From: a virus
DNA length: 64,000 nucleotides
IMG/VR virus record: IMGVR_UViG_3300016476_001289
Strand: one strand, 5' to 3'
Below the pieces are notes generated by a model that did no database searches, was not told the origin of the DNA, and saw only the letters and a list, made by a program, of their open reading frames with translations. Positions 1 through 64,000 of the stretch are shown here, in pieces (within the stretch, counting starts at the first letter, position 1; the number at the start of each line of letters is the position of its first letter). The position numbers and the translations under genes are program-made.

Positions 1-104
1 TGATGTATGATCACGAATAGTGACCCCGCATACACAATATCGCCATCTTCATTTATCTCAAAATTGAGATTTGTTAGTCTTTTTAAATATCCTACAAGTT
101 CCAT
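1..104 (-). CDS. Hypothetical protein (partial, runs off window start)
   Basis: Hand-translated MELVGYLKRLTNLNFEINEDG..., AAAGG upstream; not in ORF track. Confidence 0.5.
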   Translation of the reverse strand, partial: MELVGYLKRLTNLNFEINEDGDIVYAGSLFVIIH

Positions 105-232
105 TTTTTACTGCCTTTCTTTATGATTGTTAGGTTTTTGTTTGTGTTGACCATTGCTTTAGCTTGGTGAAGCGTTAATTCACTAGCTATAGATTTTTTA
201 CCCTTGCTTGTTTTATCAATCACAAAATACAT
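92..232 (-). CDS. Small basic hypothetical protein (46 aa)
   Basis: Hand-translated MYFVIDKTSKGKKS...; start overlaps upstream stop (TAATG). Confidence 0.5.
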   Translation of the reverse strand: MYFVIDKTSKGKKSIASELTLHQAKAMVNTNKNLTIIKKGSKKWNL

Positions 233-360
233 TATTCGTCTTCTTCCTCAAGGTAGGATTCAATGATAAATTCTTCAAATTTATCACATGAATCATCAGA
301 TGATTCTAAACATTCTTCATCGACATATGATAAAATCATAAATTCTTCAAAGTCATTCAT
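232..360 (-). CDS. Very acidic 42-aa protein, first gene of a cassette
   Basis: MNDFEEFMILSYVDEECLESSDDSCDKFEEFIIESYLEEEDE, preceded by cassette-type RBS GAAAGGATTAAGCTATG. Confidence 0.65.
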   Translation of the reverse strand: MNDFEEFMILSYVDEECLESSDDSCDKFEEFIIESYLEEEDE

Positions 361-397
361 AGCTTAATCCTTTCATTGATTTATTGTTTTGCTATTT

Positions 398-645
398 CCT
401 ATACTCATTATATGTTTTAGGTGGAGTTTTTAAATCAGGTGAAAATGTTTATATATTTCAATAACTTACACGATTCGCCGCGCCACATAATATGTAGAAA
501 TCTAAGGTGATATAAAAGGCTATTATGTAGAAATCTTGCATAGGGTCCGCATACTTTCACCCCACTTCCACCCCCACCCCTAGATTTCTACATATTAAAA
601 GGCTAGATTTCTTCACAGGGGGTCCGCATACTTTTAGATTTCTTT
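398..645. repeat. Cassette junction: promoter-like arm (minus strand), box A copies and box B copies
   Basis: Box A at 492, 525 (fwd), 580, 603, ~634 (rev); box B at 543 and 620. Confidence 0.9.
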
Positions 646-654
646 CTCCTACCA

Positions 655-696
655 CAAAAAAAAACAACTCGATAAAGAGAAGCTTCTCTTTATCGA
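655..696 (-). terminator. Intrinsic terminator with a perfect 28-bp palindrome
   Basis: TCGATAAAGAGAAGCTTCTCTTTATCGA (669-696) followed on minus strand by a T-run. Confidence 0.8.
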
Positions 697-1059
697 TTAG
701 GTTCTTTCAATAAATTTAGCAGTGAAAATCTCATTTTCAATTTTAACTTTATAATAATTTGAATATTGAAAATCATGATAATACTTTTTGCCGTCAATTA
801 CTTCCCAGGTTTTATCGATAAAAAGTATAAATTCAACATTGATTAAATGGGTATTAAGATAAACTTCAGCATTTAAATCATAGTCTTTTATTCTAAAAGT
901 AATATCTTGACATTTTTCAATCTCTTCATGAAATTTATTTTCTAATGAATGATGAATCTCTTGATAAACACTTTCAATCATAAAATCATCATGATTTTTT
1001 TCAATCATTCTCTTTATAAAGCCTCGCATACCTATTTCGTATCTTAACTCTCTAATCAT
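697..1059 (-). CDS. Hypothetical cassette cargo protein
   Basis: Track ORF 697..1077; start moved to ATG 1059 after GAAAGGATTTAAAGCT. Confidence 0.75.
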   Translation of the reverse strand: MIRELRYEIGMRGFIKRMIEKNHDDFMIESVYQEIHHSLENKFHEEIEKCQDITFRIKDYDLNAEVYLNTHLINVEFILFIDKTWEVIDGKKYYHDFQYSNYYKVKIENEIFTAKFIERT

Positions 1060-1094
1060 AGCTTTAAATCCTTTCATTGATTTATTTGTTAATT

Positions 1095-1494
1095 GCTATA
1101 CTCATTATATGTTTTAGGTGAGATTTTTAATATAGGTGAAAATGTTTATATATATCAATAACTTACACGATTCCCACATCCTGATAATATGTAGAAATCT
1201 AAAAGGATAAAATGTAGAAATCTAGGTGAAACCCCTATAATGTCCGCATACTTATCACCCCACCCTAGATTTCTACATATAAAGCCATAAGGATATTTTA
1301 TTCACCCAAATACATGGTCCGCATACTTTCACCATACTCGCCCTAGATTTCTACATTTTAGGGTATTTCTAATATTCACCTAGACCCCTTAGATTTCTAC
1401 ATATTATCAGTATATGTAAATCTCGTAAGTGATTAAAATGTATAGCTTTTTTTACCTACATTAAAATTATCACCTAAAACATATATTGAGTATA
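1095..1494. repeat. Bidirectional hub (type I): inverted promoter arms around box A/box B core
   Basis: Box A fwd 1189, 1212, rev 1265, 1343, 1389; box B ~1242, ~1316; arms ending CACCTAAAACATATA(A/T)TGAGTATA on both strands. Confidence 0.9.
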
Positions 1495-1556
1495 ACTTAA
1501 CAACATAGATGATTGTTAAGTCTTTTAACATAGCTTAACATAAAGGATATAATGCT

Positions 1557-2057
1557 ATGACAAGTTTCAATAAAACTCAATTTCTTTCTCAATTTGCTTC
1601 TTTTACTCCTAAAAATGAATGGGAAGAAAAATTTAGTAAATCTCTTCACCGACAAGTAGAAAAGTATGGTAAAGAGTTATCTGAAAAACAAATTGAATGT
1701 TGGACAAAATTAATTGCTCCTAAGACTCAAGTTAAGGTAGAATCTTTATCTGAAACTGCTTTAAGTGAATTAACAAAAGCAAATAATGTTCTTGTTTATG
1801 CTACTGAAGTTAAAGATATTGAATTTGCTAAAAGCTTAAAATCTCAAATTTTAGAAGGTAAAGAACTTAGCTCAAAACAAGCTTATTTCTTAGGATTAAT
1901 TGAGAAAAGAGTAAGCCCAAAGGTTGAAGCTCCTAAGGTTGAAACTGCTAAAGCTCCTAAGACTGCTAAAGCTAAGGTTGAAGCTCCTAAGGTTGAAGCT
2001 CCTAAGACTGCTAAAACTGCTAAAGCTAAAAAAGAAGTAAAAACATTACCATTCTAA
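1557..2057 (+). CDS. Two-repeat LSEKQ-type helical protein with Lys/Ala/Pro tail; paralog of 29939..30394
   Basis: Two F(S/A)KSL..Q...GKELS.KQ repeats; PKVEAPKTAK tail. Confidence 0.85.
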   Translation: MTSFNKTQFLSQFASFTPKNEWEEKFSKSLHRQVEKYGKELSEKQIECWTKLIAPKTQVKVESLSETALSELTKANNVLVYATEVKDIEFAKSLKSQILEGKELSSKQAYFLGLIEKRVSPKVEAPKVETAKAPKTAKAKVEAPKVEAPKTAKTAKAKKEVKTLPF

Positions 2058-2066
2058 TTAGCTTGT

Positions 2067-2226
2067 CTTAACTAGCTTATTGACTTAATTGTCTTTAAGC
2101 TAGTTAAGGTTTTTTTTTGTTTAGGAAGCAAGAAGTCTATCCTACCCCCTAGCAGATAAAGAAATCTAGCCTTTAATATGTAGAAATCTAGGGTGGTAAA
2201 TAAATTGATATTTTTGTATGCGACCC
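2067..2226 (+). terminator. Terminator hairpin, T-run and cassette end (box A x2, box B variant)
   Basis: 13-bp stem 2067-2079/2096-2108, T-run, AGAAATCTAG 2160, ATGTAGAAATCTAG 2178, GTATGCGACCCC ~2216. Confidence 0.85.
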
Positions 2227-2799
2227 CTATAGACATACTTTATAGGTGGGTTTAGGTAATAGCTTAATAATATCTATCACATCTAAATTATCTATAATCC
2301 TAACTCTACCATCCTGAACACTCCCATCCTTAAATGAAGGGATTAAATCACCCATAGTCTTAGGTTGATAGACATCAAAAATATCTTTAGGGATTTTAAA
2401 TTCAGTAGGAACACTTGTCTTTTCAGCTAAGATATAATCTGGATCTAAATAAGCTAATACTTCACCTTTAACAGCAAAGATAAAAGGATCTGTTAAATTG
2501 GATCTATCTTTTAAACCTAAGCTATCAGATAAAACTTTAACCACATGGGTGATAACATTAGATTTTCCTCTTAATCTTTGGTGAAGTATAATATATTCAC
2601 CTTGAGTTTCTTTAAACTTATTAGGACAATGTGAATAAATATTACCTGTAGGTAAATTGACACCTAAAGAGATAGGTGTCAATAAAGAACTTTTTGTTTT
2701 AGGTTTAGAATGTATAGAACATAAACCATCTTTTTCTTGGTGAAGATATCCAAACTTATTAGGATTCTCCTGATGATTAATTAACTTATGATAGATCAT
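2227..2799 (-). CDS. Hypothetical protein
   Basis: 190-aa ORF with AAGGAG RBS. Confidence 0.7.
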   Translation of the reverse strand: MIYHKLINHQENPNKFGYLHQEKDGLCSIHSKPKTKSSLLTPISLGVNLPTGNIYSHCPNKFKETQGEYIILHQRLRGKSNVITHVVKVLSDSLGLKDRSNLTDPFIFAVKGEVLAYLDPDYILAEKTSVPTEFKIPKDIFDVYQPKTMGDLIPSFKDGSVQDGRVRIIDNLDVIDIIKLLPKPTYKVCL

Positions 2800-2935
2800 A
2801 TAAACTCCTTATAGGTGAATAAAGATAAACCATATTATATTATTCACTTATAAGGCAGTATCTTCACCTTAAGATTATCACCTATAAGATTCACCTATAG
2901 GATTAGTCTATAATAATATAATATTATAGTCAGTA

Positions 2936-3056
2936 CATAATACTATTATAGACTATATAATATACTAAGAAGAATATAATACTATTATAGACTATAATAT
3001 ACTTAAAAGACATAATACTATTATAGTCTATAATACACCTAAGAGAAACATAATAT
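2936..3056. repeat. AT-rich ~35-40-bp tandem repeats with palindromic core TATTATAG-N-CTATAATA
   Basis: Cores at 2944 (imperfect), 2983-2999, 3019-3035, upstream of a multi-HTH gene. Confidence 0.8.
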
Positions 3057-3117
3057 CTTATATACTGTTAGTCCTATATTTCCTATAATATAGTCCTATA
3101 AGGAGAAAGGACTCATT

Positions 3118-4248
3118 ATGTTAGATAAAGAAAAATTAGAAGAACTATTTAATCAATTCACCATTAAAGATATTAGTGGAATACTTAATACTAGTCCAGC
3201 TAATGTTAGAAAACATATTAAAATCTATGATCTAAAAAAACCTATCAGAGATAAAAACAAAAAAGCAATAGATCCTAATCTTATTCATTCTCTCTTTAAT
3301 GAAGGTAAATCTATAGTCCTTATAGCTAAAGAACTTAATGCTAGTTATGACTGTATAGCTAACTTCCTTAAACCATCTAAAATTAAAAACTCTAAATACT
3401 CCACCTTAAAAGTTTTATATGCCACCCAAAAGAAGTCTATTCCTGAAATTTCTAAAATTCTAAATATATCACCCACCACCATCTGGAGATGGATAAAGAG
3501 ATATAATTTACAAAGACACTCACCTATAACTAAACCCACCCTACAAGACCTGTATCTAAATAAAAAACTACCTATTTACCAAATAGCTAAAAAACTTAAT
3601 ATCCCTATTGATGATGTCTCCATAGCTATTAAAAACTATGACCTGAAAAACACCCACCCTCAAATCTCTAAAGAACAAATATTAAACTTTTACCCCGCCT
3701 TGTCTCTTAAAGAAACTTCTTCTATTTTAAATATCCCTATAACACACTTTATGAAACTCTTATCCTCCTATAATATACCTATAAGAAAAAAAGGTAAAAC
3801 ACCTATAACCATATCCCAAGAGGTCTTATCTGATTTATACATCACCCAAAATAAATCAATAGATGCCATCTCTACTATACTTAAAGTAAGCGATAAAGTT
3901 ATTAGACAGAGAATTAAACTCTATGGTCTTATTAAACACTCTAAAGCAACTAAAAATAAAGTCTTATCTATCTCTAAAAGAGAACTTGAAAACCTTTACT
4001 CTTTTGAAGGTATCAAAGCTGTCTGTTCTAAATTTAATGTCACTCTTAAAGCTGTTAAAGATGCCCTAGATAAATATGGTATTCTCCACAATAGTAATAA
4101 ACTCCCTAAAGAAAGAATTATAGACCTATATGTAAATACCTATGCTGTATATAAAGCACATATAGCTATTGATGAAATAGCTAAAGAACTTAATCTATCA
4201 AGAAGAGAAATTACAGAGTTTATAAGATATAATAAAATTAAAAGATAG
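3118..4248 (+). CDS. Multi-helix-turn-helix repeat DNA-binding protein
   Basis: About 8 repeats of L..LY...KSI.EI.K.LN.S...I...IK.Y.L. Confidence 0.8.
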   Translation: MLDKEKLEELFNQFTIKDISGILNTSPANVRKHIKIYDLKKPIRDKNKKAIDPNLIHSLFNEGKSIVLIAKELNASYDCIANFLKPSKIKNSKYSTLKVLYATQKKSIPEISKILNISPTTIWRWIKRYNLQRHSPITKPTLQDLYLNKKLPIYQIAKKLNIPIDDVSIAIKNYDLKNTHPQISKEQILNFYPALSLKETSSILNIPITHFMKLLSSYNIPIRKKGKTPITISQEVLSDLYITQNKSIDAISTILKVSDKVIRQRIKLYGLIKHSKATKNKVLSISKRELENLYSFEGIKAVCSKFNVTLKAVKDALDKYGILHNSNKLPKERIIDLYVNTYAVYKAHIAIDEIAKELNLSRREITEFIRYNKIKR

Positions 4249-4288
4249 GTATTATATATAGCCCACTCATATTAGAATAAGGATATAT

Positions 4289-4540
4289 ATGCTATATACT
4301 GAACCTGAATTAGAAGATATTGATATTAATGAAGATGAAGATATAATTTTCATCTTACATAAAGGTGGAGACTTTTCTATTATTCCACCTGAAGATGAAG
4401 ATAAAGTTTCCCATATACAAGTATTACTACTAGAACAAATATTAGTATCTGTAAGACCTTCTATATTTTTATTGATCGCCCTTAAAACAGAAATTGCTTT
4501 TGTAAAGTTATGGAACTGGATTGTAAATAGAGATTCTTGA
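4289..4540 (+). CDS. Small protein of the EPSW-like family (see 20803, 21350)
   Basis: Aligns by eye with 20803..21012 and the C-terminus of 21350..21928. Confidence 0.7.
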   Translation: MLYTEPELEDIDINEDEDIIFILHKGGDFSIIPPEDEDKVSHIQVLLLEQILVSVRPSIFLLIALKTEIAFVKLWNWIVNRDS

Positions 4541-4601
4541 CATTTACATTTATGGTATTATATATAACCAAACTTCACCCTATATATAGGAGATTATATA
4601 A

Positions 4602-4862
4602 ATGAGCATTATTAAGCCCCTTAGAGATTCCGTTCTCATTAAAAAAGACACACCTGATGTAAAAACCGCTAGTGGTTTATATATCCCTGCTACAAGTAAT
4701 ACTAATCAAACCACAGGCACTGTTGTTGCCGTTGGTAAAGATGTTAAAGAAATTAGTGTTAATGACACCGTTGTGTTCCTATCCCCTGGTATTGAACTCA
4801 CCCAAGATAATCAAAAAGTTTATCTTATGAGTGAAACAGATATTCTCGCTATACTTGGATAA
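4602..4862 (+). CDS. groES: Co-chaperonin GroES
   Basis: IKPLRDSVLI, mobile loop KTASGLYIP, GTVVAVG, ETDILAIL. Confidence 0.92.
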   Translation: MSIIKPLRDSVLIKKDTPDVKTASGLYIPATSNTNQTTGTVVAVGKDVKEISVNDTVVFLSPGIELTQDNQKVYLMSETDILAILG

Positions 4863-4864
4863 CC

Positions 4865-6701
<1,837 letters not shown>

Positions 6702-6705
6702 AATA

Positions 6706-7254
6706 CTAAATAGTGGTTTGAGATAATGTATATTTAACACCGAAGTGTAAAGATTTACCACCTGGTCTAGACCCTTTCTTTAAGGTGCTTTTTTTAGCCC
6801 ATAAGAATTGATCTGTTTCACCATCATTAGAAACCAAGTTCCATTTTTCTTTTTGATCTAATGTAATATCAGCTATAAAAGTAATATATCTAAAACCACA
6901 ATCTTCATATTCAGTTTTCTTAATGATTTGAGCATTATTGAATTTAGGTGGTAAAGAACCACATTCTTCTTTAACTTCTTTTCTAGCTGTTCTTAAAAAT
7001 ATAGTGTCATTAGTAATAGGATCATCTATAGGTGTATCATTCCAATCTTCACCACCTAACCCACCACCTGCAATCCCCCATGTGTTAGGTTGATCTACCC
7101 AGGATGCTCTTAAAAGAAGTAATACGGTATCGTCTTCAGAACAGATAAACATCATACCTGCTCCTCCCTTACCCCAATATTGTTTTTTCTTACATTTAGC
7201 AAATAAAGACTTTGCTATCCTATTTAAGATCTTAGATTTCTTATTGTCTAACAT
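6706..7254 (-). CDS. NUDIX hydrolase
   Basis: GAG..F, WGIAGGG...TARKEVKEECG Nudix box with insertion. Confidence 0.85.
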   Translation of the reverse strand: MLDNKKSKILNRIAKSLFAKCKKKQYWGKGGAGMMFICSEDDTVLLLLRASWVDQPNTWGIAGGGLGGEDWNDTPIDDPITNDTIFLRTARKEVKEECGSLPPKFNNAQIIKKTEYEDCGFRYITFIADITLDQKEKWNLVSNDGETDQFLWAKKSTLKKGSRPGGKSLHFGVKYTLSQTTI

Positions 7255-7299
7255 ATTAATATCTCTCCCTTATGTTTCTTTACACATAAGAAAGAGATA

Positions 7300-8214
7300 T
7301 TATAAAGATATTAATTGCTCTGCTAAACTTAATACATCCTTAGACCAGTATTGTGAAGGTCTAGGTTTAGATGTAGTACCTACAATAGCTTCACAAGTAG
7401 TAATACTATCTATCCATTGTTTAGGTAGAGATTTAAGACCATAAACAGCACCAAATAAAGCACCTAAGATCGCACTATGGGTATCCGCATCACCCCCTTT
7501 TCTTATAGTTATATCTAGTGCCTTAACTATATCTCCTGTATGATATAGGTGATACATAGCATTCTGAATACCTACAAGACAAGTGCCTTTAAACATATTA
7601 GTAGGTGCTTTAGTTTTAGCTTGTATTAAAGTTTCTCTTACCTTAGGTATAGTCGCCCAATCTACCATTTGTTGAAATAAATCTTTAGGTGCTATATCTG
7701 ATCTAATAGCAAGACTAATAGCCCTAGCATATATACTATTTACTTCAAAGACAATATCATTTTCATGAGTACATTCAGCATCAGCAATAGCTAATGCACC
7801 TACTATATCTAAGTCTTTATTTACACCATATATACCTATAGGGGCAATTCTCATAAGAGCACCATTAGATATAGATTCAGGGTTATACAAGTCATGCCAT
7901 AAAGCATTACTTGTAGTAGTGCCTATATCAAAAGGCTTACTCTCAGACCAATCTTTATAAGCATTTAAGACATTAGTGTAATTAAACTCTTTATCTCTAA
8001 TAAGAGTCCTAGCAAGAGTGATAGCAAGTTCACCATCATCAGTAGGTTGACCTGCTCTTAAATCAAAAGTGCCACCTCTATTTATTAGATCTTTAAACCC
8101 TTTAGGGTAAAGAGATTTTACAATATCAGGTGATTGAAATTCAACTAATGCACCTAAGTTATCACCTGCAATTAAACCTGCAAAGCAACCTTGAGCTTTT
8201 TCTAATACATTCAT
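7300..8214 (-). CDS. ADP-ribosylglycohydrolase (DraG/ARH family)
   Basis: GDNLGALVEF, GQPTDDGE, SNGALMRIAP, GGDADT motifs. Confidence 0.95.
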   Translation of the reverse strand: MNVLEKAQGCFAGLIAGDNLGALVEFQSPDIVKSLYPKGFKDLINRGGTFDLRAGQPTDDGELAITLARTLIRDKEFNYTNVLNAYKDWSESKPFDIGTTTSNALWHDLYNPESISNGALMRIAPIGIYGVNKDLDIVGALAIADAECTHENDIVFEVNSIYARAISLAIRSDIAPKDLFQQMVDWATIPKVRETLIQAKTKAPTNMFKGTCLVGIQNAMYHLYHTGDIVKALDITIRKGGDADTHSAILGALFGAVYGLKSLPKQWIDSITTCEAIVGTTSKPRPSQYWSKDVLSLAEQLISL

Positions 8215-8910
8215 TTATTTGTCCTTTCCTTTTACATATTTTTTAGCGATTCCATATTGTATCCTTAAATAAGATACAAGAGATTGACTGACCCCTAGAA
8301 TTTGAGCTATTTCACTTTGTTTTAAGTGGGAGAGTTTTTCTAGTTCTTCTTTAGAAGGTCTTTTGAGACCTAGATCAAGTTCCCTTCTCCATTTAACGAC
8401 AGTCCCTGCACTTACCTTATATTTAGTAGCAGTTTCATTTACACTTAAGTTTTTAAGATCTTCTCTAGGTGGTAAAGGTATCTTCCTAACTTTTCCTTTA
8501 GTGGGAAGGAAAGTAATCCCATATTCTTTTCCCCATAGAGAAACAGATTGTTTAGTAACACCATAAAATTCTGCTATTTGTTTTTGAGATAGGTGAGTTA
8601 ATTTTTCTAGTTCTTCTTTACTAGGTTTAATTATATCTTCTTTCTCTTTACGAGCAAATTTTAAATCATAAACCCTTGCCCATAGTCTTACACAAGATAT
8701 TTTAACTTGGTATTTCTCAGCTATTTGATATACATTTAAGTGGGAGAGTTTTTCTAGTTCTTCTTTACTAGGTCTTTTCTTAGAAAAAGAAATACCATAG
8801 GATTTAGAAACAGAATAAATCGTTGCTAAAGAGACACCTAGTTTTTCAGCTACCTGTTTGTAAGTTAGGTGGGTAAGTTCTTCTAATACTTCTCTAGTTA
8901 AAAAAGTCAT
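8215..8910 (-). CDS. Multi-HTH repeat protein
   Basis: Five repeats like PSKEELEKLSHL...QIAE.YGVS...V..W. Confidence 0.8.
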   Translation of the reverse strand: MTFLTREVLEELTHLTYKQVAEKLGVSLATIYSVSKSYGISFSKKRPSKEELEKLSHLNVYQIAEKYQVKISCVRLWARVYDLKFARKEKEDIIKPSKEELEKLTHLSQKQIAEFYGVTKQSVSLWGKEYGITFLPTKGKVRKIPLPPREDLKNLSVNETATKYKVSAGTVVKWRRELDLGLKRPSKEELEKLSHLKQSEIAQILGVSQSLVSYLRIQYGIAKKYVKGKDK

Positions 8911-9141
8911 TTATTTGTTCCTTAAAAAGATTTTATGTGCAAGTGAGTAGTAATCTGCGTCATGTTCTTCTACTTCTACATAGGAAGTTTTATCCACAAT
9001 AGAATCCCAGTTATGGGGAATCTCATTTATACCGAATGGGTAAAAGAGATTTTCATTTTCATCATCTACAATAACATATAAAGTTCCACCTTCAAGTAAA
9101 TCTATTGAGTGGGAATTGAAGTGTATAATTGACTTGTACAT
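8911..9141 (-). CDS. Hypothetical protein
   Basis: Abutting ORF in leftward operon, AAGGAG RBS. Confidence 0.7.
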   Translation of the reverse strand: MYKSIIHFNSHSIDLLEGGTLYVIVDDENENLFYPFGINEIPHNWDSIVDKTSYVEVEEHDADYYSLAHKIFLRNK

Positions 9142-9142
9142 T

Positions 9143-9910
9143 TTATTTACTCTCCTTATTAAGACAAGATAGTGTTTTTTGGATCATCTCAGCAGAAAGC
9201 ATACCTGCTTTTCTTTTAATGTTTAAAGTTAAATTGTTTAGATCTATAATATCAAAATCTTCTTTTATGTTTGTATTCCTGCCTAAATCATCTTCTACTT
9301 CTTTTTCAAGAGGAATGGTGAAAGTTGCAGAATCTTTATATCCATTGATACGAATTTTCTCTATTGTCTTAGAAGTTAAAAGTTTATATGTTTTACTAGA
9401 AGGCTTAGTCCATGTTGTGATACCGTTACCATCACAACTAAACCTTACTTCATTTGTAATCTTATGGGTGGTATTATCCGTGAACTTAAACTCTACGGTA
9501 TTAGAGTCATCATAGCATTTTATGTGGGATGCTATAAAAGACAATAGAATATCGCCTTTTAATAAAGTTACTTTAATCATAAGAAAGTTATTGTCTAAGG
9601 ATAAATGGAAGTATTTATTAGAATAAGAAAGACTACCATCAATTTCATCTTTAATTTCTTTAAAGAGAAACTTCTTACAATCCTCTTCAATAAAATTTCT
9701 TTTTCTCTCTAAGAGAAGTTCTGTTCTTAAATTCGTTTCTTCTCTTATATATTCTTGAGTTCGTCTTTTCTTCTCTTGTTCTATAAGAGTCTTTCTCTTT
9801 TCTTCTTCTTGTCTTAACTTTTCTTCTTTGTTAATTCCAGAATCTAAAGGTAATTCTTTAGTTTCAGTACAAGCAAAAACAAAACATACACATAACAATA
9901 AATATCTCAT
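9143..9910 (-). CDS. Putative lipoprotein with coiled coil
   Basis: MRYLLLCVCFVFA-C lipobox-like N-terminus. Confidence 0.6.
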   Translation of the reverse strand: MRYLLLCVCFVFACTETKELPLDSGINKEEKLRQEEEKRKTLIEQEKKRRTQEYIREETNLRTELLLERKRNFIEEDCKKFLFKEIKDEIDGSLSYSNKYFHLSLDNNFLMIKVTLLKGDILLSFIASHIKCYDDSNTVEFKFTDNTTHKITNEVRFSCDGNGITTWTKPSSKTYKLLTSKTIEKIRINGYKDSATFTIPLEKEVEDDLGRNTNIKEDFDIIDLNNLTLNIKRKAGMLSAEMIQKTLSCLNKESK

Positions 9911-9911
9911 T

Positions 9912-10187
9912 TTATTTTCCTTCTTTTAGGGTTCGCATTTTATCTTCTAGTATAAGGTTTTCTTCTCTATACGCTCTTGATACTATCTCTAAAGTAAGAT
10001 AGTTATTTTTCATTCTCTCATATTTTTCTATATGTTCATAGATCAATGAGAATAGACTAAGCACCCAGGTGGTGCTCAATGGTATTGTAAAGGCAAATAA
10101 CAAAAAGACTTTTATCATCTCATTTTCTGTCTTTAAAAATACCGACCAACATATTGTGAGTAAACAAGTTATATATATCGTAATCAT
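9912..10187 (-). CDS. Small two-TM membrane protein
   Basis: Two hydrophobic segments then a coiled coil. Confidence 0.6.
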   Translation of the reverse strand: MITIYITCLLTICWSVFLKTENEMIKVFLLFAFTIPLSTTWVLSLFSLIYEHIEKYERMKNNYLTLEIVSRAYREENLILEDKMRTLKEGK

Positions 10188-10188
10188 A

Positions 10189-10923
10189 TTAATGAGTGAA
10201 GTTATTTGTGATATACTCTACAAAAGTATCTCTTGGGATAGGTGGTATTTTACCAGCATCTACAAAATTATCTGTTCCTTTTACCCACATAGCTACTTTC
10301 ACTTGTGCTTCAATTTCCATATCACCTAAAATATAGGTGAGTCTTACATTAGTTCTCATATCTAATATATGTATATATGCTGAACGATTTTCAATATACA
10401 TCGTTATTTGCTTATCTATCTTTTTCTGAAACCCTTGAGCTATCTTATAGAAAGTATATGTTTCTATATTACTATCAATATTACATATCTTATTTTTGAA
10501 ATTAGAAGGATTAATATAACTTCCTGTTACAATATTTGTATACCATTTGGACATTAAATTCTTTACAATGGTATCTAATATAAGGTAGGTGTCATTTTGT
10601 AATTGATGACTTTTACTATAATATAGGATATTGTTATCTTTATGGTTTAATCGATTTGCTTCAAATAACTCCTGTGCTTTATGAAACTCACCCACTAAAG
10701 ATTTTATATTCTCTAAGAGATAATCTTCATTAAGATACTTTTTAAAATCTTCACCAAGTTTTAAATCTTCAACTTTATAATCTTTGTTGAGTCCTAAGTA
10801 TCTTCTTTGAGTCTTTTGTATTTTTTCAAGTAGATCTATTGATTCTCTAATAGAATCAATTTCTCTTAGAAATTTATTTTCAATGTCTTTTTTGTTTTGT
10901 AAATCTTCTACATAAGTTGTCAT
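10189..10923 (-). CDS. Hypothetical protein, paralog of 41184..41948
   Basis: Shared MTTY(V/I)E.L, PSNFKN, MW.KGTD...PP.PRD.F. Confidence 0.8.
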   Translation of the reverse strand: MTTYVEDLQNKKDIENKFLREIDSIRESIDLLEKIQKTQRRYLGLNKDYKVEDLKLGEDFKKYLNEDYLLENIKSLVGEFHKAQELFEANRLNHKDNNILYYSKSHQLQNDTYLILDTIVKNLMSKWYTNIVTGSYINPSNFKNKICNIDSNIETYTFYKIAQGFQKKIDKQITMYIENRSAYIHILDMRTNVRLTYILGDMEIEAQVKVAMWVKGTDNFVDAGKIPPIPRDTFVEYITNNFTH

Positions 10924-10929
10924 ATTTTT

Positions 10930-11145
10930 TTAGCCTTCAAAAGTTTCTGTTAATTCAATAGGTGTTTGGTTATTCATTTCATCTTGGATAATCTCTTTTG
11001 TTAAAGAGATAGCATTATAGATGTTTTTGTAATGTTGGTCCGCATTGTCTGTAATAAGACTCTCTTCAAGTAATGAGAGAATGCTTAAAATGTTAATTGT
11101 CTTAATCTCATAGAGTTTATTATCGACTACAATTTTTTTACTCAT
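10930..11145 (-). CDS. Hypothetical protein
   Basis: Operon-packed ORF with AAGGA RBS. Confidence 0.65.
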   Translation of the reverse strand: MSKKIVVDNKLYEIKTINILSILSLLEESLITDNADQHYKNIYNAISLTKEIIQDEMNNQTPIELTETFEG

Positions 11146-11354
11146 AGTAAATCCTTTAAATGTTTAGCTTTTGTCTGGTGAATCCTATAAACTTCCATAC
11201 CATTAAATTCTATCATGTCACCTACTCTTGAAGTTCTTTTAAACTCATTAAGTTCAGTAACATCAATTTTATCCATTCTTAGAAAACGAATAAAATCTTC
11301 AAATTTAACAAGCAGGGGCATTGTCTCATTAACTTGTTTTAGTAGAACGAGCAT
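11142..11354 (-). CDS. Hypothetical protein
   Basis: Operon-packed ORF with AAGGA RBS. Confidence 0.65.
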   Translation of the reverse strand: MLVLLKQVNETMPLLVKFEDFIRFLRMDKIDVTELNEFKRTSRVGDMIEFNGMEVYRIHQTKAKHLKDLL

Positions 11355-11426
11355 TTATTTTCCTTTCTTTGCTTTAATGTTTTCAATGATTATGTGATCT
11401 AACATAGTTTAGTTGTTCCTTTCTTA

Positions 11427-11912
11427 TTACCAGTTAGCTCCCAACTTATTTCCCACACCCCAGGCTTTTCTTGCACCTTCTAATATGAGATTAAAAAACT
11501 CTTCAAAATTATATTCGAGCTTCTTTTTTCCCTTATCTATCGTATAAAATGGTTTTAGATTTTCAACTGACTTAATATCTTTTAAAGAATAATAATCACT
11601 ACTCTTTTTGTCATATTGCCAATCCATATATATTTTAGGTGTCACATCTTGTTGGTTTATCATAACAGAAACAAAATTATTGCCGTCTTCTATTATAGAA
11701 ACATTTGGCAGTTTCACATTCATATATAAACCTATTAAAGACCTAGTTGGATCTTGATACTCTTCAAATCCAATTTCTTGGATAAAAGATTTAAACAAGG
11801 TGTTTACTTTTTCTTCACCATAGTTTTTTACTATGTCTATATTAGACTTAGCTACTTTCTTTTTCACCTCAACACCATCTACCCCAATGATTTTAATTTC
11901 AGTGATACTCAT
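11427..11912 (-). CDS. Dispersed member of the expanded TEIK...IR.LW family
   Basis: MSITEIK...FIQEIGF...NFEEFFNLILEGARKAW. Confidence 0.75.
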   Translation of the reverse strand: MSITEIKIIGVDGVEVKKKVAKSNIDIVKNYGEEKVNTLFKSFIQEIGFEEYQDPTRSLIGLYMNVKLPNVSIIEDGNNFVSVMINQQDVTPKIYMDWQYDKKSSDYYSLKDIKSVENLKPFYTIDKGKKKLEYNFEEFFNLILEGARKAWGVGNKLGANW

Positions 11913-11924
11913 TTAAATCCTTTC

Positions 11925-12596
11925 TTAGAGAATGTTGTATTCAGTTAGTTTTTTAGCAATAATATCTTTTTGTCTTTGAGTGAATGACGCTTTAGGTCCA
12001 AATCTCTTAATCCCATCTAAGATACTTAAACTAAAATTATGAGTCCATTCATCACCTTTAGCTTGTGATGCTGAACATAAAGCATTTATCTTATTTTGAA
12101 ATTCTACTTGTTCTTCACTTAACACTTTCTTTACAGGTGTATATTTTTTATTCAACATACTTAACACCTTATCACTCAACACTTGACCATTACTTACTTT
12201 TTGTAAATTCTCTTTATAAAAATCACTCTTGTCCCAATCAGGAATTGATTGTATCTTAACACTCATTTCAATTTGATATTGTTGTAATTCTTCAGGTGTC
12301 ATGTGGATTTGTTTTTCATAGAAGTGCGTTTTAGCTTCATAGATAGCTTTCCAATGATTCACTACTTTAAAAGCTACATCGGAACTTTCAGGTAGCTTAG
12401 GAAAGTCTTTAGAATTTAAAACTCTATTTAAACTCTCAGACCATAAAACACTTGTGAATTTAATCACATTGTCACTTTGAATTGTGGTGTTTATCTTCAC
12501 ACTAACTTTAGGTGAAAGGTGAACGAGATACTCAGAACTTCTTTTAGTAAAAGTTAGAGTTAAAAAAGATTTTTCAAAATCATTACGAGTCATCAT
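11925..12596 (-). CDS. Hypothetical protein with C-terminal LSEKQ-like repeats
   Basis: WTHNFSLSILDGIKRFG...FTQRQ resembles repeats in 1557..2057. Confidence 0.7.
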   Translation of the reverse strand: MMTRNDFEKSFLTLTFTKRSSEYLVHLSPKVSVKINTTIQSDNVIKFTSVLWSESLNRVLNSKDFPKLPESSDVAFKVVNHWKAIYEAKTHFYEKQIHMTPEELQQYQIEMSVKIQSIPDWDKSDFYKENLQKVSNGQVLSDKVLSMLNKKYTPVKKVLSEEQVEFQNKINALCSASQAKGDEWTHNFSLSILDGIKRFGPKASFTQRQKDIIAKKLTEYNIL

Positions 12597-12646
12597 TTTA
12601 TTATTCCTTATGTTTATTTTTGTTTATAGATGAAGGGGTTCGCATA

Positions 12647-13033
12647 CTATGCAATAATTACAGGTGCATATTCCTTAATGAGTGATTCAAGTTGATCCCA
12701 ACTAAAATCTACCGTAGCAACTTCTTCCATACAATCTTCTACTGAATCTTCGGAATCTTCATCATAGGTTCTCACCATGATAAAAACTTCAATAGTATTA
12801 TCCTCAAGATCACAATAAATTTGAGCTTGTTGTGGGAGTCCAGTTTCAACTTCATCTTGCATATGATTTACAAAGATTGAGAAAAATGGTTCACCACCAT
12901 GTAAAGCACTATCTTCTAAGAGAAGATTATCATAACCTGATTTTTGAATTAGGTTAAGAGCAGTTTGAGCAACAACAGCTTGGCTACCAATAACAGGAGC
13001 GCCACTTAAATATCTTAAAACATGATCTTTCAT
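12647..13033 (-). CDS. Acidic hypothetical protein, tandem paralog of 13066..13443
   Basis: Shared LEDS.L..G...FSI.VN..Q..V..G.P..A.IYCDL. Confidence 0.8.
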   Translation of the reverse strand: MKDHVLRYLSGAPVIGSQAVVAQTALNLIQKSGYDNLLLEDSALHGGEPFFSIFVNHMQDEVETGLPQQAQIYCDLEDNTIEVFIMVRTYDEDSEDSVEDCMEEVATVDFSWDQLESLIKEYAPVIIA

Positions 13034-13065
13034 GTATAACTTCCTTTTTGGAATGGGGTTTTTGT

Positions 13066-13443
13066 TTAGAGATAGGTTTTTGAGGAATATTCAATGATAA
13101 GGTCTTCAAGTCTTTGCCATGTAAAATCATAAATGATCTCATCAGCATATTTAACATGAATGTCTTTTTCTTCATCAAAGGTTTCAGCCATTTGTGAAAT
13201 TCTAATTTGCTTATCTTCGGTGATTAAATCACAATAGATAATTGCATGAACAGGATAACCACTCTTCACTGTGTTTTGATTGAAATTTACGAGTATTGAA
13301 AATTCAGCGTGTCCATTGTATAGACTAGAATCTTCTAACTCAACATTGTGTAAATTCAAATCTTTTACAAGTGCTGTGATTTTGTTAAGCAATGCAGATT
13401 GCTTTGTATTTACAGGTTTTCCTAAAATTTTATTGATATACAT
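13066..13443 (-). CDS. Hypothetical protein, tandem paralog of 12647..13033
   Basis: Same motif plus C-terminal DF.W..LE.LI.EY. Confidence 0.8.
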   Translation of the reverse strand: MYINKILGKPVNTKQSALLNKITALVKDLNLHNVELEDSSLYNGHAEFSILVNFNQNTVKSGYPVHAIIYCDLITEDKQIRISQMAETFDEEKDIHVKYADEIIYDFTWQRLEDLIIEYSSKTYL

Positions 13444-13483
13444 TTAAATGCCTTTCTATGTGTTGTTAAAGTGTTGTTAAGGT

Positions 13484-14938
13484 TTATCCTCTTAAATTAT
13501 TGCCTCTTGGAATATAAACTACCTTATGCCCATTAGGAATATAAGTTTTAGTTCCTAAAGACCTATCCATTTTGTTAATTTCTTTTTCAGCTTTCTCTTG
13601 TAATTTATCGAGAGTGTCTGTGCTAAAATCACCTTGATCTAATTTTTGCTTAATTGATTCCACTAAATCTTTTTTGCTTCTAGATTGACCATTAGAAATT
13701 TTGTCCGATTTTTCCTCAGATTCTTTCATCTTATCATTTTTCTTATTATCATCCTTACCTTTACCCTTACCATCATCATCTTCATCATCCTCTTTACCAT
13801 CTTTACCATCCTTACCATCTTTACCATCCTTACCATCTTTACCATCTTCTTCATCATCACCTTCTTCTGAATCACCTTCACCTTCATCGCCTTTTTCTTC
13901 ATCATCATCTTCCCCTTCACCATTAGTTCCTTGACCATTACCTTGATTGCCACCAGGACCTTGAGGAGGACATTGAGTTTTATCATCACCAGGTTGTTGT
14001 GGTGGTTCTTGTTGTTGTTCATCAACAAGAGTCTTTAACTCAATTAGCAATTCAATAGCTGCTACCATTGGACAATGTAAAGTTCCATCAATATCATTAG
14101 AATTGATTTGATTCATTCTCACCAAAGGCATTAATGTATCTTGAACTAAATCCCATTCAGTTTTAAACTTGGTCTTATAAAACTTGAATCGTTCATCTAG
14201 GATAGGAGCGACATGGTTTTTACCAATGTCCCTCATCATCACAATGATGATGTTCAAAGAATCAGCTTTATCTAAACCTTCATTTTCTAATTCTAAAATA
14301 CATTTTTGAACATCAACGAATCTTTGTTTAGTAGGAGGATACATAACAGGCATCATGTTCTCTAAACGAATATCTGCAAAGAGATTTGAGAATTTAGCTA
14401 ATTGCTGAATATATGGATCAAAATATGAATTTTTAAGGTTTGGATTTTGAACATAATCAAAACTATTGACTAGCTTTTTGAGTGATTTTACAATAGGTTC
14501 AAAGAAACCCTTAGGGGTCATTTTATTTGCTTTATCACAAAGAATATGTCCTAATTCATGTTCTGCACCACCTAAACCTACTGACTTATTTGCGCCCATA
14601 GAAAAGAGTGCTGCAACAGGATCAGGTAAATACAAAATAATATCTTCCTTAGCATTTTCTACTTTGGAAATTTCATTTTGTGCGTGTCTTGTGTAATCAT
14701 CTACAATTTGAGAATCACTTGTCTTGAGAAAATACTCAAATCTCTTATTTTTCAAAAATGACATAACAAGGCTATTACAAGTTGTCGCTCTTACTGCGAA
14801 TCCTGTGCCACCACGAACGACCTTTACATTGTTTTGAGTGCAAAGACCAATGAATGCGCCTTCACCCATTCTCATGGGATCATTTTGAAGTGCAAACGCA
14901 ACGATTTTACTACGATCAGTATTACTTTGAGGTAGCAT
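13484..14938 (-). CDS. HExxH metallopeptidase-like protein with acidic low-complexity tail (CobT/vWA-partner N-terminal half)
   Basis: EHELGH and NLFADIRLE (cf. N..ED.RIE), G/D/E/K linker with in-frame 9-bp DGK repeats ~13792-13846; no vWA domain. Confidence 0.7.
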   Translation of the reverse strand: MLPQSNTDRSKIVAFALQNDPMRMGEGAFIGLCTQNNVKVVRGGTGFAVRATTCNSLVMSFLKNKRFEYFLKTSDSQIVDDYTRHAQNEISKVENAKEDIILYLPDPVAALFSMGANKSVGLGGAEHELGHILCDKANKMTPKGFFEPIVKSLKKLVNSFDYVQNPNLKNSYFDPYIQQLAKFSNLFADIRLENMMPVMYPPTKQRFVDVQKCILELENEGLDKADSLNIIIVMMRDIGKNHVAPILDERFKFYKTKFKTEWDLVQDTLMPLVRMNQINSNDIDGTLHCPMVAAIELLIELKTLVDEQQQEPPQQPGDDKTQCPPQGPGGNQGNGQGTNGEGEDDDEEKGDEGEGDSEEGDDEEDGKDGKDGKDGKDGKDGKEDDEDDDGKGKGKDDNKKNDKMKESEEKSDKISNGQSRSKKDLVESIKQKLDQGDFSTDTLDKLQEKAEKEINKMDRSLGTKTYIPNGHKVVYIPRGNNLRG

Positions 14939-15000
14939 ATATACTCCTGTATAGAGTTAAGGGTTTAACAAAAAAGAGATTTTTCATTCTCATGCTTAAC

Positions 15001-15370
15001 CTATGTTTTGAGTCAATTTTTTCAACGATTTTAAAATGTTTAGATATTTCAAACACTTACGAATTTCGCCTGCGGCGGATAATATGTAGAAATCTAGCCT
15101 AAGATAAAATGTAGAAATCTACCTATATATAGGTCTAAAAAGGGGGGTCCGCATCTACCCTAATACTGAATATATACTTAGTTATATATTAGTCTATTAT
15201 ATATAGAATTAGGGTGTATGCGGACCCTATATAATCAATATAACAATACTAGATTTCTACATAATATCTGAGCCTAGATTTCTACATTTTATGCGCCGCA
15301 GAGCGCACTGCTAAGTTATCAAAATTTCTTAACTTTTTTAAATCGTTGAAAAAAAAGACTCAAAATATAG
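15001..15370. repeat. Bidirectional hub (type II): ~370-bp quasi-palindrome between divergent operons
   Basis: Box A fwd 15084, 15109; box B ~15145 and inverted 15216; box A rev 15249, 15274; mirrored arms. Confidence 0.92.
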
Positions 15371-15405
15371 CGTGTATATAAGCTCAAAAAGAAAGGTTTT
15401 TGATT

Positions 15406-16104
15406 ATGAAAAAATACACTTATTCCGAATTAAGTGACAAAGCTAAACAAGTAGTTATTGAAGCTAATAGAGATTGCTTTGATTATGATTGGTGGGACGG
15501 GTCCTATGATCTTATTACTTGTACATTAGAAGATGAATTTGATCTTACTGCATCCATCGAAGAATTTGATGTATCTAGAGATTGCTATATTGAATTAGGA
15601 TTGAAAATAGATAGCATCTCTTCTTTTCTCAAAAAGAATCAAAAATATTTTGATAGAGAATCTTATCTCTTAATGACACATTTACCTTATTACAATATGT
15701 CTTTTAAGTATGAGTACTTTAAATATTGTGAAAGTAAAATTGATGGTGTTAAGAAAGATAGATGGATAGATAATTCAGGTTTTTTTGACACAGAACAATT
15801 TGATACTTGTGATTCTTGTGGTAAAGAAAAAGCATGGGAAGAAGATAGAGATTATGAAGAACAAGAATATTGTGATTGTTCTTATCCACTTGATATTATC
15901 AATCTAGATTTAGAAAAGCTATCAAGTTGTATAGCTGAAGTTTTAGAAGATGCTTCTAAAAGATCATATGAGATTTTATCCGGTGATTACGAGTATTATT
16001 CTTCCGATGAATATATATCGAATCAATTAGAAGAATGTGATGATCGTTTCTACACTGAGGACGGTGAAGAAGTAGAAAATGATGATGATGATGAAAATAA
16101 CTAA
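15406..16104 (+). CDS. Highly acidic phage-type protein
   Basis: Y.Y.ELSDKAK...DWWD...YEYYSSDE...FYTEDG pattern; start moved to ATG 15406. Confidence 0.75.
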   Translation: MKKYTYSELSDKAKQVVIEANRDCFDYDWWDGSYDLITCTLEDEFDLTASIEEFDVSRDCYIELGLKIDSISSFLKKNQKYFDRESYLLMTHLPYYNMSFKYEYFKYCESKIDGVKKDRWIDNSGFFDTEQFDTCDSCGKEKAWEEDRDYEEQEYCDCSYPLDIINLDLEKLSSCIAEVLEDASKRSYEILSGDYEYYSSDEYISNQLEECDDRFYTEDGEEVENDDDDENN

Positions 16105-16135
16105 ATGCGAACCCCCCATTAGAAAGGACTAAAAA

Positions 16136-16534
16136 ATGACTTTACTCATAAAAAAAGATAACAAAAAACAAGTGAATCGTGAGTCTATTATAGAATTTCA
16201 CAATAAATACTATGACACAAGATTTGATTCTTCACCTGAAGAAAGAGACCAAGAGATTCTTTTACTTTTGAATCAATTTTTCACTGAATGTAATATACCT
16301 AATATCTCTTATGATGGTAAATGGTCTTATGACAAATTGCGTTTTGAATATGACCGAGAGAATTTATATGGTTATGTATATGAATCTAAAGTCTTAGAAT
16401 ATTCTTTGAAAGATACTGAAAGTATTTTAATAGGTGGAACATTCCGTATAAATGATGGTATTCACCACACTCTTAAATCGTTCTTAGAATTACTTCTAAA
16501 AGATATAAGAAAAGTATGGAGTGATAATAAATGA
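16136..16534 (+). CDS. TEIK...IR.LW family, array member 1
   Basis: KKDNKK N-terminus, FFTE, DIRKVW. Confidence 0.75.
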   Translation: MTLLIKKDNKKQVNRESIIEFHNKYYDTRFDSSPEERDQEILLLLNQFFTECNIPNISYDGKWSYDKLRFEYDRENLYGYVYESKVLEYSLKDTESILIGGTFRINDGIHHTLKSFLELLLKDIRKVWSDNK

Positions 16535-16926
16535 AATTCACTTGTATTACAGATAAAAGAATATCCATACCTAATGATGAAATAGTGAAATACTATAATG
16601 AATGTGAAGACACCTATAAAATCTTAGAGAGTTTTTTTAGAGAAATAGGTTTTGAACTTTCTTTTGTGAGTCAACATATCAATAAAAGACATAATAGTAA
16701 AATGAGTATCATTACTATTCAAATAGATACTCTTCTAAAAATGCTTATCTTATATACTACAGGAAAAGAGAATTATGGCATCGATTACTATGATGATGCG
16801 GACCACCCCTTTATCATAAAGGGTATTAAATTAAACTTTGAAGAAGGATTAAACCAAATACTAAGAGTCATAAGAGAATTATGGCAGAAAGAGCAATTAA
16901 ATGCCTTACACAAAAATAGTAAATAA
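16531..16926 (+). CDS. TEIK...IR.LW family, member 2
   Basis: FFREIGF, NFEEGLNQILRVIRELW. Confidence 0.8.
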   Translation: MKFTCITDKRISIPNDEIVKYYNECEDTYKILESFFREIGFELSFVSQHINKRHNSKMSIITIQIDTLLKMLILYTTGKENYGIDYYDDADHPFIIKGIKLNFEEGLNQILRVIRELWQKEQLNALHKNSK

Positions 16927-17353
16927 AAGAAGAGTTTCTCTTACTGAAGAAGAGATTCAAAAGAACCAATGGTTTACTAAGGGAGGTGAAATGATTATGA
17001 CTTTCTTATTTGAAGTAGGATTCGTAATCGCTACACAAAAAGATATTTATGACTCTTTAGGTGAAAAAACAGATAATTTTGTAATTTACCAGCATCAAAA
17101 ACTACCTAATATGTCCTTAGCTCTACCTAGTATATATGGTGAGTCAAGTGATAAACTTATCTTCTATTATGAAGATAGGGAAGTTGCTAGATCAGGTTTA
17201 AGATTCTGTTTTGATCTAAGAGAAGTAGGCAAGTCTTGGAAGACTCCTTTTAGGACGGAAAAAGACTTAGACCTAAATTATGAAGATGGTTTTAACTATA
17301 TACTCAACACAATCCGTTCCATTTGGGAACTTAATCAAAGGAATAAAATATGA
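16901..17353 (+). CDS. TEIK...IR.LW family, member 3
   Basis: YTKIVNKRRV, NYEDGFNYILNTIRSIW. Confidence 0.8.
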   Translation: MPYTKIVNKRRVSLTEEEIQKNQWFTKGGEMIMTFLFEVGFVIATQKDIYDSLGEKTDNFVIYQHQKLPNMSLALPSIYGESSDKLIFYYEDREVARSGLRFCFDLREVGKSWKTPFRTEKDLDLNYEDGFNYILNTIRSIWELNQRNKI

Positions 17354-17799
17354 ACTACACTCAATTTAGATATGGTAAAAGAGTCGCCAATCCTGATGTT
17401 CAATGGATAGTCGAAGGCTTAAAACCAAATGGGACAAAAAGCTTAAAAAACTTAAAAGCTAATGGTACATTGGATTACTTTATAAATCATGTACTCCAGA
17501 TAATCCAAGAAATAGGATTTATAGAAAAATCTTATAATAAGCGATATGTAGGTGATGTCTGTCTTTCTCTCTATTTTTATGATGAATATATAGAATTTAT
17601 CCTATCTAAAGGTGAAGATAAATGTGTCATTAAGGTGGAAGAGTTTAAATCAACAAATCCCAAACTCACTGAGACTTGGGAAAAAACTAAAAATACTAAA
17701 AACCTTAGTGATTCTTATTCTTATCTTAATCAAGATTGTCAATACCGATTTATAGATACTCTTATACATAACACTAGAACCCTATGGGAGATAAAATAA
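17350..17799 (+). CDS. TEIK...IR.LW family, member 4
   Basis: KRVANP, QEIGF, FIDTLIHNTRTLW. Confidence 0.8.
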   Translation: MNYTQFRYGKRVANPDVQWIVEGLKPNGTKSLKNLKANGTLDYFINHVLQIIQEIGFIEKSYNKRYVGDVCLSLYFYDEYIEFILSKGEDKCVIKVEEFKSTNPKLTETWEKTKNTKNLSDSYSYLNQDCQYRFIDTLIHNTRTLWEIK

Positions 17800-17800
17800 A

Positions 17801-18211
17801 ATGAAATACACAGAAGTTAAATACAAGAAAAGAGTCGCCAATCCTAATGCTAAATGGGTATCTGATGCCTTACAATCTAGTGATATTTCATCTCATATAG
17901 AAGAGCTCTTATATGAAATGAAATTTGAAAAAAGAGATATTAACTACCATTTAGGTGATGTTCGTATTTCCTTCAGTATAAAGGATGAGTGTATATCTTT
18001 TTACCTAACTAAAAATGAAGGTGAAAGTAAAGAATTTTGTGCTCTTTCCTTACACGATTATAAGGGGAAACTTCCAATATATAAAATATATTGGGAAGAA
18101 AGTGAAAATATAAAGGGGTCTGAAAGAGACATTCCTCTTAATCTAGATTATCAACACCGATTTATAGATACCATTATAGAATGCACTCGAACCCTATGGA
18201 AGATAATATAA
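17801..18211 (+). CDS. TEIK...IR.LW family, member 5
   Basis: YTEVKYKKRVANP, FIDTIIECTRTLW. Confidence 0.8.
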   Translation: MKYTEVKYKKRVANPNAKWVSDALQSSDISSHIEELLYEMKFEKRDINYHLGDVRISFSIKDECISFYLTKNEGESKEFCALSLHDYKGKLPIYKIYWEESENIKGSERDIPLNLDYQHRFIDTIIECTRTLWKII

Positions 18212-18212
18212 A

Positions 18213-18593
18213 ATGAATTTAACACATATCGTAGATAATAAAAGAGTCGCTAAAGATAATAACTTCCTTTTTGAACAATTTAAACATACTTGGGGTGGAT
18301 GTTCTCTTCTTAAACTATTGGAAGAAGAACTTTCATTTAATAGAGTAGAGGAAGGTCATATTATGACCTTAACTCATAAGCAAATGCCCCACCTAGTTAT
18401 AAAATTGGAATATAAGGAAGGGATATTACATATCTATTATAAAGGTCGAATATTGGATACTATTAGGACAATGGGTGGGGGAGTTTATACTAAGTATAAA
18501 ATAAACAACAAGATCTCCCTCCCGTATAATAATTATGAAGAGACTTTCAACTTTATTATTAACAAAATCAGAAACCTATGGGAGTTAAAATGA
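18213..18593 (+). CDS. TEIK...IR.LW family, member 6
   Basis: DNKRVAKDNN, YEETFNFIINKIRNLW. Confidence 0.8.
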   Translation: MNLTHIVDNKRVAKDNNFLFEQFKHTWGGCSLLKLLEEELSFNRVEEGHIMTLTHKQMPHLVIKLEYKEGILHIYYKGRILDTIRTMGGGVYTKYKINNKISLPYNNYEETFNFIINKIRNLWELK

Positions 18594-19015
18594 TTACCTT
18601 AACTGAAATTAAAAACAAGAAAAGAATCGCACTAGATAATACAACTCTCACAGAAAAAACAAAGACTTATAGACTTGAAATTATTATTGACTTGTTTCTT
18701 AATGAGATAGGATTTGAGTCTGAAATAAGAGCAAATTCAAATAGACCGGGTTATGTTGAAGTCTATACTCATAAAAAAATCAATTATCTTGAAATAATAG
18801 GTGATGCGGAAAACCATAGTTTAATGTTAGTTAATACATCCACTAAAGACTCTTATACTATCCAATATTCTAAAATGGACTTTGACGAATATGATAAACT
18901 CTATCTTAAAGAAGTATTCCGCCCTTTCTTTGTAAAAGGTATAGGTTACTTTACCTTTGAAGAAGGTTTCAATTACATACTAACCACCATAAGAACCTTA
19001 TGGGAGATGAAATAA
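18590..19015 (+). CDS. TEIK...IR.LW family, member 7
   Basis: TEIKNKKRIA, FEEGFNYILTTIRTLW; start moved from 18578. Confidence 0.8.
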   Translation: MITLTEIKNKKRIALDNTTLTEKTKTYRLEIIIDLFLNEIGFESEIRANSNRPGYVEVYTHKKINYLEIIGDAENHSLMLVNTSTKDSYTIQYSKMDFDEYDKLYLKEVFRPFFVKGIGYFTFEEGFNYILTTIRTLWEMK

Positions 19016-19021
19016 AATAAA

Positions 19022-19396
19022 ATGAACTACACTGAAATTAAAGACAACAAAAGAATATCTAAAGATAACAACTTCCTTTTTGAACAATTTAAAAATCATG
19101 CCTTCCCTATGTCTGCTCTTAGCCTACTCTTTGAAGAACTTTCTTTTCTTGGAGACCCCTTAGGACGAAAAAGAGTTTTCACCCATAAGCAAATCCCCCA
19201 CTTAGTTATAAAAATAGACCTTAAGAAAAACCTCTTACTTATATTCCATAAAGGTAAGAAAACAGATACCCTTACAGGATTTACCACCACAGAACAATTT
19301 ACTAAATATAAAATAAACGACACCGACATCTTCACCTATGAAGAAACTTTCAACTTTATCATTAACAAAATCAGAACCCTATGGGGAAGTAACTAA
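19022..19396 (+). CDS. TEIK...IR.LW family, member 8
   Basis: YTEIKDNKRIS, YEETFNFIINKIRTLW. Confidence 0.8.
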   Translation: MNYTEIKDNKRISKDNNFLFEQFKNHAFPMSALSLLFEELSFLGDPLGRKRVFTHKQIPHLVIKIDLKKNLLLIFHKGKKTDTLTGFTTTEQFTKYKINDTDIFTYEETFNFIINKIRTLWGSN

Positions 19397-19397
19397 A

Positions 19398-19772
19398 ATG
19401 AAACTAACACATATTGTAGATAATAAAAGAGTCGCTAAGACTAACAACCTACTTCAAAACTCACTTAAATACAAAGACCCCTGCTCTTCTCTTATTACAC
19501 TTCTTGAAGAAGAATTAGAATTTACTATGATAGATGAATCTTACGATGAATATAAATTTACATATATACATAGTCGTATTCCACACCTACTTATTCAAGT
19601 AGACTATAATGAAGCAATCTTACATATCCTGTATAAAGGTGAAATTAAGCATACTATCAATGTAGGAGATGTTTCCCCTTACTATAAGATAGACGATTTT
19701 AATTCCCAAAACTATGAAGAAACTTTCAACTTTATCATTAACAAGATTAGAACCCTATGGGGAAGTAAATGA
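19398..19772 (+). CDS. TEIK...IR.LW family, member 9
   Basis: MKLTHIVDNKRVA (start moved from 19338), YEETFNFIINKIRTLW. Confidence 0.8.
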   Translation: MKLTHIVDNKRVAKTNNLLQNSLKYKDPCSSLITLLEEELEFTMIDESYDEYKFTYIHSRIPHLLIQVDYNEAILHILYKGEIKHTINVGDVSPYYKIDDFNSQNYEETFNFIINKIRTLWGSK

Positions 19773-20173
19773 AATACACTGAAATTAAAGACTCTAAAAG
19801 AATTGCTCTTACAGATATTAAATTCCTACCACATAATCTTTCTTATGATATGGATAACATAAAAATAACATTACATGAGATTTTATCTGAAATGAACTAT
19901 GTAAAATTTGGTGAATACAATTATAGACTAGGTGATAAAATTAACATCGTATTTGGTGCTTTTCATAATTCTATCTTCTTATCTATAGACAACAAAAAAA
20001 ACAATTACTATATCTCTGTTCTCTTCCAAGAAAATGGTATTAACAATATCACCATAGATAAAGACACTCACCTAAATTCTAAGAGTAGAATCTTATCTAA
20101 AAAGATAACTTCAGACTCTATGTTTATAGACGCTATTTTAGAATATACTCGTAAACTCTGGGATATGAAATAA
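19769..20173 (+). CDS. TEIK...IR.LW family, member 10
   Basis: YTEIKDSKRIA, FIDAILEYTRKLW. Confidence 0.8.
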   Translation: MKYTEIKDSKRIALTDIKFLPHNLSYDMDNIKITLHEILSEMNYVKFGEYNYRLGDKINIVFGAFHNSIFLSIDNKKNNYYISVLFQENGINNITIDKDTHLNSKSRILSKKITSDSMFIDAILEYTRKLWDMK

Positions 20174-20236
20174 TTTTTACCTAGACTTCTTATATACTAT
20201 AAGTATATATAGGTAACACTCATAAGAAAGAAATAC

Positions 20237-20611
20237 ATGAAACTCGTCACTAAACAAGGTAATAAAAAAGTGTCTATTCCTAATGATGATATCCTTAGGG
20301 AATTTGAACTCTTTGAAACACACCAACTTTTAAATTACTTTTTCAGAGAAATTAAATTCGATCTTTATAACTTTAACTATAAAGATAATGACATCCCTAT
20401 TACGATAAGAAAACATAGAGGTATGTTTAATATTGAAATTCATGTAGATGAAGGATCAAAGATGGTTTATATATATGCTAAAAACCAATTAGATACTATT
20501 CTAGTATATACTAATGATATGGATAATCCTTTTAAAATTAACGACACTTATTATAACTACGAAAATGGGTTTAACTTCATTCTCAATAAAATAAGAGAAA
20601 TTTGGCTCTAA
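20237..20611 (+). CDS. TEIK...IR.LW family, member 11
   Basis: SIPNDDI, FFREIKF, YENGFNFILNKIREIW. Confidence 0.8.
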   Translation: MKLVTKQGNKKVSIPNDDILREFELFETHQLLNYFFREIKFDLYNFNYKDNDIPITIRKHRGMFNIEIHVDEGSKMVYIYAKNQLDTILVYTNDMDNPFKINDTYYNYENGFNFILNKIREIWL

Positions 20612-20802
20612 GGCTTCATATATACATTATTCTCATTTATCCAATGAGGCTTGATAAGACACCTTGCTACATATAAAGCTATTATATCTCTATTTACACC
20701 TGTAAGATAAGAACAATGTCCTATTTTAGGTGTACTACTAAAACAAATCACCCATGAAGTATTTGTTCTTACTACATTACTGTCTAATACAAAATAAACC
20801 AT
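20608..20802 (-). CDS. Dispersed member of the small RSLPK..W.N family
   Basis: IALYVARCLIKPHWINENNVY matches the 25.5-27 kb array. Confidence 0.7.
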   Translation of the reverse strand: MVYFVLDSNVVRTNTSWVICFSSTPKIGHCSYLTGVNRDIIALYVARCLIKPHWINENNVYMKP

Positions 20803-21012
20803 TCATTCATCGCTTTCTATTATAGACCTTACAAACCAAGTAATTTTATAAAATATCACTTCTATCCTTAGAAAAAAGGATAAAACCCAACTTGGTTCTA
20901 AAGCCACTGCTATCTTTGACATCATATCAAATTGCTCAGATGTTAAATCTTCTGGCGCTTTATATGACACTTTACCATTTTCATCTATGGTGAGTATAAA
21001 TCGTTTTTCCAT
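20803..21012 (-). CDS. Small EPSW-family protein
   Basis: FILTIDENGKVS..APED...EPSWVLSFFLRIE.IFYK. Confidence 0.7.
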   Translation of the reverse strand: MEKRFILTIDENGKVSYKAPEDLTSEQFDMMSKIAVALEPSWVLSFFLRIEVIFYKITWFVRSIIESDE

Positions 21013-21067
21013 TTTCGACTCCTTTTACATATATTATATTATAATATATATATGAAAGGACACCACT

Positions 21068-21346
21068 ATGACTAAATACCTACTTACCCTATCTCTCTTT
21101 ATCTTCTCTTGTGAAACCCCTATTACAAAACAAGAACTTTCCCTTATTGAGAAACATAAATCTCTAAGACTCAAATACCATAAACTTATGGGACACCACC
21201 TACAAGAGAATTTAACCCTCGATACTTCTAACCCTGAAGAAAAAGAACTTAGCCTCGTTCATATTGAACTCGCTAAAGAATATGCTAAACTCTATCTTAA
21301 AGAAGATGGGATCATTAAACTTCTCGAAGAAGAAAGCACACCCTAA
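21068..21346 (+). CDS. Putative small lipoprotein
   Basis: MTKYLLTLSLFIFS-C lipobox-like. Confidence 0.6.
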   Translation: MTKYLLTLSLFIFSCETPITKQELSLIEKHKSLRLKYHKLMGHHLQENLTLDTSNPEEKELSLVHIELAKEYAKLYLKEDGIIKLLEEESTP

Positions 21347-21349
21347 TCC

Positions 21350-21928
21350 ATGTTCGACTTCAAAAAACTTAAAGACAACCCAGAACTCGTCTACCATGTA
21401 GAACCCCACCTCAAAAAAGATAAAGACTTTATCCTTAAATGTGTCTCTGTTAATGGTAACTGTATCAACTGGGCAGACCCTTCCCTCCACCAAGATACCC
21501 AAATTGTACATACGGCTATTACTAATAGCCCACTCGCTTATGCCTTTATTGATAATACATCTATAAGAGATGATAGAGAACTTGCTAAAATAGCTCTCCT
21601 CAATAATGGTCTCGCTTTACAATTCCTATCTGAGAAATTAAAAGATGATGAACATCTAGTAGAGATCGCTATGGCTCAAAACCCCTTAGCTTTTATATAT
21701 GCTAGTAATAGAATTAAACACTTCCACCTTGTATCACTCGATAAAACTAAATTACATATCCACATAGACACTGAAGGCTTTGCCTCTTTCTTTATCCCTA
21801 AAGATATGTCTAAAGAACAATTAAAAGTTTTTAAGGTTCTCCACCTTATTAAAGAACCTAGTTGGTTTCTCTCTCTTGTATTATGGATCGAACTCTTATT
21901 TAAAAGACTCTTAAATAAATGGATGTAA
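21350..21928 (+). CDS. DUF4116-like repeat protein fused to an EPSW domain
   Basis: Repeats like D.E....A...NG.ALQF.SE.LK; C-terminal KEPSWFLSLVLWIE. Confidence 0.75.
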   Translation: MFDFKKLKDNPELVYHVEPHLKKDKDFILKCVSVNGNCINWADPSLHQDTQIVHTAITNSPLAYAFIDNTSIRDDRELAKIALLNNGLALQFLSEKLKDDEHLVEIAMAQNPLAFIYASNRIKHFHLVSLDKTKLHIHIDTEGFASFFIPKDMSKEQLKVFKVLHLIKEPSWFLSLVLWIELLFKRLLNKWM

Positions 21929-21929
21929 T

Positions 21930-22169
21930 ATGGAAGAAAGTGTTAAGTTCCTACTCACAGATTTAAACAACCCTCCCCACTCTATTATATATAATCACGG
22001 AAGACCACATATCATTATTGAAAATGAAAATGTTATTGACACATGGTCTCTTACTAACCACTCAGGTGAATATTCCTACTATATAGATGAAGAACTATAT
22101 ACCTATAAACTACACAGAGAAATTAAATCTTCACCCATTGATAAAATCAATCTCAAAATTAAACCTTAA
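21930..22169 (+). CDS. Hypothetical protein
   Basis: Abutting ORF. Confidence 0.55.
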   Translation: MEESVKFLLTDLNNPPHSIIYNHGRPHIIIENENVIDTWSLTNHSGEYSYYIDEELYTYKLHREIKSSPIDKINLKIKP

Positions 22170-23466
22170 ATTCTATACTCGACCACACATTCACTATACT
22201 AAATACCTTATCTAATATCCACCTTAACCTATTAGCAGGAAATGGCACTCTTAATTTATCCTGATCTAAATCTTCTATCCTATTTAACCCTGTGTTATTA
22301 TATATCACCCTTAATGGTGCTTGTAGTCCATATTTAATTATCTCATCTTCCACCTCTTCACTTAACTTATATAAAGCTAACACTAAACCCTCTCTTATCA
22401 CACCACCCTGTATAGCACTTACTAAAGTCTGTATAGATTTCTCCACCTGCACTCTTTTATTTCTAGCTTCTACTTCTGTATAACCACCTACCTTCACTCT
22501 TAATAAACTCCCACTTAATGCACTTATCCTCTCTTTTAATCCTTCTCTCATAAAATATAAATCACTTGTATAGGATTCAGCTTGGTGGTTTAATTGATCT
22601 ATTCTCTTAGATGTCAATTCCACCTTATCTTCATATTGCTCAAATATAACTTCATTATGTTTTATCTTTATCTCATAAGCAGAGCCATACCAATCTAAAT
22701 CAAATTCTTTTTTAAATTCATTTTGTACTTCGCCACCTACAAAAGATTCTAAATCCTTTAACCACTCACCTACCCAATTTACTTTAGGTGTTTCTAAAGC
22801 ATAAGCATCTATAACACCTTTATTTCTATTTAAGGTGATCATATCTAAAACAGCCTTAGAGAAATAAGGGGCGACTACTACAATAGGTCTCCCTTCTATT
22901 TTATTTTCTAAAGCAGGGATTATCTCTTCTACCTTATTTACAGGTCTATTATACATAACTACCATAGGACCTTTAAGTGATATTTCTTTCTCATATTTAT
23001 GAGAACACTTAGCTATAAATCCTTCACTATGTATAACTTCTATATCTACTTTATCACCTACTTCTACTGAGATATGTATATCTGTTCCATTAGATAATAA
23101 AGCTTCATATATAAGAGTAGGTAAATCAGGTGCTATCTTTTCTAAATCTTCTCTTGTAGGTTTCTCTATTCCTTTATCACTTAAAACAGGTTTAGATAAG
23201 GGATAAGGTCTATTTAGTTTATTTAATCCTATGAGTAAACTTGTTAAGATAAACACAGCTGTTTTACAGCCATCACCTTCACCACATACTTCATATAAGA
23301 ATCCTCTTACATATTTATTAGTCTTCCAAGCTAGTAAAGTAGTTTTAGCTGAAGGGTTTATCAATAATGCTTTATTTCTGTATAGCATTATATTCTTATT
23401 ATTAGATAAATGACTACTTGCCAATAAGGTGGTTATCTCTTTTAAGTCTTCTAAGTAAATTATCAT
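22159..23466 (-). CDS. Highly divergent GroEL/Cpn60-like protein
   Basis: GDGCKTA (cf. GDGTTTA), ISVEVG..EGF, LKERISALSG...VKVGGYTEVE...AIQGGV, APLRVI; start moved to ATG 23466. Confidence 0.85.
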   Translation of the reverse strand: MIIYLEDLKEITTLLASSHLSNNKNIMLYRNKALLINPSAKTTLLAWKTNKYVRGFLYEVCGEGDGCKTAVFILTSLLIGLNKLNRPYPLSKPVLSDKGIEKPTREDLEKIAPDLPTLIYEALLSNGTDIHISVEVGDKVDIEVIHSEGFIAKCSHKYEKEISLKGPMVVMYNRPVNKVEEIIPALENKIEGRPIVVVAPYFSKAVLDMITLNRNKGVIDAYALETPKVNWVGEWLKDLESFVGGEVQNEFKKEFDLDWYGSAYEIKIKHNEVIFEQYEDKVELTSKRIDQLNHQAESYTSDLYFMREGLKERISALSGSLLRVKVGGYTEVEARNKRVQVEKSIQTLVSAIQGGVIREGLVLALYKLSEEVEDEIIKYGLQAPLRVIYNNTGLNRIEDLDQDKLRVPFPANRLRWILDKVFSIVNVWSSIEFKV

Positions 23467-23520
23467 ATTCAAATCTCCTTAAGTCTATCATACCATAATA
23501 ACAGATAAACCCTAGTGTCA

Positions 23521-23592
23521 ATATTTCTACATTTTAAGGGCTAGATTTCTTGCTCCCTGCACAAAAAAAACCCAACCTAGCAAAAAGCTAGG
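23521..23592 (-). terminator. Cassette end: CCTAGCTTTTTGCTAGG hairpin, T-run, box A x2 (partial)
   Basis: Same hairpin at 24624-24640, variant at 31841-31857. Confidence 0.8.
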
Positions 23593-23892
23593 TTATTTAT
23601 CATCAGCAAAGTTATGTGTAGTAGATATTTGTAAATATCTAGGATGATAGAACCAAGCTAAATCTCTATTCATAGGATTATCATAAATCTGAAAGAAATA
23701 ATGAAATTTCTCACCTTGATATTCAATCTCAAAGCTACCTTTATTAAGGTTGAAATTTTGACATGATAGCTTGTATCCAATCAAAAGAGTGGTTCTGTCT
23801 TGTGGTAATTCTAAAAGGATAATATCCTTTTTTAATTTTGCTTTTTGGGTTTTATTCATTGAGGGGCAGTTGATTTTAATACTCATAGTCAT
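23593..23892 (-). CDS. Hypothetical cassette cargo protein
   Basis: RBS GAAAGGAAAAAGCTATG after promoter arm. Confidence 0.75.
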   Translation of the reverse strand: MTMSIKINCPSMNKTQKAKLKKDIILLELPQDRTTLLIGYKLSCQNFNLNKGSFEIEYQGEKFHYFFQIYDNPMNRDLAWFYHPRYLQISTTHNFADDK

Positions 23893-23919
23893 AGCTTTTT
23901 CCTTTCATTTATTGTTAAT

Positions 23920-24345
23920 TGCTATACTTAATATATGTTTTAGATATTGATTTTAGTATAGGTGAAAAAGCTTAGGTATTTCAATCACTTATGAGATTAA
24001 AAAACTAGGATAAAATGTAGAAATCTAAGCACTATTAGGCTAATATGTAGAAATCTAGGTGAAAGGGTAAAAAGGGTCCGCATACAAAATTTTAGGTTTG
24101 TTTTGGCAATTTTGGCTTCACCTAGATTTCTACATATAACCTTATCCTGAGTTGCTAGGAAAAAGGTCAAAAATAGGTAAAAAGGGTCCGCATACTTTTT
24201 TTGGCTTCACCTAGATTTCTACATATTATCCACACCCTAGATTTCTACATTTTATCCTAATGGGTGAATTCCCTAAGTATCTAAAACCCTTAAATTTTCT
24301 TATTTTAGTGAAAAAAACCCTTAAAAACATAGAATAAGTATAGCA
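23920..24345. repeat. Bidirectional hub (type I)
   Basis: Box A fwd 24015, 24045, rev 24122, 24211, 24237; box B ~24074, ~24184. Confidence 0.9.
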
Positions 24346-24372
24346 AATAACAATAAATGAAAGGATTTAGCT

Positions 24373-24621
24373 ATGAATTTTCAAGACTTGATTAAAGAAC
24401 TTGCGTTATTAGGATATTTTGAACTTGATTTATCTCTTAAAGATAATATGATTCACTTCAATAATAATGATGAATTATTTATCAATGATGAATTATCTCT
24501 ATATGAAGTTAATCATGAAGGTAGAAGATTTGAATTATGTATAGTCGAATCTGTGGATGATGTGATTTTCTATATTGAAGAAAATCAATTTACCCCTGAT
24601 TCTTCCGACTGCCCAAATTAA
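24373..24621 (+). CDS. Small acidic cassette cargo protein, paralog of 31589..31831
   Basis: MNF..L.KEL.LLG.FE...LC..ESVDDV..Y.E. Confidence 0.8.
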   Translation: MNFQDLIKELALLGYFELDLSLKDNMIHFNNNDELFINDELSLYEVNHEGRRFELCIVESVDDVIFYIEENQFTPDSSDCPN

Positions 24622-24623
24622 AT

Positions 24624-24860
24624 CCTAGCTTTTTGCTAGGTTGGGTTTTTTTTTGTGATTGAAGCAAGAAATCTAGTCTTTATTTTGTAGAAATCTAGGT
24701 GAAGTGGGTGATGTTAAGAAAAAGTATGCGGACCCCTATGGTATTCCACCCTAGATTTCTACAAAATATCCAAATCCCCAAATCCCATAAGTGATTGAAA
24801 TATCTAAGCTTTTTCACCTATGTTAAAACCATCACTTAAAACATATATTAAGTATAGCAA
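24624..24860 (+). repeat. Tandem cassette junction: terminator, box A x2, box B, inverted box A, promoter arm
   Basis: Hairpin 24624-24640; box A 24667, 24685; box B 24724; rev box A 24751; arm ~24787-24857. Confidence 0.9.
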
Positions 24861-24881
24861 TAACAAAACAAAGGATAAAAA

Positions 24882-25424
24882 ATGATTGACTTCACTAAAT
24901 ACAATTTTTCAAAATTCTATGATCTTGTAGTAGGAAAAAATAAAGCTAAGAGGGTAGAAAAGAAAAAGAAATTCATTGAGACTTATGGTGGTAATGAAGA
25001 AGTTATACGAACCCTTATTCAAAAAGTAGGTATCTATGAAGTATACAAGTATATTGCGCCTCATAATCCTATATTCAAAGATTATGAGCTTGTGAAAAAG
25101 TGTTTAAAGAAAGAGGTACTCTTTTTCAAGAAAATTCCAGTGAAATATAGAACTGAAGAACTTGTGTTGATATTCATGAAGTATGAGATGAAATATGACA
25201 TGAATTACAAGGGAATTGAAAAATCAATCAATAGTAAATTTCAATATCTCCTTGAGTCTAAATGGTGGAAAAAATATGTTGAAGAAAATATCAAGCTTCA
25301 ACAAAAAGAAAAAGATATGAAAATTTGGTGGCGAGAGAATAGTAAAAAGTATTCATCGGAAGATAGTGCAATTACAGCACTTGAAAGAAAATTTGGGAAG
25401 ATGAAAGACTACTTTGAGATTTAG
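24882..25424 (+). CDS. Basic hypothetical cassette cargo protein, possible single DUF4116-like repeat
   Basis: AAGGA RBS; FKDYELVKKCLK...KIP.KYRTEEL. Confidence 0.75.
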   Translation: MIDFTKYNFSKFYDLVVGKNKAKRVEKKKKFIETYGGNEEVIRTLIQKVGIYEVYKYIAPHNPIFKDYELVKKCLKKEVLFFKKIPVKYRTEELVLIFMKYEMKYDMNYKGIEKSINSKFQYLLESKWWKKYVEENIKLQQKEKDMKIWWRENSKKYSSEDSAITALERKFGKMKDYFEI

Positions 25425-25431
25425 GTTGGGC

Positions 25432-25532
25432 GTTGCCTTTACGGCAACAAAGATTTTTTTTGTGTAGGAAGCAAGAAGTCTATGGGTGGGCTAGGCAAGT
25501 AGAAATCTAGCCCTTATTTTGTAGAAATCTAG
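25432..25532 (+). terminator. Cassette end: hairpin, T-run, GGAAGCAAGAAGTCTA, box A x2
   Basis: GTTGCC/GGCAAC stem; box A at 25499 and 25519. Confidence 0.8.
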
Positions 25533-25765
25533 GGTGAATATCCTATATAGACATTATTTGTATTTAACCAAGTTGGTTTAGGTAGTGTTCTAGCTGTGTA
25601 TAAAGCAACTGATTGTCTTATGTTAAGAGGACTGATATAGAAACCTAATCCTTTAATTTCTTTTTTAGGGTGGGCAGGTGAAAAAGTAGATGAGAATAAA
25701 CCTATATTTTGAACTGAGTGAAAAATATTATTCCCATGACAATAAAAGAAAGGTGGGTTATTCAT
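25529..25765 (-). CDS. Small RSLPK..W.N family, member 6
   Basis: FFYC..NNIFH...RTLPKPTWLNTNNVYIG. Confidence 0.75.
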   Translation of the reverse strand: MNNPPFFYCHGNNIFHSVQNIGLFSSTFSPAHPKKEIKGLGFYISPLNIRQSVALYTARTLPKPTWLNTNNVYIGYSP

Positions 25766-25766
25766 A

Positions 25767-25997
25767 TTATCTTCCTATATAGACATTATCTGTGTTTTGC
25801 CAATTTGATTTAACTAAAGACCTTACACTATATAAGGCTATTGATCTTCTCATAGCTATGTTATCCATAGGTATATAATACCCCATACCTTTTATTTCAC
25901 CTCTACTTAAATGACCTGCTGAGGTAGATGAGAAGAAATTGGTGAACTGTATAGCTTGAAAGATATTATTAGCATTACAATTAAAAAAGAAGATCAT
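25767..25997 (-). CDS. Small RSLPK..W.N family, member 5
   Basis: RRSIALYSVRSLVKSNWQNTDNVYIGR. Confidence 0.75.
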   Translation of the reverse strand: MIFFFNCNANNIFQAIQFTNFFSSTSAGHLSRGEIKGMGYYIPMDNIAMRRSIALYSVRSLVKSNWQNTDNVYIGR

Positions 25998-26248
25998 TTA
26001 TCTTCTCTTCCTATATAGACATCATTAGAATTTTGCCAATTAGCTTTAGGTAAAGACCTGATACAAAACATAGCAACTGACCTTCTAAGGTTTTCTATAT
26101 TGTTCTCATATATAAGGACACCTTTACCTTTTATTCTATTATCTTTATGTTGCATGGTATGGGTAGAGAAGATACTTGTATATTGTTTAGCATGAAATAT
26201 ATCATTATTCTCATAATAGACAGAGAAGATAGCTTTATCATAGAACAT
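25994..26248 (-). CDS. Small RSLPK..W.N family, member 4
   Basis: RRSVAMFCIRSLPKANWQNSNDVYIGRE. Confidence 0.75.
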   Translation of the reverse strand: MFYDKAIFSVYYENNDIFHAKQYTSIFSTHTMQHKDNRIKGKGVLIYENNIENLRRSVAMFCIRSLPKANWQNSNDVYIGREDK

Positions 26249-26253
26249 AGGTT

Positions 26254-26499
26254 TTATTCTCTTCCTATATAGACATCATTAGAGTTTATCCAATTAGCTT
26301 TAGGTAAAGACCTAACACTAAATAAAACTATTGACCGTCTTATATTTTCTAAAGGTTCTTTATACATAAAGATGCCACCTAAATAAGTTTGATATTTAGG
26401 TTTAGAAGTATAATTTAAAGATAAAAAGCAAGTTTCTTGTTGTGCTTTAAAGATATTATTATTAGAACAGAAAAAGAAAGCTATCGGTTGAATATCCAT
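26254..26499 (-). CDS. Small RSLPK..W.N family, member 3
   Basis: RRSIVLFSVRSLPKANWINSNDVYIGRE. Confidence 0.75.
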   Translation of the reverse strand: MDIQPIAFFFCSNNNIFKAQQETCFLSLNYTSKPKYQTYLGGIFMYKEPLENIRRSIVLFSVRSLPKANWINSNDVYIGRE

Positions 26500-26501
26500 A
26501 G

Positions 26502-26741
26502 TTAATTCTCTCTTCCTAAGAAGACATTATTAGTATTCATCCAAGTATGAATAGGTAAAGACCTGATACTATAAACCACTATACTCTTTCTTAAAATATC
26601 TTGATCCACAAAAATAGCACTACTTTTTGATCTATTATTTGTTCTTAAAGAGTATTCAGAAGATAAAACACAAGTTTTTACTTTCCCATGAAAAAGATCA
26701 TTAGAATCACAAAGTAAAAAAAAGAAGGTGTAGTTATTCAT
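26502..26741 (-). CDS. Small RSLPK..W.N family, member 2
   Basis: RKSIVVYSIRSLPIHTWMNTNNVFLGRE. Confidence 0.75.
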   Translation of the reverse strand: MNNYTFFFLLCDSNDLFHGKVKTCVLSSEYSLRTNNRSKSSAIFVDQDILRKSIVVYSIRSLPIHTWMNTNNVFLGREN

Positions 26742-26744
26742 TTT

Positions 26745-26951
26745 CTATTCCTTATAAAAGACATCACAATTATTTACCCATGTGTGTTTAGGTAATGACC
26801 TAACACTAAATAATACTATACTCCGTCTCATAGATTCTTTACTTAAGGGTATCCCATGATTTATGGAACTATTACTTGATAGAAAACAACTATGTCTTAT
26901 AAAGACACTATGGTAGATGTCATTCCCTATAAAGAAAAAGTATCCTATCAT
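26745..26951 (-). CDS. Small RSLPK..W.N family, member 1
   Basis: RRSIVLFSVRSLPKHTWVNNCDVF. Confidence 0.75.
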   Translation of the reverse strand: MIGYFFFIGNDIYHSVFIRHSCFLSSNSSINHGIPLSKESMRRSIVLFSVRSLPKHTWVNNCDVFYKE

Positions 26952-28480
26952 TCTTTTAAAAACCCATGTTCATAAACACCAGGTCTTAACTTATCTCCTA
27001 GTGCCTTATGTAAATCCTTTAACACCTTAAAGTCGTCCTTATACTCAATTTCCCAAAACCCCTTTAACTGATACCACCCACAATCCCAACAAGTTAATTG
27101 TAATTCAGGATTTGCCAAAGCATAGGCTTCTCTTGTATCTAAGGACTTAACCCATAAGTTAGTAGCATGGACTAATAAATCCTCAGCTTCTTTACTAAGT
27201 GTAAGTTCCCCAATTAAGGTCGCCACATAAGACTCTTCATAATGTTTTTCAAAATCTTCATACAATAAAGGACACTTCTCTTTTAATAAGCCTTTAATGC
27301 CATATCTCTCTAACCAAAAGAAATGATTTTTAATTTGCCAAATTTCGCCACCCCAAGAGACATCTCTCATACTTGTACAATTATTCTTTGTCTCAAAGAT
27401 ACTATATATATGACAATCATCTACCCACTGTTCATAACCTTCTTTTAATTCAGAAGGTTGTATATAAGTCCCATTCTCATCTAACCACTTTTGTGTAAAA
27501 GGAATTATAGGGTGATCTATATATGGGATTTCTTTAGGTGGGGCTTTCTTAATAGGTCCTGTCTTTTCTCTTTCTTTAATCTTTAAGCCACTTGTCATAA
27601 TAGGGTATTCATAAACCTCCATGCCTTCAATAGGTTCTCTCACCCATTCACTAGCTGACTTATGGTTATCGCAGTTATAAATTTGTTTCCACCCTACATG
27701 ACTAGCATCTAGTTCTCTAATAGAGAGAATAGGTTCTTCAGTATTTTCACCTTCAGACCATATAGTAAAGCCTACACCCCATTCAGAAGAAACACCTGAG
27801 AAAGCACTAGCATTAAAGAAGAATCCTTGTTGGAATTTAAAATCTCTATAATACCATTTACGGAATTTTTGAGCTGTCTCTTGGATCATGAATTTAATAG
27901 GTGAGAATAGACAGATAGAAACTTTAGTATAACCGAAGTTCCTAGCTTGTCTTACGGCTTCAAAGATAAATTGAAAGTATAAATTAGAGCGACAAGCACC
28001 TACCATAGACATAAGGTTCTTCACCTTAGTCTCAGACACACCTTCTTTATTTTCTTCATCGTCAGCTAAAGTACCTGCTGCGGCATAAGGAGGGTTCATA
28101 AAGAATACAAGTCTCTTATCTGTATTCTTAGATAAGAGATTAAAGGCATATTCCGATAAAGGATTCTCATAAGAGAATAGGTCTAGGTCAGGGTTAAGGA
28201 AGTCATATTTAAAAGCATTGGTATAACCTTGTTTAACGAGTAGGTCTACTTCAGGTTGTTCGAGTGTAGAGATAATGAGATTTTTAAAATCATATTCTCT
28301 TGTTAAGTTACCTGACCCTGCACAACAATCCCATACGACACATTCATCTTTCCAGTTTTCACCTAAGACTTTGGTGGTGAGTTTATGTGCTTCATCTACC
28401 CATAATTTAGGGGTGAAGAAAGCACCTTGTCTAGTTCTAATTTCATTTACTATGGTTTGATCATAATTTTCAATCTTCAT
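26948..28480 (-). CDS. Amino (N6-adenine type) DNA methyltransferase, orphan
   Basis: GAFFTP, VWDCCAGSGNL (motif I), MNPPY (motif IV). Confidence 0.85.
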   Translation of the reverse strand: MKIENYDQTIVNEIRTRQGAFFTPKLWVDEAHKLTTKVLGENWKDECVVWDCCAGSGNLTREYDFKNLIISTLEQPEVDLLVKQGYTNAFKYDFLNPDLDLFSYENPLSEYAFNLLSKNTDKRLVFFMNPPYAAAGTLADDEENKEGVSETKVKNLMSMVGACRSNLYFQFIFEAVRQARNFGYTKVSICLFSPIKFMIQETAQKFRKWYYRDFKFQQGFFFNASAFSGVSSEWGVGFTIWSEGENTEEPILSIRELDASHVGWKQIYNCDNHKSASEWVREPIEGMEVYEYPIMTSGLKIKEREKTGPIKKAPPKEIPYIDHPIIPFTQKWLDENGTYIQPSELKEGYEQWVDDCHIYSIFETKNNCTSMRDVSWGGEIWQIKNHFFWLERYGIKGLLKEKCPLLYEDFEKHYEESYVATLIGELTLSKEAEDLLVHATNLWVKSLDTREAYALANPELQLTCWDCGWYQLKGFWEIEYKDDFKVLKDLHKALGDKLRPGVYEHGFLKE

Positions 28481-28735
28481 AAAGTTCCTTTTCTCTTATA
28501 TAGAAGAATATCTATAATGTTCTTCTATTATATTATACATAATACTTATATATCTTTATAATTACTTAGTACTGAGTATTAGAATATAGTCTTATAAGTA
28601 GATTCCACCTATATCTATTCTCACCTATATATTATTCACCTATATATCTTATATAAAATATTTTTAGAAACCCTATATGTGTTGGATAATATAAAATATC
28701 ATTTATGACCTTTATAACTTTTGGAGTAAAAGATA

Positions 28736-28936
28736 ATGTACGATTCTTTATCTGAGAATAGATTATATTTCCATGATCTCACCGAAGATACTTATGTTCA
28801 AGTATCAAGAGATTTTTTTGATGTTGTCCGTCTTCACTATATACAAAAAGAAGATATTGTTAAAACCCAAACATATAAGTATGAAGAGTTCTCTGAAGAT
28901 GTATTCAATAAATTTATCTCAGAGATTTGTAGCTAA
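28736..28936 (+). CDS. Hypothetical protein
   Basis: GGAG RBS, 66 aa. Confidence 0.55.
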   Translation: MYDSLSENRLYFHDLTEDTYVQVSRDFFDVVRLHYIQKEDIVKTQTYKYEEFSEDVFNKFISEICS

Positions 28937-29353
28937 ACATATTTGTATATCTATATCATCTAACTTATCTAAGTGTTTTATCATTAAACTTTTTACATCT
29001 TCCCAATTTAAACCACCACGACCACACCCTAATTTAGGAAATGCTATTGAGTCTATTCCTAATCCCTTATAGGTCTTTACAAAATGTTCTAATCCCTTAT
29101 CTATATAAGATAAACTAGATCCTGATTTCCAATGTCTCTTAGTAGGGAAGTTATATACTTCACCATATAGATAAGGTTCACCTATTTTAAACTCTTCTCT
29201 CATACACCTATGATAATAATCTTTATACATATCAGGGTATCTAGTTTTAAATTCTAAGGCTATACCTATTCCCATTACACCTACAATATTAACAGCATTA
29301 ACTAAAACTTTAGCATCTGTTTCAAATACATTTTTATCAGTAAAGAAAAGCAT
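28919..29353 (-). CDS. Macrodomain protein, DarG-like
   Basis: LVNAVNIVGVMGIGIALEFK, NFPTKRHW, SIAFPKLGCGRGGLNW. Confidence 0.92.
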   Translation of the reverse strand: MLFFTDKNVFETDAKVLVNAVNIVGVMGIGIALEFKTRYPDMYKDYYHRCMREEFKIGEPYLYGEVYNFPTKRHWKSGSSLSYIDKGLEHFVKTYKGLGIDSIAFPKLGCGRGGLNWEDVKSLMIKHLDKLDDIDIQICLATNL

Positions 29354-29408
29354 AGATTTCTACTTTCGAGAATAAAAAAAACATCACATCAGCTACAAGA
29401 GATTTATC

Positions 29409-29738
29409 TTATAGGATAAATCCCTTGCAACCGATGATATTACCACTAGCATCTCTTAAAGTATCAGGAGCAAGTAAATCTTTACGACCTACTTTCTTAC
29501 CTGCTTCAAGGACGATTAAGCTAACAATATAAAACACATTATCTTGGGGCGCAGGTAAATCAACTATCTCACCTAAGATACTCATTTTTAATGGTATTAA
29601 GATACCATCTAAATCAAGAGTAGGTAAATCGAGATTTGTTTGATTCACACGAGGCAAGATACCACTCTTTTCAAAAGTAGTGGTAGTTCCATTATAGATC
29701 AGGTGAACATCATGGGGTGTTGCATTAATGATTTGCAT
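29409..29738 (-). CDS. Conserved phage-type protein (N.TPH family)
   Basis: IINATPH, LPAP..NVFYIVS, R.DLLAP, RD..G.IIGC; start moved from 29783. Confidence 0.75.
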   Translation of the reverse strand: MQIINATPHDVHLIYNGTTTTFEKSGILPRVNQTNLDLPTLDLDGILIPLKMSILGEIVDLPAPQDNVFYIVSLIVLEAGKKVGRKDLLAPDTLRDASGNIIGCKGFIL

Positions 29739-29751
29739 TTTAAGTCCTTTC

Positions 29752-29946
29752 TTATTTGTTGTTTTTGTTTTTGAGTGAAGCAATTACTTTGTCATCATAA
29801 GCATTAGCAAAGCTATGAATAGATTTAGCTTTAATGCCATAATCTAAAAGATCAAAATCTTTGAAAGATAAAGATCTTTTTGTATTAGTGGTTTTAGGTG
29901 TTCTAAAAATTTTTCCTTTTGGGAAGGTGTTGTAAGTCTTAGACAT
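29752..29946 (-). CDS. Small basic hypothetical protein
   Basis: FRTPKT...AYDD; overlaps upstream stop. Confidence 0.6.
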   Translation of the reverse strand: MSKTYNTFPKGKIFRTPKTTNTKRSLSFKDFDLLDYGIKAKSIHSFANAYDDKVIASLKNKNNK

Positions 29947-30394
29947 TTTTTTCCTTTGTGGTTTTGGTTTTAGGTGTCTTAGGTGCTTTAGCAGTCTTGG
30001 GTGCTTCTTCTACTTTGGGTGCTTCAACTTTAGGTGATACTCTTTTCTCAATCAATCCTAAGAAATAAGCTTGTTTTGAGCTAAGTTCTTTACCTTCTAA
30101 AATTTGAGATTTGAGTGATTTAGCAAATTCAATATCTTTGACTTCAGTAGCATACACTAAAACATTATTAGCCTTAGTTAATAATCCTAATGAATCATCA
30201 CTTAAAGTCTCTACCTTGACTTGAGTCTTAGGTGATACAAGCTTATTCCAGCATTGTAATTGCTTTTCGGATAGCTCTTTACCTTGCTTTTCTACTTGTT
30301 TATGTAGACTCTTGCTAAATTTCTCTTCCCATTCATTAGATGGTTTAAAAGAAGAGAATTGATTGAGAAATTGTGTTTTATTGAAACTTGTCAT
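29939..30394 (-). CDS. LSEKQ-repeat protein, close paralog of 1557..2057
   Basis: Long identical stretches, e.g. TKANNVLVYATEVKDIEFAKSLKSQILEGKELSSKQAYFLGLIEKRVSPKVEAPK. Confidence 0.85.
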   Translation of the reverse strand: MTSFNKTQFLNQFSSFKPSNEWEEKFSKSLHKQVEKQGKELSEKQLQCWNKLVSPKTQVKVETLSDDSLGLLTKANNVLVYATEVKDIEFAKSLKSQILEGKELSSKQAYFLGLIEKRVSPKVEAPKVEEAPKTAKAPKTPKTKTTKEKNV

Positions 30395-30477
30395 AGCGTT
30401 TTATCCTTTATGTTATGCTATGTTAAAAGACTTATCAATCATCTATGTTGATAAGTTTAAGAGTTTATCTTTATCTC

Positions 30478-30871
30478 TTATACTACTTGTATGTTTTAGG
30501 TGATAATTTTAACACAGGTGAAAAAGCTTATATATATCAATAGGTTGTAGAATATGCTCACTTGGATATTATGTAGAAATCTAGGAATTTTAAAAACTAG
30601 GCTATTATGTAGAAATCTAGGTGAAAATAGATAGGGGGTTCGCATACTTTTTTCACCCACCCTAGATTTCTACATATTAATGTGGCATCACCTTAATATG
30701 GGGTCCGCATACTTTCACCCAAATTCTTTTAGATTTCTACATTTTAGGGTATTATCTCGTCACCCTAGATTTCTACATATTATCAAGATACCTAAATCGC
30801 CTAAGTTATTGATATATATAAGCTTTTTCACTTATGTTAAAAATATTACCTAAAACATATATTGAGTATAA
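30478..30871. repeat. Bidirectional hub (type I)
   Basis: Box A fwd 30571, 30607, rev 30662, 30729, 30765; box B ~30636, 30701; same layout as 1095-1494. Confidence 0.9.
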
Positions 30872-30949
30872 GAGATAAAGATAAGCTCTTATGCTTAACA
30901 ACATTGATGATTGTTAAGCTCAACATAGCAAAACAAAGGATTTAAAGCT

Positions 30950-31246
30950 ATGAAATTTAGAAAAGATAATTTTGATAATACCTCTTGCGATTTACCTAGA
31001 ATCGAAACACCTAGCAATGAAACAGAGCAAGTCTTAAAAAGCGTTGATTTTGGTGTTTTTAGAACCGACAAAGAAACTCACTACCTTCATAATGGTTTAG
31101 GTTGTCAAGTGATTCATTGTCGATATGGGTATTTAGTAAGAGATTTTATTCAATATACCGGGCAAGTTAAGCGCCCTGCTCTTCATACTATTGAGAAGCT
31201 TCTTGAGGCACTTGATGATGCTAGAACTTGGAAAAATTGGAAGTAA
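30950..31246 (+). CDS. Hypothetical cassette cargo protein
   Basis: RBS AAAGGATTTAAAGCTATG. Confidence 0.75.
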   Translation: MKFRKDNFDNTSCDLPRIETPSNETEQVLKSVDFGVFRTDKETHYLHNGLGCQVIHCRYGYLVRDFIQYTGQVKRPALHTIEKLLEALDDARTWKNWK

Positions 31247-31274
31247 TAAGCTTCTTATCGTGGATTGAGTTTTG

Positions 31275-31550
31275 AGATAACTAATTGACTTAATTGTCTT
31301 TTAGTTATCTTGTCTTTTTTTTGTGGTAGGAGAAAGAAATCTAGCCTTTATTTTGTAGAAATCTAGGGTGGGGTGAAAAACCCAAATTTTTGTATGCGGA
31401 CCCCCCCTATGGTATTTCACCCTAGATTTCTACAAAATAAAGGCTAGATTTCTACATAATAGCCCAATACTCAAATCCTGTAAGTAATTGAAATATCTAA
31501 GATTTTTCACCTGATTTAAAAACTTCACCTAAAACATATATTAAGTATAG
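31275..31550 (+). repeat. Tandem cassette junction: terminator, box A x2, box B, inverted box A x2, promoter arm
   Basis: Hairpin 31275-31310; box A 31335, 31353; box B 31392; rev box A 31422, 31444; arm ~31480-31550. Confidence 0.9.
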
Positions 31551-31588
31551 GAAATAGCAAATAACAAAAATCATGAAAGGATTTAGCT

Positions 31589-31831
31589 ATGAATTTTGAT
31601 AGTTTAGTTAAAGAACTTACCTTGCTCGGTCTCTTTGAGGATGAATTATATATCCAAGATAATGTAATTCACTTTAAGAATCACTATTTAGAGATTCATT
31701 CAGACCTTTCACTATTCCAAGTTGAAGTTTATGAATACCTAAATGAGCTTAACCCAAGTGGTAAGCTTCAGTTATGCACTATTGAAAGTGTTGATGATGT
31801 TCTTTACTATATGGAAGATGATGATGAATAA
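31589..31831 (+). CDS. Small acidic cassette cargo protein, paralog of 24373..24621
   Basis: RBS GAAAGGATTTAGCTATG; ESVDDV motif. Confidence 0.8.
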   Translation: MNFDSLVKELTLLGLFEDELYIQDNVIHFKNHYLEIHSDLSLFQVEVYEYLNELNPSGKLQLCTIESVDDVLYYMEDDDE

Positions 31832-31832
31832 A

Positions 31833-31943
31833 GTATGCGACCTAGCTTTTAGCTAGGTTGTGTTTTTTTTGTTTAGGAAGCAAGAAGTCTATTACACCCC
31901 CTAGCAGATAAAGAAATCTAGCCTCTATTATGTAGAAATCTAA
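31833..31943 (+). terminator. Cassette end, near-identical to 2110-2191
   Basis: T-run, GTTTAGGAAGCAAGAAGTCTAT...CCCCCTAGCAGATAAAGAAATCTAGCCT..ATGTAGAAATCTA. Confidence 0.85.
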
Positions 31944-32172
31944 GGGGGGGTTAAAAAAATTTCTGCGCTAAAGCTATATAGATTAAAACGACTATACAGA
32001 CTAATGGGAAGTGATAAAATAAAAATAGCAAAGTGATAAACATAAACAACACTAAAAACAAAAACACATATCTTTCATTATCTCTTATAAATCTTTTCAA
32101 CATAAAATCCTATCCTTGTAAAGTTGTCTTGTGCTATATAACATAAACTTATAAAACAAGGTAGGATTTTTA

Positions 32173-33381
32173 ATGATTGACAGATACCTAACTGATGAGA
32201 TGTCTTATATATGGTCAGACACTAATAAATTTAAAAAATGGCTTCTCATAGAAGAACTTGTTTCTAAATACCAAGACACACCTGAATCACTATTAGAGAA
32301 ATTTAAGTCTATTGTTATAGATAAAGAGAGAATATTAGAAATAGAATCTAAAACTAAACATGACTTTATAGCCTTTATAGAGTTTATAGAAGAACAGCAA
32401 CCTGATTTAGCTTCCTATTTACATAAGGGACTTACAAGTTCAGATATATTAGATACTACTACCGCCCTTATATTAAAAGAAGCAGGGGAACAAATTATAT
32501 ATCGTATAGATAATCTCTTATATGTCTTAAAAGACAAAGCTATAAAACATAAATATACATCTATGTTAGGCAGGAGTCATGGTATGTATGGTGAACCTAT
32601 AACCTTTGGTTTAGTAATGACTTCATTTTATAGTGAGTGGTTAAGGAATAAAGAGAGATTAAGAGTAGCGATTGAAAATATCACCTATGGTAAAATATCA
32701 GGACCTATGGGTAATTATACAAATATATCACCTTATGTAGAAGAGAATGTCTTAAATGAGTTAGGGTTAAAGATAGAACCTATATCTACACAGATAATAC
32801 CTAGAGATCGCCATGCAGAGTTCTTTATGGTGATAGGTCTTATAGGAAGTAGTTTAGAGAGATTAGGTGTAGAGATAAGGAACTTACAACAGTCTTCAGT
32901 AGGTGAGGTGAGTGAAGGGTTTAGTAAAGGGCAGAAGGGGTCATCTGCAATGCCCCATAAGAAGAACCCAATAGGGAGTGAGAATATATGTGGGTTAGCG
33001 AGATTATTAAGAGGGTATGTATTACCTGTATTAGAGAATGTGCCATTATGGTATGAGAGAGATATGAGTCATTCATCGGTGGAGAGGGTGGTGTTTATAG
33101 ATAGTACAGGATTATGTGATTATGCGATAAAGAGGATGGTGGGAATAATAGAGAATTTAGAGGTGCATAAGGATATAATGGAGAAGCATATAACAGAGAG
33201 TAGGGGGGTGTATAATTCACAGTCGAAGTTAATGAAGTTAATGGAGAGTTTAAAGAGTAGGGAGAAAGCATATGAGGTGATACAGAAGATGGTATTTAGT
33301 GGAGAGGTATTAGAAGATGAGAAGGATTATAAGGAGTATGTGGATTATATATATAAGAGAGTATATGGTTTAGATAAGTAA
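32173..33381 (+). CDS. purB: Adenylosuccinate lyase
   Basis: MIDRY, HKGLTSSD, GRSHG..GEP.TFG, STQIIPRDRH, signature GSSAMPHKKNP, ERDMSHSSVER. Confidence 0.97.
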   Translation: MIDRYLTDEMSYIWSDTNKFKKWLLIEELVSKYQDTPESLLEKFKSIVIDKERILEIESKTKHDFIAFIEFIEEQQPDLASYLHKGLTSSDILDTTTALILKEAGEQIIYRIDNLLYVLKDKAIKHKYTSMLGRSHGMYGEPITFGLVMTSFYSEWLRNKERLRVAIENITYGKISGPMGNYTNISPYVEENVLNELGLKIEPISTQIIPRDRHAEFFMVIGLIGSSLERLGVEIRNLQQSSVGEVSEGFSKGQKGSSAMPHKKNPIGSENICGLARLLRGYVLPVLENVPLWYERDMSHSSVERVVFIDSTGLCDYAIKRMVGIIENLEVHKDIMEKHITESRGVYNSQSKLMKLMESLKSREKAYEVIQKMVFSGEVLEDEKDYKEYVDYIYKRVYGLDK

Positions 33382-33430
33382 TTTATAAACTCCTATATGG
33401 ATATAAACTAATATAGGAGTAATTACATAT

Positions 33431-34135
33431 ATGAGATACCCATTATATAAAAAATATGCCATGCCAGTCGATCCAAGAGTCCTTGAACAAGAAGATTTTG
33501 ACTTTGAAAGTGCAGATAAAATAAAGAGTCTTGTAAGTAAGTTGAAAAAAATAGAAGGTATACAAGAATTTGATTTTTACCAGGAAGAAATTCAAGAAGA
33601 ACTTAGAGAATTGTGGTTTTATGTAGATGTTAAAAAAGGAATAAATTTAAAAGATAGGGAAAAGATATTACCTGTATTTAAAGAACTTGCTCGTATTTTC
33701 AAAGAAAATGAAGTAATACACACAACTGCATATCGTGGGATCACTTTACCTAGACCTTATTATAATCAACTATCAGATGCTTTTGATACAGAAATGCACG
33801 GTGAGTGGTTTTCTGTATCTTCCTTCCCTAGAACGAAAGAATTAATAGAAAGTCTAGCTTATGGTTTAAGATCATGGTCATGGTATTATTCTAATGCAGA
33901 AGGTTGGGCAGGATCTAATATTAATTACCAAGAGGATTCTTATGCTGATTCGATTATATTTGAGTATACCTCCCCTAAAATCGTATTCGATTGTAACTCC
34001 TATTTGAAAGAATACTATTTTCGGAAACACAAATCTCCTTTTGATCCCAACGAAGTCATTATATATCTAAAGAACCCTAAAGCGGTTAAAGCTAAAATGC
34101 TAGGAGAAAGAAAATGGTTAATAAAAATAAAATGA
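33431..34135 (+). CDS. Putative ADP-ribosyltransferase (R-S-E type), copy 1
   Basis: AYRG, LRSWS...A..WA, FDPNEVII. Confidence 0.6.
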   Translation: MRYPLYKKYAMPVDPRVLEQEDFDFESADKIKSLVSKLKKIEGIQEFDFYQEEIQEELRELWFYVDVKKGINLKDREKILPVFKELARIFKENEVIHTTAYRGITLPRPYYNQLSDAFDTEMHGEWFSVSSFPRTKELIESLAYGLRSWSWYYSNAEGWAGSNINYQEDSYADSIIFEYTSPKIVFDCNSYLKEYYFRKHKSPFDPNEVIIYLKNPKAVKAKMLGERKWLIKIK

Positions 34136-34845
34136 GATACCCATTATATAACAAATACGGGATGGCAGTAGACCCTAGAATTCTTCAAGAAGATTATGAA
34201 TCTGAAGGTGTAGACACTATTCCTGAACTTATATCTCTTTTAAAGAGTATTAGATCAGTTGAAGAATATGAGGCAGTTGATGATATTGTAAGAACACAGA
34301 TTAGTGATTTATGGTTTTTAACAAATAAAGGTAAAGGGATAAATTTAAGAGATAGAGAAAAATTAATACCTATCTTTCAACAACTTTCTCGTATCTTTAA
34401 AAAAAAAGAACACCTTACATCTCGTGTATATCGTGGGGTGGCACTTCCTAAGATATATAAAAACCTTTTGACTCAAAGTTTTATAGAAGATCTTAATGCA
34501 GAAGGGAAAGTAGACCTACATTCTCATCCTGAAGTAATTCAAAAAGTAGAGAACCTCGCTTATGGTTTAAGATCATGGACTAAGGATTATGATATAGCAA
34601 ATGAGTGGTCTTATGGTAGTGAAGAACAGGATAGTATTATTTTTGAAGCATCGAGTAAGTTTGCAGTACTTGATTGTAATTCCTATTTTAATACGATGTG
34701 GGAAAAAATAGCAACAAAACAAAAGAGGATGCCTTTTGATTTTGATGAAGTCATCTGTCATTTAGATAACCCTCAAGTGACATATATACAAATGATAGAA
34801 GAAAAAGCAACCACTACAACCTATTGGCTTGTTGGAATAAGATGA
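34132..34845 (+). CDS. Putative ADP-ribosyltransferase, copy 2
   Basis: MRYPLY start (moved from 34114); VYRG, LRSWTKDYDIANEW, FDFDEVIC. Confidence 0.6.
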   Translation: MRYPLYNKYGMAVDPRILQEDYESEGVDTIPELISLLKSIRSVEEYEAVDDIVRTQISDLWFLTNKGKGINLRDREKLIPIFQQLSRIFKKKEHLTSRVYRGVALPKIYKNLLTQSFIEDLNAEGKVDLHSHPEVIQKVENLAYGLRSWTKDYDIANEWSYGSEEQDSIIFEASSKFAVLDCNSYFNTMWEKIATKQKRMPFDFDEVICHLDNPQVTYIQMIEEKATTTTYWLVGIR

Positions 34846-34853
34846 TTACATAT

Positions 34854-35579
34854 ATGAGATACCCCTTATATAATAAATACGCTATGCCTATGGATTCTAA
34901 AGTTCTAGAATCAGAAAGATATTCCGAAGGTCTAGATATAATCCCTTATCTCTTATCTCTCCTAAAAAAAGTAAATCTTAAAAACTTCTCCACCTATGAA
35001 TCTGAGATACGAGAACTTACTAATAAATTATGGTATTTAAATTTTGATAAAGGCATAAGTTTAAGAGATAGAGAAGTCTTATTACCTGTCTTTAAAGAAT
35101 ATTCTCGTATTCTAAAACCTTATGAAGAAACACCTAGTGTTATATATCGTGGAGTTTCTTTACCTAATATATATAAGAAAGCTATAACAAATACTTTTGG
35201 TTCTACAGATAGACTTATAAAACCTAATGAAAACCATAAAGTGAAAGACATATTAGAAAATTTAGCTTATGGGTTAAGATCCTGGACTAAAGATAAAACA
35301 AATGCTTATGGATATGCAAGTAAAGAAGACGATGACCTTAAAGATGGTGTGGTATATATATATAAGCAACCTAAAGTAATATTTGATTGTGATGCTTATT
35401 TTAGTTTTACTAAGACTATGGATAACTGGTCTTCTATAACAGACCCTTTTGATAGAAAAGAAATAATCTCTTATGTAGAAAATCCTAAAATAGTAGGAAT
35501 AAAGAGGTCTTATTATAAAGACGATTTTGAAGCAAGTCCAGGTGATGCTTCTATATGGGAAGTTGAAATAATATTTTAA
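34854..35579 (+). CDS. Putative ADP-ribosyltransferase, copy 3
   Basis: MRYPLY start (moved from 34824); IYRG, LRSWTKDKTNAYGYA, FDRKEIIS. Confidence 0.6.
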   Translation: MRYPLYNKYAMPMDSKVLESERYSEGLDIIPYLLSLLKKVNLKNFSTYESEIRELTNKLWYLNFDKGISLRDREVLLPVFKEYSRILKPYEETPSVIYRGVSLPNIYKKAITNTFGSTDRLIKPNENHKVKDILENLAYGLRSWTKDKTNAYGYASKEDDDLKDGVVYIYKQPKVIFDCDAYFSFTKTMDNWSSITDPFDRKEIISYVENPKIVGIKRSYYKDDFEASPGDASIWEVEIIF

Positions 35580-35623
35580 TATATTGATATATGTATATAT
35601 ACAAAATAAGGAGTATAGACAAT

Positions 35624-36457
35624 ATGTTTTTCAAAGAAATTTTTAGTAGCCGTAGAGCTAATAGCTTAATTCACCCTGATGTCTTAAAAGATGATTTTAG
35701 TTCCCTAGAACCAAAAGAATATTCAGATATGAAAATATCTGAAATGGCACAATATATCTACGATATGGATATCGATGATGAAGATGAAATTCTTTTTCTT
35801 GCTGAATGGTGGGAAAAAATTTGGTGGAATGTAAATCTAGGTGCAGGTATCCCTATGAAAGATAGAGAAAAATTAGTCCCTGCTTTCAGGGCTATGGGTA
35901 TGGTCTTTAACTATAAAGACTCTTTCCCTACTCTATATCGTGGTGTATATGCTAGACACCAAATCCTTAAAGCTGTTTCTAATGTTATTCTAGGGAATGG
36001 TCATATTTCAGGTGTCATCTCTCAAAATAGCCCCTTATTTATCACCCTTGCTAAAAAATATGGTGTCTCTAAAGCTAATGATATGATTAACCAAGAAACA
36101 ATCCCTGTACCTAAAGAACTATATAATAATAATCCTGCTGAAAAGATTATTAAAGGTCTCTCTTATGGTACTAGGTCTTGGACGGAAGATAAAAAAGATG
36201 CTCTTAAATGGGCTTTTGGTATCTCTGAAAAAGTTATTCCAGGTTCAGATAAATTTGTATTCGCTTTTAAAAACCCAGGTGAAAATGCCTTATTTGAATG
36301 TAATGGTTTTATAGACCACTTCGATGAAGTTATTGGTGAAGAAGCTAAAACTTTTGATGCCGATGAAGTTATTGTTAATGTTCACAATCCTCAAATTGTT
36401 AGCGTCACCCTATCTCCCCATTCTAATGGTTCAAGATATATCGTTACCATTAAGTGA
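35624..36457 (+). CDS. Putative ADP-ribosyltransferase, copy 4
   Basis: LYRG, TRSWTEDKKDALKWA, FDADEVIV; start moved after AAGGAG. Confidence 0.6.
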   Translation: MFFKEIFSSRRANSLIHPDVLKDDFSSLEPKEYSDMKISEMAQYIYDMDIDDEDEILFLAEWWEKIWWNVNLGAGIPMKDREKLVPAFRAMGMVFNYKDSFPTLYRGVYARHQILKAVSNVILGNGHISGVISQNSPLFITLAKKYGVSKANDMINQETIPVPKELYNNNPAEKIIKGLSYGTRSWTEDKKDALKWAFGISEKVIPGSDKFVFAFKNPGENALFECNGFIDHFDEVIGEEAKTFDADEVIVNVHNPQIVSVTLSPHSNGSRYIVTIK

Positions 36458-36853
36458 TTTTAAAGTGTCACCATCCATAAACCCATTTTCTTCACTATAA
36501 TATATTATTACACCATTAGGTAATGTTATATATAACTCGTCTTCATAATATGTACTAGACCATATACTACTATCCTTATATATAATCTTACAATCATCTG
36601 AACTTAATCTTATCTCCACCCTTGTTATATATTCCCCATCACCCGTCTCTTCCGATATACTTGCTATAAACTCACACTCTTCTAATTGAAGATCAAATAT
36701 ACTCACTAACCCAGATTCTTTACCTATAAAAGTAAATAACACACTTTGTGTTACTATATCTTCATATATCATTATATCCGTATATACCGATAACTTATCG
36801 TCTATGCTTATTAAGTTATTCTCTATAAGTCCTGTTGAAATTATGTAATCCAT
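36431..36853 (-). CDS. Acidic hypothetical protein
   Basis: Start moved to ATG 36853 after AAGGAG; single box A at 36883 upstream. Confidence 0.65.
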   Translation of the reverse strand: MDYIISTGLIENNLISIDDKLSVYTDIMIYEDIVTQSVLFTFIGKESGLVSIFDLQLEECEFIASISEETGDGEYITRVEIRLSSDDCKIIYKDSSIWSSTYYEDELYITLPNGVIIYYSEENGFMDGDTLKSLNGNDIS

Positions 36854-36911
36854 TTTATATCTCCTTATAAAGATATAATACCCTAGATTTCTACCACCCT
36901 CCACCTAAAAA

Positions 36912-37094
36912 TTAACTTTTAAGCCTTTTCAAAAGCTCAGATAGAAAATTCACCGATGGATTCGCTATCGTCCTTTGCATAAAGATTAAGTCTTCTCTAA
37001 CTTCTTGTACTACTTTCTCATTTTTACAAATTACTAAATAACTCTCAATCTCAGATTGTAGCCTTTTAGCTTCTTCTACTTTTCTCTTAATCAC
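36912..37094 (-). CDS. Hypothetical protein
   Basis: AGGAGG RBS, GTG start. Confidence 0.6.
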   Translation of the reverse strand: MIKRKVEEAKRLQSEIESYLVICKNEKVVQEVREDLIFMQRTIANPSVNFLSELLKRLKS

Positions 37095-37110
37095 TTTGAA
37101 ATCCTCCTAT

Positions 37111-37272
37111 CTAATCTTCTTTCTTTATTGCTTTAGCTAAGAACTTAGCTAAGTCGTTTAGGTTTATGGTCTTCACCACAGGGGCGACATCTTCTTTTTG
37201 TTCTAATGATTTAGGATCTTCTTTATTGTCATCACTATAAATCATTTTTGGTTTTGTAATTTCTACATCCAT
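37111..37272 (-). CDS. Small hypothetical protein (53 aa)
   Basis: Hand-translated MDVEITKPKMIYSDD..., AAAGGA RBS; below track cutoff. Confidence 0.5.
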   Translation of the reverse strand: MDVEITKPKMIYSDDNKEDPKSLEQKEDVAPVVKTINLNDLAKFLAKAIKKED

Positions 37273-37311
37273 ATTATTACTTCCTTTCTCTTATATATTA
37301 TATTATATATC

Positions 37312-37779
37312 TCAAATCCTATCTTCTGTTTGTGGTCCGCAATATACCCATACTGCCCTTATTCTATCTATCACTTCAATTATAAACTTACTCAAAGACA
37401 TTTCTATTTTTATCTTAGAATCCTGAATAGTCAACTCCACTAAATCTTTATCTTTAAAAAGTAAATCTCTTGTATAGCTATAGTGACAAACACTACCATT
37501 ATTATTCAAAATCATGACATACCCACTTATATTGTTATCACATACAAATATCGTTATCCTATCTCTAACCCATTTTCTTATAGGACTATTTTCAATATTA
37601 TTTTCTTCTTCCTTAAAATGTAATTCATTTAAAAACTCTTCTATAATTCCCTTATGAAAAAATTCCCATGCTAAATCTTCATTCTGTTCTTCCTTGATCC
37701 TATTAAGACTTGCCTTAATAGTATTCCAAGCGATATTGTTTATCGTTCTCTTATTGTTTTTGATAATTGTCTTTTTCAT
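37312..37779 (-). CDS. Dispersed TEIK...IR.LW family member
   Basis: TIIKNNKRT, FLNELHF, FIIEVIDRIRAVW. Confidence 0.75.
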   Translation of the reverse strand: MKKTIIKNNKRTINNIAWNTIKASLNRIKEEQNEDLAWEFFHKGIIEEFLNELHFKEEENNIENSPIRKWVRDRITIFVCDNNISGYVMILNNNGSVCHYSYTRDLLFKDKDLVELTIQDSKIKIEMSLSKFIIEVIDRIRAVWVYCGPQTEDRI

Positions 37780-38594
37780 CTTCTAGGAAACAACCCTTCT
37801 AGGACGGTAATCATTTTTTGTCCTAATGTCTTTGGATCTCTTACACAAATAATATTCTTTGGTATTGCTTTTAAATACCTTTCTTCTGTGTAATAACTAT
37901 CTGCAAATACAATTCCTACAAGGTGAATACCTTGCGCCTTTGCTAAATCTACAAAACTTTGTAGATAAGGATAAACACCATTATCTTCACCATCAGTTAA
38001 AAAGAACGCTACTCTTTTTTGAGCATTTATCTTTTTCACCATATCCAATGCTACTTGGATATATTGACTTACATAAGTGCCTGTATGTGGTTGATACTTC
38101 CAAGCTTCCATAAATATCTCATCAGTCCATTTTTCTTTTGAGTCTTTTAACATACAAGCTTGTGCAACATGGGAATCTGTCGCACCACTAGCATCACCTG
38201 CACTATAACTATCCACACCCACTAAACTACAATTTGAGATAACACCCATGCTCTCAGTCATTTTACCTACCGTATATGCAGCACTTATTACTTTTTCCCA
38301 TGTTGTAGGTCTTCCTGAATCCATACTACCACTAAAATCAATAGCAAATGAAAATCCACATTTTACACTTGGGATTCTATTAAAAGTCTCATATCGATCT
38401 CTATTCTCAATGTTTCTCTTAAGACTCATAAAAGTATCTGTGATTGACGATGAATTTAAATTCGCACCTTCAATCTCAGTGGTTCTTTGCATATTCTCAG
38501 TCATCAATAATCTTCTAAGTTTCATTGCTTGTGGTCTTAAACCTAAATCAATTAAATCAACGACTGCTTTTTGTTTTTGTGTTAAACTTCTCAT
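37776..38594 (-). CDS. von Willebrand factor A domain protein (CobT C-terminal-like)
   Basis: MIDAS DFSGSM, GT, FFLTDGE; adjacent to AAA+ gene. Confidence 0.88.
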   Translation of the reverse strand: MRSLTQKQKAVVDLIDLGLRPQAMKLRRLLMTENMQRTTEIEGANLNSSSITDTFMSLKRNIENRDRYETFNRIPSVKCGFSFAIDFSGSMDSGRPTTWEKVISAAYTVGKMTESMGVISNCSLVGVDSYSAGDASGATDSHVAQACMLKDSKEKWTDEIFMEAWKYQPHTGTYVSQYIQVALDMVKKINAQKRVAFFLTDGEDNGVYPYLQSFVDLAKAQGIHLVGIVFADSYYTEERYLKAIPKNIICVRDPKTLGQKMITVLEGLFPRR

Positions 38595-38606
38595 ATTATT
38601 ACTTCC

Positions 38607-39677
38607 TTATTCTAAATCGAGGGGACAAATGTTACTATCTGCTGTTGCATTGCTATAAGCATTGACATCAATTTTCAAAATTGGGTCTAATGCACCTACA
38701 AGCTGTTCTGCATTACGAGGATCTTTGAAAGCACCATCAACAACTAGTAATGTTGCTAGTTTCAAAGCTTCATTAAATGCTTTGCTCACACCAATATCTA
38801 AAAATCCTAATGCTGACTTAGCTAGGATATTAGCATCTCTTAAACTCACTTCAAGTGGTAATCCTAAAGTCTTTACGGTGTTTCTCAACACATCTAAAAC
38901 ATCAGCAATCATTTTAGCTTGAGGTTTATCTAATCTCTTGTGATCAGCCATAATGATTTTAATCTCTTGATCCTTAGTAGGAAGGTCTGCTCTAATACGA
39001 GCAAAACGATTCATAATTGAAGCATCGATAGGGTTCGCAATCATAGTGCCATTAGGATCACCATCAACACCTGTATTACCTGTTGCAATAAAGAGTGTGC
39101 CAGGTAATACAGGGATCGCACCACCACGAACATTGTCAATCAAATATGCACTATTACCTACTTGTAAAGCATTTCTCAAAATCTCTAAATCTTGAGGTCT
39201 TGCACGATCCATATCGGATAATAAAATCACATAAGGATAAAGCTTACCATCACGACCTTTAAAACCTTTTACTGCTTTAGCTAGTTCACCATCACTTACA
39301 AAGGATTCAGTGCCACCTGAAGCTGTTGATCTTAATTCAGTGCGACATACCCAGTTATTCGCATTGATACCATCTTTGAAGGCAAATGCTTTAAAAGGGA
39401 TTCTAAATTCAGCACAAATTTGCTCAACGATAGTATCTTTACCACTACCTGCAACACCTTGAATGTATGTGTGTAATTTTGTGTTTAACATACAAAATGT
39501 TGCCATCATCTTCCAATTGCCTGTCTTTTTATCTTCAACAAAATTCTCAATGCCATTTGCTTTTGCATTTTGTGATAACAATTCTGCGTCAGTTAATGGA
39601 TTCACTTTACTTGTGATACCACAAAAAGCTTTAGCGAATACGGAATAAGGATTGAATGCTTGTCTTTGCTTTGCCAT
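38607..39677 (-). CDS. MoxR/CobS/CbbQ-type AAA+ ATPase
   Basis: Walker A GVAGSGKD, atypical Walker B ILLSDMDR, FIATGNT, DASIMNRF, SLRD. Confidence 0.88.
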   Translation of the reverse strand: MAKQRQAFNPYSVFAKAFCGITSKVNPLTDAELLSQNAKANGIENFVEDKKTGNWKMMATFCMLNTKLHTYIQGVAGSGKDTIVEQICAEFRIPFKAFAFKDGINANNWVCRTELRSTASGGTESFVSDGELAKAVKGFKGRDGKLYPYVILLSDMDRARPQDLEILRNALQVGNSAYLIDNVRGGAIPVLPGTLFIATGNTGVDGDPNGTMIANPIDASIMNRFARIRADLPTKDQEIKIIMADHKRLDKPQAKMIADVLDVLRNTVKTLGLPLEVSLRDANILAKSALGFLDIGVSKAFNEALKLATLLVVDGAFKDPRNAEQLVGALDPILKIDVNAYSNATADSNICPLDLE

Positions 39678-39762
39678 GATGATTCCTTTCTTAAGAAAAA
39701 TGTAGTTAAAATATCAAATCTTATAAAAACATAAAATTTGATTTTCATCATTGGTAAATCTT

Positions 39763-40122
39763 ATATGTTTTGAACTATTTTTTTCACCAAGTTTAAAATG
39801 TTTAGATATTTCAATCACTTACCAAATAGCCTCGCGGCTGATAAAATGTAGAAATCTAGCGTCAGATTAAATGTAGAAATCTAGGGGGAAAAAGGGGTCG
39901 GGTGGGGGGTCCGCATCCACCCCTTTCATAGATATATAAAACAATATAAAACCCTTTTTATCACCTAGAAATAGGGGGTATGCGGACCCCTATTTCTAGG
40001 ATAGATTTCTACATTTAATCTGAGCCTAGATTTCTACATTTTATCCGCCGCAGGCGGGTCTCCTAAGTTATCAAAATATCTAAACTTTTTAAAATCGTTG
40101 AAAAAAAAGACTCAAAACATAG
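39763..40122. repeat. Bidirectional hub (type II): ~360-bp quasi-palindrome
   Basis: Box A fwd 39846, 39871; box B ~39907 and inverted 39978; rev box A ~40002, 40026; right arm nearly identical to 15312-15370. Confidence 0.92.
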
Positions 40123-40166
40123 CATATTTGAATGATGAAAAAACTCTTTTTTGAAAGGTTTAACTT

Positions 40167-41150
40167 ATGTTAAAGCAATTAACCACAGACGCTTTAGAAG
40201 GCGCAATTTTACAATCCTTAAGTGATTCACCACAATCACCTAAAGAGATTAAAACAAAAGTAGTCGTTATCCTCGCAAGTGATAACTATGAAACTAATTT
40301 AACTACTTCAACAGGACTCGATAACCTCTATATCAAAGTTAAAGACAAATTGAGATCCTGGGGTAAGAAAGGAATTAATTGTAAAGACATAGGTAATGCT
40401 CAATGGGTTCTCGCAAATAGTGAAGTCGTTGAAACTTCACCTAAACCTGTTAAAACACCTAAACCTGTTAAACAAGCTATTGTCGTTAATGAAGAACCTA
40501 CTATCGTTAATGAAGAACCTACTATCGTTGAGACTCAACCTATCGTCAATGATGAACCTATCGTTGAGACTCAACCTATCATCGTTGAACCTAAAACACA
40601 ACCTATCACCATTGAACAACCTAAAAAACAAAACAACACAAAAAAGGAAGAAACTCTTATGGAAACTATTAACAAAAATATCGATATGTGGATTGAAAGA
40701 GCAAAAGCTGACGGTCAAGAAATTGAAAGCACCATTCATGATCTCGAATGTCCTTCAATCCGTGCTTTAGCAATTTCTACCACAAAATGCTTTAGTGATT
40801 ACAAAGCTACGGATGATGAATGTAAAATTTGTCCTCTTGCTAAATGGTGCAGTGAATCACTTAAAAATAACTCTAAGGTGAGCAATGTTCAAGCATACAT
40901 TGCGAACCCCCGTTTAGAAGCAGAAGCAAAGGCAGAAGCTGATGCAAAAGCAAAAGCAAAAGCGGATGCCAAAGCTCAACAACCTGTTGTAAGTCAAAAG
41001 CTAAATGACGCTGTAAGCAAGTTTGGTAAACAAGAGATTGAACTTCAAAGTGATATTAAATGCACAATCACTGGAGACTTGCTCAAAGCAGGAACTAAAG
41101 GATATTTTGTAAATACAATCGGTGTCGTTTCACCTCGTTGCTTTGCTTAA
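40167..41150 (+). CDS. Modular protein: possible winged helix, P/E/T repeat linker, Cys cluster, A/K linker
   Basis: EEPTIV/ETQPIV repeats; CFSDY...ECKICPLAKWC. Confidence 0.75.
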   Translation: MLKQLTTDALEGAILQSLSDSPQSPKEIKTKVVVILASDNYETNLTTSTGLDNLYIKVKDKLRSWGKKGINCKDIGNAQWVLANSEVVETSPKPVKTPKPVKQAIVVNEEPTIVNEEPTIVETQPIVNDEPIVETQPIIVEPKTQPITIEQPKKQNNTKKEETLMETINKNIDMWIERAKADGQEIESTIHDLECPSIRALAISTTKCFSDYKATDDECKICPLAKWCSESLKNNSKVSNVQAYIANPRLEAEAKAEADAKAKAKADAKAQQPVVSQKLNDAVSKFGKQEIELQSDIKCTITGDLLKAGTKGYFVNTIGVVSPRCFA

Positions 41151-41183
41151 TCACATTACCACCTACACACAAAGGAAATACAC

Positions 41184-41948
41184 ATGACTACTTATATTGA
41201 AAACCTTGAAGCTAACTTGGATAACCTTAGAATCCAAGAATCTAATATTAGAACTGAAATTACTCGCCTTGAAAAAATCTCTAATAATATTGAGTATGCT
41301 GATCACTACTTTCAAAGAACCCAAAAAGAACTCCAAAGACTCTTTCAAGAGCTTGGAACTAATACTATGCCCCAATCTTTTGACCAGCTATCACAAATTA
41401 TCTTAAACAATAGCTTTGATCCCCAAACTCTTATTGATGTTAATAACCAAATACACGCTCTAAGAGATTCTCTTCCTAATACCAGTTTAATAGAAAATAC
41501 TATTAGACTCTCTAAGGATATTGGCTTCACCAGTGATTTACTTGTCATCTTTAATGATATTTGGAATGCCATTAGAGTTAATGGCACTACTAATGCTATT
41601 AAACCTTCTAATTTCAAAAATGAACTTATCACCCAATCCGAAAATAATTCACATAATTATTGGAGTTATCCCAGAACACAATACAAATTAGAAGAAGGTT
41701 CTACTAGAAAAATCTCTAAGGCAATTAGCGTTAATATATGCAAAAACCTTAAAGGCGTTGTGGTCTACCTTATTGACCTCAAATCTAATATGAGAACAAA
41801 ATTTGTCTTAACTGATAGTAATAGTGAAGCTTCTCAAGAGTTATCTATGTGGCTTAAAGGTACTGACCTTTATCAACCTATTGCAAAATTACCTCCCCTC
41901 CCAAGAGATTCTTTTAAACAAACTATCATCGATGCATTTTTAAATTAA
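41184..41948 (+). CDS. Hypothetical protein, paralog of 10189..10923
   Basis: Shared N- and C-terminal motifs. Confidence 0.8.
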   Translation: MTTYIENLEANLDNLRIQESNIRTEITRLEKISNNIEYADHYFQRTQKELQRLFQELGTNTMPQSFDQLSQIILNNSFDPQTLIDVNNQIHALRDSLPNTSLIENTIRLSKDIGFTSDLLVIFNDIWNAIRVNGTTNAIKPSNFKNELITQSENNSHNYWSYPRTQYKLEEGSTRKISKAISVNICKNLKGVVVYLIDLKSNMRTKFVLTDSNSEASQELSMWLKGTDLYQPIAKLPPLPRDSFKQTIIDAFLN

Positions 41949-41957
41949 GGATTTTTT

Positions 41958-42476
41958 ATGTCTTATTCAAATTATGAAAACCTTCCTGATAATCTTAAAC
42001 CACTAGCATACATGAATGTTATTACTAAATACATTCCTGAAAATACTAAAAATTTCAATCTCAAGTCCACACTTCAATGGAATTGGTGCAGTGAATATTT
42101 TGAACCTATTGCCGTCTTCTATGACCCCTTTACTGATAAAGTAAATGTTCACCTCTCTTATGACAAAAGAGAAATGGCTTACTATATACACACATTCTCA
42201 CCAGATACTAAAACCATAGATGTCCTCAAAAGTGATATTCTTGGCTTCCCTTGTATGACCCTTAACTATGACGGAACTTTCCCCATCACCTATCCTACAA
42301 ATATAAACCCCATTGTAGATACCCATGCTAAACACATATATCAACATTGTCTTAAAATAGGTAGAGAATACCACCAAGCTTTACTAACCTTTGAACAATT
42401 TATCAATACTTGTAATCTACACAATTTAAACTTCAATACCACCACAGGTGAAATACTATGTCCTACACAAAATTAA
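41958..42476 (+). CDS. Hypothetical protein
   Basis: AAGGA RBS, operon-packed. Confidence 0.7.
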   Translation: MSYSNYENLPDNLKPLAYMNVITKYIPENTKNFNLKSTLQWNWCSEYFEPIAVFYDPFTDKVNVHLSYDKREMAYYIHTFSPDTKTIDVLKSDILGFPCMTLNYDGTFPITYPTNINPIVDTHAKHIYQHCLKIGREYHQALLTFEQFINTCNLHNLNFNTTTGEILCPTQN

Positions 42477-42877
42477 AAAACAATAAACGAATCTTCAATA
42501 ACAAAAACACTAACCACAAATTTAAAGATATTCTCCCCACCGTCCTAGAAGAAATTAACTTTTCTCTTAAAGACAAATCTATGGAAGGCTTCTTCGATAT
42601 CCACACCTACCAAAAATCTAATATGCTTATACAAATTAGATTTAACCCCGATGACCCAGATACCCAATATCTCTTCTCTGAACCTCAAAATGAATTTTGT
42701 TTTGAAGTTAAACCTAACAACGATTCCTATGACTTATTCTTGTCTGTGATTGAGAATGAATACATTATGCGGACCGTTGACAAAGAACTTGATTGTTCTC
42801 TTGAATGTGCTTTTAACAACCTCTTTGAATACTTAAGAGCAGGTTACTCTGACTCTTCTTTTTGTATCACTAAGTAA
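42458..42877 (+). CDS. Dispersed TEIK...IR.LW family member
   Basis: YTKLKNNKRI, LEEINF, AFNNLFEYLR. Confidence 0.7.
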   Translation: MSYTKLKNNKRIFNNKNTNHKFKDILPTVLEEINFSLKDKSMEGFFDIHTYQKSNMLIQIRFNPDDPDTQYLFSEPQNEFCFEVKPNNDSYDLFLSVIENEYIMRTVDKELDCSLECAFNNLFEYLRAGYSDSSFCITK

Positions 42878-42890
42878 AGGATTTATACAT

Positions 42891-43460
42891 ATGAACATTG
42901 ATTCATTACAACTCGATAACCAATTCCGATTTGATGAAAGTCTTGACTTTATCACTGAAGATACCAATTACGATCAACCTCTTGTTATGGTCTATCCTCA
43001 AATCGCTGTCGTTGATCAAAATGGTGCTCCCGCTATCCTACTCGTTGTCTATGGTTCTACCTCTGATGATTTTAAGAAACTTTCTCTTAAAACCACCTCA
43101 GGTGAAACTAGGGGTTATAAACGAAAAGGTGAATTTGATGATATTTGTTATTACTTCCTACCTACTTCTAAGTCAGGTGAAATAACTTTATCCGATGGCA
43201 CTAATACTTATCTTGTCTCATGGGATATTATTGATGAATACACCACTAAATTCACCAATCACTATTCTAAAGCTTCTATCCTATTCCTACATGATTATGG
43301 CATCATCCCTGAAGATACCACTAAGCTTAAAGAATATTATATTGAACTTTATCAAAGTCTTGGTGAAGTTGATCCTGAAGAAGGTGAAAATGAATACCAA
43401 GCTAAATTCAAAACACATATCTATAACAAACTCCAAGAACTTCAAAAAATCAATAACTAA
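42891..43460 (+). CDS. Hypothetical protein, tandem paralog of 43490..44002
   Basis: Shared YYFLP.SKSGEIT, DEYTTKFTNH.S.ASILF..DYGI. Confidence 0.8.
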   Translation: MNIDSLQLDNQFRFDESLDFITEDTNYDQPLVMVYPQIAVVDQNGAPAILLVVYGSTSDDFKKLSLKTTSGETRGYKRKGEFDDICYYFLPTSKSGEITLSDGTNTYLVSWDIIDEYTTKFTNHYSKASILFLHDYGIIPEDTTKLKEYYIELYQSLGEVDPEEGENEYQAKFKTHIYNKLQELQKINN

Positions 43461-43489
43461 CCTAACCACCATACAAAAAGGATATTCCT

Positions 43490-44002
43490 ATGAATTTACA
43501 ACTTGAAGAACAATTTCTCTTTGATGACAGTTTTGAGTTTCCTCCTTCTGTCAGTGTTTACCCTTACATCACCGTCAATGGCTCTGACCCTATTATCTGG
43601 ATCAGTGCTTATGGCACTAACACTAAACTATTTAAGAAACTCATTATCAAAACTACAATAGGTGAAACTAAAACCCACCAAGAGAAAGGTGATAATGATG
43701 ATATGGAATATTACTTCCTACCTTATTCTAAATCAGGTGAAATAACCATATCTATAGGCAATGACACCTATACTCTCTCTTGGGATCATTTAGATGAATA
43801 TACCACCAAATTCACTAACCACTTTTCTAATGCCTCTATCCTATTCATAAAAGATTATGGCATTGCCCCTAATGATATCACTAAACTTAAAGAACATTAT
43901 ATTGAACTTTATCATAGTGTAGATTCCACTACTGAAACTGCTTCTAAATTTAAAGCTTATCTTTTTAACAAACTTCAAGAAATTCAAGCCTTAGGTAAAT
44001 AA
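43490..44002 (+). CDS. Hypothetical protein, tandem paralog of 42891..43460
   Basis: Same motifs as 42891..43460. Confidence 0.8.
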   Translation: MNLQLEEQFLFDDSFEFPPSVSVYPYITVNGSDPIIWISAYGTNTKLFKKLIIKTTIGETKTHQEKGDNDDMEYYFLPYSKSGEITISIGNDTYTLSWDHLDEYTTKFTNHFSNASILFIKDYGIAPNDITKLKEHYIELYHSVDSTTETASKFKAYLFNKLQEIQALGK

Positions 44003-44005
44003 CAT

Positions 44006-44623
44006 ATGAACTTAGGTAAAATAAACTTTAACAAAAACAATTTAGATTTTAACACCGTCCTTATATCACATACCTATAACCAACCCTATATGTTAGGTGA
44101 AACACCTGTCACACAAGACCTCTATTATAGAGTCACTGCTAGTAACCCTAGCAAATTCATAGGTAACCCTAATCGCCCTGTTGAACAAGTCTCTTTTTAT
44201 GATGCTATGTTGTTTTGTAATATACTAAGTTCTAAATTTAACCTTGAACCTTATTACACTATAAATACTAACAATATCAAAATAAATGACACTTCCAGTG
44301 GTTTTAGATTACCTACTGCAACTGAATGGCACTTCGCTTGTACTGATTACCACGATATAAAGAAAGTTAATATTCTCGATATAGCTTGGTGTAAAGAAAA
44401 TTCAAATTCTACCACCCACCCCGTAGCTACTAAGAGACCTAATACATGGGGGCTATATGATATGTGTGGTAATGTTGATGAATGGGTACTCCACCATGAG
44501 ATTATAGGTTGTGGTGGTTCTTGGAAAGAACCCCACCTTCATATACCCACAGCAGTCCGATGTGGTTTTCCTTACAATACTCGCAATAATGATCTCGGTT
44601 TTCGTATCGCTAAAAATCTATAG
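44006..44623 (+). CDS. FGE-sulfatase (SUMF1) domain protein
   Basis: ETPVTQ, RPVEQVSFYDA, FRLPTATEW, PNTWGLYDMCGNVDEW, LGFR. Confidence 0.92.
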   Translation: MNLGKINFNKNNLDFNTVLISHTYNQPYMLGETPVTQDLYYRVTASNPSKFIGNPNRPVEQVSFYDAMLFCNILSSKFNLEPYYTINTNNIKINDTSSGFRLPTATEWHFACTDYHDIKKVNILDIAWCKENSNSTTHPVATKRPNTWGLYDMCGNVDEWVLHHEIIGCGGSWKEPHLHIPTAVRCGFPYNTRNNDLGFRIAKNL

Positions 44624-44641
44624 AAAGGATTATATTTATAT

Positions 44642-45058
44642 ATGCTACACAATCACCTTAAACTTAGAACTGCTATGAGAAACCACCTCTCTGACTTTTC
44701 TTACACCCTTAAACATATCTCTGATATTCGTTCCTTTGGTTTATTCTCTAACACTAAACACTCTTCTAATATGATTGACTACACTCTCATTAATGAAGAT
44801 TCCGAAGTCTTTATTAAACTTGTTAATATGGACTCCAGACCTAAACACAATTTAACTCCCTTTGTCGTTTTCTTTTCTTTTAAAGAATCTGATCTCCCCA
44901 CCTTACTTGACGGTGGTAAAATTACTTTCTCTATTGATGAACCCTTCTCTGATCTCATTCAAGAGGATATGTCTTTAGATCACTTTCTTAACACTCTCTC
45001 TACTATCGTTAAGAAACTTAAAACTACTAAAAATATTAACCTACTCAAAATCATCTAA
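44642..45058 (+). CDS. Hypothetical protein
   Basis: GAAAGGA RBS, 138 aa. Confidence 0.65.
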   Translation: MLHNHLKLRTAMRNHLSDFSYTLKHISDIRSFGLFSNTKHSSNMIDYTLINEDSEVFIKLVNMDSRPKHNLTPFVVFFSFKESDLPTLLDGGKITFSIDEPFSDLIQEDMSLDHFLNTLSTIVKKLKTTKNINLLKII

Positions 45059-45353
45059 TCTTTTATTTTCCACCCCACCCTTAGATTTCTTTACCTGTAT
45101 ATATACACCACACCTATACACCTATGTACATCTACTATGCGAGTTTATGCGGACCCCTTACCCTAATAATAAACAGAGGGGATAGTTTTTTCAGTTTTCA
45201 ATTTTTTCAATTTTATTTTTTATATTTACTTGGGGGTAAACCTTATTAGAAATACACCTATCACATATTGCATTTTCATGCCTTATATGATAGAGTATAT
45301 CCTATAAATGATATTTATATTCTTTTTTTATAAATTTGGAGGTAGAAAATAAG

Positions 45354-45764
45354 ATGGCATTAACAAAAATAGGAGAAAAGAGTAAAAAGAGGGAAGGAAT
45401 AGACAATCCTGTATATGATAGTCATGATATAGGGTTAGTAGTATATATGAGAGATCTATTAGAAGAGATAGGGTTTTATACAGATGAAAGAGTAGATGAT
45501 AATAGTAGGCATATTAAATATAGTATAGGGTATATAAGTAAGCCTATAGTGATAGTGGGATATAATGCTATAAAGGGATATAGTATATACTTTATGGGAA
45601 AGAGAGAATATAAGGTGAGAAAGTTAGGAGGAGTAATATCGTATGAGTATATGGAGAATTATGTAGAAGTAGATAAGGGTGTGAATATAAGTATAAGAGA
45701 TTTTACAGATAAGATATTAGGGACTATAAGAGAAGTATGGGTTAGTAATAATAAAGGAGAATAA
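45354..45764 (+). CDS. Dispersed TEIK...IR.LW family member
   Basis: MALTKI..KKR, LLEEIGF, FTDKILGTIREVW; start moved from 45336. Confidence 0.75.
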   Translation: MALTKIGEKSKKREGIDNPVYDSHDIGLVVYMRDLLEEIGFYTDERVDDNSRHIKYSIGYISKPIVIVGYNAIKGYSIYFMGKREYKVRKLGGVISYEYMENYVEVDKGVNISIRDFTDKILGTIREVWVSNNKGE

Positions 45765-45765
45765 G

Positions 45766-46950
45766 ATGAAAAGAGAATTAGGGCAAGTATATACAGAGAA
45801 GACAGAGATAGAGAAGATGATTTCCTTAATAGAGAATAGGGATAGGGGGATAAGGGTATTAGAGCCTAGTGTTGGTGAGTGTAGGATATATGAAGTATTA
45901 AGGGGTATGTATGATAAAGTAGATGGGATAGAGATAGATGTAGGAGTGATACCGATAATATATATGGGTGAGATAAAGAACATAGATTTTTTTGAATATG
46001 AAAGTAGTAGTGGGTATGACTTAATAGTGTGTAATCCACCATATGTGAAATATAATAAGATAATAGAGAGTACGAGGAATAAATTAGATCATGTATTTTT
46101 TAATGAGTTATCAAACTTGTATTTACATTTTATAAAGAAGTGTATAGATTTATTGGTCGAGGGTGGTGAGATGGTATTTATAAATCCTGTGGAGTTTATA
46201 AAATTGACATCAGGGAAAGAGTTGAATGAGTATATATATGATAAAGGTACGATAACGGATTTTATAGATTATGGTGATAAGAAGGTATTTAAGGGGGCGA
46301 GTCCGAATGTGTGTATATGGAAGTATAAGAAAGGGTTAAAAGATAGGGTGTGTAGGTATGGAGTTAGTGGTGAGGAGAAAGAGTTTAGGATAAACAAGGG
46401 TGGAGTGATATATTTTGGTTCTGTGGGGGGAGAAGAAGGGATAGAGTTGGGGGATATATTTGAGATAAAGGTTGGTGGGTTTAGTGGAGCAGACAAGATA
46501 TTTACGAGTTTGGGTGGGAATAAGGAATTTGTGTATTCAGAGACGAGGGTGAGTGGGGGGTTGAGGAGGATGTATTATAATGTAGAGAGTGAAGAGTTGG
46601 AGAAGTATAAGGAAGAATTAATGGGACGGGGGTGTAGGAAGTTTAATGAGAGTAATTGGTATGAGTGGGGGAGGAATTATCCTGAGAGTGAAAGGAAGAG
46701 GATATATGTTAATTGTAAGACGAGGGTGGAAAAGCCATTTTTTTTGAGTGGGTGTAAGAATTTTGATGGTTCAGTATTGGGGTTATTTTTGAGGGATGAG
46801 ACAATGGATGAGGAGGTGTTATGTGAGAAATTAAATAGTATGGATTGGGGTGGGTTGGGATTTAAGTGTGGAGGTAGGTATATATTTGGGCAGAGGACAT
46901 TATCGAGTGTTCTAGTGGAAAGAAGTCTATTTTATGATAAGGGTAAGTAA
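45766..46950 (+). CDS. N6-adenine DNA methyltransferase (Eco57I/TaqI-like class), orphan
   Basis: LGQVYT, VLEPSVGE, GIEID, CNPPY, NLYLHFI. Confidence 0.9.
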   Translation: MKRELGQVYTEKTEIEKMISLIENRDRGIRVLEPSVGECRIYEVLRGMYDKVDGIEIDVGVIPIIYMGEIKNIDFFEYESSSGYDLIVCNPPYVKYNKIIESTRNKLDHVFFNELSNLYLHFIKKCIDLLVEGGEMVFINPVEFIKLTSGKELNEYIYDKGTITDFIDYGDKKVFKGASPNVCIWKYKKGLKDRVCRYGVSGEEKEFRINKGGVIYFGSVGGEEGIELGDIFEIKVGGFSGADKIFTSLGGNKEFVYSETRVSGGLRRMYYNVESEELEKYKEELMGRGCRKFNESNWYEWGRNYPESERKRIYVNCKTRVEKPFFLSGCKNFDGSVLGLFLRDETMDEEVLCEKLNSMDWGGLGFKCGGRYIFGQRTLSSVLVERSLFYDKGK

Positions 46951-47024
46951 TATAATATATATTGGTATATAAGCATAAAGCATATATACAGATATACAAA
47001 TAAACAGATAAAGGAAAAGAAAAG

Positions 47025-48197
47025 ATGTCATTAGATACAAAGTATAGACCAATAAGATATAGTGATGTGGTGGGGAATGAAGGAGTGGTAAAGGTATTAA
47101 AAGGAATCGTATCGAGTGGTCGTGGTCGTAGTAGTTCATATATCTTTGCTGGGTTATGGGGAGGTGGGAAGACGACATTAAGTAGGATATTAGCTCGTGC
47201 GTTGGTATGTGATGGTCCAGTGGGAGGAGAGCCATGTGATGAATGTTTTAATTGTAAGAGTGCCTTAGGTGGAGTATCAGATGCGATAGTGGAGTTTGAT
47301 GCTGCGTCAAAGTCAACGAAGGGTGATATACAGGGTTTATTGGAGTCATTGGAGTATAGTTCATTTAGTGGGAAGAGGAGGGTGTATATAATAGACGAAG
47401 CTCATGCTATAGGTTCGAGTGCTGCAGATGCTTTATTAAAGAGTTTAGAAGAGAATGTGGTAGGGAGTGATAGTGAGAAGAAGATGGTGTGTATATTTTG
47501 TACGACAGAAGTGGAGAAGATAAGGGGGGCGATAAAGAGTAGGTGTGCGCCAGTATTTACGATAAAGCCTTCGACAGTGGGAGATATAGCGAATAGGATG
47601 GAGTATATATGTGGGAAAGAGGGTGTTACAATGGTAGAGAGGAAGGCATTAGAGATGATAGCAGAGATGAATGAGGGGCATATAAGGGATTGTTTAAAGA
47701 GTTTAGAGGGTGTGATAGCGATGGGGGGAGTGACGGTGGACTTAGTTCGTAAGTATTTACATATGGATAGGAATGATGGTGTGTGTGATATATTATTGAG
47801 TAGTAGTGGTGGTGAGATGATAAGTAGGGTGAAAGAGATGTTATTAGTAACGCCTGTGAGTGTGTTATATGAGAAGTTGATAGATTGTAGTATGGTGACA
47901 TTTGGGTTAATGAATGGTGTAAAAATAGGGTTGGAGAGGTGGGATGAGAAGAAGATAAGGGAGATAGGGGTATCGGTGGATAGTGGGAGGTTAATGGGGA
48001 TAGTGGAGTCATTGGGGAGTAAGTCGGTGAAAGCGACAGGGAATATGTTGATATGTGAGTTATATAGGGAGTTATATGGGTCTGTGGAAGTAAAAAAAGT
48101 GGTGGTGGAAGGTAAAAAGGAGATATTGGAGAAAAAAGATGAAAAAATGAGTATCACAAGTTATATAATGGTGGTAAATAATATGTTAAAAGAATAA
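47025..48197 (+). CDS. dnaX: DNA polymerase III gamma/tau-like clamp loader subunit
   Basis: KYRP, GGGKTT, C-C-C-C zinc site, DAAS, IIDEAH, LLKSLEE, SRC, G.IRD. Confidence 0.93.
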   Translation: MSLDTKYRPIRYSDVVGNEGVVKVLKGIVSSGRGRSSSYIFAGLWGGGKTTLSRILARALVCDGPVGGEPCDECFNCKSALGGVSDAIVEFDAASKSTKGDIQGLLESLEYSSFSGKRRVYIIDEAHAIGSSAADALLKSLEENVVGSDSEKKMVCIFCTTEVEKIRGAIKSRCAPVFTIKPSTVGDIANRMEYICGKEGVTMVERKALEMIAEMNEGHIRDCLKSLEGVIAMGGVTVDLVRKYLHMDRNDGVCDILLSSSGGEMISRVKEMLLVTPVSVLYEKLIDCSMVTFGLMNGVKIGLERWDEKKIREIGVSVDSGRLMGIVESLGSKSVKATGNMLICELYRELYGSVEVKKVVVEGKKEILEKKDEKMSITSYIMVVNNMLKE

Positions 48198-48215
48198 ATA
48201 ATAGGAGATATATAT

Positions 48216-48917
48216 ATGGCAGTACCTACAAGGTTGGGTGGGAAGTCAAAAGAAGACAAGTGGGTAGTGTTAGAGATGACGAGTCGAGGGGAAGATGAAG
48301 CGAGGTGTGGTGGTTTGGTGGATATAGTGAGTCGTATAGGGAGGATAGAGAAAGACGACATATATATACCAGTGATAAAGACGGGTGGGGTGGTGACCTT
48401 TTTAATAGAAGGGTATATATTTATAAAGAGTGGGTATCCGTCATCGAGTTATTATAGGTTATTGGATAGTAGTTATATAGACAATAGTTTTGTATCAGTG
48501 GATGAGAAGACGGGGTTATTTTTTCATAGTGTGATAAGTGATGAAGAGTTGAAGGGGATGGTGAACAAGGCGATATGTCGGGGGGCAGTATTGGACATAG
48601 GAGGTCGTGGTAGGATAAAGAATGGTGATTTTAAGGGTTTTGAGGGGGAGATAGTGGACATAATCAATTTAGGGGAAGTGGAAAAAGAGAGTGGTGTGGA
48701 GAGGTTAAGGAGGTGGGTGATATGTGGGTGTCCGGATATGAGGGTGGTTCGTAGGAATCGTGTGAGGGAGTGGGTTATATTGGGGTGTAAGAAAGGTAAA
48801 GAGGTAGTGGGGATAAAGTATGAGAGTGAGTTGACATATTATGTGATATTGATCAAGATGCGGAGTGTGGAGATATTAACGGTGATAGATGGATTTAGTT
48901 TAGAAGGAGTGAAATAA
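48216..48917 (+). CDS. NusG-family transcription factor (NGN + KOW)
   Basis: W..L, IYIP, LIEGYIFI, KOW-like G.RGRIKNGDFKGFEGEIVDI. Confidence 0.75.
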   Translation: MAVPTRLGGKSKEDKWVVLEMTSRGEDEARCGGLVDIVSRIGRIEKDDIYIPVIKTGGVVTFLIEGYIFIKSGYPSSSYYRLLDSSYIDNSFVSVDEKTGLFFHSVISDEELKGMVNKAICRGAVLDIGGRGRIKNGDFKGFEGEIVDIINLGEVEKESGVERLRRWVICGCPDMRVVRRNRVREWVILGCKKGKEVVGIKYESELTYYVILIKMRSVEILTVIDGFSLEGVK

Positions 48918-48918
48918 G

Positions 48919-49497
48919 ATGGATCATAGATTATTAGAGAGTTTATTTAGTGAAGAAGATGGATTAGCGTCATTACCATCATATTATGATGAGTTAGATG
49001 ATGAGAGTCAGGGTTTATTTAATTTAGTGTTAGAAGAGATGGAGAAGATAAGTCCATTAGAAGCAGACATAATAGAGTTGCATTTAAAGGGGATAAGTCA
49101 GTCGTTATTAGGTAAGATATTTGGTTTTACACAGCCGAATATACATTATCGATTAAATAGGGCGACAGAGAGATTAAAGATGATGGTGCAGATAGAGGAT
49201 TTTGGTGAAGAAGAGTTAGTGGAGAGGTTATCAACGGTGTTTTGTAATGAGAAGGATTTGAAGGTGATGGTGTATATATATTTATGGAGTAGTCAGTCGA
49301 AGGTGGCGAAGTTGATAGGGGAATCGCAGGGAAAAGTTCGGTATAGGTTTATGAAGGGGTTGAGAGTATTAGAAGAGATAGAAGAGTTGAGTGATATATA
49401 TAAGTCATTGAAGTTGGTGGGGGAGAATATAAGTTTATTGCGTGGTGCACACAAGACAGAAGAGATGAAGAGTATGATAGCGAAGGTGATATTATGA
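48919..49497 (+). CDS. Sigma-70 region-4-like double HTH protein
   Basis: SQSLLGKIFGFTQPNIHYRL.RA and SQSKVAKLIGESQGKVRYRF. Confidence 0.7.
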   Translation: MDHRLLESLFSEEDGLASLPSYYDELDDESQGLFNLVLEEMEKISPLEADIIELHLKGISQSLLGKIFGFTQPNIHYRLNRATERLKMMVQIEDFGEEELVERLSTVFCNEKDLKVMVYIYLWSSQSKVAKLIGESQGKVRYRFMKGLRVLEEIEELSDIYKSLKLVGENISLLRGAHKTEEMKSMIAKVIL

Positions 49498-49766
49498 CAG
49501 CAGAAAAAGTGATATTTGCAAAGGATTTAGTGACATCTTGGTTAAACAAGATAAAAGAGAAAGAGTATAGTATAACGGTGCATCCTAGAGAAGAGAATGG
49601 GTTTGTATTCCCTGAGAGGTTTTTGAGGGGGGTGACAGATAACAATAAGGATTGGGCTGAGATTAAGGTAGTGGAAGGGAAGGTGGTGATAAAGAGTAAA
49701 GATGCGATAAAGATGGCGAGTTTAATAATATATATAGAGGGAATGGGATATAATGTAGAAGAGTAA
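49494..49766 (+). CDS. Hypothetical protein
   Basis: ATGA overlap with upstream gene. Confidence 0.65.
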   Translation: MTAEKVIFAKDLVTSWLNKIKEKEYSITVHPREENGFVFPERFLRGVTDNNKDWAEIKVVEGKVVIKSKDAIKMASLIIYIEGMGYNVEE

Positions 49767-49792
49767 TATGATTTTTTTATAAGGGAGTTAAT

Positions 49793-50116
49793 ATGTATAC
49801 AGAGATAAGAGAAGGTAGGAGAAAAGTGATAGATGGGGAGATAGATCAAGTAGATGTAAGGGTTCTAGTGGAAGAGTTAAAATATAAGAGAATGGGGGAA
49901 GTTTTTTATTTATTAGGTGATAATATAAAAAGGGGTGTGATATTAGAAGTGACAGAAGATAACAAGATAAAGATGGGGAACTATCAATATGATTTTTTGA
50001 ATAAGTATATTCGTAATACAACAGGTTTAAAGATGGAAGGGTTAGATAATAGGTTTTTGGTGGAGCATTTAATCATTAAAACGAGAGATGAGTGGGCGAA
50101 GGTAAATAATAATTAA
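49793..50116 (+). CDS. Dispersed TEIK...IR.LW family member
   Basis: MYTEIREGRRKV, LVEELKY, LIIKTRDEW. Confidence 0.65.
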   Translation: MYTEIREGRRKVIDGEIDQVDVRVLVEELKYKRMGEVFYLLGDNIKRGVILEVTEDNKIKMGNYQYDFLNKYIRNTTGLKMEGLDNRFLVEHLIIKTRDEWAKVNNN

Positions 50117-50164
50117 ATAGTATAGCTGTATTTAGAACATCTTTTGTAAAGGGAGAAATCTAAA

Positions 50165-53100
50165 ATGATACAGCTCAATGGGAATATCACACTAGTTGTA
50201 GGGGAAACTTATCAATTAACAGTAAATAATCTTGAACTCACTATGCCTTATAGTGATATAAAACACTCTATTGACATCTCTTTAGGTGTGGGAGTAACAA
50301 CATATAAGCTTAAATTTCCTGATTTAGGAAATGGGACTAAAGTACAGGGTTTATTGAATGGTGTGAGTATAAAAGCAGGTAAGGATGTTACTTTAACATC
50401 ATCTACTTCTTTAAAGTCATATAAGAGAGGAACAGTAACATATTGGTCAATAGAAGTTATAGCTAATCCTGTGGTGGTGGTAGAAGATAATAATGTCCCT
50501 CAAATAGGATTATTAGCAATAGATCCTAATAATATAAACACAACAGATGACATACCCGAAGGTGTTGTGAATTTATATTATTTAGATTCAAGGGCGAGAG
50601 AGAGTATATCAGCAACAGCGCCTATTGATTATGATAATGTCACAGGTGTTATAAGCACCGAGCTTACACAATATACGAATGCTGATGTAGGTCTTTTATT
50701 TACAAATGGTGTTCATACGGGTATAAGTTTTACAGCACAAGCGAATAGAATAAATGCTACGGTGTCATTAAGTGGTTTTAGTTTAGATGCTTTAAGTGAT
50801 GTTGTATTAGGGGGTTTAGGGTTACAGACGGGGCAGGTGTTAAAGTATAGTGCTAATAAGTGGATAAATACTAAGTTATTAAGCACTGAATTATCGGATT
50901 CTGATCTTTTAATGAGGAGGGCAGACAATTTAAATAATTTAGGTAATGTAGCGACAGCGAGGAATAATTTAGGTTTGGGGAGTGCTGCGTTATTAGATTC
51001 TAATGTGGTTATTACAACATCAAGTAATATAGGGGACTTGGGGAATGTAATGTTAGCTAATTTAGTTAATGGTCATATTTTAAAATATAGTAGTGCTACA
51101 GATAAATGGTTTAATACTAAATTAGGTGTGGGAGATATAGAAGGTCTTGTAGGTGTCTATGCACCTATAAACAGTCCTACTTTTACAGGAATACCACAAG
51201 CACCTGCACCTGCTAATAATAGTAATAGCACTCAAATAGCAACAACAGCTTGGGTTAAAGCAAGAATAGCTGAAGGTGGTGGAGGTGGTGGAGGTGGTGC
51301 AACACAATTAAATGATTTATCAGATGTTAATATAGATGACTTAACACAAGCAGTGGGACAAACATTAAGATTTAATGGTGTGGAATATGTAAATGCTAAA
51401 TTAGCAAGTACTGATTTGTCAAATAGTGCTAGTATAGTGTTAGCAAATACAGCACCTCATTTTATAACTCAAGGTCAAGGTGATAATTCTACTAAGGTGG
51501 CAACAACAGCTTATGTAGACACTGCCGTAGGTGGTGTAAGTTCAGATAAGATAGATGCTATTATAACAAGTGCGGGGTTTAATAATGATGGTACTAAGCC
51601 TAATTACTCATCTACTAATTATATTCTCAATACTGATAGTTTATTAGTAGCTACTGGTAAAATAGACACTCAATTAAAGAGTACACAAGATGAAGTAAAT
51701 ACTATTGAATCAAGTTTAGGGTTGAATGCGAACGGGTCTCGACCTGTTTATACTTCCACTAATTATATACTTAATACTGAGACTCACCATGTTGCTATTA
51801 GTAATCTTGATAGTGCTTTGTTTAATGTCGAATCTTCTTTGGGTACAGCTAGTGGATATGATGTTGGTAATAATAACAACCAATTACCTTTAGCTCAAGA
51901 TGTAGCTTTATTAGGAAGAGCTGTTAATAGTTTTACAGGGTCTATTAAAATTGCGGGTGATGGTTCTCAATCTATTAGTTTATTTAATGGTATTTTCCCC
52001 TTATTCTCTGTTAATGGTTCGGGGAATGTCTTAACAGAAGGAACATTACAAGTTACAGGAACATCTAATTTAAGTAGTATTTTAATCCAACCTGGACATA
52101 CAATACAAAACTTATTAGGTGGACAGGTGTCTTTTGGTGCAGGTGGTATAACTACTACCGGTCCTATTAATGGACATGATATAACAGCTAGTGGTATTTT
52201 ATCTGGTAATAGTTTAACAATAACCACTACCTCATCTTTAGGAACAGCATCTGCTAATACACCCAATGCTAGTGATAATAGCACAAGAGTAGCTACTACT
52301 GCTTATGTTCAAAACGAGTTAAGTAGTTTCTCAACTTCTTTAGAAGGGTTATCAGATGTTAATTTAACGGATCTACTAGCTAATGAAGTTCTTTTATATA
52401 ATGGTATTAAATGGGTGAATAGTGGTTTAGATATAAATCTTATTAATGGATTAGGGTCTAGTGCTACTTTAGATACCACTGATGTGTTATTAGTGGCTAA
52501 TAACCTAAATGATTTAAATGATGTTCCTATTGCTAGAAATAATTTAGGATTAGGGTCGAGTGCAACTTTAAATGCAGGGACTCATGCAGGTGAAGTATTG
52601 CTTATAAGTGTTAATGACACCTTACCTATATTATCGGGTGTGAATTTAACAGGTGTGTTAAAGACTTCTCAAGCAGGATTACCTAATGGTATAGCAACAC
52701 TTGATAATACAGGTAAACTTAGTTCGGATCAACTTCCTGATATAGCTATTACTTTTGTTGATGTTGTTGCTAATGAAGGAGATAAACCTGCAGCAGGACC
52801 TGAAAATATAGGTCATGTTTATATTGTAACATCTACAAGTAAAACATATATTTCTGATGGTACAACATGGGTGGAATTATTAAGTGCGAGTGATTTAGCA
52901 ATAGCTTCAGCACAAACTGAAATTGATCGTATGGAAACAGCTATAGGATTAGCTATTAATGGTGATTTTATACCTTTCAATGGTACTAATTATCTAGACA
53001 CTGCTGAGACTATTACAGAGTCTTTAACTCTCTTAGATACTGAGATTAAAGCTAACAGTGATACTTTAGGTAGTTTTGGTGATATTGTCAATTTAGACAC

Positions 53101-54745
53101 TACTGATGTTTTCCAAGTTGTAAATGCTTTTAGTGAAATAGGTGCTGATTTTGTAGCACAAGGTAATGCTAGGACTCATTTAGGTTTAGGGTCAAGTGCT
53201 GTATATAATGCTGGAACTATAGCCAATACTGTCTTATTACTAGATGTTAATGGTGCTATTGATTCTAGTATCTTAAATAAAGCAATAACAATAGGTGGTG
53301 TTAATATAGGTGATATTGTAACTATCAATGATACAGTTAATGCACTTATAGACATACCTACATTAAAAAATGATTTAGCGTTAGCGAGTACTGATTTAAC
53401 GGATAGTGATAATTTACCTAGACTAGATGCTGTGTTAAACACATTTATAGGTGATATAAATGCTAATAGTTTAGAAGTAACAACATCATTAGCGAGTGAT
53501 AGTTTAACAGTAGCAACCACTTCATCATTAGCAGAAGCATATGCAACAACACCTAATCCTAATGAAGATAGTAATCGAGTAGCAACAACAGCATGGGTTA
53601 GAGGTGTTGTAAGTGAAACAATAGGGGCTACAACTTTAAATGAATTAACAGATGTAGTAGCACCTAATCCATTAACAAATGAAGTCCTTATCTATAATGG
53701 GACTAATTGGGTAAATAGTGTTATAGACATAGCTATTGTAGATGGTGCAGGTACAAGTGTTACTTATGATGTAGGTACAGGTGTAGATAATATAGTATTA
53801 CTAGATAATACAGGTGCTATAAGTTCTGTGATTTTAGATCGTGCTACTAGCATTGGTGGTTTATTAATCACGGATATATTAACCCTAGATTCAAATATAA
53901 CAGCACTTATAGATATACCTACATTAAAAAATGATTTAGCGTTAGCGAGTACTGATTTAACAGATAGTGTTAATTTACCTAGATTAGATGCTGTGTTAAA
54001 TACATTTACTGGGGATTTAACAGTTCAAGGGGTTACGAATTTAGGTGAGTCTTATGTAACAACACCTAATGCTAATGATGATAGTACAAGAATAGCGTCT
54101 ACAGAATGGGTTGTAGATTATGTAGGGAATGTAGGAGGGGCTACAACTTTAGATCAATTAACAGATGTAGTAGCACCTAATCCTTTAGCTAGTGAAGCAC
54201 TTATCTATAATGGTACTAATTGGGTAAATAGTGGTATTAATATCTCTATTATATCAGGAACAGGTTCGAGTGCTACCTATGATGCAGGAGTTAATGCTAA
54301 TGAAGTCTTATTATTAGATAATACTGGGGCTATTGATAGTAATATTTTAAATCTAGCTACTACAATAGGTGGTCTTAATGTAGGAGATATTTTAACTGTC
54401 AATGATGATATAAATGCTCTTATAGACATACCTACATTAAAGACTGATTTAGATTTATCTATAACAGATTTGAATGATGTAGATATAGCAGGGATAGATG
54501 TAAATCAGACTTTAGTTTGGGATGGTGCGAAGTTTATTCCTGTGTATACTAATAGTCTACTTGTAGATAATCAAGGTAGATATATAGAAGCCTTTGATTG
54601 TGGATTAGTGACAGATTTAGTGGTAGGTTCAAGTATGGATTTTCAGGATGCTAGTGGGACAGGTGGAACACCATTAAATGCTGAGGATCTCTTTTTAAAC
54701 ACGGTTTATTTTTCACAAGAAGATTATGGGCCTCTTATAGGGTAA
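50165..54745 (+). CDS. Giant repetitive tail-fibre/virion structural protein (1526 aa)
   Basis: Repeated ST.VATTAWV, L.DLSDV...L.YNG..W.N and ARNNLGLG fibre motifs; internal DNA duplication 53342-53445 / 53903-54006. Confidence 0.8.
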   Translation: MIQLNGNITLVVGETYQLTVNNLELTMPYSDIKHSIDISLGVGVTTYKLKFPDLGNGTKVQGLLNGVSIKAGKDVTLTSSTSLKSYKRGTVTYWSIEVIANPVVVVEDNNVPQIGLLAIDPNNINTTDDIPEGVVNLYYLDSRARESISATAPIDYDNVTGVISTELTQYTNADVGLLFTNGVHTGISFTAQANRINATVSLSGFSLDALSDVVLGGLGLQTGQVLKYSANKWINTKLLSTELSDSDLLMRRADNLNNLGNVATARNNLGLGSAALLDSNVVITTSSNIGDLGNVMLANLVNGHILKYSSATDKWFNTKLGVGDIEGLVGVYAPINSPTFTGIPQAPAPANNSNSTQIATTAWVKARIAEGGGGGGGGATQLNDLSDVNIDDLTQAVGQTLRFNGVEYVNAKLASTDLSNSASIVLANTAPHFITQGQGDNSTKVATTAYVDTAVGGVSSDKIDAIITSAGFNNDGTKPNYSSTNYILNTDSLLVATGKIDTQLKSTQDEVNTIESSLGLNANGSRPVYTSTNYILNTETHHVAISNLDSALFNVESSLGTASGYDVGNNNNQLPLAQDVALLGRAVNSFTGSIKIAGDGSQSISLFNGIFPLFSVNGSGNVLTEGTLQVTGTSNLSSILIQPGHTIQNLLGGQVSFGAGGITTTGPINGHDITASGILSGNSLTITTTSSLGTASANTPNASDNSTRVATTAYVQNELSSFSTSLEGLSDVNLTDLLANEVLLYNGIKWVNSGLDINLINGLGSSATLDTTDVLLVANNLNDLNDVPIARNNLGLGSSATLNAGTHAGEVLLISVNDTLPILSGVNLTGVLKTSQAGLPNGIATLDNTGKLSSDQLPDIAITFVDVVANEGDKPAAGPENIGHVYIVTSTSKTYISDGTTWVELLSASDLAIASAQTEIDRMETAIGLAINGDFIPFNGTNYLDTAETITESLTLLDTEIKANSDTLGSFGDIVNLDTTDVFQVVNAFSEIGADFVAQGNARTHLGLGSSAVYNAGTIANTVLLLDVNGAIDSSILNKAITIGGVNIGDIVTINDTVNALIDIPTLKNDLALASTDLTDSDNLPRLDAVLNTFIGDINANSLEVTTSLASDSLTVATTSSLAEAYATTPNPNEDSNRVATTAWVRGVVSETIGATTLNELTDVVAPNPLTNEVLIYNGTNWVNSVIDIAIVDGAGTSVTYDVGTGVDNIVLLDNTGAISSVILDRATSIGGLLITDILTLDSNITALIDIPTLKNDLALASTDLTDSVNLPRLDAVLNTFTGDLTVQGVTNLGESYVTTPNANDDSTRIASTEWVVDYVGNVGGATTLDQLTDVVAPNPLASEALIYNGTNWVNSGINISIISGTGSSATYDAGVNANEVLLLDNTGAIDSNILNLATTIGGLNVGDILTVNDDINALIDIPTLKTDLDLSITDLNDVDIAGIDVNQTLVWDGAKFIPVYTNSLLVDNQGRYIEAFDCGLVTDLVVGSSMDFQDASGTGGTPLNAEDLFLNTVYFSQEDYGPLIG

Positions 54746-54799
54746 TAATATATCTATTTTCTCTTATTTTAAAAAGCTTTTTTTAAATAGGAGATTATA

Positions 54800-57700
54800 A
54801 TGTCTGTTCGTAGAGTCCAATTAAGAAGAGGTACTACTGCTGAAAATAATGCTTTCACAGGTGCTGTTGGTGAAATCACGGTCAATACTTCTAATAATTC
54901 TATTAGAGTTCATGATGGTGCTACTTTAGGGGGGGAAGAAACAGCAAAGGCTGATTTATCTAACATATTGCCTAGTACAAATGTAGATTTTAATGCTCAA
55001 AAAATTGTTAATGTTGCTAATCCCGTAGATAATCAAGATGTTGCCACCAAATTGTATGTTGATACTCATGGTGGTGGGGGTGGTTCTCTTGCTACATTAA
55101 GTGATGTTGATGTAGCAGGTGTTGCTCCTGGAGAATATCTTAAATACTCAGGTACTGAATGGATAAATGACTCTTTATCTACAGCGGATTTATCTGATGG
55201 TGTTGATATTGCTATGCTCGTTGGTGGTACTCTTACTGCTAATCTTGATGGTAATGCTTTAACTTCATCTACATGGTTAAATGCTATGACTTTAAATTTA
55301 ACAGGCACTGTTCTTACAGGCTCTGTTGCTTTTGATGGTTCTACGACAGCTAATTTAAATGCTTCCTTAAATGATGCTTCTATTGAAAACTCTAAACTTG
55401 TTAATAGTTCTATTGCTATTAGCACTTATGATTTAGCATTAGGTGGGACTTTACACTTATCTAATGATTTTGCCATATCTGCAGGTGGGACTTTAAGTTT
55501 CGCTGGTGGTGGGGGTGCTCCTACATCTCTTGATGATTTAGTAGACACTAATATTGGTGCTTACGCTTCAGGTCAAGTTCTCGTTTATAATACTGATAAT
55601 AGTAAATGGGAAAATAAGGTCATTACAGGCGATGCTTCTTTAACAGCTTCAGGTACTTTAACTTTAGGTGCTATAAGTAATGATAAACTTGTTAATAGTT
55701 CTATTGGAATAGGAACTTATGATTTAGCATTAGGTGGAACTTTAGCATTATCTAATGACTTTCAAGTTTCTTTAGGTGGTACTTTATCTCTTGTAGGTGG
55801 TAGTAATGTTGGAAACTTTACCTTTACTAATGGGGATATTGAAAACCCCACAGATAATTATATAAGTGTTATAGCTTCCAATTATGCTCAATTAGAAAGC
55901 AATACTAGTTATATTTGGGTAGAACAAGATTTCGCTCATGTTGAAGTTAATACTAATGTGTGGGATTTCACTGCTAATGGGACTCTTATTCTTCCTGCTA
56001 ATGGGGATATTTTTGATAGTAATGGTAATTCTGTCCTCGTAAAGTCTATTAATGACTTAAATGATGTTAGTGTAGGAGGTCTTGGTGCTAGTCAAGTTCT
56101 CATTTATAATAATGATACTTCTAATTGGGAAAATAAGACTCTCTCAGGGGACGCTACTATTACAACATCGGGTACTTTAACTTTAAGTGCTATAAGTAAT
56201 GCTAAACTTGTTAATAGCTCTATTAACATTGGGGGACAAGATATATCATTAGGTGGGACAGTTAATCTTGATGGTGGTTTAAGCATTATAGGTAGTACTT
56301 TAAGTGTAGGTAATGTAGCTACTGCTAGTGCTTTATTTACCGCAGTTACTTTAAGCATCGGAGGATCAGTAATTACAGGATCTGTTTCTTTTGATGGTTC
56401 ATCTAGTGTAGAGATTTTAGCAGATGTTACACCTTTATCTATTACTGATGGGATGATTGCTAATGCTACTATAAGTAATGCTAAACTCGTACATGACTTT
56501 ATTGCTTTTAATAACCATGAAGTTCATTTAAGTGAAGGGGTTACTATTAATGGCACAGATGGTGAGATTTCTGTTGTCGCTAATCAAGGTGTATATACTA
56601 TTGGTCTAGCAGGTACTATTGTAGCTTCTTCTGCTATTGCTCTTGCTAAAACTATTAATCTTGCAGGTGATTTAACGGGGTCAGTAAGTTTAGACAATGC
56701 TTTTGCTGCTGTTACCTTAACCGCTACTTTGGGAACTATTACTAATGCTCAATTACAACATAGTTTTATTGCTGTTAATGACTTCCAAGTTTCTTTAGGC
56801 AATAATCTTGATGTTGTAGGTGCTAATGGTGTTAGTATCACTATGGATGAACCTAATAGTCTTATGACTATTGGTCTAGGGACTTTAACTAATGCTAATC
56901 TTGAATTTTCATCTATTAACATAGGTGGGACAGATTTTGCTTTAGGCAGTACATTAAATTTATCTGACCTTGCCATTACAGGTAGTACCTTAGGTTTAAG
57001 CATTGGCAATAGTGTTATTACTAATGATAATCTTGTTAATCCTTCTATTAATATAGGTGGATATGATTTAGCATTAGGTGGGACTCTTAATTTAAGTACT
57101 GAGTTTAATATTACAGGTGTCACTTTGTCTTTAGGGACTATTAGTATAGATAACCTATCTAATAATAGCATCACATTTGCTGATTCTGATAGTAATGAAA
57201 CTATCGCATTAGGTGGGACTTTAACTTTCTTAGGTGTAGATAATGAAACCTCTATTTTTCTATTGAATGGGGAAGTTAATGTTGGTCTTGCAAATGATGT
57301 CGAAGTTCAAGGTAATTTAACCGTTAATTCTAGTGCTTCTGTCTTAGGCGATTTATATGCTAGTAGCATTATCGAATCTTCTCTTGGTGCAGGTATCTCT
57401 TTACAAGACAATACTGCTATTAAAGCAAACTTAGATGTTTATAATCCTACAGGTGCTTTAATACATGGCACTACTGTTTATCTATATGTTAAATATGGCG
57501 CTAATTCTCTTGCTAATGGTGAATACTTCCATGTCTTTAAAACAAATGATAATGGCAGGATTCGTCAAGTTATTCCTTTAACTTTATTACAAGACGGTGG
57601 ACAGAATAAACTTGCTGTTAAACCTAGTGGTATTTATGAATATGAAGCTATTGCTGGTGATTATACTAATGATGATCATGTTCCAAATGCTTCTTTTGTT

Positions 57701-59704
57701 ATAGATACCGAAGGTGGCACATATACTTATCAAATTAGATGTTATACAAGTAATGATGATGGTACTGAATTTGAAGTAGCTTTCTCTTTAAATGATGCAA
57801 ATCCCGCTCCTACTTATAGTATATTATTTACTTCTAATGATGGTTCAGCTTATGATAGAGAATATTCAATATCTTATGACAGTGCTTTAAATATGGCTGT
57901 AAATTTTGGGGCGATCTCTACTTTCAATCAAACAGAAAAATCTTTAACCTTTAATTCATCTACTGGTAATCTTATTGTTGAAGGGTCTGTTTCTTCTTAT
58001 GGGTTAGACACTAAGAATTCTAGTGGTGCTACTATATTTGAAGTCACTAATGAAGTGATTACAAGTAGTGATTTTTCTATCGCAGGTGGAACTTTAACCT
58101 TTGCTGTTAAAGATGGTGCTAATGTTGAAGTATTTACTATCGATAGCAATACAGGTGATACTAGCATTAATGGGGATTTAACAGTAACAGGCAGTCTTAT
58201 AGTTAATGGGACAGTTACTGCTATTAATACTGTTAATTTAGATGTTGAAGATAGTCTTATTGAATTAGCACATGGGACAGTGGGCGCTCCTATTAATGAT
58301 TCAGGTTTTGTTATTGCTCGTGGCGATGAACCAAGTGCTACTTTATTTTGGAATGAAAATACAGACACCTTTATTTTTGCTACAAGTACATCTATTAATA
58401 GTCTAAGCACTGGTAATCTATTAAATTTAGGTGGGACTTTAACTTATGGTCAAGTAAGAATGGGTGCTATTAGTCTTGTAGATAATCAAGCAACATCTTT
58501 GGATATTAAAGAAGGTTCTAATAGTTATTTAAAGTTTGTTACCACTGATAGTTCTGAAAAAGTAGTCTTTGGTAAAAAATTTGAAGCTCCTACAGAAAGT
58601 AAAATTGCAGACTTAGAATTTCAAACAGGTTATATTTATGTTTCTAGTGGTAATCTAGCGATCAATACAAATGGGGGTAATGTTAGTATTGATGATAATG
58701 TTGCTATTAGTGGAACATTTAAACTTGGACATAATACCCAAGAAGGTGAATCTAATAATGTAGGTGTTCGTTTTGATTATTATGATTCACCATTAATCAA
58801 TGCAGAAGATATTGTTAATGGGACTCAATATATTATCCAAACTGTAGGTAATTCCGATTTTACTCTTGTAGGTGCTTTATTCAACCAACAAAATTGGATA
58901 TTCACTGCTAATGCTAATGGTACTCCTTTACTCGTAGGTACTACAGGTAAAGTTTATCCTTATGCTGAATTAAAGACAGGTTTCTTTGGGCATGATAAAT
59001 CCGATCATGCTTTTACCATGTATAACACCTATACTAATGAAGCTACTTTGGGAGATGCTAAATTTAATAACCTAACACTTACAGGTGAATTAATTGGTAA
59101 TGCTCAAACTGCTAGTGCTTTACTCTCAGCAGTTACTTTAAGTATTGGTGGGTCTATCATTACAGGTTCAGTTTCTTTTGATGGTTCAACTAGTGTAGAG
59201 ATTTTGGCAGATATAACACCTAATAGCATTACAGGTGGTATGATCGCTAATACTACTATTGCTAATGCTAATTTAGTGAATGATTCTGTTTATATAGGTA
59301 GCCATACTTTATCTTTAGGTGGTACTTTAAACTTGTCTAATGATTTTACCATAACTGCTGGTGGGACATTATCTTTAGCTGGTTCACTAGGTGGAGAGAC
59401 GAGATATACTTGTACTGACCCTGTTTTCGTAACGGATGCTACTACTTTAACCGCACCCATATCTACTGTAAATAAAGATGCTTATTTCTTAAATAATAGT
59501 GGGACACCTGGAACTGTTAATTTATTTGAATTAACAAGTAATGACTATAATGGTTATGTATTAGCGATATTTAATACTGATACTGCTACTATGACTATTG
59601 ATGGGTTTGGAACTCAGACAATAGGTGGGGCATTGACTAAGGATATTTTATCAGGTGGGTGTCTAACTATTATGGCTAAGGGAACATCCTGGTATATAAT
59701 GTAA
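54800..59704 (+). CDS. Giant fibre protein with Mtd-like N-terminal domain (1634 aa)
   Basis: VQLRRGTTAE...FTGAVGEITV.T....RVHDG..GG; many L.NSSI.IG...LGGTL repeats. Confidence 0.82.
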   Translation: MSVRRVQLRRGTTAENNAFTGAVGEITVNTSNNSIRVHDGATLGGEETAKADLSNILPSTNVDFNAQKIVNVANPVDNQDVATKLYVDTHGGGGGSLATLSDVDVAGVAPGEYLKYSGTEWINDSLSTADLSDGVDIAMLVGGTLTANLDGNALTSSTWLNAMTLNLTGTVLTGSVAFDGSTTANLNASLNDASIENSKLVNSSIAISTYDLALGGTLHLSNDFAISAGGTLSFAGGGGAPTSLDDLVDTNIGAYASGQVLVYNTDNSKWENKVITGDASLTASGTLTLGAISNDKLVNSSIGIGTYDLALGGTLALSNDFQVSLGGTLSLVGGSNVGNFTFTNGDIENPTDNYISVIASNYAQLESNTSYIWVEQDFAHVEVNTNVWDFTANGTLILPANGDIFDSNGNSVLVKSINDLNDVSVGGLGASQVLIYNNDTSNWENKTLSGDATITTSGTLTLSAISNAKLVNSSINIGGQDISLGGTVNLDGGLSIIGSTLSVGNVATASALFTAVTLSIGGSVITGSVSFDGSSSVEILADVTPLSITDGMIANATISNAKLVHDFIAFNNHEVHLSEGVTINGTDGEISVVANQGVYTIGLAGTIVASSAIALAKTINLAGDLTGSVSLDNAFAAVTLTATLGTITNAQLQHSFIAVNDFQVSLGNNLDVVGANGVSITMDEPNSLMTIGLGTLTNANLEFSSINIGGTDFALGSTLNLSDLAITGSTLGLSIGNSVITNDNLVNPSINIGGYDLALGGTLNLSTEFNITGVTLSLGTISIDNLSNNSITFADSDSNETIALGGTLTFLGVDNETSIFLLNGEVNVGLANDVEVQGNLTVNSSASVLGDLYASSIIESSLGAGISLQDNTAIKANLDVYNPTGALIHGTTVYLYVKYGANSLANGEYFHVFKTNDNGRIRQVIPLTLLQDGGQNKLAVKPSGIYEYEAIAGDYTNDDHVPNASFVIDTEGGTYTYQIRCYTSNDDGTEFEVAFSLNDANPAPTYSILFTSNDGSAYDREYSISYDSALNMAVNFGAISTFNQTEKSLTFNSSTGNLIVEGSVSSYGLDTKNSSGATIFEVTNEVITSSDFSIAGGTLTFAVKDGANVEVFTIDSNTGDTSINGDLTVTGSLIVNGTVTAINTVNLDVEDSLIELAHGTVGAPINDSGFVIARGDEPSATLFWNENTDTFIFATSTSINSLSTGNLLNLGGTLTYGQVRMGAISLVDNQATSLDIKEGSNSYLKFVTTDSSEKVVFGKKFEAPTESKIADLEFQTGYIYVSSGNLAINTNGGNVSIDDNVAISGTFKLGHNTQEGESNNVGVRFDYYDSPLINAEDIVNGTQYIIQTVGNSDFTLVGALFNQQNWIFTANANGTPLLVGTTGKVYPYAELKTGFFGHDKSDHAFTMYNTYTNEATLGDAKFNNLTLTGELIGNAQTASALLSAVTLSIGGSIITGSVSFDGSTSVEILADITPNSITGGMIANTTIANANLVNDSVYIGSHTLSLGGTLNLSNDFTITAGGTLSLAGSLGGETRYTCTDPVFVTDATTLTAPISTVNKDAYFLNNSGTPGTVNLFELTSNDYNGYVLAIFNTDTATMTIDGFGTQTIGGALTKDILSGGCLTIMAKGTSWYIM

Positions 59705-59766
59705 TGTGATATTTATTTTATTAAAAGCCCCATTATAAAGACCAACTTTATTCCGAGAGGCTTGAT

Positions 59767-62700
59767 ATGTCCTATTTAATAGATGCTAATATAAATAATG
59801 TTAAAGTGTCAGGTAATACAGATCCTTATGCTTTAACTTCAACAGATGAAATTTTTCTTGCACAAGATAATCAAATTGTTATTTTGCCTGAACCTACTAT
59901 TGTCAATAAAGGTAGAACTTATACCATTAAACTTAATGGTTCTTTTACAAGTGGTGTCTTTGTTAGAAACCATTTAAGTTCTCTTATCTATACGATCAAT
60001 AAAGATTATGGCACTGTTAATATCATTTCCGATGGCACAACATGGGTTGTACTCGCTGATGCTATTCAAGTTTCAGAAATTGCTACTACCACTTATGTTC
60101 AAGAATCTACTTGGAATAATGTAGGTGCGTGGAATGGTATTGATACTTATAATGCCAAAGATGTTGTTTCTTATGAAGGTTCTTCATGGTTAGCATTACA
60201 AACAAGTACAAACTCAACACCTGTTGAAGGTGCGGATTGGACTCTTATTGCTTCTAAAGGTGATCAAGGTCTTCAAGGTCTTCAAGGGGACGCAGGTGCT
60301 GATGGCGTTTCTATTGTATCTTCTACCATTATTGGGGGCGACCTATTTATTGAATACTCTAATGATTTAGGTAACCCTACAAATGTTGGGACAGTGGTTG
60401 GTGCAGATGGTGCTGATGCCGTATGGTATTTTCAAGGCGCATGGTCAAATGCCACTAATTATGTTTTAGGTGATGTTGTTACATATAATGGTTCATCTTG
60501 GTATGCTCTTCAAGCTAATAATAACTCAGCACCTGTTGAAGGCGCTAATTGGACATTGATCGCTTCTAAAGGTGATTCTTATTTTGTAGCTACAGGGGTT
60601 GATCTTTCTTTAACTACAAGTAATGCTACATCAGGTGGAGATTTAACTTTTATAACAGGGGATGGCACTAGTGGTCAAGGGGGCAGTACTACTTTCACAT
60701 TGGGTGAATCAATAGATGTTTTAGGGGGTTCTTTTCAAGTCAATGCAGGGGATTCTACTTATGGTGGGGGTGGTGCTATTTCTTTATATAGTGGCAATAC
60801 TACAGGGGGTGCTGGTGGGAGTCTTCTTTTAGAAGCTGGGGATACTTACTTTGGCACTAATGGCGGTAATGTTACTATTAATGCAGGTTTTGGTAATATA
60901 GGTACAGGTGGTAGCGTTAATCTTACCGCAGGTTATACAAAAACAGGTAATGCAGGTGGTATTTCTTTAACTACAGGTGATGCTCTTACTTTGGGTAATG
61001 GTGGAAATTTAACTCTTCAAACAGGCACTGGTTTTGGCGCTACTAAAAATGCAGGTAACATTATCCTAAATCCCGGCGATGCTGGTAATGGTGCTATTGC
61101 AGGTAATGTTCAAATCCAAAGTGATATGACTGTTACAGGCGCTATTGATGTTAATACTATTACTTTAGGTGATAATGAAGCAAGTGCTTTAGATATCACT
61201 GAATCTACTAATAGTTATTTGAAATTTGTTACCACTAATGGTTCTGAAAAAGTTATTGTAGGTAAAGAGTTATCTGTTGTTAATGCTGACTTAAATGTTA
61301 AAGATGGTTCTAATAACACAGTCTTTAATGTAGAAAGTACTACAGGCGATACAAATATTAGTGGGAATTTAACAGTAACAGGAAGCCTTATCGTTAATGG
61401 CTCTACTACTACTATTAATACTGTTAATCTTAATGTTACAGATAGCCTTATTCAATTAGCTGATGGCGTTACAGGTGCGCCTGTTAATGACGCTGGTTTT
61501 ATCATTGCTCGTGGCGATGAAAATAATGCTAGTCTATTTTGGAATGAGAATAGTGATACTTTTATCTTTGCTACAGCTACTAGCTTAAATTCAGATTTCA
61601 CAGGTGATATCTTAATAGCTGGGGGGACTATTACTTATAGTGCAGTAAGATTAGGCAGTTTAGAAGCTAATTCTATTAGTGGCATTACAGGTGGCAGTAC
61701 TTTATCTGTTACTGGTGATTTAATAGGTAATGCAGATACTTCATCTTCATGGTTAAATCCTATGACTTTAAATCTTGGCGGTGATTTATCAGGTTCTATT
61801 GCTTTTGATGGTTCTAGTACAGTAACTTTAAATGCTACTTTGGGGACAGTTTCTATTGCCAATCTTGAGTATTCATCTATTAATATTGGGGGAAGTAATA
61901 TTAGCTTAGGTGGTACTTTAAACCTAGAGAATTTAGCCATTACAGGTTCTACTTTAGGGTTAAATATTGGAAGTGGTGTTATTACTAATGCTAATTTGGA
62001 AAACTCATCTATTAATATTGGTGGAAGTAATATTGCATTAGGTGGGACTCTTAACTTATCTAGCGATTTTGCTTTTGATGGGGGTACTCTTGTTTTAGGT
62101 GGGACTTTATCTGTTTATTCAACAGGTGCGATTGCTTTAGCTAAAACTATTAATTTAGCTGGTGCGATTACAGGTTCTATTAATCTTAATGATCAAACAA
62201 GTGCTGTTACTTTAAACACTTCTTATAGTGGCACTATTACTAATGCTGATCTTGAATATTCTTCTATTAACATTGGGGGAAGTAATATTTCTCTAGGTGG
62301 GACATTAAATGTAGCTGGAGATTCTTATATTACTTTAGGCGTTACAGGTTCTACTCTTAGTGCTTCCCTAAGCACGATTGATAATGCTCAATTAGAATAT
62401 TCATCTATTAATATTGGTGGAAGCAATATTTCTTTAGGTGGGACTTTAAACTTAGAGAATTTAGCAATAACAGGTTCTACTTTAGGATTAAATATTGGCA
62501 ATAATGTTATCACTAATGCCAATCTTGTTAATGATTCTATTAATATTGGTGGGAGTAATATTAGCTTAGGGGGAACAATTAACCTTGATGGTGGTTTAAG
62601 TGTTACAGGTTCTACATTAAGTGTAGGTAATGTAGCTACTTCATCTTCATGGTTAAATGCCATGACTTTAAGTATTGGTGGGACAATTCTTACAGGGTCT

Positions 62701-64000
62701 ATTTCTTTTAATGGTTCTAGTCCTGTTACTCTTTTAGCTGATGTTGTCCCTAATAGCATTACAGGTGGAATGATTGCTAATGCTACCATCACTAATGCTA
62801 ATCTTATTAATGATTCTATTAATATTGATGGTGTTGATTTCTCTTTGGGAAGTACTTTAAATGTAGCTGGGGATTCTTATATTACTCTTGGCGTTACAGG
62901 TACAACCTTAAGTGCAAGTTTAAGCACTATTGATAATGCTATTTTAGAAAATGATTCAGTAAGAATAGGTTCTTATGATTTAGCATTAGGTGGCACATTA
63001 AATTTAGAGAATTTAACCATTACAGGAGCTACTTTAAGTTTAGCAAATACTATTAACTTAACTGATGAAGCTGTAAATGCTTTAGAATTTGCTGAAGGTG
63101 CTAATACCTATCTTAAGTTTATTACTACAGGTGGGGCAGAAGAAGTTTATTTAGGAAAGCCTGTAAGTTTATCTCAAATTAATCTTACTGATAATCAAGC
63201 CACTGCTTTAGATATTACTGAATCCACAAATTCTTATTTGAAATTTGTCACTACTGATGCTGGTGAAAAAGTTGTTGTAGGTAAAACTTTAGATTTAAGT
63301 GAAGGTAATATTATTAATGTAGGTAGTGTTGCTTTAGATAGTATTAGTGCAGATGGTTCTTCTATTGCTATTAATCTTACTGATAACCAAGCTAGTGCTT
63401 TGGATATTACTGAAGGTGCTAATAGTTATCTTAAGTTTGTTACCACTAATTCATCTGAAAAATTAGAAGTAAGAAAGACACTTAAACTTTCTGATGATCT
63501 TTATGTTTTAGATAAACCTGAAGTTGTTGCTCAAACTTTATATCTCTATGTTAAATACAATGCGACTTCTCAAGGTGATAATGAATATTTTTATATTTTT
63601 AGAACACCCGATGGTGGTGCTACAAGAGAAGTTGTCCCTTTAAGTAATTTAAGCAATTTACAAGAAGATACTTCTTTAGGATATAAGAGATATATTGCAA
63701 GTCAAACATCTGCATATACTAATACTACACCTACTGCCACACCTAACGCTTCTTTCATTATTGATACAGCATATACTTATTATTTCATTATTAGAACAGA
63801 TTATGATGATACTACACCTAATAAAGATTTTGAAGCTTATGTATCTACAAGTAATGCTAAATCTAACCCCACCTATAATGATGTCTTGCCTTATGGTGCA
63901 GGTTTTTCTGATGATGGTGAAGGTAATAAATATGCTATCCTAATTGATAGTTCTTCTTGGGTTTATTCTTCTACGGATGCGCCTGTCACTGTTTCTAATA
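59767..64000 (+). CDS. Giant fibre/adhesin protein, partial (>1400 aa), missing from ORF track
   Basis: ATG 59767 MSYLIDANINN...; frame open wherever spot-translated, including the last lines; two W...Y...DVV.Y.GSSW.A modules, short collagen GXY, LGGTL and NSYLKFVTT repeats. Confidence 0.8.
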   Translation, partial: MSYLIDANINNVKVSGNTDPYALTSTDEIFLAQDNQIVILPEPTIVNKGRTYTIKLNGSFTSGVFVRNHLSSLIYTINKDYGTVNIISDGTTWVVLADAIQVSEIATTTYVQESTWNNVGAWNGIDTYNAKDVVSYEGSSWLALQTSTNSTPVEGADWTLIASKGDQGLQGLQGDAGADGVSIVSSTIIGGDLFIEYSNDLGNPTNVGTVVGADGADAVWYFQGAWSNATNYVLGDVVTYNGSSWYALQANNNSAPVEGANWTLIASKGDSYFVATGVDLSLTTSNATSGGDLTFITGDGTSGQGGSTTFTLGESIDVLGGSFQVNAGDSTYGGGGAISLYSGNTTGGAGGSLLLEAGDTYFGTNGGNVTINAGFGNIGTGGSVNLTAGYTKTGNAGGISLTTGDALTLGNGGNLTLQTGTGFGATKNAGNIILNPGDAGNGAIAGNVQIQSDMTVTGAIDVNTITLGDNEASALDITESTNSYLKFVTTNGSEKVIVGKELSVVNADLNVKDGSNNTVFNVESTTGDTNISGNLTVTGSLIVNGSTTTINTVNLNVTDSLIQLADGVTGAPVNDAGFIIARGDENNASLFWNENSDTFIFATATSLNSDFTGDILIAGGTITYSAVRLGSLEANSISGITGGSTLSVTGDLIGNADTSSSWLNPMTLNLGGDLSGSIAFDGSSTVTLNATLGTVSIANLEYSSINIGGSNISLGGTLNLENLAITGSTLGLNIGSGVITNANLENSSINIGGSNIALGGTLNLSSDFAFDGGTLVLGGTLSVYSTGAIALAKTINLAGAITGSINLNDQTSAVTLNTSYSGTITNADLEYSSINIGGSNISLGGTLNVAGDSYITLGVTGSTLSASLSTIDNAQLEYSSINIGGSNISLGGTLNLENLAITGSTLGLNIGNNVITNANLVNDSINIGGSNISLGGTINLDGGLSVTGSTLSVGNVATSSSWLNAMTLSIGGTILTGSISFNGSSPVTLLADVVPNSITGGMIANATITNANLINDSINIDGVDFSLGSTLNVAGDSYITLGVTGTTLSASLSTIDNAILENDSVRIGSYDLALGGTLNLENLTITGATLSLANTINLTDEAVNALEFAEGANTYLKFITTGGAEEVYLGKPVSLSQINLTDNQATALDITESTNSYLKFVTTDAGEKVVVGKTLDLSEGNIINVGSVALDSISADGSSIAINLTDNQASALDITEGANSYLKFVTTNSSEKLEVRKTLKLSDDLYVLDKPEVVAQTLYLYVKYNATSQGDNEYFYIFRTPDGGATREVVPLSNLSNLQEDTSLGYKRYIASQTSAYTNTTPTATPNASFIIDTAYTYYFIIRTDYDDTTPNKDFEAYVSTSNAKSNPTYNDVLPYGAGFSDDGEGNKYAILIDSSSWVYSSTDAPVTVSN

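Follow-up and report, generated by a model that had tools for sequence, protein, structure and literature searches.

A repeated frame of probable promoter and terminator, probably also a recombination substrate, around small genes of an uncultured freshwater huge phage

The genomes of huge phages include hundreds of small genes with no known function, and the ways in which such genes are expressed or exchanged are poorly understood. In one uncultured freshwater huge phage, many small non-structural genes share a repeated sequence frame. Why would such genes sit between nearly the same flanks, enclosed by inverted copies of one short box? We address this question in a 64,000-nucleotide stretch, hereafter the window, of IMG/VR record IMGVR_UViG_3300016476_001289, part of a 372-kb genome. 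A preliminary description had offered two answers: a gene-capture or shuffling system, or a phage-specific regulon scaffold. We propose that the frame is probably the standard layout of transcription units in one clade of uncultured huge phages from freshwater, combined with homologous recombination between its arms of the kind known from PeSLs (promoter-early stem-loops).

Two motifs recur throughout the window. Box A (CTAGATTTCTACA, 13 bases) occurs at 37 sites, compared with 0.21 expected, and box B (GGGTCCGCATAC) at 14 sites, compared with 0.02 expected (at most one mismatch, 64-kb window). The recurrence first described is thus real and far above expectation. The same grammar is carried by more than 100 freshwater metagenome contigs, and more than 450 distinct box A sites are present across the sampled contigs. 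The small units of the window are as follows.

1-538, minus strand: u1, with a 42-aa ORF (232-360), a 46-aa ORF (92-232) and more past the window edge; 5' arm 361-538, with box A at 493-505 and 526-538
640-1225, minus strand: u2, with its terminator at about 640-696, ORF 697-1059 and 5' arm 1060-1225, with box A at 1190-1202 and 1213-1225
1343-2191, plus strand: u3, with 5' arm 1343-1556 (including a 5'-UTR hairpin), ORF 1557-2057 and 3' arm 2058-2191
23470-24058, minus strand: u6, with 3' arm 23470-23592 (second box decayed), ORF 23593-23892 and 5' arm 23893-24058
24211-24698, plus strand: u7, with 5' arm 24211-24372, ORF 24373-24621 and 3' arm 24622-24698
24724-25532, plus strand: u8 with its preceding box B (24724-24735, minus orientation), 5' arm 24751-24881 with a single A, ORF 24882-25424 and 3' arm 25425-25532, directly adjoining a converging operon at that operon's 3' end
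29353-30620, minus strand: u9, with ORFs 29409-29783, 29752-29946 and 29939-30394, 5' arm 30395-30620 and, at the 3' end, one A core (29353-29363) and a terminator with a 20-bp stem (about 29389-29434)
30729-31366, plus strand: u10, with 5' arm 30729-30949 (including a 5'-UTR hairpin), ORF 30950-31246 and 3' arm 31247-31366
31392-31943, plus strand: u11 with its preceding box B (31392-31403, minus orientation), 5' arm 31422-31588, ORF 31589-31831 and 3' arm 31832-31943

The 5' arms align to one common geometry. Two A boxes, both pointing along transcription and usually 22-25 bp apart, are followed by 24-25 bp, an IHF-consensus-like box, 37 bp and AAAACATA. A- and T-tracts precede AAAACATA, and a short leader then leads to AAGGA..GCTATG, so that the composite of putative promoter and stem-loop terminator reaches as far as the following gene's Shine-Dalgarno sequence and start codon. 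The single layout claimed for nine units holds in all nine, and the estimate of at least nine is borne out by a tally of 13 arms in the window. Four of these 13 form a second class, in two divergent regions with mirror symmetry (14939-15399 and 39678-40166), the second of which falls beyond the span that the preliminary description covered (398-31943). In a set of 93 distinct arms, drawn from the window and from relatives, the start of box A is 85-89 bp upstream of AAAACATA; 71 of these arms also have an IHF-consensus match (at most one mismatch) 50-51 bp upstream of AAAACATA, compared with 5% of random windows. A -35 element (TTGAAA/TTGATA) is another possible identity for the IHF-like box. 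The arms show no sigma-70 -35/-10 pair that could be assigned consistently; promoter-like matches in them do not exceed shuffles, for a consensus that may not be the host's, and the hexamer downstream of AAAACA varies between arms.

The 3' end is equally regular. All eight small cassettes share a hairpin, T8, 12 nt, a truncated A (AGAAATCTAGCC), 22 nt and a full inverted A, with hairpin folding energies of -9 to -31 kcal/mol. Two box A copies at the 3' end, as initially described, are usual, but the first copy is truncated, the second has decayed in u6, and u9 has only one. The 3' flanks of u3 and u11 (2110-2191 and 31862-31943, about 82 bp) had been called near-identical around unrelated ORFs; they are about 93% identical by eye, and the ORFs are indeed unrelated. 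We also observe 3' A pairs adjoining genes without a promoter.

Between units, the boxes form composite junctions. Among 161 distinct junctions, the commonest composite patterns have A- on the left, B in the center and A+ on the right. The modules below carry no strand of their own.

493-631: junction module 1, A- A- B+ A+ A'+ B+, with box B at 543-554 and 620-631; its A+ pair (580-615) is the u2 3' arm
1190-1401: junction module 2, divergent between u2 and u3, A- A- B A+ B A+ A+
24016-24249: divergent u6/u7 module, A- A- B+ A+ B+ A+ A+
30572-30777: divergent u9/u10 module, A- A- B+ A+ B+ A+ A+
14939-15399: class II mirror-symmetric divergent module, arm(-), A- A-, B+ ... B-, A+ A+, arm(+)
39678-40166: second class II mirror-symmetric divergent module, with the orthologous module aligned in 12 relatives

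The first class II module heads operons starting at 14938 (minus strand) and 15400 (plus strand) and aligns to relatives in both orientations. The second is flanked by an AAA_5/VWA operon (38607-39677, minus strand) and an operon starting at 40167. Box B does lie between units, as had been described, but single B-like copies also occur within operons and at 45145-45156.

Conservation separates the boxes from their surroundings. In 12 orthologous intergenic modules, mean pairwise identity is 0.98-1.00 for box A, 0.95-0.97 for box B and 0.84-0.98 for AAAACATA, versus 0.54 for the remaining columns. Since A and B are near-invariant against this background, the sites are under selection. Most likely, to judge from this pattern, both are bound by sequence-specific protein. 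The suggestion of a phage-specific regulon scaffold is well supported by the fixed geometry and by the near-invariance of A, B and AAAACATA in orthologous modules of diverged relatives.

Under the proposed frame, each unit would begin with a 5' arm comprising the A pair, the IHF-like box and AAAACATA as a putative phage-type promoter core. Small cassettes would close with an intrinsic terminator followed by the inverted truncated and full A, with B between units. Proteins binding A and B would mark unit boundaries and control the activity, and presumably the timing, of a phage-type promoter class. This predicted succession of site pair, bend site and promoter resembles the layout of enhancer-dependent promoters. 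Promoters of the sigma-54 type, such as nifH, Pu and glnHp2, combine upstream activator sites with an IHF bend. The arms similarly have an activator-type site pair about 95-135 bp upstream of the likely start, with an IHF-like box between and fixed spacing throughout. They differ in that the GG-N10-GC (-24/-12) element is absent from the aligned arms, and in that the sites recur, inverted, behind terminators.

A more specific version, which we put forward only tentatively, is that the A-/B/A+ junctions are protein-bound boundary elements, with one protein on the A pairs and a second factor on B. The A-bound protein, of phage or host origin, would activate upstream through the bend site and, directly behind each terminator, would double as a polar roadblock or loop anchor. 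Every cassette might then be an insulated, plug-in expression socket. In eukaryotic rDNA repeats, TTF-I/Reb1 "Sal box" sites are found at both T0 and T1-10. By analogy, each unit here has one and the same short box both ahead of its promoter and directly past its terminator, and polymerases entering a junction from either side would meet the same box face. The rDNA repeats, however, belong to another domain of life, and intrinsic terminators are already present here. We know of no combined promoter-and-terminator boundary factor in bacteria or phages. A candidate binder is encoded in the window.

8215-8910, minus strand: protein with five tandem helix-turn-helix (HTH) modules, from an operon with a putative box-A promoter

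Orthologues of this protein are present in box-A contigs; none was found in IMG/VR, nor in the box-free relative G001.

Almost all cargo genes are ORFans. Nine of ten cassette ORFs lack a PHROG match, and for none of the ten does a Pfam match reach the family cut-off. First ORFs (n = 97) fall into at least 25 families. That the cargo is unrelated from unit to unit, as first described, is mostly correct; the exceptions are two paralogous pairs, u3 (1557-2057) with u9a (29939-30394), and u7 with u11. The u3 protein has an N-terminal domain followed by a Lys/Ala/Pro-rich tail, and the 46-aa ORF of u1 is conserved in five relatives (L102, L021, L054, L044 and L004). The arms of u1 and u2 are 90% identical around unrelated cargo; the arms of u7 and u11 are only 76% identical around paralogous cargo. 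Judged by these similarities, the histories of arm and cargo disagree. The same frame also heads long, conserved, syntenic operons.

Cassette order, orientation and presence differ among relatives. To this extent the shuffling suggested earlier is supported, in a weaker sense, but the single mapped crossover lies in an arm and not in box A or B. The u2 cassette is missing from relative L021, where both of its flanks correspond to a single arm that they share; the loss is explained by recombination between a pair of directly repeated arms. In relative L071, a copy of u7 with 98% amino acid identity lies upstream of u9. Up to window position 30484, the L071 sequence follows the u9 context, agreeing at 111 of 115 positions; beyond it, the sequence follows the u8 context. 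The result is a chimeric arm whose parents are the u8 and u9 5' arms. This arrangement fits what a 5.6-kb inversion between inverted arms would produce. The crossover (at about 30484) sits within the promoter arm at a distance of about 90 bp from box A, a location that points to homologous recombination between repeated arms, as in PeSLs, and not to a dedicated recombinase. Relative L102 supplies a mosaic junction: junction module 1 is about 97% identical to L102 as far as the u2 terminator, and identity then falls to 31% (amino acid) within the 3' arm, the L102 ORF in the u2 slot being 31% identical over 64 aa.

Neighbor conservation is 31% across box-A junctions versus 62% for the comparison (anchor identity 70-90%), a difference confounded by fast-evolving cargo and redundant contigs. 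Among pairs at least 88% identical, module rearrangements account for one of 27 events, namely the L071 inversion; most of the 27 are single-gene indels within operons, at direct repeats of 10-44 bp. Most recent indels in the clade thus lie outside the modules, and recent gene turnover has therefore proceeded mainly by other routes. This location of the indels, at short microhomologies, would suit a purely regulatory repeat, made up only of promoter and terminator signals, with rearrangements as the ordinary background of a plastic phage region. That the framework drives conserved syntenic operons would suit it too. We nevertheless consider this reading unlikely, because it leaves aside the chimeric L071 arm, the L021 deletion between direct-repeat arms, the discord between arm and cargo, and a loss of synteny about twice as frequent at A junctions. 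Together, these indicate that the repeats serve as crossover substrates.

The opposite reading, a dedicated mobile-cassette system, would make A and B the sites of a site-specific recombinase or transposase encoded elsewhere in the genome, which captures and moves the cassettes; attC sites of integrons and the multi-site ends of Mu and Tn7 would be the models. Small cassettes bracketed by inverted pairs of one 13-bp box do recall the paired transposase-binding sites of transposon ends, and relatives do differ in cassette order and presence. Yet the mapped crossover and the L021 deletion are both accounted for by the arms, the spacing of the A boxes to promoter and terminator elements is constant, and these boxes also flank long conserved operons that stay put. 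A domain scan of about 50 larger ORFs in the window finds no recombinase or transposase catalytic domain, with HTH-only matches, in agreement with the earlier statement that no recombinase is visible there. Target duplications were not found, and short contigs show no terminal overlap or circular signature (weak evidence in itself). We therefore regard this reading as very improbable. Nothing supports the dedicated gene-capture system initially entertained: each cassette has its own promoter, no catalytic domain was detected in the scanned ORFs, and most recent indels are outside the modules.

Integrons and Mu- or Tn7-type transposons resemble the frame in that repeated sites enclose small single-gene units, with an inverted pair of sites at either end. 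An integron would have an IntI-type tyrosine recombinase, attI and promoterless cassettes that end in attC; a Mu/Tn7-type transposon would have a transposase, target duplications and breakpoints precisely at the outer end of its terminal sites. The cassettes here differ in carrying their own promoter and terminator, and in a crossover within the arm and not the box. An integron was rejected because every cassette has its own promoter arm and the scanned window ORFs contain no integrase domain; a Mu/Tn7-type transposon was rejected because of the distance between crossover and box A and the lack of a transposase catalytic domain in the scanned ORFs.

The closest parallel is offered by the PeSLs of T4-type phages, which are about 50-70 bp long, contain an early promoter of sigma-70 consensus, and recombine homologously to delete, replace or reorder genes between close relatives (Arbiol et al. 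2010, PMC2839356; Comeau et al. 2014, PMC4122927). In both systems, a repeated promoter and terminator composite extends up to the Shine-Dalgarno sequence and start codon, mostly precedes small ORFans in plastic regions, and recombines between copies; such recombination accounts for the L021 deletion, the L071 chimera and inversion, and the L102 mosaic break. The frame described here is longer (100-250 bp), its core AAAACATA lacks a clear -35/-10 pair, and it also drives long conserved operons. It has additional near-invariant boxes: the upstream A pair, the inverted A pair behind the terminator, box B, and the IHF-like box at fixed spacing. What is new relative to PeSLs is this A/B boundary grammar. 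In the proposed frame, arms of this length, present in many copies and both orientations, would be a substrate for ordinary homologous recombination, and cassettes would be deleted, inverted, moved and re-paired as a by-product.

The frame provides a sequence-readable marker of one expression class across a whole uncultured clade, and its short invariant sites (A, B and AAAACATA) can be used as bait for the regulator and for the polymerase specificity factor. It also extends the PeSL principle, under which repeats with a regulatory role serve at the same time for recombination, to a much more elaborate module in a lineage distant from the T4-type phages. Should the boxes turn out to be boundary or insulator sites, they would represent a new kind of transcription-unit organization in bacterial viruses.

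One related element stands apart from the units.

45058-45160, no strand assigned: stray element in a non-coding stretch, with a degenerate A (CCCTTAGATTTCTTTAC) followed by the B-like copy at 45145-45156 (minus orientation)

The pairing of a degenerate A with a B-like copy in this non-coding element (45.06-45.16 kb) could be taken to indicate a role in replication or packaging, in which iteron-like A pairs, an IHF-like site and AT-rich DNA form multiple origins, primosome sites or packaging sites. Direct repeats 22-25 bp apart, beside an IHF-like box in AT-rich DNA, also recall plasmid origins. We find such a role extremely improbable, since the elements always point at a gene downstream whose Shine-Dalgarno sequence and ATG are close by, and are paired with intrinsic terminators at 3' ends. 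They occur at least 11 times in 40 kb, which fits transcription units and not origins.

All nine transcription units for which the preliminary description proposed one layout do follow it, and four further arms lie at the divergent, mirror-symmetric regions 14939-15399 and 39678-40166 (class II modules). Box A (CTAGATTTCTACA, at most one mismatch) is found 37 times in the window against 0.21 expected, and box B (GGGTCCGCATAC) 14 times against 0.02 expected. Eleven intergenic modules, located between 0.4 and 40.1 kb, hold all but a few of these copies. The cassettes discussed individually are:

1-538 (-), cassette u1
640-1225 (-), cassette u2
1343-2191 (+), cassette u3
24211-24698 (+), cassette u7
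24724-25532 (+), cassette u8
29353-30620 (-), cassette u9, with ORF u9a at 29939-30394
30729-31366 (+), cassette u10
31392-31943 (+), cassette u11

Alignment of the thirteen arms needs no large gaps between the boxes and the start codon. Each runs from a distal to a proximal box A, then through 24-25 bp, TAAGTnATTGAWAT, 37 bp, AAAACATA and a leader to AAGGA..GCTATG. Across the clade, the two A boxes mostly start 22-25 bp apart (mode, 25), and in a set of 93 distinct arms, drawn from the window and from related contigs, AAAACATA lies 85-89 bp downstream of the box A start. Two classes of arm can be distinguished:

Class I: TTTTCACCT ... TCACCTAAAACATATAT ... AGTATAG, in front of small cassettes
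Class II: GACTCAAAACATAG, with a GC-rich spacer behind box A, in front of long operons

Of the 93 arms, 71 match the integration host factor (IHF) consensus YAANNNNTTGATW at 50-51 bp before AAAACATA (16 exactly and 55 with one mismatch), compared with 5% of random windows. This IHF-like box could instead be a -35 element, since it contains TTGAAA or TTGATA; a signature search of the window and loci found no HU/IHF gene. Apart from AAAACATA, conservation is confined to a T-tract (24-28 nt upstream of it) and an A-tract (9-13 nt upstream). AAAACA is followed by a hexamer that begins with TA and is otherwise variable, and matches to the consensus sigma-70 promoter are not enriched. We therefore read the core as a putative phage-type promoter.

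A hairpin, CTTAWCAACAT.GATGATTGWTAAG, is also common to the leaders of u3, u9 and u10 (1493-1559, 30392-30480 (-) and 30867-30952), and one of its pairs shows a compensatory change between copies. In the same leaders, a 6-bp CATAGC/GCTATG pairing would cover the start codon. Together, these structures could form a translational control element.

At the other end, one 3' arm is common to all eight class I cassettes: a hairpin (folding energy, -9 to -31 kcal/mol), T8, about 12 nt (GTGnnAGGAAGCA), a truncated box A (AGAAATCTAGCC), 22 nt and a full inverted box A. Terminator-like sites are enriched (12 versus 3.2 expected). The 3' A pairs at about 2157-2191, 25498-25532 and about 31909-31943 adjoin converging genes that have no promoter arm, and at the junction beside the 2227-like gene the A boxes are retained in relatives despite different neighboring cargo. 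Thus, the 3' pairs are not merely upstream sites of a neighboring promoter. Their fixed distance behind intrinsic terminators suggests a boundary role, possibly as roadblock, loop anchor or insulator.

Every junction in the window obeys one rule: left A copies are minus-oriented, right A copies are plus-oriented and B is central. The commonest composite patterns among 161 distinct junctions of the clade follow the same A-/B/A+ rule, the most frequent being A-A-(A-)B+B-A+A+. The same face of box A would thus meet polymerase coming from either side. The repeats might alternatively serve replication or packaging; with the copies arranged around promoter arms and terminators, we give that role the slimmest of chances.

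More than 118 metagenome stretches are among the matches listed for the box A pair pattern. About 90 of these have a GC content of about 31% and the same grammar, many with box B too, and their source record names suggest freshwater samples. Pooled across the clade, box A is cTAGATTTCTACAT.tTAt (453 distinct instances) and box B is ggGGTCCGCATa (133 distinct instances). The strongest evidence for conservation comes from an orthologous class II module that separates the AAA_5 gene from its divergent neighbor; 12 distinct relatives were compared, with flanking genes about 72-80% identical.

Mean pairwise identity of elements in orthologous class II modules.
Four A boxes: 0.98-1.00
Two B boxes: 0.95-0.97
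AAAACATA: 0.84-0.98
IHF-like boxes: about 0.75
Remaining columns: 0.54

This excess of box over background identity within orthologous DNA indicates site-specific purifying selection rather than concerted evolution of repeats.

The cargo is far more varied. Cassette ORFs encode 42-180 amino acids and almost none has a family match; a protein atlas returned nothing usable for u3. Behind such arms, 97 distinct first ORFs fall into at least 25 families. The proposal that the shared frame carries unrelated ORFs holds for u1 and u2, whose arms are 90% identical, and for u8 and u11, whose arms are 85% identical. It does not extend to u3 and u9a, which are paralogues with a Lys/Ala/Pro-rich tail, or to u7 and u11, which are also paralogues behind arms only 76% identical. 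Similarity of arms does not track similarity of cargo.

Related contigs reveal rearrangements. The u2 cassette is missing from contig L021, and window 1-595 and 1056-2843 both align to overlapping L021 DNA, the arrangement expected had the direct-repeat arms of u1 and u2 recombined with each other. Contig L071 is 92% identical to window 28930-30583 and carries u7 (98% amino acid identity) directly upstream of u9. Recombination of the u8 arm with the inverted u9 arm would invert 5.6 kb and produce this order. As far as window 30484, 111 of 115 positions in L071 agree with the u9 context; beyond about 100 bp of ambiguous shared arm, agreement is with the u7-u8 junction, at 29 of 30 and 58 of 70 positions. 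Discriminating positions place this switch some 90 bp from box A, beside the core promoter, so that the breakpoints at box A or B expected in the preliminary description were not borne out for L071. In contig L102, identity of about 97% spans A, A, B, A, A' and B and ends at the terminator of slot 2. An unrelated cargo swap in that slot is ruled out, as its ORF is 31% identical to that of the window over 64 amino acids; the difference is a mosaic breakpoint within a 3' arm. In three further contigs (L084, L089 and L080), the GroEL-like gene adjoins the lyase gene, with the cassettes located on the opposite side of this gene pair.

Gene neighbors are conserved less often across box A junctions than elsewhere (70% versus 84%, 31% versus 62% and 18% versus 41% in three identity bands), a comparison confounded by fast-evolving cargo and redundant contigs. 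Among 27 events in locus pairs at least 88% identical, one, the L071 inversion, is a module rearrangement. The majority are single-gene indels within operons, flanked by direct repeats of 10-44 bp. Many such intra-operon indels, with overlaps of 10-44 bp at the junctions, are seen between L003 and L072, L014 and L068, L004 and L084, and L068 and L094. They form a second route of gene turnover, which relies on microhomology and is independent of the box modules.

We consider it likely that the frame is a regulon scaffold in which A and B are bound by protein and the arms recombine by general homologous recombination. Boxes A and B would serve as binding sites for protein, and the arm as a promoter dependent on an activator or a phage factor. 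General homologous recombination is feasible between repeated arms of this length and would account for the L021 deletion, the L071 inversion and the mosaic junction in L102. A dedicated recombination system could also give such products; with the L071 switch away from box A, we regard it as highly improbable. A frame that is regulatory only would suit the single module rearrangement among 27 events, and is unlikely in view of the L021 deletion and the L071 inversion.

Two proteins consist of helix-turn-helix (HTH) modules and nothing else, and a third weakly resembles a sigma factor:

8215-8910 (-), five tandem three-helix HTH modules of about 45 amino acids each
3118-4248 (+), eight tandem HTH modules of about 45 amino acids each
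48919-49497 (+), 192-amino-acid protein directly after the clamp-loader genes

The five-HTH gene lies in an operon driven by a box A promoter. Its predicted structure (mean pLDDT, 77.5) consists of 15 helices grouped as five triplets; its low pTM is what a beads-on-a-string arrangement would give. Conservation is highest in modules 3 and 5. Orthologues 31-99% identical are located in box A contigs, and none was found in IMG/VR or in G001, the complete 316-kb genome of the nearest IMG/VR lineage. The protein has no sequence match in PDB and no significant Foldseek match. Co-occurrence within one clade makes it a tentative candidate for the box binder. The eight-HTH protein is a poor one: it is about 53% identical between relatives, in which adjacent genes are 84-99% identical, a rate of change too high for a reader of the invariant box A. 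Separately, the 192-amino-acid protein matches Sigma70_r4 weakly (E 7.7e-4, below the family cut-off) and could be a phage sigma-like factor.

The nearest known system is the promoter-early stem-loop (PeSL) cassettes of T4-type phages (PMC2839356, PMC4122927), which are alike in principle, in association with ORFans and in the outcome of recombination. In contrast to PeSLs, the module described here is larger and strictly spaced, has a non-consensus core promoter, carries extra invariant boxes at both unit ends and between units, and serves conserved operons too. Enhancer-dependent promoters share the geometry of site pair, bend site and core, but the arms have no -24/-12 element. The A/B boundary grammar is new. 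Rfam gave no match, and literature searches with the motif strings returned solely unrelated primers.

The window (31% GC, with densely packed short ORFs) encodes GroEL and a second, divergent GroEL-like protein, a DnaX-type clamp loader, an Eco57I-type methylase, macro, ADP-ribosylglycohydrolase and NUDIX proteins, and tail-fiber-like proteins of 1400-1600 amino acids. There is no cultured relative in the GenBank phage collection, where DNA searches with 1-8000 and 23000-32000 (near mode) and with the class II module (distant mode) gave no match. Scanning IMG/VR for the box A pair pattern returned 0 matches. Two IMG/VR relatives, reached via a 510-amino-acid protein, have neither A nor B and use a different repeated promoter element. 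G001 has 0 box A sites and is too distant to test which proteins co-occur with box A, as most are absent or 30-55% identical. A prokaryote genome scan gave two matches (50-60% GC, without B), which we attribute to chance and which offer no clue to the host.

The 510-amino-acid protein (26948-28480 (-)) has no Pfam or PHROG match. It is 79% identical in G001, compared with 30-55% for most proteins common to both, and is either unusually constrained or recently exchanged. In non-coding DNA upstream of its operon (28597-28650), CACCTATAT occurs three times in the same orientation at 17-18-bp intervals; CACCT recurs in class I arms and beside boxes A and B. A non-coding element at 45058-45160 contains a degenerate box A preceded by CCACCCCACCC, plus a box B-like copy. 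Single box B-like copies (GGGGTTCGCAT) without box A also occur between genes within operons (9930, 12637, 16105 and others), close to adjacent stop and start codons.

Several paralogue families are arranged in tandem. One comprises seven proteins of about 64-84 amino acids, six of them in tandem (20608-20802 and 25529-26951 (-)), and further sets lie at 33431-36457 (four genes) and 17350-20173. An eight-member family has one member at 11427-11917 and the others in an array at 16531-20611. The former, a 161-amino-acid gene, is absent from contig L103 (97-99% identical), and the indel is flanked by a 9-bp repeat, CCTTTCTTA, in the ribosome-binding-site region.
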